Positions 1-64,000 of a stretch of DNA of 64,000 nucleotides are shown piece by piece; the stretch's first letter is position 1; each line of letters begins with the position of its first letter. This DNA comes from Euprymna scolopes (lineage: Eukaryota): the NCBI GenBank assembly GCA_053919585.1, contig CM132790.1. One strand, given 5' to 3'. The translations under genes and the position numbers were made by a program. The notes beneath the pieces were generated by a model that saw nothing but the letters and a program-made list of their open reading frames with translations, was not told where the DNA came from and did not search any database.

Positions 1-181
1 ATTTCCCTCCCAGGCCCCTGCTTCCCTGGCTCTATTGATATGTAGAAGTTCAAGTGTAATGTGAATAGACATTTTGCTACCCAACTCCCTACACTGGGTC
101 CGTGCAAATTTCGTCCCAAATAGTAGCCCCTTACGTCTTAGTGGTACTGTGCATATTTGGGGTGAAAAATCAGATAAAAAA
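1..181 (+). mobile_element. 3' end of plus-strand CR1-like LINE fragment (cut by window start)
   Basis: Same as 8220-8400: PCFPGSIDM*KFKCNVNRH, 3' UTR and A-tail. Confidence 0.8.
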
Positions 182-1326
182 GGTTAGTTTCACATAGTGC
201 TAAGATACCTGGGAAATTTGCTAGGAGAAATGATTCTACATAGTTTAAGTTTAAATAATTTCAACTGTTACCCTGAAAAAATACTGAATCAATATGCACA
301 GTTAAATGTTTTAGGTTGTTGCTTTCATAAAACTAATTAGTATTTTGTACCATCTTCAAATATAATAAAAGTGAAGTGTATATATGCAAGAGAATGTCTG
401 AGCAAACTTCAGAAATAATTAAATTTTAATATTTGTAAAAATTTGCGTTTAATTTAAAAAAAAAAGGTAATGTAGTAATATTCATTCTGACGTGACAGAT
501 TTGTTTTGACAATTAGGAATTTACATTGAAATTGAAGAAATAATGCACACTTGCATCGTTGACTTATTGTGTCAAAATAATAAAGAGTCATATAGGTAGG
601 GACTCTTGCATGCCACACATTTTAAAGCCTTTTACCTGTATTTTTTGTTCAAAAGGAGACACAAAAAATCCAGGCAGTGCTGTTTTAATCTCAAAATATA
701 AGCGACTCCAGTTGACGGAGAGTGATAGTTCTGGGCCAGATAGTGGTTAGAAATTTCAAATGGGAAAATCAGGATTTGAAAGAAAAATATTTCAATCACT
801 TGGGCTTAAATATGATACTCCGTTCTCTCCCTCCCTCTTTCTATCTTTCTCTATCTCGGTCGTGTTTTGCCTAAAAGTGAAGAATTGTAAATTAGTTAGC
901 GTTTAGATGCACCTCGTGATGGTGTGGTCACTAGCTAAGCACAAAGTTCGAGCTCAGAGTAAATAATCGTTCTTACATGCTTAAAAAAATTTCTAAATAT
1001 ATAAGAAAATGTATGTTGCTCATTTTATATAGCATTTGATGACAGAAGATTTGGCATTCCAGAAATAACGAAAACAGAGACCTCAGAAAAATCCCAACAA
1101 AACGCAGGTGGCATAATGTAAATGATTTTGATTAAAGATGATGTGCCTATCAACTTTAAGTGATAAATGTAGGGAGCTGGGCGTAACATCAGTAGAAATA
1201 TCAAGAACATACCAAGCTTACCCTCCAGCAGCAAACTATCGGGTTATATTGGGTTGATAATACTCTGCATTTTAAATCCAACACAATGAGGGATTTGTGT
1301 TTAATAAATGAAACGTTATTACTCAC

Positions 1327-1531
1327 TTGTTTCTTTGATACAAAGTTTAACAGAAGTTTTCACTTCAACAGGAAACTGAGGATTTCTAGGAATAATTGTA
1401 ATTCTCAGTACTGTTTCATCTGTACCAGCTGGAATGTTGACAGGTTTGTTATAATTTGCTGTGACCTTAGTTGGTGTAGGTATTAATCTTGCTGGAGTAG
1501 TTTCTGCCAGAGGTACACCTGTAGTCACTTT
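1327..1531 (-). CDS. Exon D unit 1 (KVTTGVPLAET...LRITIIPRNPQFPVEVKTSVKLCIKET), C-terminal half of globular module
   Basis: Acceptor tttctacAG, donor GTgagt, 205 nt, phase 0-1. Confidence 0.88.
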
Positions 1532-4500
1532 CTGTAGAAAACACAGTAATAATGTACAATTATAAGAAGTCAATATAAAATATAAAGTAAAACACAGGTG
1601 ACGATGTAAAATAGCGTTTACTTTCGGTTTCAATCAGCCAAGTGAAATACACGTTTGACGTGACATTGAGTAAACTAAAAAACAATAGGGTAACAGAATT
1701 TTTCATGCCATACTTGCGTTAAACTAAGAACGTAATAAATGTGCTATGTACGTTAGGAGATGTAAAAATTTACCTGTGTAGTTGTCAGAAATTCAACAAG
1801 GTATTTTTGAACATTATCTGTATCGATAAGCTGAATTACACCGCCACCTGTCATCGAATCTCCAACCGTGATTGTGACCACTCTGTCTTGTTGTGTATAT
1901 GTTAACCATCCAGTACCACTTGGTCTGATGTCTCCGGGATTTCCACTCGGTTCCAATGTAATAGCACTATCAGGCAATACAATATCATCATCCATCCCTT
2001 CCAAAAGTGTACACGTCACTATGAGGAAAGAGTTAAGAAAAAATTAAAATCGTCAAAAGCTGGTAGTTTTGTCAATTTGTCTGTTGAGAATTTGGACTTG
2101 GAACATGCACATTGAGAAAAATAGATAAGAGAAACTTGAAAAATGCCGTATAAGCTGTGAGAATATATTTGATTATATCAACAAGTATATACTTTTGATT
2201 TAATTTAGTGAACTTATAACAAACTGAAAATTATTTTCTAAAATTGCAAAGTTAGGTCCTTTTAGACTACATGAAAATAACATATATTTGTGCTTTAGTG
2301 GCCAACACAGACAAATTATGAGCTAAAAAAAGAAATAGATGTGTATGCCTAGAAAATAGAGATGTATGTGTGCAGAAATATATTATTTAAAATATATATA
2401 TGGTGGTTGTGTGGTTGTATTAAGTTTGGTATATTCAAAAAAATAAACATATAATATTGAAATGTAAATTATATGAGTTTAATATATACATGGTTTATCA
2501 ATATACACATTTTGAAGTGAAAAGTTATTGCTCTAAGGAATTTCATTAGTATCTTTATATTACCCTCAAATATAAAAATCTGCTGTGATATATGCTAGGG
2601 TATATTTAAGAAAATTTCAAAATAATTACATTTAAATATTCATCTAATTTAGTGTTCAATTTTTGTAAGATAAACATAGTTATTTCCAGTTCTACATAGC
2701 AACTAGCATATTCTTTTGATTAAATTTAGTGAAATTATTAAAAAAATGAAGATTAATTTCTAAAATTGCAAAGTTATATCCTTTTAGAGTTTACGAAAGT
2801 AACATATACTTTTGCATCAGTGGCAAAAACAGGTAAATTATAGGCTAAAAACGAAATAGATGTTTATGCATATAAACAGAGAGACATGTGTGTAGAGACA
2901 TAGGAATTGGAATATATACCTGGTGGTTGTGTTGTTACCGTAGGAGATGGTGGTGGAACACCTGCAGTTGTCGTTGTGGCACCTGGTGCTGGTGTTGACC
3001 TTGCTGGTACTGATGTAGTTACACCTGGTCCTGGTGTTGATATAGCTGCAAAATATTTTTATATTAAGCATATTAACAGTGATTCTTATTAGAAAAGTCA
3101 ATTGACGGCTTATGCTGAAGTCATCTTAACAAGAAATTGAACCTTAGAGAAACTTGTAATTAGTGTCTCATGACTAAAAAAGAAATCAAATGCAGGTGTA
3201 GAATATATGAATTTACAAAGTGAAGGTATAGTTACATGTATCTGTATACTTTCTTAAAATACTCCTAAATAAAATTAAATTTGGCAAACATTTATTATTG
3301 ATGTCTAATCATTATTGTTAAATCTGAAAAAAAAACTGAAATTTTGAAAATATTTATTATTGATGTCTAATCCTTATTGGTAAAATCTGACAAAAATCAC
3401 AGATATCCAAATTTAAACAATGACATCCTTGCCTTTTCTTTTGTGCTTTACACAAAATTCGATTGAACTAACGGTTAAATTCATTGCAGAAACTTATGAC
3501 TTGAAACTTATTTCAAATTATATAATGACTAATTTCTTAATAACGATTCATGGAAAATGCACAAATGTACACAGATGTATGCATATGTAAATATCAATAT
3601 CTATGCATATGAGAATCCATGAGATTTTGGAAATTCAACTTATAAATACTGCAAAAGTTTAAAGTTCGTTATATTAAAAAAAATATAACACTGAAATGTA
3701 AATTAATGTGTTTAATATATATATATGGTTTATCAATATACACAGTTTGAAATTAAAAGCTGTTGCTCTGAAGAATTTCATTAGTATCTTTATATTACCC
3801 TCAAATATAAAAATCTGCTGTGATATATCCTAGGGAATATTGAAGAAAATTAAAAAAAATATATATTTAAATATTCATCTAATGTTGTGTTAAATTTTTA
3901 TAAGATAAACGTAGTTATTTTCACTTCTATATAGCAACAAGCATATTCTTTTGATTTAATTTAGTGAAATTATCCAAAAAATGAAGATAAATTTCTAAAA
4001 TTGCAAAGTTAGATCCTTTTAGATTTTATGAAATTAACGTATGCTTTGGCTTCCGTGGCAAAAACAGGTAAATTATAGGCTAGAAACGAAATAGATGTTT
4101 ATGCATATAAACAGAGAGAAATGTGTGCAGAAACATAGGAATTGAAATATATACCTGGTGGTTGTGTGGTTGCACCAGGAGCTGGCGTTGTGAAAACTGG
4201 AGGTTTTATTGTTGACATAGAAGGTGGCGTTGGCATACCTTCAGCTGTCGTTGTGGCACCTGGTGCTGGTGTTGACCTTGCTGGTACTGATGTAGTTACA
4301 CCTGGTCCTGGTGTTGATATAGCTGAAAAATATTTTTATATTAAGCATATTAACAGTGATTCTTATTAGAAAAGTCAATTAACAGCTTATGCTGAACACT
4401 ATCTAAGAACACTGCCGAATACATAAAGTGAATTTGTGTGAAATTTCATAAAAATCGATCCTGACACAGATAAAGTTGATTTTATATAATAGTAGAGAAA

Positions 4501-7500
4501 CATATATTTTATATATGTGACAATATTCAAGTAAATTAATTTTTGTTATATAAAATGCTTCTTTAATAATTACTAACGGTATCTTTATGGTGTTGTCCGA
4601 GATTTAGTTGCATTATTTTAACTTTTAGTTTGTTTGCAAATATCTAAATTGGAAGTAAACAGATTCTATTTAATTTTTCAATTTTAGAAAATACTTTTTC
4701 CGTTTCTTAATTCATATTTGCTATTGATAAGCTAACATTTTATATAATCATTTGTATGATCTGTATAAGTAAGTTTTCAAATAGCTATGTACGTTATTTT
4801 ATTGCCCCGGACATGAAAAACAATAAGCATGAAAATTATCAATGAAAAGGTAAGTCAACATTTGCTTCATAAATTATAGTCGAGTCTGACTTTAAAAATC
4901 CGACAATGCAACTTTATATGTTGGATAAACCCAGAATGATTAAATTGAATCATCACATCTGCAAAAATCATTTGGATGGGAAATTAACATGGTTAACTGT
5001 TGTAGGGGCTTATCTGTTGGTCAATAATGGACTCTTCCTACTATAAAGACTGGGAGAATGTGCCTCTTGACGTTATAAACAACTGTTGTAGTGTACGCCT
5101 TATGGAGAAAAATAAACTCTTATTATAAAGACCGGAATATTAAACCTTTCAGTATTATGCACAAGTCATGCACACTTGGTGATCAGGCTGCTGATTACAA
5201 AAGTTTGAAATCTTTGCTTTTCCTATCAAAGTCGCACCAACAATTTTCCAGCAAGTTATGGACACTTTGTTGGAGGAACTTCATTTTTACGATCGCTTAC
5301 TGACATGAAATCTTAATAAATAGTAAAAGTATTGAAACGCTGGAAACATGCCCAAAGTGTGTTTTCACAAATATGGGACTATGGGCTCAAAATAAAAATA
5401 AGAAGAATGTGATTTCTTCATGAAAGAACTCAAATATCTGGGTCATATCATAGATAAAGACGACAGGTGGCCAGATTCTGAATGGACCACTACAATTAAA
5501 GAGATGTCATCTATTAAAAGGTTACGTCTATGAAGAGTTTCCTGAGATTAGAAAATTATTACCAAGCATTTATTGCACACAGTTCTCCATCTTTTACTGA
5601 AAAACTTTATAAAAATAAGGTTTGGAAATTGACACTCATTGTTCAAGAATACATGTGACATTTGATGGACCGTAAGAAGAGTTCTGCTATCTTATTATAG
5701 TAGATAGTTACATAAAATTGCTAGAATATTTAGATGTATGGAAAACATTACATAGGAAATGATAAACCTCTGGCATGAATTGTTGGTCTGATTTGGGGTT
5801 TGATCAATGATTGATAACAGAACTCAATTAACGTTGACTGATTTTGAAGTGCTGTGTAACAATTTCCAAATAAAACACATTAGCACCTCTCTGTACCATC
5901 CCTGTTAAAACGGCCAGGCAAAGCGTTTTGATCGACACCCTAAAAAAACTCCTAAAACATTGCGGCACGCCTAGAGAAAAGGCCTTAAAGCAATTTTTAT
6001 GAGTGTATAGGATGATACTAAGCACAAAGATAAATCTTCATTATATCCAGCAGAATTGGTGTTTGCTCGAAAAATGAAGATCAGTATTTTAAAAAATTGC
6101 TGCCTAAACAAAGCATGGGCGAACATCTAAAGTACCAAAGAATCAGTACATTCCAGGTGAAAAGATGTTTTTTAAGATATGTAAAACAATACATTCTTTT
6201 GAGTATATGTTACTATAGAAAAGAATATCGGAAATATAGTCTACATAATCTGAGGCTCTCAGTAATCAAATTAGAAATCAGCTCTTAGATGAAACTTACA
6301 GTACGTTACAGGAACATGTAGCAATAGATGCCATTTATGACACCTTAGACCTGGAAATATTTAAAACAGCCCCAGAAGAGCAACACTCCTAAAGAAAAAC
6401 AAAAGTTGTTAGACCTTATCAGGATCAACCCAAAGAGAAAATGATACCGAGACTCCTGCAAAGTTAAGGTCTGGGAGGGAGGTTGTTGTAGTGCTCATCT
6501 TACAAATAATAATGAATGCTTCCTATTACTATAAAGACGTGAAGAACTTACCTTACAGCGTTATGCACAAAGTACGCATACATGGCAGTTGGACTGATGT
6601 ATAACCATTCTTTTTATTTGTTTTATTTATTTTCCTGTTTAGTATATTTTGTTTCAAGTAAATCTAAAATTGTGTCTTTCTTTATGACCCTTCTTGTGTA
6701 CAACAATAACTGAATATGTTATGCTTAATCTTATGTCAAAGAGAATATCAGTATGTCACTGAAATGCAATGGGTAAACTTAGTCGCGATTGCTATATAAT
6801 ATGATAAATTAAAGTAAATAATATTATGTTTGGCATATGATAACGATGAAAAGATAATTTTTTATTAGTATCGAACATTATTATGCAGCAAATACAATGT
6901 TTAAACGGAATTCTTCTATGGACATGCATAGAAAAGCATACAAATATACACAGACATATGCATATTTAAATATCAACATCTATGCATATACAAATATATG
7001 AGAATTTGGAAATACAAGATATATACTGCAAAACCTTCAAACTTTTTTTATTTTTCAAATAACTTTTTTTATACTGCTTTTTCACCCTAAACGAGGCACA
7101 ATACCACTTGGGCCTAACGGGCTACTATGTAGGATCAAATTTGCAATGATACTAAATAGGGAGTTGAGCAGCAGAATGTCTGTTCATATTACATTTGAAC
7201 TTCTGCATGTCATTACAGTCAGGATAGCAGGAACTCGAGAGGGAATTTCCAAATATAACCGTTTGGGAAAAGAAATTATTTGAGTAGAAGGCTTTTTAGC
7301 ATCTATGAATGTTTATAGTTTAAGAGTGGGATTTTTCTGCTTGTTGGGTTAGTCAAGAGTATTTACATCGATTGCTAAATATGCTTGCAGTTTGCCAGAG
7401 CATTTTCTATTAAAATACTTGTAAAATAGGCACATGGAGGCAATATTGAGGCAGTGGGACAGAGGTTAGAATTTGGTTGACAGTGCAGGACCTATTAGGT

Positions 7501-10500
7501 TGGCGACTCTATTTTGAACCCTGTATAGGAGTGAGAAAATAGTAGCAGATTAACTATCCCAGATGTGACAACAATACTCCATGCATAAGCGAATGGTGGC
7601 CTTGTAGAAGTACAGGATACTCTCGGACATGAGTAATTTTCTAGCATGATAGAGAGAGCTCATCTTCTTCCCAGCAGCTTGGCAATGCCCTCAATATATG
7701 TGCTCTAATTCATGTTCCCTGTGAACATTTAACCAAGGAATTTGAATGAAAAGATTTCAGGTAGCGCATCATTAGTCATGGCTATAAGTGGCTGAAAAGA
7801 TTTCTTGTAATTATAAAAGGAAATAAGCTTAGTCTTACCAGCATTGAATGTTACCATCCATTTATGACTTTGGTCCACCACAGACTGGATGGCTTCCTCT
7901 TAAGTTTCAGCCATTTCCTTAGATATGTGTACATTTGTTTTCCCGTCATGTCTGTTACAGAGCATGGTGTCATCAGCAAATATGGAAATCTCAGAGAAAT
8001 ATGGCATCCCTGTGCCTGTTTTACAAGTACTTTAATGGAAAGTGTTCAGACAGACTCAAATTACTGGGTCTCCTCAGCATAAATGCCTGCGACAAACCCA
8101 ACTGGAAATTCAACTTATAAATAGTGCAACAAACAGCAAAATCCCACCCCAACATTGTAAAGATTCCTAGATGCCAGAACTCCTTCTACTCAAATAGCTT
8201 CTTTCAAACTGCTAGACTTATTTCCCTCCCAGGCCCCTGCTTCCCTGACTCTATTGATATGTAGAAGTTCAAGTGTAATGTGAATAGACATTTCGCTACC
8301 CAACTCCCTACAGTGTGTCCGTGCAAATTTCGTCCCAAATAGTAGCCCCTTATGTCTTAGTGGTACTGTGCATATTTGGGGTGAAAAATCAGATAAAAAA
8401 GGTTAGTTTCACATAGTGCTAAGATACCTGGGAAATTCGCTAGGAGAAATGATTCTACATAGTTTAAGTTTAAATAATTTCAACTGTTACCCTGAAAAAA
8501 TACTGAATCAATATGCACAGTTAAATGTTTTAGGTTATTGCTTTCATAAAATTACTTAGTATTTTGTACCATCTTCAAATATAATAAAAGTGAAGTGATT
8601 ATATGCAAGAGAATGTTGGAGCAAACTTCAGAAATAATTAAATTTTAATATTTGTTAAAATTTGCGTTTAATTTTAAAAAAAGGTAATGTAGTAATATTC
8701 ATTCTGACGTGACAGATTTGTTTTGACAATTAGGAATTTACATTGAAATTGAAGAAATAATGCACACTTGCATCGTTGACTTATTGTGTCAAAATAATAA
8801 AGAGTCATATAGGTAGGGACTCTTGCATGCCACACATTTTAAAGCCTTTTACCTGTATTTTTTGTTCAAAAGGAGACACAAAAAATCCAGGCAGTGCTGT
8901 TTTAATCTCAAAATGTAAGCGACTCCAGTTGATGGAGAGTGATAGTTCTGGGCCAGATAGTGGTTAGATATTTCAAATGGGAAAATCAGGATTTGAAAGA
9001 AAAATATTTCAATCACTTGGGCTTAAATATGATACTCCGTTCTCTCCCTCCCTCTTTCTATCTTTCTCTATCTCGGTCGTGTTTTGCCTAAAAGTGAAGA
9101 ATTGTAAATTAGTTAGCGTTTAGATGCACCTCGTGATGGTGTGGTCACTAGCTAAGCACAAAGTTCGAGCTCAGAGTAAATAATCGTTCTTACATGCTTA
9201 AAAAAATTTCTAAATATATAAGAAAATGTATGTTGCTCATTTTATATAGCATTTGATGACAGAAGATTTGGCATTTTAGAAATAACGAAAACAGAGACCT
9301 CAGAAAAATCCCAACAAAACGCAGGTGGCATAATGTAAATGATTTTGATTAAAGATGATGTGCCTATCAACTTTAAGTGATAAATGTAGGGAGCTGGGCG
9401 TAACATCAGTAGAAATATCAAGAACATACCAAGCTTACCCTCCAGCAGCAAACTATCGGGTTATATTGGGCTGATAATACTCTGCATTTTAAATCCAACA
9501 CAATGAGGGATTTGTGTTTAATAAAGGAAACGTTATTACTCACTTGTTTCTTTGATACAAAGTTTAACAGAAGTTTTCACTACAACAGGAAACTGAGGAT
9601 TTCTAGGAATAATTGTAATTCTCAGTACTGTTTCATCTGTACCAGCTGGAATGTTGACAGGTTTGTTATAATTTGCTGTGACCTTAGTTGGTGTAGGTAT
9701 TAATCTTGCTGGAGTAGTTTCTGCCAGAGGTACACCTGTAGTCACTTTCTGTAGAAAACACAGTAATAATGTACAATTATAAGAAGTCAATATAAAATAT
9801 AAAGTAAAACACAGGTGACGATGTAAAATAGCGTTTACTTTCGGTTTCAATCAGCCAAGTGAAATACACGTTTGACGTGACATTGAGTAAACTAAAAAAC
9901 AATAAGGTAACAGAATTTTTCATGCCATACTTGCGTTAAACTAAGAACGTAATAAATGTGCTATGTACGTTAGGAGATGTAAAAATTTACCTGTGTAGTT
10001 GTCAGAAATTCAACAAGGTATTTTTGAACATTATCTGTATCGATAAGCTGAATTACACCGCCACCTGTCATCGAATCTCCAACCGTGATTGTGACCACTC
10101 TGTCTTGTTGTGTATATGTTAACCATCCAGTACCACTTGGTCTGATGTCTCCGGGATTTCCACTCGGTTCCAATGTAATAGCACTATCAGGCAATACAAT
10201 ATCATCATCCATCCCTTCCAAAAGTGTACACGTCACTATGAGGAAAGAGTTAAGCAAAAATTAAAATCGTCAAAAGCTGGTAGTTTTGTCAATTTGTCTA
10301 TTGAGAATTTTGACTTGGAACATGCACATTGAGAAAAATAGATAAGAGAAACTTGAAAAATACCGTATAAGCTGTTAGAATATATTTGATTATATCAACA
10401 AGTATATACTTTTGATTTAATTTAGTGAACTTATAACAAACTGAAAAATTTTTCTAAAATTGCAAAGTTAGGTCCTTTTAGACTTTATGAAAATAACATA

Positions 10501-13500
10501 TATTTGTGCTTTAGATAACAGATAAATTATGAGCTAAAAAAAGAAATAGATGTTTATGCCTAGAAAATAGAGATGTATGTGTGCAGAAATATATTATTCA
10601 AAATATATATATGGTGGTTGTGTGGTTGTATTAAGTTTGGTATATTCAAAAAAATAAACATATAATATTGAAATGTAAATTATATGAGTTTAATATATAC
10701 ATGGTTTATCAATATACACAGTTTGAAGTGAAAAGTTATTGCTCACAGGAATTTCATTAGTATCTTTATATTACCCTCAAATATAAAAATCTGCTGTGAT
10801 ATATGCTAGGGTATATTTAAGAAAATTTCAAAATAATTACATTTAAATATTCATCTAATTTAGTGTTCAATTTTTGTAAGATAAACATAGTTATTTCCAG
10901 TTCTACATAGCAACTAGCATATTCTTTTGATTTAATTTAGTGAAATTATTAATAAAAATGAAGATTAATTTCTAAAATTGCAAATTTAGATCCTTTTAGA
11001 GTTTATGAAAGTGACATATACTTTAGCATCAGTGGCAAAAACAGATAAATTATAGGCTAAAAACGAAATAGATGTTTATGCATATAAACAGAGAGACATG
11101 TGTGTAGAGACATAGGAATTGGAATATATACCTGGTGGTTGTGTTGTTACCGTAGGAGATGGTGGTGGAACACCTGCAGTTGTCGTTGTGGCACCTGGTG
11201 CTGGTGTTGACCTTGCTGGTACTGATGTAGTTACACCTGGTCCTGGTGTTGATATAGCTGCAAAATATTTTTATATTAAGCATATTAACAGTGATTCTTA
11301 TTAGAAAAGTCAATTGACGGCTTATGCTGAAGTCATCTTAACAAGAAATTGAACCTTAGAGAAACTTGTAATTAGTGTCTCATGACTAAAAAAGAAATCA
11401 AATGCAGGTGTAGAATATATGAATTTACAAAGTGAAGGTATAGTTACATGTATCTGTATACTTTCTTAAAATACTCCTAAATAAAATTAAATTTGGCAAA
11501 CATTTATTATTGATGTCTAATCATTATTGTTAAATCTGAAAAAAAAACTGAAATTTTGAAAATATTTATTATTGATGTCTAATCCTTATTGGTAAAATCT
11601 GACAAAAATCACAGATATCCAAATTTAAACAATGACATCCTTGCCTTTTCTTTTGTGCTTTACACAAAATTCGATTGAACTAACGGTTAAATTCATTGCA
11701 GAAACTTATGACTTGAAACGTATTTCAAATTATATAATGACTAATTTCTTAATAACGATTCATGGAAAATGCACAAATGTACACAGATGTATGCATATGT
11801 AAATATCAATATCTATGCATATGAGAATCCATGAGATTTTGGAAATTCAACTTATAAATACTGCAAAAGTTTAAAGTTCGTTATATTAAAAAAAATATAA
11901 CACTGAAATGTAAATTAATGTGTTTAATATATATATATGGTTTATCAATATACACAGTTTGAAATTAAAAGCTGTTGCTCTGAGGAATTTCATTAGTATC
12001 TTTATATTACCCTCAAATATAAAAATCTGCTGTGATATATCCTAGGGAATATTGAAGAAAATTAAAAAGAAATATATATTTAAATATTCATCTAATGTTG
12101 TGTTAAATTTTTATAAGATAAACGTAGTTATTTTCACTTCTATATAGCAACAAGCATATTCTTTTGATTTAATTTAGTGAAATTATCCAAAAAATGAAGA
12201 TAAATTTCTAAAATTGCAAAGTTAGATCCTTTTAGATTTTATGAAATTAACGTATGCTTTGGCTTCCGTGGCAAAAACAGGTAAATTATAGGCTAGAAAC
12301 GAAATAGATGTTTATGCATATAAACAGAGAGAAATGTGTGCAGAAACATAGGAATTGAAATATATACCTGGTGGTTGTGTGGTTGCACCAGGAGCTGGCG
12401 TTGTGAAAACTGGAGGTTTTATTGTTGACATAGAAGGTGGCGTTGGCATACCTTCAGCTGTCGTTGTGGCACCTGGTGCTGGTGTTGACCTTGCTGGTAC
12501 TGATGTAGTTACACCTGGTCCTGGTGTTGATATAGCTGAAAAATATTTTTATATTAAGCATATTAACAGTTATTCTTATTAGAAAAGTCAATTAATAGCT
12601 TATGCTGAACACTATCTAAGAACACTGCCGAATACATAAAGTGAATTTGTGTGAAATTTCATAAAAATCGATCCAGACACAGATAAAGTTGATTTTATAT
12701 AATAGTAGAGAAACATATATTTTATATATGTGACAATATTCAAGTAAATTAATTTTTGTTATATAAAATGCTTCTTTAATAATTACTAACGGTATCTTTA
12801 TGGTGTTGTCCGAGATTTAGTTGCATTATTTTAACTTTTAGTTTGTTTGCAAATATCTAAATTGGAAGTAAACAGATTCTATTTAATTTTTCAATTTTAG
12901 AAAATACTTTTTCCGTTTCTTAATTCATATTTGCTATTGATAAGCTAACATTTTATATAATCATTTGTATGATCTGTATAAGTAAGTTTTCAAATAGCTA
13001 TGTACGTTATTTTATTGCCCCGGACATGAAAAACAATAAGCATGAAAATTATCAATGAAAAGGTAAGTCAACATTTGCTTCATAAATTATAGTCGAGTCT
13101 GACTTTAAAAATCCGACAATGCAACTTTATATGTTGGATAAACCCAGAATGATTAAATTGAATCATCACATCTGCAAAAATCATTTGGATGGGAAATTAA
13201 CATGGTTAACTGTTGTAGGGGCTTATCTGTTGGTCAATAATGGACTCTTCCTACTATAAAGACTGGGAGAATGTGCCTCTTGACGTTATAAACAACTGTT
13301 GTAGTGTACGCCTTATGGAGAAAAATAAACTCTTATTATAAAGACTGGAATATTAAACCTTTCAGTATTATGCACAAGTCATGCACACTTGGTAATCAGG
13401 CTGCTGATTACAAAAGTTTGAAATCTTTGCTTTTCCTATCAAAGTCGCACCAACAATTTTCCAGCAAGTTATGGACACTTTGTTGGAGGAACTTCATTTT

Positions 13501-16500
13501 TACGATCGCTTACTGACATGAAATCTTAATAAATAGTAAAAGTATTGAAACGCTGGAAACATGCCCAAAGTGTGTTTTCACAAATATGGGACTATGGGCT
13601 CAAAATAAAAATAAGAAGAATGTGATTTCTTCATGAAAGAACTCAAATATCTGGGTCATATCATAGATAAAGACGACAGGTGGCCAGATTCTGAATGGAC
13701 CACTACAATTAAAGAGATGTCATCTATTAAAAGGTTACGTCTATGAAGAGTTTCCTGAGATTAGAAAATTATTACCAAGCATTTATTCCACACAGTTCTC
13801 CATCTTTTACTGAAAAACTTTATAAAAATAAGGGTTGGAAATTGACACTCATTGTTCAAGAATACATGTGAACTTTGATGGACCGTAAGAAGAGTTCTGC
13901 TATCTTATTATAGTAGATAGTTACATAAAATTGCTAGAATGATTTAGATGTATGGAAAACATTACATAGGAAATGATAAACCTCTGGCATGAATTGTTGG
14001 TCTGATTTGGGGTTTGATCAATGATTGATAACAGAACTCAATTAACGTTGACTGATTTTGAAGTGCTGTGTAACAATTTCCAAATAAAACACATTAGCAC
14101 CTCTCTGTACCATCCCTGTTAAAACGGCCAGGCAAAGCGTTTTGATCGACACCCTAAAAAAACTCCTAAAACATTGCGGCACGCCTAGAGAAAAGGCCTT
14201 AAAGCAATTTTTATGAGTGTATAGGATGATACTAAGCACAAAGATAAATCTTCATTATATCCAGCAGAATTGGTGTTTGCTCGAAAAATGAAGATCAGTA
14301 TTTTAAAAAATTGCTGCCTAAACAAAACATGGGCGAACATCTAAAGTACCAAAGAATCAGTACATTCCAGGTGAAAAGATGTTTTTTAAGATATGTAAAA
14401 CAATACATTCTTTTGAGTATATGTTACTATAGAAAAGAATATCGGAAATATAGTCTACATAATCTGAGGCTCTCAGTAATCAAATTAGAAAGCAGCTCTT
14501 AGATGAAACTTACAGTACGTTACAGGAACATGTAGCAATAGATGCCATTTATGACACCTTAGACCTGGAAATATTTAAAACAGCCCCAGAAGAGCAACAC
14601 TCCTAAAGAAAAACAAAAGTTGTTAGACCTTATCAGGATCAACCCAAAGAGAAAATGATACCGAGACTTCTGCAAAGTTAAGGTCTGGGAGGGAGGTTGT
14701 TGTAGTGCTCATCTTACAAATAATAATGAATGCTTCCTATTACTATAAAGACGTGAAGAACTTACCTTACAGCGTTATGCACAAAGTACGCATACATGGC
14801 AGTTGGACTGATGTATAACCATTCTTTTTATTTGTTTTATTTATTTTCCTGTTTAGTATATTTTGTTTCAAGTAAATCTAAAATTGTGTCTTTCTTTATG
14901 ACCCTTCTTGTGTACAACAATAACTGAATATGTTATGCTTAATCTTATGTCAAAGAGAATATCAGTATGTCACTGAAATGCAATGGGTAAACTTAGTCGC
15001 GATTGCTATATAATATGATAAATTAAAGTAAATAATATTATGTTTGGCATATGATAACGATGAAAAGATAATTTTTTATTAGTATCGAACATTATTATGC
15101 AGCAAATACAATGTTTAAACGGAATTCTTCTATGGACATGCATAGAAAAGCATACAAATATACACAGACATATGCATATTTAAATATCAACATCTATGCA
15201 TATACAAATATATGAGAATTTGGAAATACAAGATATATACTGCAAAACCTTCAAACTTTTTTTATTTTTCAAATAACTTTTTTTATACTGCTTTTTCACC
15301 CTAAACGAGGCACAATACCACTTGGGCCTAACGGGCTACTATGTAGGATCAAATTTGCAATGATACTAAATAGGGAGTTGAGCAGCAGAATGTCTGTTCA
15401 TATTACATTTGAACTTCTGCATGTCATTACAGTCAGGATAGCAGGAACTCGAGAGGGAATTTCCAAATATAACCGTTTGGGAAAAGAAATTATTTGAGTA
15501 GAAGGCTTTTTAGCATCTATGAATGTTTATAGTTTAAGAGTGGGATTTTTCTGCTTGTTGGGTTAGTCAAGAGTATTTACATCGATTGCTAAATATGCTT
15601 GCAGTTTGCCAGAGCATTTTCTATTAAAATACTTGTAAAATAGGCACATGGAGGCAATATTGAGGCAGTGGGACAGAGGTTAGAATTTGGTTGACAGTGC
15701 AGGACCTATTAGGTTGGCGACTCTATTTTGAACCCTGTATAGGAGTGAGAAAATAGTAGCAGATTAACTATCCCAGATGTGACAACAATACTCCATGCAT
15801 AAGCGAATGGTGGCCTTGTAGAAGTACAGGATACTCTCGGACATGAGTAATTTTCTAGCATGATAGAGAGAGCTCATCTTCTTCCCAGCAGCTTGGCAAT
15901 GCCCTCAATATATGTGCTCTAATTCATGTTCCCTGTGAACATTTAACCAAGGAATTTGAATGAAAAGATTTCAGGTAGCGCATCATTAGTCATGGCTATA
16001 AGTGGCTGAAAAGATTTCTTGTAATTATTAAAGGAAATAAGCTTAGTCTTAGCAGCATTGAATGTTACCATCCATTTATGACTTTGGTCCACCACAGACT
16101 GGATGGCTTCCTCTTAAGTTTCAGCCATTTCCTTAGATATGTGTACATTTGTTTTCCCGTCATGTCTGTTACAGAGCATGGTGTCATCAGCAAATATGGA
16201 AATCTCAGAGAAATATGGCATCCCTGTGCCTGTTTTACAAGTACTTTAATGGAAAGTGTTCAGACAGACTCAAATTACTGGGTCTCCTCAGCATAAATGC
16301 CTGCGACAAACCCAACTGGAAATTCAACTTATAAATAGTGCAACAAACAGCAAAATCCCACCCCAACATTGTAAAGATTCCTAGATGCCAGAACTCCTTC
16401 TACTCAAATAGCTTCTTTCAAACTGCTAGACTTATTTCCCTCCCAGGCCCCTGCTTCCCTGACTCTATTGATATGTAGAAGTTCAAGTGTAATGTGAATA

Positions 16501-19500
16501 GACATTTCGCTACCCAACTCCCTACAGTGTGTCCGTGCAAATTTCGTCCCAAATAGTAGCCCCTTATGTCTTAGTGGTACTGTGCATATTTGGGGTGAAA
16601 AATCAGATAAAAAAGGTTAGTTTCACATAGTGCTAAGATACCTGGGAAATTCGCTAGGAGAAATGATTCTACATAGTTTAAGTTTAAATAATTTCAACTG
16701 TTACTCTGAAAAAATACTGAATCAATATGCACAGTTAAATGTTTTAGGTTATTGCTTTCATAAAATTACTTAGTATTTTGTACCATCTTCAAATATAATA
16801 AAAGTGAAGTGATTATATGCAAGAGAATGTTGGAGCAAACTTCAGAAATAATTAAATTTTAATATTTGTTAAAATTTGCGTTTAATTTTAAAAAAAGGTA
16901 ATGTAGTAATATTCATTCTGACGTGACAGATTTGTTTTGACAATTAGGAATTTACATTGAAATTGAAGAAATAATGCACACTTGCATCGTTGACTTATTG
17001 TGTCAAAATAATAAAGAGTCATATAGGTAGGGACTCTTGCATGCCACACATTTTAAAGCCTTTTACCTGTATTTTTTGTTCAAAAGGAGACACAAAAAAT
17101 CCAGGCAGTGCTGTTTTAATCTCAAAATGTAAGCGACTCCAGTTGATGGAGAGTGATAGTTCTGGGCCAGATAGTGGTTAGATATTTCAAATGGGAAAAT
17201 CAGGATTTGAAAGAAAAATATTTCAATCACTTGGGCTTAAATATGATACTCCGTTCTCTCCCTCCCTCTTTCTATCTTTCTCTATCTCGGTCGTGTTTTG
17301 CCTAAAAGTGAAGAATTGTAAATTAGTTAGCGTTTAGATGCACCTCGTGATGGTGTGGTCACTAGCTAAGCACAAAGTTCGAGCTCAGAGTAAATAATCG
17401 TTCTTACATGCTTAAAAAAATTTCTAAATATATAAGAAAATGTATGTTGCTCATTTTATATAGCATTTGATGACAGAAGATTTGGCATTTTAGAAATAAC
17501 GAAAACAGAGACCTCAGAAAAATCCCAACAAAACGCAGGTGGCATAATGTAAATGATTTTGATTAAAGATGATGTGCCTATCAACTTTAAGTGATAAATG
17601 TAAGGAGCTGGGCGTAACATCAGTAGAAATATCAAGAACATACCAAGCTTACCCTCCAGCAGCAAACTATCGGGTTATATTGGGCTGATAATACTCTGCA
17701 TTTTAAATCCAACACAATGAGGGATTTGTGTTTAATAAAGGAAACGTTATTACTCACTTGTTTCTTTGATACAAAGTTTAACAGAAGTTTTCACTACAAC
17801 AGGAAACTGAGGATTTCTAGGAATAATTGTAATTCTCAGTACTGTTTCATCTGTACCAGCTGGAATGTTGACAGGTTTGTTATAATTTGCTGTGACCTTA
17901 GTTGGTGTAGGTATTAATCTTGCTGGAGTAGTTTCTGCCAGAGGTACACCTGTAGTCACTTTCTGTAGAAAACACAGTAATAATGTACAATTATAAGAAG
18001 TCAATATAAAATATAAAGTAAAACACAGGTGACGATGTAAAATAGCGTTTACTTTCGGTTTCAATCAGCCAAGTGAAATACACGTTTGACGTGACATTGA
18101 GTAAACTAAAAAACAATAAGGTAACAGAATTTTTCATGCCATACTTGCGTTAAACTAAGAACGTAATAAATGTGCTATGTACGTTAGGAGATGTAAAAAT
18201 TTACCTGTGTAGTTGTCAGAAATTCAACAAGGTATTTTTGAACATTATCTGTATCGATAAGCTGAATTACACCGCCACCTGTCATCGAATCTCCAACCGT
18301 GATTGTGACCACTCTGTCTTGTTGTGTATATGTTAACCATCCAGTACCACTTGGTCTGATGTCTCCGGGATTTCCACTCGGTTCCAATGTAATAGCACTA
18401 TCAGGCAATACAATATCATCATCCATCCCTTCCAAAAGTGTACACGTCACTATGAGGAAAGAGTTAAGCAAAAATTAAAATCGTCAAAAGCTGGTAGTTT
18501 TGTCAATTTGTCTATTGAGAATTTTGACTTGGAACATGCACATTGAGAAAAATAGATAAGAGAAACTTGAAAAATGCCGTATAAGCTGTGAGAATATATT
18601 TGATTATATCAACAAGTATATACTTTTGATTTAATTTAGTGAACTTATTACAAACTGAAAAATTTTTCTAAAATTGCAAAGTTAGGTCCTTTTAGACTTT
18701 ATGAAAATAACATATATTTGTGCTTTAGTGGCCAACACAGATAAATTATGAGCTAAAAAAAGAAATAGATGTTTATGCCTAGAAAATAGAGATGTATGTG
18801 TGCAGAAATATATTATTCAAAATATATATATGGTGGTTGTGTGGTTGTATTAAGTTTGGTATATTCAAAAAAATAAACATATAATATTGAAATGTAAATT
18901 ATATGAGTTTAATATATACATGGTTTATCAATATACACAGTTTGAAGTGAAAAGTTATTGCTCTCAGGAATTTCATTAGTATCTTTATATTACCCTCAAA
19001 TATAAAAATCTGCTGTGATATATGCTAGGGTATATTTAAGAAAATTTCAAAATAATTACATTTAAATATTCATCTAATTTAGTGTTCAATTTTTGTAAGA
19101 TAAACATAGTTATTTCCAGTTCTACATAGCAACTAGCATATTCTTTTGATTTAATTTAGTGAAATTATTAATAAAAATGAAGATTAATTTCTAAAATTGC
19201 AAATTTAGATCCTTTTAGAGTTTATGAAAGTGACATATACTTTAGCATCAGTGGCAAAAACAGATAAATTATAGGCTAAAAACGAAATAGATGTTTATGC
19301 ATATAAACAGAGAGACATGTGTGTAGAGACATAGGAATTGGAATATATACCTGGTGGTTGTGTTGTTACCGTAGGAGATGGTGGTGGAACACCTGCAGTT
19401 GTCGTTGTGGCACCTGGTGCTGGTGTTGACCTTGCTGGTACTGATGTAGTTACACCTGGTCCTGGTGTTGATATAGCTGCAAAATATTTTTATATTAAGC

Positions 19501-22500
19501 ATATTAACAGTGATTCTTATTAGAAAAGTCAATTGACGGCTTATGCTGAAGTCATCTTAACAAGAAATTGAACCTTAGAGAAACTTGTAATTAGTGTCTC
19601 ATGACTAAAAAAGAAATCAAATGCAGGTGTAGAATATATGAATTTACAAAGTGAAGGTATAGTTACATGTATCTGTATACTTTCTTAAAATACTCCTAAA
19701 TAAAATTAAATTTGGCAAACATTTATTATTGATGTCTAATCATTATTGTTAAATCTGAAAAAAAAACTGAAATTTTGAAAATATTTATTATTGATGTCTA
19801 ATCCTTATTGGTAAAATCTGACAAAAATCACAGATATCCAAATTTAAACAATGACATCCTTGCCTTTTCTTTTGTGCTTTACACAAAATTCGATTGAACT
19901 AACGGTTAAATTCATTGCAGAAACTTATGACTTGAAACGTATTTCAAATTATATAATGACTAATTTCTTAATAACGATTCATGGAAAATGCACAAATGTA
20001 CACAGATGTATGCATATGTAAATATCAATATCTATGCATATGAGAATCCATGAGATTTTGGAAATTCAACTTATAAATACTGCAAAAGTTTAAAGTTCGT
20101 TATATTAAAAAAAATATAACACTGAAATGTAAATTAATGTGTTTAATATATATATACGGTTTATCAATATACACAGTTTGAAATTAAAAGCTGTTGCTCT
20201 GAGGAATTTCATTAGTATCTTTATATTACCCTCAAATATAAAAATCTGCTGTGATATATCCTAGGGAATATTGAAGAAAATTAAAAAAAAATATATATTT
20301 AAATATTCATCTAATGTAGTGTTAAATTTTTATAAGATAAACGTAGTTATTTTCACTTCTATATAGCCACAAGCATATTCTTTTGATTTAATTTAGTGAA
20401 ATTATCCAAAAAATGAAGATAAATTTCTAAAATTGCAAAGTTAGATCCTTTTAGATTTTATGAAATTAACGTATGCTTTGGCTTCCGTGGCAAAAACAGG
20501 TAAATTATAGGCTAGAAACGAAATAGATGTTTATGCATATAAACAGAGAGAAATGTGTGCAGAAACATAGGAATTGAAATATATACCTGGTGGTTGTGTG
20601 GTTGCACCAGGAGCTGGCGTTGTGAAAACTGGAGGTTTTATTGTTGACATAGAAGGTGGCGTTGGCATACCTTCAGCTGTCGTTGTGGCACCTGGTGCTG
20701 GTGTTGACCTTGCTGGTACTGATGTAGTTACACCTGGTCCTGGTGTTGATATAGCTGAAAAATATTTTTATATTAAGCATATTAACAGTGATTCTTATTA
20801 GAAAAGTCAATTAATAGCTTATGCTGAAGTCATCTTAACAAGAAATTGAACCTCAGAGAAATATGTAATTAGTGTCTCATGACTAAAATAGAAATCAAAT
20901 GCAGGTGTAGAATATATGAATTTACAAAGTGAACGTATAGCTACATGTATCTGTATACTTCCTTAATATACTCCTAAATAAATATTTATTATTCATGTCT
21001 AATCCTTATTGTTAAAATCTGACAAAAATCACAGATATCCACATTTAAATAATGACATCCTTGCATTATTTTTTGCTTTTCACAAAATTCGATTGAACTA
21101 ACGCTTAAATTCATTACAGAAACTTATGCCTTGCAACTTATTTCAAATTATATAATAATTAATTACTTAATAACGATTCATGGAAAATGCACAAATGTAT
21201 ACAGCATATGTATATGCATATGTAAATATCAATATCTATGCATATGAGAATCCAGAAGATTTTGGAAATTCAACTTATAAATAGTTCAAAGGTATTTAGT
21301 TTGGTATATTAAAAAAAATATAAAGATAACACTGAAATGTAAATTAATGAGTTTAATATATACATGGTTTATCAATATACACAGTTTGAAGTGTAAAGTT
21401 ATTGCTCTCAGGAATTTCATTAGTATCTTTATATTACCCTCAAATATAAAAATCTGCTGTGATATATGCTAGGGAATATTGAAGAAAATTTAAAAAGAAA
21501 TATATATTTAAATAGTCATCTAATTTAGTGTTCAATTTTTGTAAAATAAACGTAGTTATTTACAGTTCCACATAGCAACAAGCATATTCTTTTGATTTAA
21601 TTTAGTGCAATTATTAAAAAAATGAATATTAATTTCTAAAATTGCAAAGTTAGATCCCTTTAGAGTTTATGAAATTAACATATACATTTGCATCAGTGGC
21701 AAAAACAGGTAAATTATAGGCAACAAACGAAATAGATGTTTAGGCATATACAGAGAGAGACATGTGTGCAGAAACATAGGAATTGAAATATATACCTGGT
21801 GGTTGTGTGGTTGCACCAGGAGCTGACGTTGAGATACCTGGAGGTTGTGTTGTTACGCTAGGAGATGGTGGTGGAACACCTGCAGTTGTCCTTGTGGCAC
21901 CTGGTGCTGGTGTTGACCTTGCTGGTACTGATGTAGTTACACCTGGTCCTGGTGTTGATATAGCTGAAAGATATTTTTATATTAAGCATATTAACAGTGA
22001 TTCTTATTAGAAAAGTGAATTGATGGCTTATGCTGAAGTGGTCTTCACAAGAAATTGAAACTCAGAGAAACTTGTAATTAGTGTCTAATGACAAAAAAAG
22101 AAATCAAATGCAGGTGTAGAATATATGAATTTACAAATTGAAGGTATAGCTACTTGTGTCTGTGTACTTCCTTAAAATACTCCCAAATAAAATGAAATTT
22201 GGCAAACATTTATTATTGATGTCTAATCCTTATTGGTAAAATCTGACAAAAATCACAGATATCCAAATTTAAACAATGACATCCTTGCCTTTTCTTTTGT
22301 GCTTTACACAAAATTCGATTGAACTAACGGTTAAATTCATTGCAGAAACTTATGACTTGAAACTTATTTCAAATTATATAATGACTAATTTCTTAATAAC
22401 GATTCATGGAAAATGCACAAATGTACACAGATGTATGCATATGTAAATATCAATATCTATGCATATGAGAATCCATGAGATTTTGGAAATTCAACTTATA

Positions 22501-25500
22501 AATACTGCAAAAGTTTAAAGTTCGTTATATTAAAAAAAATATAACACTGAAATGTAAATTAATGTGTTTATATATATATATGGTTTATCAATATACACAG
22601 TTTGAAATTAAAAGCTGTTGCTCTGAGGAATTTCATTAGTATCTTTATATTACCCTCAAATATAAAAATCTGCTGTGATATATCCTAGGAGATATTGAAG
22701 AAAATTAAAAAAAACTATATATTTAAATATTCATCTAATGTTGTGTTAAATTTTTATAAGATAAACGTAGTTATTTTCACTTCTATATAGCAACAAGCAT
22801 ATTCTTTTGATTTAATTTAGTGAAATTATCCAAAAAATGAAGATAAATTTCTAAAATTGCAAAGTTAGATCCTTTTAGATTTTATGATATTAACGTATGC
22901 TTTGGCTTCCGTGGCAAAAACAGGTAAATTATAGGCTAGAAACGAAATAGATGTTTATGCATATAAACAGAGAGAAATGTGTGCAGAAACATAGGAATTG
23001 AAATATATACCTGGTGGTTGTGTGGTTGCACCAGGAGCTGGCGTTGTGAAAACTGGAGGTTTTATTGTTGACATAGAAGGTGGCGTTGGCATACCTTCAG
23101 CTGTCGTTGTGGCACCTGGTGCTGGTGTTGACCTTGCTGGTACTGATGTAGTTACACCTGGTCCTGGTGTTGATATAGCTGAAAAATATTTTTATATTAA
23201 GCATATTAACAGTTATTCTTATTAGAAAAGTCAATTAATAGCTTATGCTGAACACTATCTAAGAACACTGCCGAATACATAAAGTGAATTTGTGTGAAAT
23301 TTCATAAAAATCGATCCAGACACAGATAAAGTTGATTTTATATAATAGTAGAGAAACATATATTTTATATATGTGACAATATTCAAGTAAATTAATTTTT
23401 GTTATATAAAATGCTTCTTCAATAATTACTAACGGTATCTTTATGGTGTTGTCCGAGATTTAGTTGCATTATTTTAACTTTTAGTTTGTTTGCAAATATC
23501 TAAATTGGAAGTAAACAGATTCTATTTAATTTTTCAATTTTAGAAAATACTTTTTCCGTTTCTTAATTCATATTTGCTATTGATAAGCTAACATTTTATA
23601 TAATCATTTGTATGATCTGTATAAGTAAGTTTTCAAATAGCTATGTACGTTATTTTATTGCCCCGGACATGAAAAACAATAAGCATGAAAATTATCAATG
23701 AAAAGGTAAGTCAACATTTGCTTCATAAATTATAGTCGAGTCTGACTTTAAAAATCCGACAATGCAACTTTATATGTTGGATAAACCCAGAATGATTAAA
23801 TTGAATCATCACATCTGCAAAAATCATTTGGATGGGAAATTAACATGGTTAACTGTTGTAAGGGCTTATCTGTTGGTCAATAATGGACTCTTCCTACTAT
23901 AAAGACTGGGAGAATGTGCCTCTTGACGTTATAAACAACTGTTGTAGTGTACGCCTTATGGAGAAAAATAAACTCTTATTATAAAGACCGGAATATTAAA
24001 CCTTTCAGTATTATGCACAAGTCATGCACACTTGGTAATCAGGCTGCTGATTACAAAAGTTTGAAATCTTTGCTTTTCCTATCAAAGTCGCACCAACAAT
24101 TTTCCAGCAAGTTATGGACACTTTGTTGGAGGAACTTCATTTTTACGATCGCTTACTGACATGAAATCTTAATAAATAGTAAAAGTATTGAAACGCTGGA
24201 AACATGCCCAAAGTGTATTTTCACAAATATGGGACTATAGGCTCAAAATAAAAATAAGAAGAATGTGATTTCTTCATGAAAGAACTCAAATATCTGGGTC
24301 ATATCATAGATAAAGACGACAGGTGGCCAGATTCTGAATGGACCACTACAATTAAAGAGATGTCATCTATTAAAAGGTTACGTCTATGAAGAGTTTCCTG
24401 AGATTAGAAAATTATTACCAAGCATTTATTGCACACAGTTCTCCATCTTTTACTGAAAAACTTTATAAAAATAAGGTTTGGAAATTGACACTCATTGTTC
24501 AAGAATACATGTGAACTTTGATGGACCGTAAGAAGAGTTCTGCTATCTTATTATAGTAGATAGTTACATAAAATTGCTAGAATGATTTAGATGTATGGAA
24601 AACATTACATAGGAAATGATAAACCTCTGGCATGAATTGTTGGTCTGATTTGGGGTTTGATCAATGATTGATAACAGAACTCAATTAACGTTGACTGATT
24701 TTGAAGTGCTGTGTAACAATTTCCAAATAAAACACATTAGCACCTCTCTGTACCATCCCTGTTAAAACGGCCAGGCAAAGCGTTTTGATCGACACCCTAA
24801 AAAAACTCCTAAAACATTGCGGCACGCCTAGAGAAAAGGCCTTAAAGCAATTTTTATGAGTGTATAGGATGATACTAAGCACAAAGATAAATCTTCATTA
24901 TATCCAGCAGAATTGGTGTTTGCTCGAAAAATGAAGATCAGTATTTTAAAAAATTGCTGCCTAAACAAAACATGGGCGAACATCTAAAGTACCAAAGAAT
25001 CAGTACATTCCAGGTGAAAAGATGTTTTTTAAGATATGTAAAACAATACATTCTTTTGAGTATATGTTACTATAGAAAAGAATATCGGAAATATAGTCTA
25101 CATAATCTGAGGCTCTCAGTAATCAAATTAGAAAGCAGCTCTTAGATGAAACTTACAGTACGTTACAGGAACATGTAGCAATAGATGCCATTTATGACAC
25201 CTTAGACCTGGAAATATTTAAAACAGCCCCAGAAGAGCAACACTCCTAAAGAAAAACAAAAGTTGTTAGACCTTATCAGGATCAACCCAAAGAGAAAATG
25301 ATACCGAGACTCCTGCAAAGTTAAGGTCTGGGAGGGAGGTTGTTGTAGTGCTCATCTTACAAATAATAATGAATGCTTCCTATTACTTACCTTACAGCGT
25401 TATGCACAAAGTACGCATACATGGCAGTTGGACTGATGTATAACCATTCTTTTTATTTGTTTTATTTATTTTCCTGTTCAGTATATTTTGTTTCAAGTAA

Positions 25501-28500
25501 ATCTAAAATTGTGTCTTTCTTTATGACCCTTCTTGTGTACAACAATAACTGAATATGTTATGCTTAATCTTATGTCAAAGAGAATATCAGTATGTCACTG
25601 AAATGCAATGGGTAAACTTAGTCGCGATTGCTATATAATATGATAAATTAAAGTAAATAATATTATGTTTGGCATATGATAACGATGAAAAGATAATTTT
25701 TTATTAGTATCGAACATTATTATGCAGCAAATACAATGTTTAAACGGAATTCTTCTATGGACATGCATAGAAAAGCATACAAATATACACAGACATATGC
25801 ATATTTAAATATCAACATCTATGCATATACAAATATATGAGAATTTGGAAATACAAGATATATACTGCAAAACCTTCAAACTTTTTTTATTTTTCAAATA
25901 ACTTTTTTTATACTGCTTTTTCACCCTAAACGAGGCACAATACCACTTGGGCCTAACGGGCTACTATGTAGGATCAAATTAGCAATGATACTAAATAGGG
26001 AGTTGAGCAGCAGAATGTCTGTTCATATTACATTTGAACTTCTGCATGTCATTACAGTCAGGATAGCAGGAACTCGAGAGGGAATTTCAAAATATAACCG
26101 TTTGGGAAAAGAAATTATTTGAGTAGAAGGCTTTTTAGCATCTATGAATGTTTATAGTTTAAGAGTGGGATTTTTCTGCTTGTTGGGTTAGTCAAGAGTA
26201 TTTACATCGATTGCTAAATATGCTTGCAGTTTGCCAGAGCATTTTCTATTAAAATACTTGTAAAATAGGCACATGGAGGCAATATTGAGGCAGTGGGACA
26301 GAGGTTAGAATTTGGTTGACAGTGCAGGAACTATTAGGTTGGCGACTCTATTTTGAACCCTGTATAGGAGTGAGAAAATAGTAGCAGATTAACTATCCCA
26401 GATGTGACAACAATACTCCATGCATAAGCGAATGGTGGCCTTGTAGAAGTACAGGATACTCTCGGACATGAGTAATTTTCTAGCATGATAGAGAGAGCTC
26501 ATCTTCTTCCCAGCAGCTTGGCAATGCCCTCAATATATGTGCTCTAATTCATGTTCCCTGTGAACATTTAACCAAGGAATTTGAATGAAAAGATTTCAGG
26601 TAGCGCATCATTAGTCATGGCTATAAGTGGCTGAAAAGATTTCTTGTAATTATTAAAGGAAATAAGCTTAGTCTTAGCAGCATTGAATGTTACCATCCAT
26701 TTATGACTTTGGTCCACCACAGACTGGATGGCTTCCTCTTAAGTTTCAGCCATTTCCTTAGATATGTGTACATTTGTTTTCCCGTCATGTCTGTTACAGA
26801 GCATGGTGTCATCAGCAAATATGGAAATCTCAGAGAAATATGGCATCCCTGTGCCTGTTTTACAAGTACTTTAATGGAAAGTGTTCAGACAGACTCAAAT
26901 TACTGGGTCTCCTCAGCATAAATGCCTGCGACAAACCCAACTGGAAATTCAACTTATAAATAGTGCAACAAACAGCAAAATCCCACCCCCACATTGTAAA
27001 GATTCCTAGATGCCAGAACTCCTTCTACTCAAATAGCTTCTTTCAAACTGCTAGACTTATTTCCCTCCCAGGCCCCTGCTTCCCTGACTCTATTGATATG
27101 TAGAAGTTCAAGTGTAATGTGAATAGACATTTCGCTACCCAACTCCCTACAGTGTGTCCGTGCAAATTTCGTCCCAAATAGTAGCCCCTTATGTCTTAGT
27201 GGTACTGTGCATATTTGGGGTGAAAAATCAGATAAAAAAGGTTAGTTTCACATAGTGCTAAGATACCTGGGAAATTCGCTAGGAGAAATGATTCTACATA
27301 GTTTAAGTTTAAATAATTTCAACTGTTACCCTGAAAAAATACTGAATCAATATGCACAGTTAAATGTTTTAGGTTATTGCTTTCATAAAATTACTTAGTA
27401 TTTTGTACCATCTTCAAATATAATAAAAGTGAAGTGATTATATGCAAGAGAATGTTGGAGCAAACTTCAGAAATAATTAAATTTTAATATTTGTTAAAAT
27501 TTGTGTTTAATTTTAAAAAAGGTAATGTAGTAATATTCATTCTGACGTGACAGATTTGTTTTGACAATTAGGAATTTACATTGAAATTGAAGAAATAATG
27601 CACACTTGCATCGTTGACTTATTGTGTCAAAATAATAAAGAGTCATATAGGTAGGGACTCTTGCATGCCACACATTTTAAAGCCTTTTACCTGTATTTTT
27701 TGTTCAAAAGGAGACACAAAAAATCCAGGCAGTGCTGTTTTAATCTCAAAATGTAAGCGACTCCAGTTGATGGAGAGTGATAGTTCTGGGCCAGATAGTG
27801 GTTAGATATTTCAAATGGGAAAATCAGGATTTGAAAGAAAAATATTTCAATCACTTGGGCTTAAATATGATACTCCGTTCTCTCCCTCCCTCTTTCTATC
27901 TTTCTCTATCTCGGTCGTGTTTTGCCTAAAAGTGAAGAATTGTAAATTAGTTAGCGTTTAGATGCACCTCGTGATGGTGTGGTCACTAGCTAAGCACAAA
28001 GTTCGAGCTCAGAGTAAATAATCGTTCTTACATGCTTAAAAAAATTTCTAAATATATAAGAAAATGTATGTTGCTCATTTTATATAGCATTTGATGACAG
28101 AAGATTTGGCATTTTAGAAATAACGAAAACAGAGACCTCAGAAAAATCCCAACAAAACGCAGGTGGCATAATGTAAATGATTTTGATTAAAGATGATGTG
28201 CCTATCAACTTTAAGTGATAAATGTAGGGAGCTGGGCGTAACATCAGTAGAAATATCAAGAACATACCAAGCTTACCCTCCAGCAGCAAACTATCGGGTT
28301 ATATTGGGCTGATAATACTCTGCATTTTAAATCCAACACAATGAGGGATTTGTGTTTAATAAAGGAAACGTTATTACTCACTTGTTTCTTTGATACAAAG
28401 TTTAACAGAAGTTTTCACTACAACAGGAAACTGAGGATTTCTAGGAATAATTGTAATTCTCAGTACTGTTTCATCTGTACCAGCTGGAATGTTGACAGGT

Positions 28501-31500
28501 TTGTTATAATTTGCTGTGACCTTAGTTGGTGTAGGTATTAATCTTGCTGGAGTAGTTTCTGCCAGAGGTACACCTGTAGTCACTTTCTGTAGAAAACACA
28601 GTAATAATGTACAATTATAAGAAGTCAATATAAAATATAAAGTAAAACACAGGTGACGATGTAAAATAGCGTTTACTTTCGGTTTCAATCAGCCAAGTGA
28701 AATACACGTTTGACGTGACATTGAGTAAACTAAAAAACAATAAGGTAACAGAATTTTTCATGCCATACTTGCGTTAAACTAAGAACGTAATAAATGTGCT
28801 ATGTACGTTAGGAGATGTAAAAATTTACCTGTGTAGTTGTCAGAAATTCAACAAGGTATTTTTGAACATTATCTGTATCGATAAGCTGAATTACACCGCC
28901 ACCTGTCATCGAATCTCCAACCGTGATTGTGACCACTCTGTCTTGTTGTGTATATGTTAACCATCCAGTACCACTTGGTCTGATGTCTCCGGGATTTCCA
29001 CTCGGTTCCAATGTAATAGCACTATCAGGCAATACAATATCATCATCCATCCCTTCCAAAAGTGTACACGTCACTATGAGGAAAGAGTTAAGCAAAAATT
29101 AAAATCGTCAAAAGCTGGTAGTTTTGTCAATTTGTCTATTGAGAATTTTGACTTGGAACATGCACATTGAGAAAAATAGATAAGAGAAACTTGAAAAATG
29201 CCGTATAAGCTGTGAGAATATATTCGATTATATCAACAAGTATATACTTTTGATTTAATTTAGTGAACTTATTACAAACTGAAAAATTTTTCTAAAATTG
29301 CAAAGTTAGGTCCTTTTAGACTTTATGAAAATAACATATATTTGTGCTTTAGATAACAGATAAATTATGAGCTAAAAAAAGAAATAGATATTTATGCCTA
29401 GAAAATAGAGATGTATGTGTGCAGAAATATATTATTCAAAATATATATATATGGTGGTTGTGTGGTTGTATTAAGTTTGGTATATTCAAAAAAATAAAAA
29501 TATAATATTGAAATGTAAATTATATGAGTTTAATATATACGTGGTTTATCAATATACACAGTTTGAAGTGAAAAGTTATTGCTCTCAGGAATTTCATTAG
29601 TATCTTTATATTACCCTCAAATATAAAAATCTGCTGTGATATATGCTAGAGTATATTTAAGAAAATTTCAAAATAATTACATTTAAATATTCATCTAATT
29701 TAGTGTTCAATTTTTGTAAGATAAACATAGTTATTTCCAGTTCTACATAGCAACTAGCATATTCTTTTGATTTAATTTAGTGAAATTATTAATAAAAATG
29801 AAGATTAATTTCTAAAATTGCAAATTTAGATCCTTTTAGAGTTTATGAAAGTGACATATACTTTAGCATCAGTGGCAAAAACAGATAAATTATAGGCTAA
29901 AAACGAAATAGATGTTTATGCATATAAACAGAGAGACATGTGTGTAGAGACATAGGAATTGGAATATATACCTGGTGGTTGTGTTGTTACCGTAGGAGAT
30001 GGTGGTGGAACACCTGCAGTTGTCGTTGTGGCACCTGGTGCTGGTGTTGACCTTGCTGGTACTGATGTAGTTACACCTGGTCCTGGTGTTGATATAGCTG
30101 CAAAATATTTTTATATTAAGCATATTAACAGTGATTCTTATTAGAAAAGTCAATTGACGGCTTATGCTGAAGTCATCTTAACAAGAAATTGAACCTTAGA
30201 GAAACTTGTAATTAGTGTCTCATGACTAAAAAAGAAATCAAATGCAGGTGTAGAATATATGAATTTACAAAGTGAAGGTATAGTTACATGTATCTGTATA
30301 CTTTCTTAAAATACTCCTAAATAAAATTAAATTTGGCAAACATTTATTATTGATGTCTAATCATTATTGTTTAATCTGAAAAAAACTGAAATTTGGAAAA
30401 TATTTATTATTGATGTCTAATCCTTATTGGTAAAATCTGACAAAAATCACAGATATCCAAATTTAAACAATGACATCCTTGCCTTTTCTTTTGTGCTTTA
30501 CACAAAATTCGATTGAACTAACGGTTAAATTCATTGCAGAAACTTATGACTTGAAACTTATTTCAAATTATATAATGACTAATTTCTTAATAACGATTCA
30601 TGGAAAATGCACAAATGTACACAGATGTATGCATATGTAAATATCAATATCTATGCATATGAGAATCCATGAGATTTTGGAAATTCAACTTATAAATACT
30701 GCAAAAGTTTAAAGTTCGTTATATTAAAAAAAATATAACACTGAAATGTAAATTAATGTGTTTAATATATATATATATGGTTTATCAATATACACAGTTT
30801 GAAATTAAAAGCTGTTGCTCTGAGGAATTTCATTAGTATCTTTATATTACCCTCAAATATAAAAATCTGCTGTGATATATCCTAGGGAATATTGAAGAAA
30901 ATTAAAAAAAATATATATATTTAAATATTCATCTAATGTAGTGTTAAATTTTTATAAGATAAACGTAGTTATTTTCACTTCTATATAGCAACAAGCATAT
31001 TCTTTTGATTTAATTTAGTGAAATTATCCAAAAAATGAAGATAAATTTCTAAAATTGCAAAGTTAGATCCTTTTAGATTTTATGAAATTAACGTATGCTT
31101 TGGCTTCCGTGGCAAAAACAGGTAAATTATAGGCTAGAAACGAAATAGATGTTTATGCATATAAACAGAGAGAAATGTGTGCAGAAACATAGGAATTGAA
31201 ATATATACCTGGTGGTTGTGTGGTTGCACCAGGAGCTGGCGTTGTGAAAACTGGAGGTTTTATTGTTGACATAGAAGGTGGCGTTGGCATACCTTCAGCT
31301 GTCGTTGTGGCACCTGGTGCTGGTGTTGACCTTGCTGGTACTGATGTAGTTACACCTGGTCCTGGTGTTGATATAGCTGAAAAATATTTTCATATTAAGC
31401 ATATTAACAGTGATTCTTATTAGAAAAGTCAATTAATAGCTTATGCTGAAGTCATCTTAACAAGAAATTGAACCTCAGAGAAATATGTAATTAGTGTCTC

Positions 31501-34500
31501 ATGACTAAAATAGAAATCAAATGCAGGTGTAGAATATATGAATTTACAAAGTGAACGTATAGCTACATGTATCTGTATACTTCCTTAATATACTCCTAAA
31601 TAAATATTTATTATTCATGTCTAATCCTTATTGTTAAAATCTGACAAAAATCACAGATATCCACATTTAAATAATGACATCCTTGCATTATTTTTTGCTT
31701 TTCACAAAATTCGATTGAACTAACGCTTAAATTCATTACAGAAACTTATGCCTTGCAACTTATTTCAAATTATATAATAATTAATTACTTAATAACGATT
31801 CATGGAAAATGCACAAATGTATACAGCATATGTATATGCATATGTAAATATCAATATCTATGCATATGAGAATCCAGAAGATTTTGGAAATTCAAATTAT
31901 AAATAGTTCAAAGGTATTTAGTTTGGTATATTAAAAAAAATATAAAGATAACACTGAAATGTAAATTAATGAGTTTAATATATACATGGTTTATCAATAT
32001 ACACAGTTTGAAGTGTAAAGTTATTGCTCTCAGGAATTTCATTAGTATCTTTATATTACCCTCAAATATAAAAATCTGCTGTGATATATGCTAGGGAATA
32101 TTGAAGAAAATTTAAAAAGAAATATATATTTAAATAGTCATCTAATTTAGTGTTCAATTTTTGTAAAATAAACGTAGTTATTTACAGTTCCACATAGCAA
32201 CAAGCATATTCTTTTGATTTAATTTTTTTTTTTTTTTTTTTATAAAGGGATCACCACATTATCAAGGCCCAGAGGCCACTCAAGGATAAGGGTTAAAGAG
32301 TGTACAGTAGAAGTTGGTCAATATAGTAATCATTAGTAATGAAAATTTGGTAAATTTAATAACTTATATGGAACGGCTCATCAAGAACTTATTTACCTTA
32401 GACTTGAACACAACCATATTGTAGTCAGCCGGAAAGCAGGAAAACGGAAGACAATTCCACAGGCGTGCAGTTCTAAGAAAGAAGCTTTGTTCATGGAATC
32501 TATGTTTAGGTTTAGGCACAGATAAAGAGTGGGGGAAATTATTGATAGTGTTTACAGCTAGACGAGTGTTTCTTGTGAAAGTTTGGCGAGGGGGGACCAT
32601 AGATTGAAGCTCAGTTGAACACTTTCCATGAAAATAACGATACATCAGAGACAAACTCGCAACATCTCTTCTGTGAGATAGAGGTTGTAAGGAGGAGAAA
32701 AGGACATCTCCTACGAGGCTACGAAGTCTATTTTGAACTCTATCAAGGCAGGACAAGTCCTTTCTAGCAGCTCCTGCCCAGATGTGGCAACAGTATTCCA
32801 TCCTTGGACGTACCTGGCTCTTATATAGATAGAGAATAGCATCAGCAGTGAGATATCTACTGGATCGATAGAAAGATCCCACCATTTTTCCAGCGGCCTT
32901 GGCAACAAATTTGATATACGTGTTCCATTTAAGATCAGGAGTAATGGTCAAGCCCAGAAGCTTGTCAAAACTTGAGGCCTCCTGAAGACGAGAGCCATTC
33001 ATTTCAATTGATGACAAATGTGGATTAAAATGTTGATGATGTAAAGAGAGAAGCTTGGTTTTAGATGCATTAAAAGTAACCAGCCACTCCTTTCCCCATT
33101 GTACTACATGCTCAAGATCAGAGGAGAGAGAATTGGAGAGTACTTGCTCGTTTACTGTCTTAGATGTGGTACCATAAATGGTAGTGTCGTCAGCATAAAT
33201 GTCTACAAATGATGTAAGGATATGATTTGGAAGATCATTAATGTAGATCAGGAAAAGAGTTGGGCCCAGAATGGATCCCTGAGGGACACCGGCATTAATA
33301 CTGTGAGCTTCTGATTTTTGCCCCTCAACTACTACTCTTATGAACCTATCAGAAAGAAATGATTTAATAATTGAGAAGACTTTTCCAGCTATACCATAGC
33401 TAGCGATCTTATGAAGTAAAACTTTATGCCATACCCTATCAAAGGCTTTAGATATGTCAAGAGCAATTGCCCTAGAAAGATTGCCACCGTCGAGAGATTT
33501 GCTAATCCTATGCGATATAACTGTAAGGACATCTGCTGTAGATCTAGCAGAACGGAAACCATATTGAGTGTCACTAAGAAGGTTATTTTTGTTGAGATGT
33601 TTGATTACTTCTGTATTTAACACAGATTCTAGCAACTTACTCATGACGCACAGGAGACTTATTGGCCTGTACTGAGAGGGGGATGAGCGATCACCTGAAT
33701 TCTTAAATACAGGGCATACTGATGAGATTTTCCAGGGAGATGGGAAACTATTCTCCTTAAGACAACGTTTAAACAGTTTTGTAAGTATGGGCGCTAGTTC
33801 AGGTTGAAGTTTTTTGAGTACTATAATTGGAATACCATCAGGGCCAGTTGCTTTACTGGAATCAAGGTTTTTGATTAGCTTGGCAACATCACGTACAGAT
33901 ATACGTATATCACATAGCGTGTTTTCTGATACAGGAGGAAATATTGGGGGTTGGCGGTCTTGGTCGCAAAGGGTAGAATTAGCTGCAAAGTTCTTGACAA
34001 AGAGTTTGGCTTTGTCTGATGCTGACGAGATTACCTCAGGTCCATTGATAATAGTTGGGATGGAGCACACGCTTCTGTTCAGGATTCTGTTTGCTATTTG
34101 CCAAAACTGGTGGGAACCAAGCCGCTGCTCAGCTACTTTGGACTTAACAGATTGAGCATACAACTCTCTTGCGTTCCTTATTACTTTCTTACAATGGTTG
34201 CTGGCAGTCCTGAAAACGGCTTTAGTTTCCATGCATCTATTACGTTTGAAGCAGTGGAAAAAGTGATTTCTGTGCGCAATGGCAGCAGCACATTCTGGAG
34301 AGAACCATGGCTGGCTGTTAGGTTTTTGCTGAAACTTTTTAGAGGGTATGAAATGGTCAATACCTACAATTAACCATTCAGTTAGGTCTAATACTATAGA
34401 GGACACATCCTTTTTAAACATGGAATGCAGAGGTAGATCAGATATAAATGTACGGAAGCTATCCCAGTCAGCCTTAGTGTATCGATATACTGTACGATGA

Positions 34501-37500
34501 AGTGGTACGTCTGGGGACTTATTACATTTCATTTTTATCTTAATTGATACAACAGAGTGGTCGGAAGATCCAAGAGGCGACAGAACAGAAACTGAACATA
34601 GTTCAGGGCAAGTTGTGAGAAAAAGGTCTAGTAGGCTCGCATACTGGCCGTCATTATCGGGCACACGGGTAGGTTCCTGAACAATCTGAGTGAGGTCATA
34701 GGCAATGGAGAAATCATGACAGAATCTCCCCTCATCATCGGTCTTGTTTGAGTGGGTCAACCATTCGACGTTGTGAACATTGAAGTCTCCACATACGTGA
34801 ATGTTAGCTGAAGGATAAGTAGAAAGGACTTGGTCAATTTTCTCAGATATGTTTTGAAAGATAGTAACTCCGCTGTTGTGGGGGCGATAGAGAGTAAATA
34901 TAAATGCAGTAGTGTGAGCTAAAGCAACCCAGAAGCACATATAGGGTAAGTTAGGATCTTCCCTGGAGATGTCCCTCCCACATGGAAAGCTATCTTTAAT
35001 ATAGGCACATATTCCATGCCCATGGCAATCTTGGGGGTCAGATTTAGAAGTTAAGTTAGAGTATCCTGTAATTGCAAACTCATCTAGGGAAATAGCCTGT
35101 CCAATGCCAGTTTCACTTAAAAATAAAAGGTCTGGTTTAGTCTCCTGTAATTGGGTTTCAACCTCTGGAAGGTTAGAACGTAGACCCCTGATGTTGGAGA
35201 AGGAGACATGGTAGTAGGGGTCTACGTTGGAAGTTGGAGAACCGGGTTTAATTGTGTATTTTTTCTTGAAACTTGTCATGATGAAATTTTGGAATTTGTG
35301 GACTAGGTCGACAGATTTACTTAGAGCAGGACAGAGAGGGGAAACTAAGAGAGAAAAAGAAACGAAGAATTTTTTTTTTTTTTAGTGCAATTATTAAAAA
35401 AATGAATATTAATTTCTAAAATTGCAAAGTTAGATCCCTTTAGAGTTTATGAAATTAACATATACATTTGCATCAGTGGCAAAAACAGGTAAATTATAGG
35501 CAACAAACGAAATAGATGTTTAGGCATATACAGAGAGAGACATGTGTGCAGAAACATAGGAATTGAAATATATACCTGGTGGTTGTGTGGTTGCACCAGG
35601 AGCTGACGTTGAGATACCTGGAGGTTGTGTTGTTACGCTAGGAGATGGTGGTGGAACACCTGCAGTTGTCCTTGTGGCACCTGGTGCTGGTGTTGACCTT
35701 GCTGGTACTGATGTAGTTACACCTGGTCCTGGTGTTGATATAGCTGAAAGATATTTTTATATTAAGCATATTAACAGTGATTCTTATTAGAAAAGTGAAT
35801 TGATGGCTTATGCTGAAGTGGTCTTCACAAGAAATTGAAACTCAGAGAAACTTGTAATTAGTGTCTAATGACAAAAAAAGAAATCAAATGCAGGTGTAGA
35901 ATATATGAATTTACAAATTGAAGGTATAGCTACTTGTGTCTGTGTACTTCCTTAAAATACTCCCAAATAAAATGAAATTTGGCAAACATTTATTATTGAT
36001 GTCTAATCCTTATTGGTAAAATCTGACAAAAATCACAGATATCCAAATTTAAACAATGACATCCTTGCCTTTTCTTTTGTGCTTTACACAAAATTCGATT
36101 GAACTAACGGTTAAATTCATTGCAGAAACTTATGACTTGAAACTTATTTCAAATTATATAATGACTAATTTCTTAATAACGATTCATGGAAAATGCACAA
36201 ATGTACACAGATGTATGCATATGTAAATATCAATATCTATGCATATGAGAATCCATGAGATTTTGGAAATTCAACTTATAAATACTGCAAAAGTTTAAAG
36301 TTCGTTATATTAAAAAAAATATAACACTGAAATGTAAATTAATGTGTTTATATATATATATGGTTTATCAATATACACAGTTTGAAATTAAAAGCTGTTG
36401 CTCTGAGGAATTTCATTAGTATCTTTATATTACCCTCAAATATAAAAATCTGCTGTGATATATCCTAGGAGATATTGAAGAAAATTTAAAAAAACTATAT
36501 ATTTAAATATTCATCTAATGTAGTGTTAAATTTTTATAAGATAAACGTAGTTATTTTCACTTCTATATAGCAACAAGCATATTCTTTTGATTTAATTTAG
36601 TGAAATTATCCAAAAAATGAAGATAAATTTCTAAAATTGCAAAGTTAGATCCTTTTAGATTTTATGATATTAACGTATGCTTTGGCTTCCGTGGCAAAAA
36701 CAGGTAAATTATAGGCTAGAAACGAAATAGATGTTTATGCATATAAACAGAGAGAAATGTGTGCAGAAACATAGGAATTGAAATATATACCTGGTGGTTG
36801 TGTGGTTGCACCAGGAGCTGGCGTTGTGAAAACTGGAGGTTTTATTGTTGACATAGAAGGTGGCGTTGGCATACCTTCAGCTGTCGTTGTGGCACCTGGT
36901 GCTGGTGTTGACCTTGCTGGTACTGATGTAGTTACACCTGGTCCTGGTGTTGATATAGCTGAAAAATATTTTTATATTAAGCATATTAACAGTGATTCTT
37001 ATTAGAAAAGTCAATTAATAGCTTATGCTGAACACTATCTAAGAACACTGCCGAATACATAAAGTGAATTTGTGTGAAATTTCATAAAAATCGATCCTGA
37101 CACAGATAAAGTTGATTTTATATAATAGTAGAGAAACATATATTTTATATATGTGACAATATTCAAGTAAATTAATTTTTGTTATATAAAATGCTTCTTT
37201 AATAATTACTAACGGTATCTTTATGGTGTTGTCCGAGATTTAGTTGCATTATTTTAACTTTTAGTTTGTTTGCAAATATCTAAATTGGAAGTAAACAGAT
37301 TCTATTTAATTTTTCAATTTTAGAAAATACTTTTTCCGTTTCTTAATTCATATTTGCTATTGATAAGCTAACATTTTATATAATCATTTGTATGATCTGT
37401 ATAAGTAAGTTTTCAAATAGCTATGTACGTTATTTTATTGCCCCGGACATGAAAAACAATAAGCATGAAAATTATCAATGAAAAGGTAAGTCAACATTTG

Positions 37501-40500
37501 CTTCATAAATTATAGTCGAGTCTGACTTTAAAAATCCGACAATGCAACTTTATATGTTGGATAAACCCAGAATGATTAAATTGAATCATCACATCTGCAA
37601 AAATCATTTGGATGGGAAATTAACATGGTTAACTGTTGTAGGGGCTTATCTGTTGGTCAATAATGGACTCTTCCTACTATAAAGACTGGGGAAATGTGCC
37701 TCTTGACGTTATAAACAACTGTTGTAGTGTACGCCTTATGGAGAAAAATAAACTCTTATTATAAAGACCGGAATATTAAACCTTTCAGTATTATGCACAA
37801 GTCATGCACACTTGGTAATCAGGCTGCTGATTACAAAAGTTTGAAATCTTTGCTTTTCCTATCAAAGTCGCACCAACAATTTTCCAGCAAGTTATGGACA
37901 CTTTGCTGGAGGAACTTCATTTTTACGATCGCTTACTGACATGAAATCTTAATAAATAGTAAAAGTATTGAAACGCTGGAAACATGCCCAAAGTGTGTTT
38001 TCACAAATATGGGACTATGGGCTCAAAATAAAAATAAGAAGAATGTGATTTCTTCATGAAAGAACTCAAATATCTGGGTCATATCATAGATAAAGACGAC
38101 AGGTGGCCAGATTCTGAATGGACCACTACAATTAAAGAGATGTCATCTATTAAAAGGTTACGTCTATGAAGAGTTTCCTGAGATTAGAAAATTATTACCA
38201 AGCATTTATTCCACACAGTTCTCCATCTTTTACTGAAAAACTTTATAAAAATAAGGGTTGGAAATTGACACTCATTGTTCAAGAATACATGTGAACTTTG
38301 ATGGACCGTAAGAAGAGTTCTGCTATCTTATTATAGTAGATAGTTACATAAAATTGCTAGAATGATTTAGATGTATGGAAAACATTACATAGGAAATGAT
38401 AAACCTCTGGCATGAATTGTTGGTCTGATTTGGGGTTTGATCAATGATTGATAACAGAACTCAATTAACGTTGACTGATTTTGAAGTGCTGTGTAACAAT
38501 TTCCAAATAAAACACATTAGCACCTCTCTGTACCATCCCTGTTAAAACGGCCAGGCAAAGCGTTTTGATCGACACCCTAAAAAAACTCCTAAAACATTGC
38601 GGCACGCCTAGAGAAAAGGCCTTAAAGCAATTTTTATGAGTGTATAGGATGATACTAAGCACAAAGATAAATCTTCATTATATCCAGCAGAATTGGTGTT
38701 TGCTCGAAAAATGAAGATCAGTATTTTAAAAAATTGCTGCCTAAACAAAACATGGGCGAACATCTAAAGTACCAAAGAATCAGTACATTCCAGGTGAAAA
38801 GATGTTTTTTAAGATATGTAAAACAATACATTCTTTTGAGTATATGTTACTATAGAAAAGAATATCGGAAATATAGTCTACATAATCTGAGGCTCTCAGT
38901 AATCAAATTAGAAAGCAGCTCTTAGATGAAACTTACAGTACGTTACAGGAACATGTAGCAATAGATGCCATTTATGACACCTTAGACCTGGAAATATTTA
39001 AAACAGCCCCAGAAGAGCAACACTCCTAAAGAAAAACAAAAGTTGTTAGACCTTATCAGGATCAACCCAAAGAGAAAATGATACCGAGACTCCTGCAAAG
39101 TTAAGGTCTGGGAGGGAGGTTGTTGTAGTGCTCATCTTACAAATAATAATGAATGCTTCCTATTACTTACCTTACAGCGTTATGCACAAAGTACGCATAC
39201 ATGGCAGTTGGACTGATGTATAACCATTCTTTTTATTTGTTTTATTTATTTTCCTGTTTAGTATATTTTGTTTCAAGTAAATCTAAAATTGTGTCTTTCT
39301 TTATGACCCTTCTTGTGTACAACAATAACTGAATATGTTATGCTTAATCTTATGTCAAAGAGAATATCAGTATGTCACTGAAATGCAATGGGTAAACTTA
39401 GTCGCGATTGCTATATAATATGATAAATTAAAGTAAATAATATTATGTTTGGCATATGATAACGATGAAAAGATAATTTTTTATTAGTATCGAACATTAT
39501 TATGCAGCAAATACAATGTTTAAACGGAATTCTTCTATGGACATGCATAGAAAAGCATACAAATATACACAGACATATGCATATTTAAATATCAACATCT
39601 ATGCATATACAAATATATGAGAATTTGGAAATACAAGATATATACTGCAAAACCTTCAAACTTTTTTTATTTTTCAAATAACTTTTTTTATACTGCTTTT
39701 TCACCCTAAACGAGGCACAATACCACTTGGGCCTAACGGGCTACTATGTAGGATCAAATTTGCAATGATACTAAATAGGGAGTTGAGCAGCAGAATGTCT
39801 GTTCATATTACATTTGAACTTCTGCATGTCATTACAGTCAGGATAGCAGGAACTCGAGAGGGAATTTCCAAATATAACCGTTTGGGAAAAGAAATTATTT
39901 GAGTAGAAGGCTTTTTAGCATCTATGAATGTTTATAGTTTAAGAGTGGGATTTTTCTGCTTGTTGGGTTAGTCAAGAGTATTTACATCGATTGCTAAATA
40001 TGCTTGCAGTTTGCCAGAGCATTTTCTATTAAAATACTTGTAAAATATGCACATGGAGGCAATATTGAGGCAGTGGGACAGAGGTTAGAATTTGGTTGAC
40101 AGTGCAGGACCTATTAGGTTGGCGACTCTATTTTGAACCCTGTATAGGAGTGAGAAAATAGTAGCAGATTAACTATCCCAGATGTGACAACAATACTCCA
40201 TGCATAAGCGAATGGTGGCCTTGTAGAAGTACAGGATACTCTCGGACATGAGTAATTTTCTAGCATGATAGAGAGAGCTCATCTTCTTCCCAGCAGCTTG
40301 GCAATGCCCTCAATATATGTGCTCTAATTCATGTTCCCTGTGAACATTTAACCAAGGAATTTGAATGAAAAGATTTCAGGTAGCGCATCATTAGTCATGG
40401 CTATAAGTGGCTGAAAAGATTTCTTGTAATTATTAAAGGAAATAAGCTTAGTCTTAGCAGCATTGAATGTTACCATCCATTTATGACTTTGGTCCACCAC

Positions 40501-43500
40501 AGACTGGATGGCTTCCTCTTAAGTTTCAGCCATTTCCTTAGATATGTGTACATTTGTTTTCCCGTCATGTCTGTTACAGAGCATGGTGTCATCAGCAAAT
40601 ATGGAAATCTCAGAGAAATATGGCATCCCTGTGCCTGTTTTACAAGTACTTTAATGGAAAGTGTTCAGACAGACTCAAATTACTGGGTCTCCTCAGCATA
40701 AATGCCTGCGACAAACCCAACTGGAAATTCAACTTATAAATAGTGCAACAAACAGCAAAATCCCACCCCAACATTGTAAAGATTCCTAGATGCCAGAACT
40801 CCTTCTACTCAAATAGCTTCTTTCAAACTGCTAGACTTATTTCCCTCCCAGGCCCCTGCTTCCATGACTCTATTGATATGTAGAAGTTCAAGTGTAATGT
40901 GAATAGACATTTCGCTACCCAACTCCCTACAGTGTGTCCGTGCAAATTTCGTCCCAAATAGTAGCCCCTTATGTCTTAGTGGTACTGTGCATATTTGGGG
41001 TGAAAAATCAGATAAAAAAGGTTAGTTTCACATAGTGCTAAGATACCTGGGAAATTCGCTAGGAGAAATGATTCTACATAGTTTAAGTTTAAATAATTTC
41101 AACTGTTACCCTGAAAAAATACTGAATCAATATGCACAGTTAAATGTTTTAGGTTATTGCTTTCATAAAATTACTTAGTATTTTGTACCATCTTCAAATA
41201 TAATAAAAGTGAAGTGATTATATGCAAGAGAATGTTGGAGCAAACTTCAGAAATAATTAAATTTTAATATTTGTTAAAATTTGCGTTTAATTTTAAAAAA
41301 AGGTAATGTAGTAATATTCATTCTGACGTGACAGATTTGTTTTGACAATTAGGAATTTACATTGAAATTGAAGAAATAATGCACACTTGCATCGTTGACT
41401 TATTGTGTCAAAATAATAAAGAGTCATATAGGTAGGGACTCTTGCATGCCACACATTTTAAAGCCTTTTACCTGTATTTTTTGTTCAAAAGGAGACACAA
41501 AAAATCCAGGCAGTGCTGTTTTAATCTCAAAATGTAAGCGACTCCAGTTGATGGAGAGTGATAGTTCTGGGCCAGATAGTGGTTAGATATTTCAAATGGG
41601 AAAATCAGGATTTGAAAGAAAAATATTTCAATCACTTGGGCTTAAATATGATACTCCGTTCTCTCCCTCCCTCTTTCTATCTTTCTCTATCTCGGTCGTG
41701 TTTTGCCTAAAAGTGAAGAATTGTAAATTAGTTAGCGTTTAGATGCACCTCGTGATGGTGTGGTCACTAGCTAAGCACAAAGTTCGAGCTCAGAGTAAAT
41801 AATCGTTCTTACATGCTTAAAAAAATTTCTAAATATATAAGAAAATGTATGTTGCTCATTTTATATAGCATTTGATGACAGAAGATTTGGCATTTTAGAA
41901 ATAACGAAAACAGAGACCTCAGAAAAATCCCAACAAAACGCAGGTGGCATAATGTAAATGATTTTGATTAAAGATGATGTGCCTATCAACTTTAAGTGAT
42001 AAATGTAGGGAGCTGGGCGTAACATCAGTAGAAATATCAAGAACATACCAAGCTTACCCTCCAGCAGCAAACTATCGGGTTATATTGGGCTGATAATACT
42101 CTGCATTTTAAATCCAACACAATGAGGGATTTGTGTTTAATAAAGGAAACGTTATTACTCACTTGTTTCTTTGATACAAAGTTTAACAGAAGTTTTCACT
42201 ACAACAGGAAACTGAGGATTTCTAGGAATAATTGTAATTCTCAGTACTGTTTCATCTGTACCAGCTGGAATGTTGACAGGTTTGTTATAATTTGCTGTGA
42301 CCTTAGTTGGTGTAGGTATTAATCTTGCTGGAGTAGTTTCTGCCAGAGGTACACCTGTAGTCACTTTCTGTAGAAAACACAGTAATAATGTACAATTATA
42401 AGAAGTCAATATAAAATATAAAGTAAAACACAGGTGACGATGTAAAATAGCGTTTACTTTCGGTTTCAATCAGCCAAGTGAAATACACGTTTGACGTGAC
42501 ATTGAGTAAACTAAAAAACAATAAGGTAACAGAATTTTTCATGCCATACTTGCGTTAAACTAAGAACGTAATAAATGTGCTATGTACGTTAGGAGATGTA
42601 AAAATTTACCTGTGTAGTTGTCAGAAATTCAACAAGGTATTTTTGAACATTATCTGTATCGATAAGCTGAATTACACCGCCACCTGTCATCGAATCTCCA
42701 ACCGTGATTGTGACCACTCTGTCTTGTTGTGTATATGTTAACCATCCAGTACCACTTGGTCTGATGTCTCCGGGATTTCCACTCGGTTCCAATGTAATAG
42801 CACTATCAGGCAATACAATATCATCATCCATCCCTTCCAAAAGTGTACACGTCACTATGAGGAAAGAGTTAAGCAAAAATTAAAATCGTCAAAAGCTGGT
42901 AGTTTTGTCAATTTGTCTATTGAGAATTTTGACTTGGAACATGCACATTGAGAAAAATAGATAAGAGAAACTTGAAAAATGCCGTATAAGCTGTGAGAAT
43001 ATATTTGATTATATCAACAAGTATATACTTTTGATTTAATTTAGTGAACTTATTACAAACTGAAAAATTTTTCTAAAATTGCAAAGTTAGGTCCTTTTAG
43101 ACTTTATGAAAATAACATATATTTGTGCTTTAGATAACAGATAAATTATGAGCTAAAAAAAGAAATAGATGTTTATGCCTAGAAAATAGAGATGTATGTG
43201 TGCAGAAATATATTATTCAAAATATATATATGGTGGTTGTGTGGTTGTATTAAGTTTGGTATATTCAAAAAAATAAACATATAATATTGAAATGTAAATT
43301 ATATGAGTTTAATATATACATGGTTTATCAATATACACAGTTTGAAGTGAAAAGTTATTGCTCTCAGGAATTTCATTAGTATCTTTATATTACCCTCAAA
43401 TATAAAAATCTGCTGTGATATATGCTAGGGTATATTTAAGAAAATTTCAAAATAATTACATTTAAATATTCATCTAATTTAGTGTTCAATTTTTGTAAGA

Positions 43501-46500
43501 TAAACATAGTTATTTCCAGTTCTACATAGCAACTAGCATATTCTTTTGATTTAATTTAGTGAAATTATTAATAAAAATGAAGATTAATTTCTAAAATTGC
43601 AAATTTAGATCCTTTTAGAGTTTATGACAGTGACATATACTTTAGCATCAGTGGCAAAAACAGATAAATTATAGGCTAAAAACGAAATAGATGTTTATGC
43701 ATATAAACAGAGAGACATGTGTGTAGAGACATAGGAAATTGGAATATATACCTGGTGGTTGTGTTGTTACCGTAGGAGATGGTGGTGGAACACCTGCAGT
43801 TGTCGTTGTAGCACCTGGTGCTGGTGTTGACCTTGCTGGTACTGATGTAGTTACACCTGGTCCTGGTGTTGATATAGCTGCAAAATATTTTTATATTAAG
43901 CATATTAACAGTGATTCTTATTAGAAAAGTCAATTGACGGCTTATGCTGAAGTCATCTTAACAAGAAATTGAACCTTAGAGAAACTTGTAATTAGTGTCT
44001 CATGACTAAAAAAGAAATCAAATGCAGGTGTAGAATATATGAATTTACAAAGTGAAGGTATAGTTACATGTATCTGTATACTTTCTTAAAATACTCCTAA
44101 ATAAAATTAAATTTGGCAAACATTTATTATTGATGTCTAATCATTATTGTTAAATCTGAAAAAAAACTGAAATTTGGAAAATATTTATTATTGATGTCTA
44201 ATCCTTATTGGTAAAATCTGACAAAAATCACAGATATCCAAATTTAAACAATGACATCCTTGCCTTTTCTTTTGTGCTTTACACAAAATTCGATTGAACT
44301 AACGGTTAAATTCATTGCAGAAACTTATGACTTGAAACTTATTTCAAATTATATAATGACTAATTTCTTAATAACGATTCATGGAAAATGCACAAATGTA
44401 CACAGATGTATGCATATGTAAATATCAATATCTATGCATATGAGAATCCATGAGATTTTGGAAATTCAACTTATAAATACTGCAAAAGTTTAAAGTTCGT
44501 TATATTAAAAAAAATATAACACTGAAATGTAAATTAATATGTTTAATATATATATATGGTTTATCAATATACACAGTTTGAAATTAAAAGCTGTTGCTGT
44601 GAGGAATTTCATTAGTATCTTTATATTACCCTCAAATATAAAAATCTGCTGTGATATATCCTAGGGAATATTGAAGAAAATTAAAAAAAATATATATATT
44701 TAAATATTCATCTAATGTAGTGTTAAATTTTTATAAGATAAACGTAGTTATTTTCACTTCTATATAGCAACAAGCATATTCTTTTGATTTAATTTAGTGA
44801 AATTATCCAAAAAATGAAGATAAATTTCTAAAATTGCAAAGTTAGATCCTTTTAGATTTTATGAAATTAACGTATGCTTTGGCTTCCGTGGAAAAAACAG
44901 GTAAATTATAGGCTAGAAACGAAATAGATGTTTATGCATATAAACAGAGAGAAATGTGTGCAGAAACATAGGAATTGAAATATATACCTGGTGGTTGTGT
45001 GGTTGCACCAGGAGCTGGCGTTGTGAAAACTGGAGGTTTTATTGTTGACATAGAAGGTGGCGTTGGCATACCTTCAGCTGTCGTTGTGGCACCTGGTGCT
45101 GGTGTTGACCTTGCTGGTACTGATGTAGTTACACCTGGTCCTGGTGTTGATATAGCTGAAAAATATTTTTATATTAAGCATATTAACAGTGATTCTTATT
45201 AGAAAAGTCAATTAATAGCTTATGCTGCAGTCATCTTAACAAGAAATTGAACCTCAGAGAAATATGTAATTAGTGTCTCATGACTAAAATAGAAATCAAA
45301 TGCAGGTGTAGAATATATGAATTTACAAAGTGAACGTATAGCTACATGTATCTGTATACTTCCTTAATATACTCCTAAATAAATATTTATTATTCATGTC
45401 TAATCCTTATTGTTAAAATCTGACAAAAATCACAGATATCCACATTTAAATAATGACATCCTTGCATTATTTTTTGCTTTTCACAAAATTCGATTGAACT
45501 AACGCTTAAATTCATTACAGAAACTTATGCCTTGCAACTTATTTCAAATTATATAATAATTAATTACTTAATAACGATTCATGGAAAATGCACAAATGTA
45601 TACATCATATGTATATGCATATGTAAATATCAATATCTATGCATATGAGAATCCAGAAGATTTTGGAAATTCAAATTATAAATAGTTCAAAGGTATTTAG
45701 TTTGGTATATTAAAAAAAATATAAAGATAACACTGAAATGTAAATTAATGAGTTTAATATATACATGGTTTATCAATATACACAGTTTGAAGTGTAAAGT
45801 TATTGCTCTCAGGAATTTCATTAGTATCTTTATATTACCCTCAAATATAAAAATCTGCTGTGATATATGCTAGGGAATATTGAAGAAAATTTTAAAAGAA
45901 ATATATATTTAAATAGTCATCTAATTTAGTGTTCAATTTTTGTAAAATAAACGTAGTTATTTACAGTTCCACATAGCAACAAGCATATTCTTTTGATTTA
46001 ATTTAGTGCAATTATTAAAAAAATGAATATTAATTTCTAAAATTGCAAAGTTAGATCCCTTTAGAGTTTATGAAATTAACATATACATTTGCATCAGTGG
46101 CAAAAACAGGTAAATTATAGGCAACAAACGAAATAGATGTTTAGGCATATACAGAGAGAGAGACATGTGTGCAGAAACATAGGAATTGAAATATATACCT
46201 GGTGGTTGTGTGGTTGCACCAGGAGCTGACGTTGAGATACCTGGAGGTTGTGTTGTTACGCTAGGAGATGGTGGTGGAACACCTGCAGTTGTCCTTGTGG
46301 CACCTGGTGCTGGTGTTGACCTTGCTGGTACTGATGTAGTTACACCTGGTCCTGGTGTTGATATAGCTGAAAGATATTTTTATATTAAGCATATTAACAG
46401 TGATTCTTATTAGAAAAGTTAATTGATGGCTTATGCTGAAGTGGTCTTCACAAGAAATTGAAACTCAGAGAAACTTGTAATTAGTGTCTAATGACAAAAA

Positions 46501-49500
46501 AAGAAATCAAATGCAGGTGTAGAATATATGAATTTACAAATTGAAGGTATAGCTACTTGTGTCTGTGTACTTCCTGAAAATACTCCCAAATAAAATGAAA
46601 TTTGGCAAACATTGATTATTGATGTCTAATCCTTATTGGTAAAATCTGACAAAAATCACAGATATCCAAATTTAAACAATGACATCCTTGCCTTTTCTTT
46701 TGTGCTTTACACAAAATTCGATTGAACTAACGGTTAAATTCATTGCAGAAACTTATGACTTGAAACTTATTTCAAATTATATAATGACTAATTTCTTAAT
46801 AACGATTCATGGAAAATGTACAAATGTAAACAGATGTATGCATATGTAAATATCAATATCTATGCATATGAGAATCCATGAGATTTTGGAAATTCAACTT
46901 ATAAATACTGCAAAAGTTTAAAGTTCGTTATATTAAAAAAAATATAACACTGAAATGTAAATTAATATCTTTATATATATATATGGTTTATCAATATACA
47001 CAGTTTGAAATTAAAAGCTGTTGCTCTGAGGAATTTCATTAGTATCTTTATATTACCCTCAAATATAAAAATCTGCTGTGATATATCCTAGGAGATATTG
47101 AAGAAAATTAAAAAAAAATATATATTTAAATATTCATCTAATGTTGTGTTAAATTTTTATAAGATAAACGTAGTTATTTTCACTTCTATATAGCAACAAG
47201 CATATTCTTTTGATTTAATTTAGTGAAATTATCCAAAAAATGAAGATAAATTTCTAAAATTGCAAAGTTAGATCCTTTTAGATTTTATGAAATTAACGTA
47301 TGCTTTGGCTTCCGTGGCAAAAACAGGTAAATTATAGGCTAGAAACGAAATAGATGTTTATGCATATAAACAGAGAGAAATGTGTGCAGAAACATAGGAA
47401 TTGAAATATATACCTGGTGGTTGTGTGGTTGCACCAGGAGCTGGCGTTGTGAAAACTGGAGGTTTTATTGTTGACATAGAAGGTGGCGTTGGCATACCTT
47501 CAGCTGTCGTTGTGGCACCTGGTGCTGGTGTTGACCTTGCTGGTACTGATGTAGTTACACCTGGTCCTGGTGTTGATATAGCTGAAAAATATTTTTATAT
47601 TAAGCATATTAACAGTGATTCTTATTAGAAAATCAATTAACAGCTTATGCTGAACACTATCTAAGAACACTGCCGAATACATAAAGTGAATTTGTGTGAA
47701 ATTTCATAAAAATCGATCCTGACACAGATAAAGTTGATTTTATATAATAGTAGAGAAACATATATTTTATATATGTGACAATATTCAAGTAAATTAATTT
47801 TTGTTATATAAAATGCTTCTTTAATAATTACTAACGGTATCTTTATGGTGTTGTCCGAGATTTAGTTGCATTATTTTAACTTTTAGTTTGTTTGCAAATA
47901 TCTAAATTGGAAGTAAACAGATTCTATTTAATTTTTCAATTTTAGAAAATACTTTTTCCGTTTCTTAATTCATATTTGCTATTGATAAGCTAACATTTTA
48001 TATAATCATTTGTATGATCTGTATAAGTAAGTTTTCAAATAGCTATGTACGTTATTTTATTGCCCCGGACATGAAAAACAATAAGCATGAAAATTATCAA
48101 TGAAAAGGTAAGTCAACATTTGCTTCATAAATTATAGTCGAGTCTGACTTTAAAAATCCGACAATGCAACTTTATATGTTGGATAAACCCAGAATGATTA
48201 AATTGAATCATCACATCTGCAAAAATCATTTGGATGGGAAATTAACATGGTTAACTGTTGTAGGGGCTTATCTGTTGGTCAATAATGGACTCTTCCTACT
48301 ATAAAGACTGGGAGAATGTGCCTCTTGACGTTATAAACAACTGTTGTAGTGTACGCCTTATGGAGAAAAATAAACTCTTATTATAAAGACCGGAACATTA
48401 AACCTTTCAGTATTATGCACAAGTCATGCACACTTGGTAATCAGGCTGCTGATTACAAAAGTTTGAAATCTTTGCTTTTCCTATCAAAGTCGCACCAACA
48501 ATTTTCCAGCAAGTTATGGACACTTTGTTGGAGGAACTTCATTTTTACGATCGCTTACTGACATGAAATCTTAATAAATAGTAAAAGTATTGAAACGCTG
48601 GAAACATGCCCAAAGTGTGTTTTCACAAATATGGGACTATGGGCTCAAAATAAAAATAAGAAGAATGTGATTTCTTCATGAAAGAACTCAAATATCTGGG
48701 TCATATCATAGATAAAGACGACAGGTGGCCAGATTCTGAATGGACCACTACAATTAAAGAGATGTCATCTATTAAAAGGTTACGTCTATGAAGAGTTTCC
48801 TGAGATTAGAAAATTATTACCAAGCATTTATTCCACACAGTTCTCCATCTTTTACTGAAAAACTTTATAAAAATAAGGGTTGGAAATTGACACTCATTGT
48901 TCAAGAATACATGTGAACTTTGATGGACCGTAAGAAGAGTTCTGCTATCTTATTATAGTAGATAGTTACATAAAATTGCTAGAATGATTTAGATGTATGG
49001 AAAACATTACATAGGAAATGATAAACCTCTGGCATGAATTGTTGGTCTGATTTGGGGTTTGATCAATGATTGATAACAGAACTCAATTAACGTTGACTGA
49101 TTTTGAAGTGCTGTGTAACAATTTCCAAATAAAACACATTAGCACCTCTCTGTACCATCCCTGTTAAAACGGCCAGGCAAAGCGTTTTGATCGACACCCT
49201 AAAAAAACTCCTAAAACATTGCGGCACGCCTAGAGAAAAGGCCTTAAAGCAATTTTTATGAGTGTATAGGATGATACTAAGCACAAAGATAAATCTTCAT
49301 TATATCCAGCAGAATTGGTGTTTGCTCGAAAAATGAAGATCAGTATTTTAAAAAATTGCTGCCTAAACAAAACATGGGCGAACATCTAAAGTACCAAAGA
49401 ATCAGTACATTCCAGGTGAAAAGATGTTTTTTAAGATATGTAAAACAATACATTCTTTTGAGTATATGTTACTATAGAAAAGAATATCGGAAATATAGTC

Positions 49501-52500
49501 TACATAATCTGAGGCTCTCAGTAATCAAATTAGAAAGCAGCTCTTAGATGAAACTTACAGTACGTTACAGGAACATGTAGCAATAGATGCCATTTATGAC
49601 ACCTTAGACCTGGAAATATTTAAAACAGCCCCAGAAGAGCAACACTCCTAAAGAAAAACAAAAGTTGTTAGACCTTATCAGGATCAACCCAAAGAGAAAA
49701 TGATACCGAGACTCCTGCAAAGTTAAGGTCTGGGAGGGAGGTTGTTGTAGTGCTCATCTTACAAATAATAATGAATGCTTCCTATTACTATAAAGACGTG
49801 AAGAACTTACCTTACAGCGTTATGCACAAAGTACGCATACATGGCAGTTGGACTGATGTATAACCATTCTTTTTATTTGTTTTATTTATTTTCCTGTTTA
49901 GTATATTTTGTTTCAAGTAAATCTAAAATTGTGTCTTTCTTTATGACCCTTCTTGTGTACAACAATAACTGAATATGTTATGCTTAATCTTATGTCAAAG
50001 AGAATATCAGTATGTCACTGAAATGCAATGGGTAAACTTAGTCGCGATTGCTATATAATATGATAAATTAAAGTAAATAATATTATGTTTGGCATATGAT
50101 AACGATGAAAAGATAATTTTTTATTAGTATCGAACATTATTATGCAGCAAATACAATGTTTAAACGGAATTCTTCTATGGACATGCATAGAAAAGCATAC
50201 AAATATACACAGACATATGCATATTTAAATATCAACATCTATGCATATACAAATATATGAGAATTTGGAAATACAAGATATATACTGCAAAACCTTCAAA
50301 CTTTTTTTATTTTTCAAATAACTTTTTTTATACTGCTTTTTCACCCTAAACGAGGCACAATACCACTTGGGCCTAACGGGCTACTATGTAGGATCAAATT
50401 TGCAAGGATACTAAATAGGGAGTTGAGCAGCAGAATGTCTGTTCATATTACATTTGAACTTCTGCATGTCATTACAGTCAGGATAGCAGGAACTCGAGAG
50501 GGAATTTCCAAATATAACCGTTTGGGAAAAGAAATTATTTGAGTAGAAGGCTTTTTAGCATCTATGAATGTTTATAGTTTAAGAGTGGGATTTTTCTGCT
50601 TGTTGGGTTAGTCAAGAGTATTTACATCGATTGCTAAATATGCTTGCAGTTTGCCAGAGCATTTTCTATTAAAATACTTGTAAAATAGGCACATGGAGGC
50701 AATATTGAGGCAGTGAGACAGAGGTTAGAATTTGGTTGACAGTGCAGGACCTATTAGGTTGGCGACTCTATTTTGAACCCTGTATAGGAGTGAGAAAATA
50801 GTAGCAGATTAACTATCCCAGATGTGACAACAATACTCCATGCATAAGCGAATGGTGGCCTTGTAGAAGTACAGGATACTCTCGGACATGAGTAATTTTC
50901 TAGCATGATAGAGAGAGCTCATCTTCTTCCCAGCAGCTTGGCAATGCCCTCAATATATGTGCTCTAATTCATGTTCCCTGTGAACATTTAACCAAGGAAT
51001 TTGAATGAAAAGATTTCAGGTAGCGCATCATTAGTCATGGCTATAAGTGGCTGAAAAGATTTCTTGTAATTATTAAAGGAAATAAGCTTAGTCTTAGCAG
51101 CATTGAATGTTACCATCCATTTATGACTTTGGTCCACCACAGACTGGATGGCTTCCTCTTAAGTTTCAGCCATTTCCTTAGATATGTGTACATTTGTTTT
51201 CCCGTCATGTCTGTTACAGAGCATGGTGTCATCAGCAAATATGGAAATCTCAGAGAAATATGGCATCCCTGTGCCTGTTTTACAAGTACTTTAATGGAAA
51301 GTGTTCAGACAGACTCAAATTACTGGGTCTCCTCAGCATAAATGCCTGCGACAAACCCAACTGGAAATTCAACTTATAAATAGTGCAACAAACAGCAAAA
51401 TCCCACCCCAACATTGTAAAGATTCCTAGATGCCAGAACTCCTTCTACTCAAATAGCTTCTTTCAAACTGCTAGACTTATTTCCCTCCCAGGCCCCTGCT
51501 TCCCTGACTCTATTGATATGTAGAAGTTCAAGTGTAATGTGAATAGACATTTCGCTACCCAACTCCCTACAGTGTGTCCGTGCAAATTTCGTCCCAAATA
51601 GTAGCCCCTTATGTCTTAGTGGTACTGTGCATATTTGGGGTGAAAAATCAGATAAAAAAGGTTAGTTTCACATAGTGCTAAGATACCTGGGAAATTCGCT
51701 AGGAGAAATGATTCTACATAGTTTAAGTTTAAATAATTTCAACTGTTACCCTGAAAAAATACTGAATCAATATGCACAGTTAAATGTTTTAGGTTATTGC
51801 TTTCATAAAATTACTTAGTATTTTGTACCATCTTCAAATATAATAAAAGTGAAGTGATTATATGCAAGAGAATGTTGGAGCAAACTTCAGAAATAATTAA
51901 ATTTTAATATTTGTTAAAATTTGCGTTTAATTTTAAAAAAAGGTAATGTAGTAATATTCATTCTGACGTGACAGATTTGTTTTGACAATTAGGAATTTAC
52001 ATTGAAATTGAAGAAATAATGCACACTTGCATCGTTGACTTATTGTGTCAAAATAATAAAGAGTCATATAGGTAGGGACTCTTGCATGCCACACATTTTA
52101 AAGCCTTTTACCTGTATTTTTTGTTCAAAAGGAGACACAAAAAATCCAGGCAGTGCTGTTTTAATCTCAAAATGTAAGCGACTCCAGTTGATGGAGAGTG
52201 ATAGTTCTGGGCCAGATAGTGGTTAGATATTTCAAATGGGAAAATCAGGATTTGAAAGAAAAATATTTCAATCACTTGGGCTTAAATATGATACTCCGTT
52301 CTCTCCCTCCCTCTTTCTATCTTTCTCTATCTCGGTCGTGTTTTGCCTAAAAGTGAAGAATTGTAAATTAGTTAGCGTTTAGATGCACCTCGTGATGGTG
52401 TGGTCACTAGCTAAGCACAAAGTTCGAGCTCAGAGTAAATAATCGTTCTTACATGCTTAAAAAAATTTCTAAATATATAAGAAAATGTATGTTGCTCATT

Positions 52501-55500
52501 TTATATAGTATTTGATGACAGAAGATTTGGCATTTTAGAAATAACGAAAACAGAGACCTCAGAAAAATCCCAACAAAACGCAGGTGGCATAATGTAAATG
52601 ATTTTGATTAAAGATGATGTGCCTATCAACTTTAAGTGATAAATGTAGGGAGCTGGGCGTAACATCAGTAGAAATATCAAGAACATACCAAGCTTACCCT
52701 CCAGCAGCAAACTATCGGGTTATATTGGGCTGATAATACTCTGCATTTTAAATCCAACACAATGAGGGATTTGTGTTTAATAAAGGAAACGTTATTACTC
52801 ACTTGTTTCTTTGATACAAAGTTTAACAGAAGTTTTCACTACAACAGGAAACTGAGGATTTCTAGGAATAATTGTAATTCTCAGTACTGTTTCATCTGTA
52901 CCAGCTGGAATGTTGACAGGTTTGTTATAATTTGCTGTGACCTTAGTTGGTGTAGGTATTAATCTTGCTGGAGTAGTTTCTGCCAGAGGTACACCTGTAG
53001 TCACTTTCTGTAGAAAACACAGTAATAATGTACAATTATAAGAAGTCAATATAAAATATAAAGTAAAACACAGGTGACGATGTAAAATAGCGTTTACTTT
53101 CGGTTTCAATCAGCCAAGTGAAATACACGTTTGACGTGACATTGAGTAAACTAAAAAACAATAAGGTAACAGAATTTTTCATGCCATACTTGCGTTAAAC
53201 TAAGAACGTAATAAATGTGCTATGTACGTTAGGAGATGTAAAAATTTACCTGTGTAGTTGTCAGAAATTCAACAAGGTATTTTTGAACATTATCTGTATC
53301 GATAAGCTGAATTACACCGCCACCTGTCATCGAATCTCCAACCGTGATTGTGACCACTCTGTCTTGTTGTGTATATGTTAACCATCCAGTACCACTTGGT
53401 CTGATGTCTCCGGGATTTCCACTCGGTTCCAATGTAATAGCACTATCAGGCAATACAATATCATCATCCATCCCTTCCAAAAGTGTACACGTCACTATGA
53501 GGAAAGAGTTAAGCAAAAATTAAAATCGTCAAAAGCTGGTAGTTTTGTCAATTTGTCTATTGAGAATTTTGACTTGGAACATGCACATTGAGAAAAATAG
53601 ATAAGAGAAACTTGAAAAATGCCGTATAAGCTGTGAGAATATATTTGATTATATCAACAAGTATATACTTTTGATTTAATTTAGTGAACTTATTACAAAC
53701 TGAAAAATTTTTCTAAAATTGCAAAGTTAGGTCCTTTTAGACTTTATGAAAATAACATATATTTGTGCTTTAGATAACAGATAAATTATGAGCTAAAAAA
53801 AGAAATAGATGTTTATGCCTAGAAAATAGAGATGTATGTGTGCAGAAATATATTATTCAAAATATATATATGGTGGTTGTGTGGTTGTATTAAGTTTGGT
53901 ATATTCAAAAAAATAAACATATAATATTGAAATGTAAATTATATGAGTTTAATATATACATGGTTTATCAATATACACAGTTTGAAGTGAAAAGTTATTG
54001 CTCTCAGGAATTTCATTAGTATCTTTATATTACCCTCAAATATAAAAATCTGCTGTGATATATGCTAGGGTATATTTAAGAAAATTTCAAAATAATTACA
54101 TTTAAATATTCATCTAATTTAGTGTTCAATTTTTGTAAGATAAACATAGTTATTTCCAGTTCTACATAGCAACTAGCATATTCTTTTGATTTAATTTAGT
54201 GAGATTATTAATAAAAATGAAGATTAATTTCTAAAATTGCAAATTTAGATCCTTTTAGAGTTTATGAAAGTGACATATACTTTAGCATCAGTGGCAAAAA
54301 CAGATAAATTATAGGCTAAAAACGAAATAGATGTTTATGCATATAAACAGAGAGACATGTGTGTAGAGACATAGGAATTGGAATATATACCTGGTGGTTG
54401 TGTTGTTACCGTAGGAGATGGTGGTGGAACACCTGCAGTTGTCGTTGTGGCACCTGGTGCTGGTGTTGACCTTGCTGGTACTGATGTAGTTACACCTGGT
54501 CCTGGTGTTGATATAGCTGAAAGATATTTTTATATTAAGCATATTAACAGTGATTCTTATTAGAAAAGTCAATTGACGGCTTATGCTGAAGTCATCTTAA
54601 CAAGAAATTGAACCTTAGAGAAACTTGTAATTAGTGTCTCATGACTAAAAAAGAAATCAAATGCAGGTGTAGAATATATGAATTTACAAAGTGAAGGTAT
54701 AGTTACATGTATCTGTATACTTTCTTAAAATACTCCTAAATAAAATTAAATTTGGTAAACATTTATTATTGATGTCTAATCATTATTGTTAAATCTGAAA
54801 AAAAAACTGAAATTTTGAAAATATTTATTATTGATGTCTAATCCTTATTGGTAAAATCTGACAAAAATCACAGATATCCAAATTTAAACAATGACATCCT
54901 TGCCTTTTCTTTTGTGCTTTACACAAAATTCGATTGAACTAACGGTTAAATTCATTGCAGAAACTTATGACTTGAAACGTATTTCAAATTATATAATGAC
55001 TAATTTCTTAATAACGATTCATGGAAAATGCACAAATGTACACAGATGTATGCATATGTAAATATCAATATCTATGCATATGAGAATCCATGAGATTTTG
55101 GAAATTCAACTTATAAATACTGCAAAAGTTTAAAGTTCGTTATATTAAAAAAAATATAACACTGAAATGTAAATTAATGTGTTTAATATATATATATGGT
55201 TTATCAATATACACAGTTTGAAATTAAAAGCTGTTGCTCTGAGGAATTTCATTAGTATCTTTATATTACCCTCAAATATAAAAATCTGCTGTGATATATC
55301 CTAGGGAATATTGAAGAAAATTAAAAAAAAATATATATTTAAATATTCATCTAATGTAGTGTTAAATTTTTATAAGATAAACGTAGTTATTTTCACTTCT
55401 ATATAGCAACAAGCATATTCTTTTGATTTAATTTAGTGAAATTATCCAAAAAATGAAGATAAATTTCTAAAATTGCAAAGTTAGATCCTTTTAGATTTTA

Positions 55501-58500
55501 TGAAATTAACGTATGCTTTGGCTTCCGTGGCAAAAACAGGTAAATTATAGGCTAGAAACGAAATAGATGTTTATGCATATAAACAGAGAGAAATGTGTGC
55601 AGAAACATAGGAATTGAAATATATACCTGGTGGTTGTGTGGTTGCACCAGGAGCTGGCGTTGTGAAAACTGGAGGTTTTATTGTTGACATAGAAGGTGGC
55701 GTTGGCATACCTTCAGCTGTCGTTGTGGCACCTGGTGCTGGTGTTGACCTTGCTGGTACTGATGTAGTTACACCTGGTCCTGGTGTTGAAATAGCTGAAA
55801 AATATTTTTATATTAAGCATATTAACAGTGATTCTTATTAGAAAAGTCAATTAATAGCTTATGCTGAAGTCATCTTAACAAGAAATTGAACCTCAGAGAA
55901 ATATGTAATTAGTGTCTCATGACTAAAATAGAAATCAAATGCAGGTGTAGAATATATGAATTTACAAAGTGAACGTATAGCTACATGTATCTGTATACTT
56001 CCTTAATATACTCCTAAATAAATATTTATTATTCATGTCTAATCCTTATTGTTAAAATCTGACAAAAATCACAGATATCCACATTTAAATAATGACATCC
56101 TTGCATTATTTTTTGCTTTTCACAAAATTCGATTGAACTAACGCTTAAATTCATTACAGAAACTTATGCCTTGCAACTTATTTCAAATTATATAATAATT
56201 AATTACTTAATAACGATTCATGGAAAATGCACAAATGTATACAGCATATGTATATGCATATGTAAATATCAATATCTATGCATATGAGAATCCAGAAGAT
56301 TTTGGAAATTCAACTTATAAATAGTTCAAAGGTATTTAGTTTGGTATATTAAAAAAAATATAAAGATAACACTGAAATGTAAATTAATGAGTTTAATATA
56401 TACATGGTTTATCAATATACACAGTTTGAAGTGTAAAGTTATTGCTCTCAGGAATTTCATTAGTATCTTTATATTACCCTCAAATATAAAAATCTGCTGT
56501 GATATATGCTAGGGAATATTGAAGAAAATTTAAAAAGAAATATATATTTAAATAGTCATCTAATTTAGTGTTCAATTTTTGTAAAATAAACGTAGTTATT
56601 TACAGTTCCACATAGCAACAAGCATATTCTTTTGATTTAATTTAGTGCAATTATTAAAAAAATGAATATTAATTTCTAAAATTGCAAAGTTAGATCCCTT
56701 TAGAGTTTATGAAATTAACATATACATTTGCATCAGTGGCAAAAACAGGTAAATTATAGGCAACAAACGAAATAGATGTTTAGGCATATACAGAGAGAGA
56801 CATGTGTGCAGAAACATAGGAATTGAAATATATACCTGGTGGTTGTGTGGTTGCACCAGGAGCTGACGTTGAGATACCTGGAGGTTGTGTTGTTACGCTA
56901 GGAGATGGTGGTGGAACACCTGCAGTTGTCCTTGTGGCACCTGGTGCTGGTGTTGACCTTGCTGGTACTGATGTAGTTACACCTGGTCCTGGTGTTGATA
57001 TAGCTGAAAGATATTTTTATATTAAGCATATTAACAGTGATTCTTATTAGAAAAGTGAATTGATGGCTTATGCTGAAGTGGTCTTCACAAGAAATTGAAA
57101 CTCAGAGAAACTTGTAATTAGTGTCTAATGACAAAAAAAGAAATCAAATGCAGGTGTAGAATATATGAATTTACAAATTGAAGGTATAGCTACTTGTGTC
57201 TGTGTACTTCCTTAAAATACTCCCAAATAAAATGAAATTTGGCAAACATTTATTATTGATGTCTAATCCTTATTGGTAAAATCTGACAAAAATCACAGAT
57301 ATCCAAATTTAAACAATGACATCCTTGCCTTTTCTTTTGTGCTTTACACAAAATTCGATTGAACTAACGGTTAAATTCATTGCAGAAACTTATGACTTGA
57401 AACTTATTTCAAATTATATAATGACTAATTTCTTAATAACGATTCATGGAAAATGCACAAATGTACACAGATGTATGCATATGTAAATATCAATATCTAT
57501 GCATATGAGAATCCATGAGATTTTGGAAATTCAACTTATAAATACTGCAAAAGTTTAAAGTTCGTTATATTAAAAAAAATATAACACTGAAATGTAAATT
57601 AATGTGTTTATATATATATATGGTTTATCAATATACACAGTTTGAAATTAAAAGCTGTTGCTCTGAGGAATTTCATTAGTATCTTTATATTACCCTCAAA
57701 TATAAAAATCTGCTGTGATACATCCTAGGAGATATTGAAGAAAATTTAAAAAAAATATATATTTAAATATTCATCTAATGTTGTGTTAAATTTTTATAAG
57801 ATAAACGTAGTTATTTTCACTTCTATATAGCAACAAGCATATTCTTTTGATTTAATTTAGTGAAATTATCCAAAAAATGAAGATAAATTTCTAAAATTGC
57901 AAAGTTAGATCCTTTTAGATTTTATGATATTAACGTATGCTTTGGCTTCCGTGGTAAAAACAGGTAAATTATAGGCTAGAAACGAAATAGATGTTTATGC
58001 ATATAAACAGAGAGAAATGTGTGCAGAAACATAGGAATTGAAATATATACCTGGTGGTTGTGTGGTTGCACCAGGAGCTGGCGTTGTGAAAACTGGAGGT
58101 TTTATTGTTGACATAGAAGGTGGCGTTGGCATACCTTCAGCTGTCGTTGTGGCACCTGGTGCTGGTGTTGACCTTGCTGGTACTGATGTAGTTACACCTG
58201 GTCCTGGTGTTGATATAGCTGAAAAATATTTTTATATTAAGCATATTAACAGTTATTCTTATTAGAAAAGTCAATTAATAGCTTATGCTGAACACTATCT
58301 AAGAACACTGCCGAATACATAAAGTGAATTTGTGTGAAATTTCATAAAAATCGATCCAGACACAGATAAAGTTGATTTTATATAATAGTAGAGAAACATA
58401 TATTTTATATATGTGATAATATTCAAGTAAATTAATTTTTGTTATATAAAATGCTTCTTTAATAATTACTAACGGTATCTTTATGGTGTTGTCCGAGATT

Positions 58501-61500
58501 TAGTTGCATTATTTTAACTTTTAGTTTGTTTGCAAATATCTAAATTGGAAGTAAACAGATTCTATTTAATTTTTCAATTTTAGAAAATACTTTTTCCGTT
58601 TCTTAATTCATATTTGCTATTGATAAGCTAACATTTTATATAATCATTTGTATGATCTGTATAAGTAAGTTTTCAAATAGCTATGTACGTTATTTTATTG
58701 CCCCGGACATGAAAAACAATAAGCATGAAAATTATCAATGAAAAGGTAAGTCAACATTTGCTTCATAAATTATAGTCGAGTCTGACTTTAAAAATCCGAC
58801 AATGCAACTTTATATATTGGATAAACCCAGAATGATTAAATTGAATCATCACATCTGCAAAAATCATTTGGATGGGAAATTAACATGGTTAACTGTTGTA
58901 GGGGCTTATCTGTTGGTCAATAATGGACTCTTCCTACTATAAAGACTGGGAGAATGTGCCTCTTGACGTTATAAACAACTGTTGTAGTGTACGCCTTATG
59001 GAGAAAAATAAACTCTTATTATAAAGACCGGAACATTAAACCTTTCAGTATTATGCACAAGTCATGCACACTTGGTAATCAGGCTGCTGATTACAAAAGT
59101 TTGAAATCTTTGCTTTTCCTATCAAAGTCGCACCAACAATTTTCCAGCAAGTTATGGACACTTTGTTGGAGGAACTTCATTTTTACGATCGCTTACTGAC
59201 ATGAAATCTTAATAAATAGTAAAAGTATTGAAACGCTGGAAACATGCCCAAAGTGTGTTTTCACAAATATGGGACTATGGGCTCAAAATAAAAATAAGAA
59301 GAATGTGATTTCTTCATGAAAGAACTCAAATATCTGGGTCATATCATAGATAAAGACGACAGGTGGCCAGATTCTGAATGGACCACTACAATTAAAGAGA
59401 TGTCATCTATTAAAAGGTTACGTCTATGAAGAGTTTCCTGAGATTAGAAAATTATTACCAAGCATTTATTCCACACAGTTCTCCATCTTTTACTGAAAAA
59501 CTTTATAAAAATAAGGGTTGGAAATTGACACTCATTGTTCAAGAATACATGTGAACTTTGATGGACCGTAAGAAGAGTTCTGCTATCTTATTATAGTAGA
59601 TAGTTACATAAAATTGCTAGAATGATTTAGATGTATGGAAAACATTACATAGGAAATGATAAACCTCTGGCATGAATTGTTGGTCTGATTTGGGGTTTGA
59701 TCAATGATTGATAACAGAACTCAATTAACGTTGACTGATTTTGAAGTGCTGTGTAACAATTTCCAAATAAAACACATTAGCACCTCTCTGTACCATCCCT
59801 GTTAAAACGGCCAGGCAAAGCGTTTTGATCGACACCCTAAAAAAACTCCTAAAACATTGCGGCACGCCTAGAGAAAAGGCCTTAAAGCAATTTTTATGAG
59901 TGTATAGGATGATACTAAGCACAAAGATAAATCTTCATTATATCCAGCAGAATTGGTGTTTGCTCGAAAAATGAAGATCAGTATTTTAAAAAATTGCTGC
60001 CTAAACAAAGCATGGGCGAACATCTAAAGTACCAAAGAATCAGTACATTCCAGGTGAAAAGATGTTTTTTAAGATATGTAAAACAATACATTCTTTTGAG
60101 TATATGTTACTATAGAAAAGAATATCGGAAATATAGTCTACATAATCTGAGGCTCTCAGTAATCAAATTAGAAAGCAGCTCTTAGATGAAACTTACAGTA
60201 CGTTACAGGAACATGTAGCAATAGATGCCATTTATGACACCTTAGACCTGGAAATATTTAAAACAGCCCCAGAAGAGCAACACTCCTAAAGAAAAACAAA
60301 AGTTGTTAGACCTTATCAGGATCAACCCAAAGAGAAAATGATACCGAGACTCCTGCAAAGTTAAGGTCTGGGAGGGAGGTTGTTGTAGTGCTCATCTTAC
60401 AAATAATAATGAATGCTTCCTATTACTATAAAGACGTGAAGAACTTACCTTACAGCGTTATGCACAAAGTACGCATACATGGCAGTTGGACTGATGTATA
60501 ACCATTCTTTTTATTTGTTTTATTTATTTTCCTGTTCAGTATATTTTGTTTCAAGTAAATCTAAAATTGTGTCTTTCTTTATGACCCTTCTTGTGTACAA
60601 CAATAACTGAATATGTTATGCTTAATCTTATGTCAAAGAGAATATCAGTATGTCACTGAAATGCAATGGGTAAACTTAGTCGCGATTGCTATATAATATG
60701 ATAAATTAAAGTAAATAATATTATGTTTGGCATATGATAACGATGAAAAGATAATTTTTTATTAGTATCGAACATTATTATGCAGCAAATACAATGTTTA
60801 AACGGAATTCTTCTATGGACATGCATAGAAAAGCATACAAATATACACAGACATATGCATATTTAAATATCAACATCTATGCATATACAAATATATGAGA
60901 ATTTGGAAATACAAGATATATACTGCAAAACCTTCAAACTTTTTTTATTTTTCAAATAACTTTTTTTATACTGCTTTTTCACCCTAAACGAGGCACAATA
61001 CCACTTGGGCCTAACGGGCTACTATGTAGGATCAAATTTGCAATGATACTAAATAGGGAGTTGAGCAGCAGAATGTCTGTTCATATTACATTTGAACTTC
61101 TGCATGTCATTACAGTCAGGATAGCAGGAACTCGAGAGGGAATTTCCAAATATAACCGTTTGGGAAAAGAAATTATTTGAGTAGAAGGCTTTTTAGCATC
61201 TATGAATGTTTATAGTTTAAGAGTGGGATTTTTCTGCTTGTTGGGTTAGTCAAGAGTATTTACATCGATTGCTAAATATGCTTGCAGTTTGCCAGAGCAT
61301 TTTCTATTAAAATACTTGTAAAATAGGCACATGGAGGCAATATTGAGGCAGTGGGACAGAGGTTAGAATTTGGTTGACAGTGCAGGACCTATTAGGTTGG
61401 CGACTCTATTTTGAACCCTGTATAGGAGTGAGAAAATAGTAGCAGATGTGACAACAATACTCCATGCATAAGCGAATGGTGGCCTTGTAGAAGTACAGGA

Positions 61501-64000
61501 TACTCTCGGACATGAGTAATTTTCTAGCATGATAGAGAGAGCTCATCTTCTTCCCAGCAGCTTGGCAATGCCCTCAATATATGTGCTCTAATTCATGTTC
61601 CCTGTGAACATTTAACCAAGGAATTTGAATGAAAAGATTTCAGGTAGCGCATCATTAGTCATGGCTATAAGTGGCTGAAAAGATTTCTTGTAATTATTAA
61701 AGGAAATAAGCTTAGTCTTAGCAGCATTGAATGTTACCATCCATTTATGACTTTGGTCCACCACAGACTGGATGGCTTCCTCTTAAGTTTCAGCCATTTC
61801 CTTAGATATGTGTACATTTGTTTTCCCGTCATGTCTGTTACAGAGCATGGTGTCATCAGCAAATATGGAAATCTCAGAGAAATATGGCATCCCTGTGCCT
61901 GTTTTACAAGTACTTTAATGGAAAGTGTTCAGACAGACTCAAATTACTGGGTCTCCTCAGCATAAATGCCTGCGACAAACCCAACTGGAAATTCAACTTA
62001 TAAATAGTGCAACAAACAGCAAAATCCCACCCCAACATTGTAAAGATTCCTAGATGCCAGAACTCCTTCTACTCAAATAGCTTCTTTCAAACTGCTAGAC
62101 TTATTTCCCTCCCAGGCCCCTGCTTCCCTGACTCTATTGATATGTAGAAGTTCAAGTGTAATGTGAATAGACATTTCGCTACCCAACTCCCTACAGTGTG
62201 TCCGTGCAAATTTCGTCCCAAATAGTAGCCCCTTATGTCTTAGTGGTACTGTGCATATTTGGGGTGAAAAATCAGATAAAAAAGGTTAGTTTCACATAGT
62301 GCTAAGATACCTGGGAAATTCGCTAGGAGAAATGATTCTACATAGTTTAAGTTTAAATAATTTCAACTGTTACCCTGAAAAAATACTGAATCAATATGCA
62401 CAGTTAAATGTTTTAGGTTATTGCTTTCATAAAATTACTTAGTATTTTGTACCATCTTCAAATATAATAAAAGTGAAGTGATTATATGCAAGAGAATGTT
62501 GGAGCAAACTTCAGAAATAATTAAATTTTAATATTTGTTAAAATTTGCGTTTAATTTTAAAAAAAGGTAATGTAGTAATATTCATTCTGACGTGACAGAT
62601 TTGTTTTGACAATTAGGAATTTACATTGAAATTGAAGAAATAATGCACACTTGCATCGTTGACTTATTGTGTCAAAATAATAAAGAGTCATATAGGTAGG
62701 GACTCTTGCATGCCACACATTTTAAAGCCTTTTACCTGTATTTTTTGTTCAAAAGGAGACACAAAAAATCCAGGCAGTGCTGTTTTAATCTCAAAATGTA
62801 AGCGACTCCAGTTGATGGAGAGTGATAGTTCTGGGCCAGATAGTGGTTAGATATTTCAAATGGGAAAATCAGGATTTGAAAGAAAAATATTTCAATCACT
62901 TGGGCTTAAATATGATACTCCGTTCTCTCCCTCCCTCTTTCTATCTTTCTCTATCTCGGTCGTGTTTTGCCTAAAAGTGAAGAATTGTAAATTAGTTAGC
63001 GTTTAGATGCACCTCGTGATGGTGTGGTCACTAGCTAAGCACAAAGTTCGAGCTCAGAGTAAATAATCGTTCTTACATGCTTAAAAAAATTTCTAAATAT
63101 ATAAGAAAATGTATGTTGCTCATTTTATATAGCATTTGATGACAGAAGATTTGGCATTTTAGAAATAACGAAAACAGAGACCTCAGAAAAATCCCAACAA
63201 AACGCAGGTGGCATAATGTAAATGATTTTGATTAAAGATGATGTGCCTATCAACTTTAAGTGATAAATGTAGGGAGCTGGGCGTAACATCAGTAGAAATA
63301 TCAAGAACATACCAAGCTTACCCTCCAGCAGCAAACTATCGGGTTATATTGGGCTGATAATACTCTGCATTTTAAATCCAACACAATGAGGGATTTGTGT
63401 TTAATAAAGGAAACGTTATTACTCACTTGTTTCTTTGATACAAAGTTTAACAGAAGTTTTCACTACAACAGGAAACTGAGGATTTCTAGGAATAATTGTA
63501 ATTCTCAGTACTGTTTCATCTGTACCAGCTGGAATGTTGACAGGTTTGTTATAATTTGCTGTGACCTTAGTTGGTGTAGGTATTAATCTTGCTGGAGTAG
63601 TTTCTGCCAGAGGTACACCTGTAGTCACTTTCTGTAGAAAACACAGTAATAATGTACAATTATAAGAAGTCAATATAAAATATAAAGTAAAACACAGGTG
63701 ACGATGTAAAATAGCGTTTACTTTCGGTTTCAATCAGCCAAGTGAAATACACGTTTGACGTGACATTGAGTAAACTAAAAAACAATAAGGTAACAGAATT
63801 TTTCATGCCATACTTGCGTTAAACTAAGAACGTAATAAATGTGCTATGTACGTTAGGAGATGTAAAAATTTACCTGTGTAGTTGTCAGAAATTCAACAAG
63901 GTATTTTTGAACATTATCTGTATCGATAAGCTGAATTACACCGCCACCTGTCATCGAATCTCCAACCGTGATTGTGACCACTCTGTCTTGTTGTGTATAT
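1327..64000 (-). CDS. Internal part of a giant spliced mucin-like repeat protein gene (PTS-rich exons alternating with a ~150-aa Cys-bounded, discoidin/F5/8C-like module); runs off both window ends
   Basis: Manually spliced GT-AG exons per unit in transcript order A(168 nt, phase 1-1)[-E(168)-A(168)]-B(126, 1-1)-C(245, 1-0)-D(205, 0-1). Unit coding length is 744 or 1080 nt, both multiples of 3. No stops, and no exon indels seen although introns have many. Confidence 0.88.
1774..2018 (-). CDS. Exon C unit 1 (TCTLLEGMDDDIVLPDSAIT...IRPSGTGW...NVQKYLVEFLTTTQ), N-terminal half of globular module
   Basis: Acceptor ctttcctcatAG, donor cag|GTaaat, 245 nt, phase 1-0. Confidence 0.88.
2190..2420 (-). 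pseudogene. Relic of a deleted PTS exon plus its downstream intron segment (present in each complete unit)
   Basis: aatatatata-tggtggttgtgtggttg matches the exon A/E end aatatatacc-tggtggttgtgtggttg with the donor lost; flanking 2190-2390 resembles 2710-2915. Confidence 0.7.
2920..3045 (-). CDS. PTS exon B unit 1 (ISTPGPGVTTSVPARSTPAPGATTTTAGVPPPSPTVTTQPP)
   Basis: Acceptor ttttgcAG, donor ccag|GTatat, 126 nt, phase 1-1, GC-richer than flanks. Confidence 0.87.
4155..4322 (-). CDS. PTS exon A unit 1 (ISTPGPGVTTSVPARSTPAPGATTTAEGMPTPPSMSTIKPPVFTTPAPGATTQPP)
   Basis: Acceptor tttttcAG, donor ccag|GTatat, 168 nt, phase 1-1. Confidence 0.87.
4998..6705 (+). mobile_element. Degenerate, internally deleted Ty3/Gypsy LTR retrotransposon (unit 1)
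   Basis: TGTTGTA...TACAACA termini; flanks ttaac/ataac (5-bp TSD, 1 mismatch); PPT gggagggagg at 6473-6482 before the 3' LTR (6484-6705); RT relic CDFFMKELKYLGHIIDKD and SFLRLENYYQAFI; integrase relic YLIIVDSY, DNRTQL, HISTSLYHPC*NGQAKRF. Confidence 0.88.
7064..7918 (-). mobile_element. 5'-truncated degenerate CR1-like LINE (unit 1; 5' limit approximate)
   Basis: Minus-strand relics KWMVTFNA, LYFYKATIRLCMEYCCHIW, PLSHCLNIASMCLFYKYFNRKCS, SCYPDCNDMQKFKCN match the C-terminus of the intact 971-aa ORF; 3' UTR and A-tail at 7064-7070. Confidence 0.88.
7990..8400 (+). mobile_element. Short 3' fragment of CR1-like LINE, opposite orientation to 7064-7918 (5' limit approximate)
   Basis: RNMASLCLFYKYFNGKCSDRL, FYSNSFFQTARL, KFKCNVNRH; 3' UTR tagtagcccc...ggggtgaaaaatcagataaaaaa matches the reverse complement of the minus copy's UTR. 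Confidence 0.85.
9544..9748 (-). CDS. Exon D unit 2
   Basis: Copy of exon D, splice sites intact (PVVVK variant). Confidence 0.87.
9991..10235 (-). CDS. Exon C unit 2
   Basis: Copy of exon C, splice sites intact. Confidence 0.87.
11132..11257 (-). CDS. PTS exon B unit 2
   Basis: Copy of exon B. Confidence 0.86.
12368..12535 (-). CDS. PTS exon A unit 2
   Basis: Copy of exon A. Confidence 0.86.
13211..14919 (+). mobile_element. Gypsy LTR relic, unit 2 copy
   Basis: Copy of 4998-6705. Confidence 0.86.
15278..16132 (-). mobile_element. CR1-like LINE relic, unit 2 copy
   Basis: Copy of 7064-7918. Confidence 0.85.
16204..16614 (+). mobile_element. Plus-strand LINE 3' fragment copy
   Basis: Copy of 7990-8400. 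Confidence 0.82.
17758..17962 (-). CDS. Exon D unit 3
   Basis: Copy of exon D. Confidence 0.87.
18205..18449 (-). CDS. Exon C unit 3
   Basis: Copy of exon C. Confidence 0.87.
19351..19476 (-). CDS. PTS exon B unit 3
   Basis: Copy of exon B. Confidence 0.86.
20587..20754 (-). CDS. PTS exon A (second in transcript order) unit 3
   Basis: Copy of exon A. Confidence 0.86.
21796..21963 (-). CDS. PTS exon E unit 3 (ISTPGPGVTTSVPARSTPAPGATRTTAGVPPPSPSVTTQPPGISTSAPGATTQPP)
   Basis: Acceptor tctttcAG, donor ccag|GTatat, 168 nt, phase 1-1; only in long units. Confidence 0.86.
23011..23178 (-). CDS. PTS exon A (first in transcript order) unit 3
   Basis: Copy of exon A. Confidence 0.86.
23854..25544 (+). 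mobile_element. Gypsy LTR relic, unit 3 copy (18-bp deletion in 3' LTR)
   Basis: Copy of 4998-6705. Confidence 0.86.
25903..26757 (-). mobile_element. CR1-like LINE relic, unit 3 copy
   Basis: Copy of 7064-7918. Confidence 0.85.
26829..27239 (+). mobile_element. Plus-strand LINE 3' fragment copy
   Basis: Copy of 7990-8400. Confidence 0.82.
28382..28586 (-). CDS. Exon D unit 4
   Basis: Copy of exon D. Confidence 0.87.
28829..29073 (-). CDS. Exon C unit 4
   Basis: Copy of exon C. Confidence 0.87.
29972..30097 (-). CDS. PTS exon B unit 4
   Basis: Copy of exon B. Confidence 0.86.
31209..31376 (-). CDS. PTS exon A unit 4
   Basis: Copy of exon A. Confidence 0.86.
32223..35383 (-). mobile_element. 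Young, apparently intact single-ORF CR1-like LINE inserted in the E-A intron of unit 4 only
   Basis: 3158 extra bp relative to the empty site gatttaattt|agtgc in units 3, 5 and 6. Poly(A) tail (T19 at 32223-32241), ~120-nt 3' UTR, ~90-nt 5' leader. Confidence 0.95.
32364..35279 (-). CDS. LINE polyprotein: apurinic-like endonuclease + reverse transcriptase (CR1/Jockey-group non-LTR retrotransposon), intact 971 aa
   Basis: APE motifs SNIRGL, LSET, GDFN, LDLFLT, SDH. RT motifs KATGPDGI, YRPISLL, QYGFR, LDISKAFDRV, GVPQGSILGP, YADD, LLG. C-terminal RPRMEYCCHIW and FFLRTARLWN. Confidence 0.96.
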   Translation of the reverse strand: MTSFKKKYTIKPGSPTSNVDPYYHVSFSNIRGLRSNLPEVETQLQETKPDLLFLSETGIGQAISLDEFAITGYSNLTSKSDPQDCHGHGICAYIKDSFPCGRDISREDPNLPYMCFWVALAHTTAFIFTLYRPHNSGVTIFQNISEKIDQVLSTYPSANIHVCGDFNVHNVEWLTHSNKTDDEGRFCHDFSIAYDLTQIVQEPTRVPDNDGQYASLLDLFLTTCPELCSVSVLSPLGSSDHSVVSIKIKMKCNKSPDVPLHRTVYRYTKADWDSFRTFISDLPLHSMFKKDVSSIVLDLTEWLIVGIDHFIPSKKFQQKPNSQPWFSPECAAAIAHRNHFFHCFKRNRCMETKAVFRTASNHCKKVIRNARELYAQSVKSKVAEQRLGSHQFWQIANRILNRSVCSIPTIINGPEVISSASDKAKLFVKNFAANSTLCDQDRQPPIFPPVSENTLCDIRISVRDVAKLIKNLDSSKATGPDGIPIIVLKKLQPELAPILTKLFKRCLKENSFPSPWKISSVCPVFKNSGDRSSPSQYRPISLLCVMSKLLESVLNTEVIKHLNKNNLLSDTQYGFRSARSTADVLTVISHRISKSLDGGNLSRAIALDISKAFDRVWHKVLLHKIASYGIAGKVFSIIKSFLSDRFIRVVVEGQKSEAHSINAGVPQGSILGPTLFLIYINDLPNHILTSFVDIYADDTTIYGTTSKTVNEQVLSNSLSSDLEHVVQWGKEWLVTFNASKTKLLSLHHQHFNPHLSSIEMNGSRLQEASSFDKLLGLTITPDLKWNTYIKFVAKAAGKMVGSFYRSSRYLTADAILYLYKSQVRPRMEYCCHIWAGAARKDLSCLDRVQNRLRSLVGDVLFSSLQPLSHRRDVASLSLMYRYFHGKCSTELQSMVPPRQTFTRNTRLAVNTINNFPHSLSVPKPKHRFHEQSFFLRTARLWNCLPFSCFPADYNMVVFKSKVNKFLMSRSI
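35576..35743 (-). CDS. PTS exon E unit 4 (immediately upstream of intact LINE in transcript direction)
   Basis: Copy of exon E. Confidence 0.86.
36791..36958 (-). CDS. PTS exon A unit 4
   Basis: Copy of exon A. Confidence 0.86.
37634..39324 (+). mobile_element. Gypsy LTR relic, unit 4 copy (18-bp deletion in 3' LTR)
   Basis: Copy of 4998-6705. Confidence 0.86.
39683..40537 (-). mobile_element. CR1-like LINE relic, unit 4 copy
   Basis: Copy of 7064-7918. Confidence 0.85.
40609..41019 (+). mobile_element. Plus-strand LINE 3' fragment copy
   Basis: Copy of 7990-8400. Confidence 0.82.
42163..42367 (-). CDS. Exon D unit 5
   Basis: Copy of exon D. Confidence 0.87.
42610..42854 (-). CDS. Exon C unit 5
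   Basis: Copy of exon C. Confidence 0.87.
43752..43877 (-). CDS. PTS exon B unit 5
   Basis: Copy of exon B, one synonymous change (GCC>GCT Ala). Confidence 0.86.
44988..45155 (-). CDS. PTS exon A unit 5
   Basis: Copy of exon A. Confidence 0.86.
46199..46366 (-). CDS. PTS exon E unit 5
   Basis: Copy of exon E. Confidence 0.86.
47414..47581 (-). CDS. PTS exon A unit 5
   Basis: Copy of exon A. Confidence 0.86.
48256..49964 (+). mobile_element. Gypsy LTR relic, unit 5 copy
   Basis: Copy of 4998-6705. Confidence 0.86.
50323..51177 (-). mobile_element. CR1-like LINE relic, unit 5 copy
   Basis: Copy of 7064-7918. Confidence 0.85.
51249..51659 (+). mobile_element. Plus-strand LINE 3' fragment copy
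   Basis: Copy of 7990-8400. Confidence 0.82.
52803..53007 (-). CDS. Exon D unit 6
   Basis: Copy of exon D. Confidence 0.87.
53250..53494 (-). CDS. Exon C unit 6
   Basis: Copy of exon C. Confidence 0.87.
54391..54516 (-). CDS. PTS exon B unit 6
   Basis: Copy of exon B, with E-type acceptor (tctttcAG). Confidence 0.86.
55627..55794 (-). CDS. PTS exon A unit 6
   Basis: Copy of exon A, synonymous ATA>ATT Ile. Confidence 0.86.
56836..57003 (-). CDS. PTS exon E unit 6
   Basis: Copy of exon E. Confidence 0.86.
58051..58218 (-). CDS. PTS exon A unit 6
   Basis: Copy of exon A. Confidence 0.86.
58894..60602 (+). mobile_element. Gypsy LTR relic, unit 6 copy
   Basis: Copy of 4998-6705. Confidence 0.86.
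60961..61801 (-). mobile_element. CR1-like LINE relic, unit 6 copy (14-bp deletion near 61445)
   Basis: Copy of 7064-7918. Confidence 0.85.
61873..62283 (+). mobile_element. Plus-strand LINE 3' fragment copy
   Basis: Copy of 7990-8400. Confidence 0.82.
63427..63631 (-). CDS. Exon D unit 7
   Basis: Copy of exon D. Confidence 0.87.
63874..64000 (-). CDS. Exon C unit 7 (partial, cut by window edge)
   Basis: 3' half of exon C with intact donor. Confidence 0.85.

What the first reader, a model, noticed from the sequence alone, without database searches (positions are those of the whole stretch)
1327..64000. The 64-kb tandem array is the inside of one giant modular mucin-like gene: [PTS linker + Cys-bounded globular domain]n
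Seen: 33 complete minus-strand GT-AG exons splice without a stop across unit boundaries. Exon D ends in phase 1 'A' and the next exon A starts 'CT', giving Thr. Each unit adds 248 aa (short) or 360 aa (long), about 2,050 aa in the window, with no start, signal peptide or stop. The ORF track shows only antisense shadows of the PTS exons. Inference: a beads-on-a-string secreted glycoprotein (mucus, gel, adhesive or egg-coat type) whose length is tuned by duplicating whole 8-10 kb multi-exon cassettes including introns. This differs from the single giant-exon VNTR of vertebrate MUC2/MUC5AC. Such loci are usually collapsed or mis-annotated.
Basis: partly seen in the sequence, partly recalled or inferred. 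Interest (0 to 1): 0.85.

Follow-up and report, generated by a model that had tools for sequence, protein, structure and literature searches.

The report
Giant squid mucin-like gene interior
The whole 64-kb window is the middle of one very large, expressed squid gene for a mucus-type protein: sugar-carrying linkers alternate with small beads folded like a blood-clotting-factor domain, and the gene grew by copying whole 8-10 kb exon-intron blocks, a design already known from human MUC16 and DMBT1.

Summary
On the minus strand, 33 complete GT-AG exons plus one exon cut by the window edge sit in six full cassettes and one partial cassette. The cassettes are 8.2 or 10.6 kb long and 99.3-99.5% identical. 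The 33 exons join in frame into 6,013 nt (2,004 aa, plus 42 aa from the cut exon) with no stop codon.

Contigs from three RNA runs (two labelled poly-A RNA-seq) show the B->C and C->D junctions and the unit-linking D->A junction. The D->A junction skips 5,221 nt with GT..AG ends. Intron depth is about zero, so these are not separate tandem genes.

Each cassette encodes 98 or 210 aa of Pro/Thr/Ser-rich linker (60% P+T+S) plus a 150-aa two-cysteine domain. That domain matches no Pfam family. Relatives occur in octopus (domain + PTS), a chiton 'mucin-2-like' protein (weak partial match) and marine transcripts where it follows VWC/TIL modules. An AlphaFold model of the octopus homologue (pLDDT 91) matches discoidin (F5/8 type C) domains at Z about 12, but no sequence-level link was found.

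The gene ends, signal peptide, secretion and glycosylation were not seen. Multi-exon [domain + PTS] cassettes are already known (MUC16, DMBT1, chicken Muc13), so this is a new variant of a known kind.

The scan has noted the same gene in the adjacent window, and paralogues elsewhere in this genome.

The parts
63427..64000 (-). Partial unit at the 5' edge: exon C cut by the window end (63874-64000) and exon D (63427-63631)
52803..58218 (-). Long cassette 1. Exons: A 58051-58218, E 56836-57003, A 55627-55794, B 54391-54516, C 53250-53494, D 52803-53007
   Evidence: all GT-AG; 360 aa
42163..47581 (-). Long cassette 2. Exons: A 47414-47581, E 46199-46366, A 44988-45155, B 43752-43877, C 42610-42854, D 42163-42367
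28382..36958 (-). Long cassette 3, carrying a LINE in its E->A intron. Exons: A 36791-36958, E 35576-35743, A 31209-31376, B 29972-30097, C 28829-29073, D 28382-28586
   Evidence: this intron is 4,199 nt; the other copies are about 1,041 nt
17758..23178 (-). Long cassette 4. Exons: A 23011-23178, E 21796-21963, A 20587-20754, B 19351-19476, C 18205-18449, D 17758-17962
9544..12535 (-). Short cassette 5. Exons: A 12368-12535, B 11132-11257, C 9991-10235, D 9544-9748
   Evidence: RNA contigs join 9991 to 9748 (C->D) and 9544 to 4322 (D->A)
1327..4322 (-). Short cassette 6, the reference unit. Exons: A 4155-4322, B 2920-3045, C 1774-2018, D 1327-1531
   Evidence: splice sites read directly; 248 aa
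1327..2018 (-). One copy of the 150-aa two-cysteine discoidin-like domain (exon C + 242-nt phase-0 intron + exon D). The intron sits where a Thr/Pro-rich loop begins
   Evidence: phmmer of the spliced domain against octopus P0016: E 6e-28 over the full length. AF2 model of P0016:16-158: pLDDT 91. Z about 12 to neuropilin b1/b2, factor VIII C2 and DDR2 DS
32226..35380 (-). Unit-specific insertion of an intact non-LTR retrotransposon (ORF 32364-35279, 971 aa, endonuclease + reverse transcriptase). It lies in the same orientation as the gene, inside an intron
7150..8350 (-). Old truncated non-LTR retrotransposon fragment (reverse-transcriptase C-terminal part). It lies in this D->A intron and, given the 99% unit identity, most likely in every copy
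   Evidence: frame translations. Very high RNA depth with many mismatches and foreign flanks, i.e. reads from other copies of the element

Best explanation
The window is the interior of a single very large protein-coding gene of a squid, transcribed from the minus strand.

Shown: the gene is built from near-identical genomic cassettes of 8.2 kb (exons A-B-C-D) or 10.6 kb (A-E-A-B-C-D). The cassettes are spliced head to tail (D->A) into one reading frame.

Shown: each cassette encodes a Pro/Thr/Ser-rich linker of 98 or 210 aa, followed by a 150-aa bead with one Cys near each end. The bead belongs to a domain family absent from Pfam. Its fold, modelled on the octopus homologue, is that of discoidin / F5/8 type C domains.

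Inferred: the product is a secreted, heavily O-glycosylated mucus- or gel-type polymer. Stiff glycosylated spacers would hold the discoidin-like beads apart, and the beads would act as binding or cross-linking nodes for glycans, lipids or matrix.

Inferred: the array grew in two steps. First a 1.2-kb PTS exon + intron module was duplicated (copies now about 89% alike). Then whole cassettes were amplified by unequal crossing-over and/or gene conversion (copies now 99.4% alike). Because A, E and B are each phase 1-1, and C+D together are phase 1-1, any such gain or loss keeps the frame, so protein length can change in steps of 248 or 360 aa.
For: - Array structure.
- Exon map, splice sites and stop-free 2,004-aa frame.
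- RNA: joints 9544-4322 (D->A) and 9748-9991 (C->D) in runs X5, X7 and X12. Exon depth is 300-1,240 against about 0 in unique intron sequence. A 559-nt contig spans B-C-D-A; its letters match exon B at every listed difference from exon A.
- Exon copies differ by 0.11% and intron copies by 0.14-1.2%.
- PTS exons are 26% P, 24% T and 11% S.
- Relatives with the same domain-plus-PTS layout exist in Octopus bimaculoides (XP_052821907, XP_052834281). Marine transcripts carry the domain after VWC/TIL modules. A chiton 'mucin-2-like' protein gives only a partial match.
- Fold: AF2 pLDDT 91, pTM 0.84. VIA-align Z 11-12 over about 127 of 143 residues to neuropilin b1/b2, factor V/VIII C domains, retinoschisin and DDR2. 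Atlas structural matches reach TM 0.68-0.70 to F5/8 C proteins.
Against: - The gene's start, signal peptide, stop and any polymerising end domains lie outside the window, so secretion is not shown.
- Glycosylation cannot be tested here.
- The A->B, A->E and E->A junctions were not seen directly; only exact contig ends at the exon A borders support them.
- Short-read contigs cannot show that all cassettes are in one mRNA molecule, or how many are used.
- The copy number in the assembly was not checked against DNA reads.
- The structure model is of the octopus homologue (43% identity to exon C, about 25% to exon D), not of the squid domain itself.
- No sequence-level similarity to discoidin domains was found.
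- The one raw-read poly-A run sampled (X23) had no reads on the exons, so expression is tissue-restricted and the tissue is unknown.
Confidence: 0.78

Rival explanations
1. The units are separate tandem genes, or independent transcripts, each with its own promoter and terminal exon.
For: Tandem near-identical units of 8-10 kb could in principle be a gene family.
Against: No unit has a start or stop exon, and every exon border is phase-compatible with the next unit. RNA contigs in three runs join exon D of one unit to exon A of the next across the 5.2-kb spacer. There is no RNA depth on unique sequence of that spacer.
Confidence: 0.03
2. The gene is real, but the length of the array in this assembly is an artefact: true cassette number is mis-stated through over-expansion or collapse of a 99.4%-identical repeat.
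For: Repeats this similar are hard to assemble, and I could not lay DNA reads on the array (the read-laying cap went on RNA).
Against: The copies are not identical. They come as short and long forms in a fixed order, differ by 0.1-1.2% in substitutions plus small indels, and one copy alone carries a 3.2-kb LINE. This is what a resolved long-read assembly looks like. Unchecked notes on the neighbouring window report the same gene continuing (s1-288442).
Confidence: 0.12
3. The transcript is spliced but is not a mucus protein. For example, it could be a cell-surface adhesion or matrix-receptor protein, or a structural egg-case or adhesive component, in which the Pro/Thr-rich parts are spacers with little glycosylation.
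For: Discoidin-fold domains are best known from receptors and adhesion or coagulation proteins. No signal peptide, VWD or cystine-knot domain is seen in the window. The tissue is unknown.
Against: 60% P+T+S linkers repeated between beads are the defining mucin-domain signature. Relatives carry VWC/TIL modules, and structural neighbours in AlphaFold DB are named CTCK-domain and mucin-5AC-like proteins.
Confidence: 0.15

Closest known systems
Human MUC16 (CA125) tandem-repeat region
   Same: A giant mucin whose repeat region is [globular domain + Ser/Thr-rich linker]n. Each repeat is encoded by its own small set of exons: five exons and about 1.9 kb of genome per 156-aa repeat, with at least 60 repeats (PMC3431878). 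Protein length is set by the number of genomic cassettes.
   Different: The MUC16 bead is a SEA domain, not a discoidin-like fold. Its repeats are diverged rather than 99% identical. Its cassettes are about 1.9 kb, not 8-10 kb. MUC16 is membrane-tethered. No homology is implied.
DMBT1 / gp340 / salivary agglutinin
   Same: A 'mucin hybrid' glycoprotein with tandem SRCR beads interspersed with O-glycosylated Ser/Thr-rich SID linkers. Copy number varies between alleles from 7 to 21 SRCR domains through gain and loss of repeated exon blocks (PMC9038570).
   Different: The beads are SRCR domains, the protein ends in CUB/ZP domains, and it is a vertebrate protein. Polymorphism of the squid array has not been tested.
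Gel-forming mucins MUC2/MUC5AC/MUC5B with CysD domains
   Same: Long PTS stretches are interrupted by small non-glycosylated globular domains that are thought to act as cross-linking nodes (established knowledge). Relatives of the squid domain occur next to VWC/TIL modules.
   Different: In those mucins the PTS and CysD parts lie in one giant exon (PMC1552070 states that PTS domains were until then always found in a single large exon). CysD is a small Cys-rich domain (from my own knowledge), whereas the squid bead has only two Cys. No VWD or CTCK domain is seen in this window.
Chicken Muc13
   Same: Its PTS domain is encoded by many near-identical exons, one repeat per exon, raising the possibility of length control by exon number or splicing (PMC1552070).
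   Different: It has only PTS exons, with no globular bead inside the repeat, and is a small transmembrane mucin.
Discoidin / F5/8 type C domains (neuropilin b1/b2, factor V/VIII C1/C2, DDR, retinoschisin)
   Same: About 150 aa with one Cys near each terminus and a beta-sandwich fold. The best structural matches have Z 11-12, about 127 aligned residues and rmsd about 3 A.
   Different: There is no match to PF00754, nor to any PDB discoidin sequence or profile. Identity in structural alignments is 12-18%. The most conserved motif of the family (PDS-ITL-P-G-P-DIRP-G-GW) is its own.

Membership tests
Mucin / mucin-like protein (functional class) | Long Pro/Thr/Ser-rich (PTS) regions, usually in tandem repeats | tested here: met
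   Exons A, E and B encode 26% P, 24% T and 11% S. This gives 98 or 210 aa of PTS per cassette, repeated 6 times in the window.
Mucin / mucin-like protein (functional class) | Dense O-glycosylation of the PTS regions | not testable with these tools
   Needs glycoproteomics or staining of the purified protein.
Mucin / mucin-like protein (functional class) | Entry into the secretory pathway (signal peptide) | not testable with these tools
   The 5' end of the gene lies beyond window position 64000.
Gel-forming mucins (VWD-C8-TIL ... CTCK) | N-terminal VWD assemblies and a C-terminal cystine knot for polymerisation | tested here: inconclusive
   Neither is present in the window (exon map). Distant relatives of the bead domain sit next to VWC/TIL, and AlphaFold DB neighbours are named CTCK proteins. 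The ends of this gene are unseen.
F5/8 type C (discoidin) domain, Pfam PF00754 | Significant match to the family profile | tested here: not met
   No Pfam hit for the exon C or D pieces at E<=10, nor for the spliced homologues P0016, P0019, P0004 and P0010 at E<=0.01. The family profile against PDB sequences found no discoidin. hhalign against a canonical F5/8 C domain gave probability 1%.
F5/8 type C (discoidin) domain, Pfam PF00754 | Distorted beta-sandwich fold of about 150 residues | tested here: met
   The model of the octopus homologue has pLDDT 91. Z 11-12 to neuropilin b1/b2, FVIII C1/C2, FV C2, DDR2 DS and retinoschisin. TM 0.68-0.70 in the Atlas.
F5/8 type C (discoidin) domain, Pfam PF00754 | Cysteines near the N and C termini that can form the terminal disulfide | tested here: inconclusive
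   One Cys lies at position 3 and one at position 145 of the 150-aa domain. Both are conserved in most relatives. Their distance in the model could not be measured with the tools.
Multi-exon cassette arrays inside one gene (MUC16 / DMBT1 type) | Repeat units that each comprise several exons plus introns and are spliced to one another in frame | tested here: met
   Each cassette has 4 or 6 exons with phase-compatible borders. RNA shows the D->A, C->D and B->C junctions.

The most novel reading that the evidence does not exclude
The discoidin-like bead is the signature of a so far undescribed family of polymer-forming mucins in spiralians (molluscs, probably rotifers and others), built as VWC/TIL - [PTS + bead]n - cystine knot. 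In cephalopods these would be main mucus or egg-jelly scaffolds. Their length would vary between individuals by unequal exchange among 99%-identical cassettes, and possibly between transcripts by skipping of the symmetric phase-1 exons. That would provide a tunable glycan landscape for the microbes these animals cultivate.
Probability: 0.3. Interest if true: 0.6.

Novelty: new variant of a known kind. Interest (0 to 1): 0.45.

Why it matters
[quoted passage not shown] Yet mucus and egg jelly are central to squid-microbe symbioses, adhesion and reproduction.

This locus gives a concrete, RNA-supported gene model for one giant mucin-like protein. In a search of the 1.84 billion cluster representatives (standing for about 15 billion public proteins), no long spliced squid protein appeared. 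Only genomic ORF fragments and distant relatives turned up. The gene therefore appears to be missing from public protein sets.

The locus also defines a domain family that Pfam lacks, links it by fold to discoidin domains, and offers a natural example of protein length evolving by whole exon-intron cassette amplification.

It does not overturn current ideas. Mucins are known to arise convergently by repeat gain (PMC9417175), and cassette arrays are known from MUC16 and DMBT1.

Tried and rejected
- Tandem Repeats Finder found nothing because the periods exceed its 500-nt limit. Self-BLAST was used instead.
- Pfam on single exons returned no hits.
- A word-indexed protein search with exon C returned only two short genomic ORF fragments, because candidates are limited by query length.
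- The 228-kb ENA contig that carries the 54%-identical fragment P0002 could not be fetched.
- The raw-read poly-A run X23 gave no reads on the exons, only on the intronic transposon fragment.
- The family profile against PDB sequences gave only chance hits to designed 'Pizza' proteins.
- Plain Foldseek gave only weak scores (E 4e-4, TM 0.5-0.6). The structural aligner gave clear ones.
- I did not fold the squid domain itself. The spliced sequence has no reference and would have had to be typed in, so the octopus homologue was modelled, with the squid exons as rows of the alignment.
- My quick script for exact LINE borders was thrown off by an indel. The borders given come from the self-BLAST break points.
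- Separate tandem genes and chance ORFs were considered and rejected (see the rival explanations).

Full report
**1. What is in the sequence**

The window is AT-rich (27-40% G+C) and has no gaps. Self-BLAST shows that nearly all of it is a tandem array. Units are 8.2 kb or 10.6 kb long and 99.3-99.5% identical over their whole length. A 1.2-kb sub-repeat inside them is about 89% identical. Tandem Repeats Finder missed the array because its period limit is 500 nt. Notes from the same scan identify the genome as a squid. I did not verify the species.

**2. Exon map**

Minus-strand frame translations show four kinds of open segment per unit. I read the borders directly.
- Exon A is 168 nt: acceptor tttttcag|CT, donor CCAG|gtatat.
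- Exon B is 126 nt, with the same borders as A.
- Exon C is 245 nt: acceptor cctcatag|TG, donor CACAG|gtaaat.
- Exon D is 205 nt: acceptor ttctacag|AAA, donor ACAA|gtgagt.
- Long units carry two extra 168-nt PTS exons, one of a type I call E and one more A.
- Phases are 1-1 for A, E and B, 1-0 for C, and 0-1 for D.

BLAST of the four exons back on the window finds every copy. There are 33 complete exons plus an exon C cut by the window end at 64000. All 33 have AG/GT borders.

Joined in genomic order they give 6,013 nt, which is 2,004 codons without a stop. The cut exon adds 42 aa. A short unit adds 248 aa and a long unit adds 360 aa. From 5' to 3' the window holds a partial unit, four long units and two short units. 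Every number in the finding is therefore reproduced, including the Thr codon A|CT at the D->A junction.

**3. Is it transcribed and spliced this way?**

A run search with one unit found RNA runs that hold about 17-23% of the sampled words. That is close to the exon share of the stretch, which is 25%. I laid four runs on 4151-10150, the stretch that contains exon A of one unit, the 5.2-kb spacer, and exons D and C of the unit upstream.

In three runs (X5, X7 and X12; X7 and X12 are poly-A RNA-seq) the contigs show two joints:
- 9544 to 4322, skipping 5,221 nt with CT..AC ends on the plus strand, i.e. GT..AG on the minus strand. This is the unit-linking D->A junction.
- 9748 to 9991, skipping 242 nt. 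This is the C->D junction.

One 559-nt contig (531 nt in X5) has three parts. It starts with 80 letters that resemble exon A but differ at 14 positions. Then come 84 letters lying beyond the stretch, then exon C, exon D and 30 nt of exon A. The listed differences are exactly the letters of exon B, and the arithmetic fits a direct B->C junction.

Exon depth is 300-1,240. Unique intron sequence has depth about 0. A low-depth contig of the C-D intron (36 against 369) looks like pre-mRNA. Contigs end exactly at both borders of exon A. That fits a branch in the assembly graph, because exon A has several partners (D or E upstream, B or E downstream).

The A->B, A->E and E->A junctions were not seen directly. 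The one raw-read run (X23) had nothing on the exons, so expression is tissue-restricted.

**4. Purifying signal**

Exon copies differ pairwise by 0.11% on average. The six intron classes differ by 0.14-1.2%. The counts are small, but they point the expected way for a functional coding sequence inside a recently amplified or homogenised array.

**5. The protein modules**

The PTS exons encode 26% Pro, 24% Thr and 11% Ser.

Exons C and D together encode a 150-aa module with one Cys at position 3 and one at position 145. Neither half matches Pfam.

I built a profile from exon C and two genomic fragments from other cephalopod-like assemblies. Searched against the 1.84 billion representative proteins, it found 40 hits.
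- Two Octopus bimaculoides proteins are annotated 'uncharacterized'. One is domain + PTS and the other is domain-PTS-domain-PTS.
- A chiton 'mucin-2-like' protein matched, but only over the first 29 profile positions.
- Metatranscriptome and Logan transcripts carry 2-4 copies of the domain after VWC/TIL cysteine-rich modules.
- No long spliced squid protein appeared, so this gene seems absent from public protein sets.

The spliced squid domain matches the octopus domain over its full length (phmmer E 6e-28). The family alignment shows a conserved core, PDS-ITL-P-G-P-DIRP-G-GW ... NVK, plus the two cysteines.

**6. Fold**

I could not submit the spliced squid domain by reference. I therefore modelled the octopus domain (P0016:16-158), using the family alignment with the two squid exons as rows. 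The model is confident (pLDDT 91, pTM 0.84) and all-beta. One low-confidence loop falls where the squid C/D intron and its Thr/Pro-rich stretch lie.

- Foldseek gives weak but consistent hits to the galactose-binding-domain-like superfamily.
- The structural aligner gives Z 11-12, about 127 of 143 residues aligned at about 3 A. The matches are neuropilin b1/b2, factor V/VIII C domains, retinoschisin and DDR2 discoidin domains.
- The Atlas search agrees (TM 0.68-0.70).
- AlphaFold DB cluster neighbours include proteins named 'CTCK domain-containing' and 'Mucin-5AC-like'.

At sequence level there is no link to discoidin. I therefore call the domain discoidin-like by fold, not a member of PF00754.

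**7. How it most likely works**

Shown: one transcription unit, cassette-to-cassette splicing, alternating PTS and bead modules, a discoidin-like fold for the homologous bead, and the same design conserved in octopus.

Inferred: a secreted, heavily O-glycosylated polymer. Extended glycosylated spacers would separate small binding or cross-linking beads, in the way CysD domains punctuate MUC2/MUC5 or SRCR domains punctuate DMBT1.

Inferred: a two-step growth of the array. Duplication of 1.2-kb PTS exon+intron modules came first, followed by amplification or homogenisation of whole cassettes. A truncated LINE fragment in the D->A spacer appears to have been copied along with the cassettes. One intact LINE entered a single cassette later. 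Because A, E and B are each symmetric (phase 1-1) and C+D together are symmetric, unequal exchange or exon skipping would keep the frame.

**8. Comparison with what is known**

The design itself is not new.
- Each 156-aa SEA repeat of MUC16 is encoded by five exons within about 1.9 kb, repeated at least 60 times (PMC3431878).
- DMBT1 alternates SRCR beads with glycosylated SID linkers and varies from 7 to 21 beads between alleles (PMC9038570).
- Mucins are a functional class that arises convergently by repeat gain (PMC9417175).

What is new here is the kind of bead (a Pfam-unlisted, discoidin-fold family), the size and near-identity of the cassettes, and the animal group. Mucin genes are barely described in cephalopods (10.64898/2026.01.08.698421).

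**9. Earlier notes of this scan (unchecked leads)**

- The adjacent downstream window is said to hold the same gene with further beads and a 6.4-kb PTS exon (s1-288442, s1-288661, s1-288468).
- Other loci of this genome are said to hold paralogues. One is read as VWC-(linker + discoidin-like)x11-CTCK (s1-280705). Another has a long mucin loop inside each bead (s1-295490).

These fit my reading and the VWC/TIL context of distant relatives, but I did not test them.

**10. Verdict**

This is a new variant of a known kind, of moderate interest.

Noticed in passing
window 32226-35380 (ORF 32364-35279, minus strand): An intact 971-aa non-LTR retrotransposon ORF (endonuclease + reverse transcriptase; Pfam RVT_1 E 3e-36). 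It is inserted in only one cassette, in the E->A intron, in the same orientation as the host gene. It is younger than the cassette amplification.
   Followed up: partly
window 7150-8350, and most likely the same place in every D->A intron: A truncated reverse-transcriptase fragment of a related LINE in the D->A intron, most likely copied along with the cassettes. RNA contigs pile up on it at very high depth with mismatches, opposite-strand joints and foreign flanks. So the element family is highly expressed elsewhere in the genome.
   Followed up: partly
P0004, P0010, P0015, P0026, P0039, P0044 (JGI/IMG and Logan transcripts, organisms unknown): A second branch of the same domain family. It has 2-4 beads after VWC/TIL modules, joined by acidic or His-rich (HPHDEHH-type) linkers instead of PTS, and ends in a short helical-looking tail. 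P0044 (4,511 aa) also has a canonical F5/8 type C domain near its N terminus.
   Followed up: partly
window 9840-9990: In run X7 a 151-nt contig covers the C-D intron at about a tenth of the depth of the spliced contig. This is probably pre-mRNA or low-level intron retention.
   Followed up: no
runs X7, X12, X17, X18: The poly-A RNA-seq runs that hold the exons at high depth are labelled 'invertebrate metagenome'. That label is typical of host-microbe samples, which hints at expression in a symbiont-housing or jelly-producing organ. Names are coded, so the tissue could not be read.
   Followed up: no
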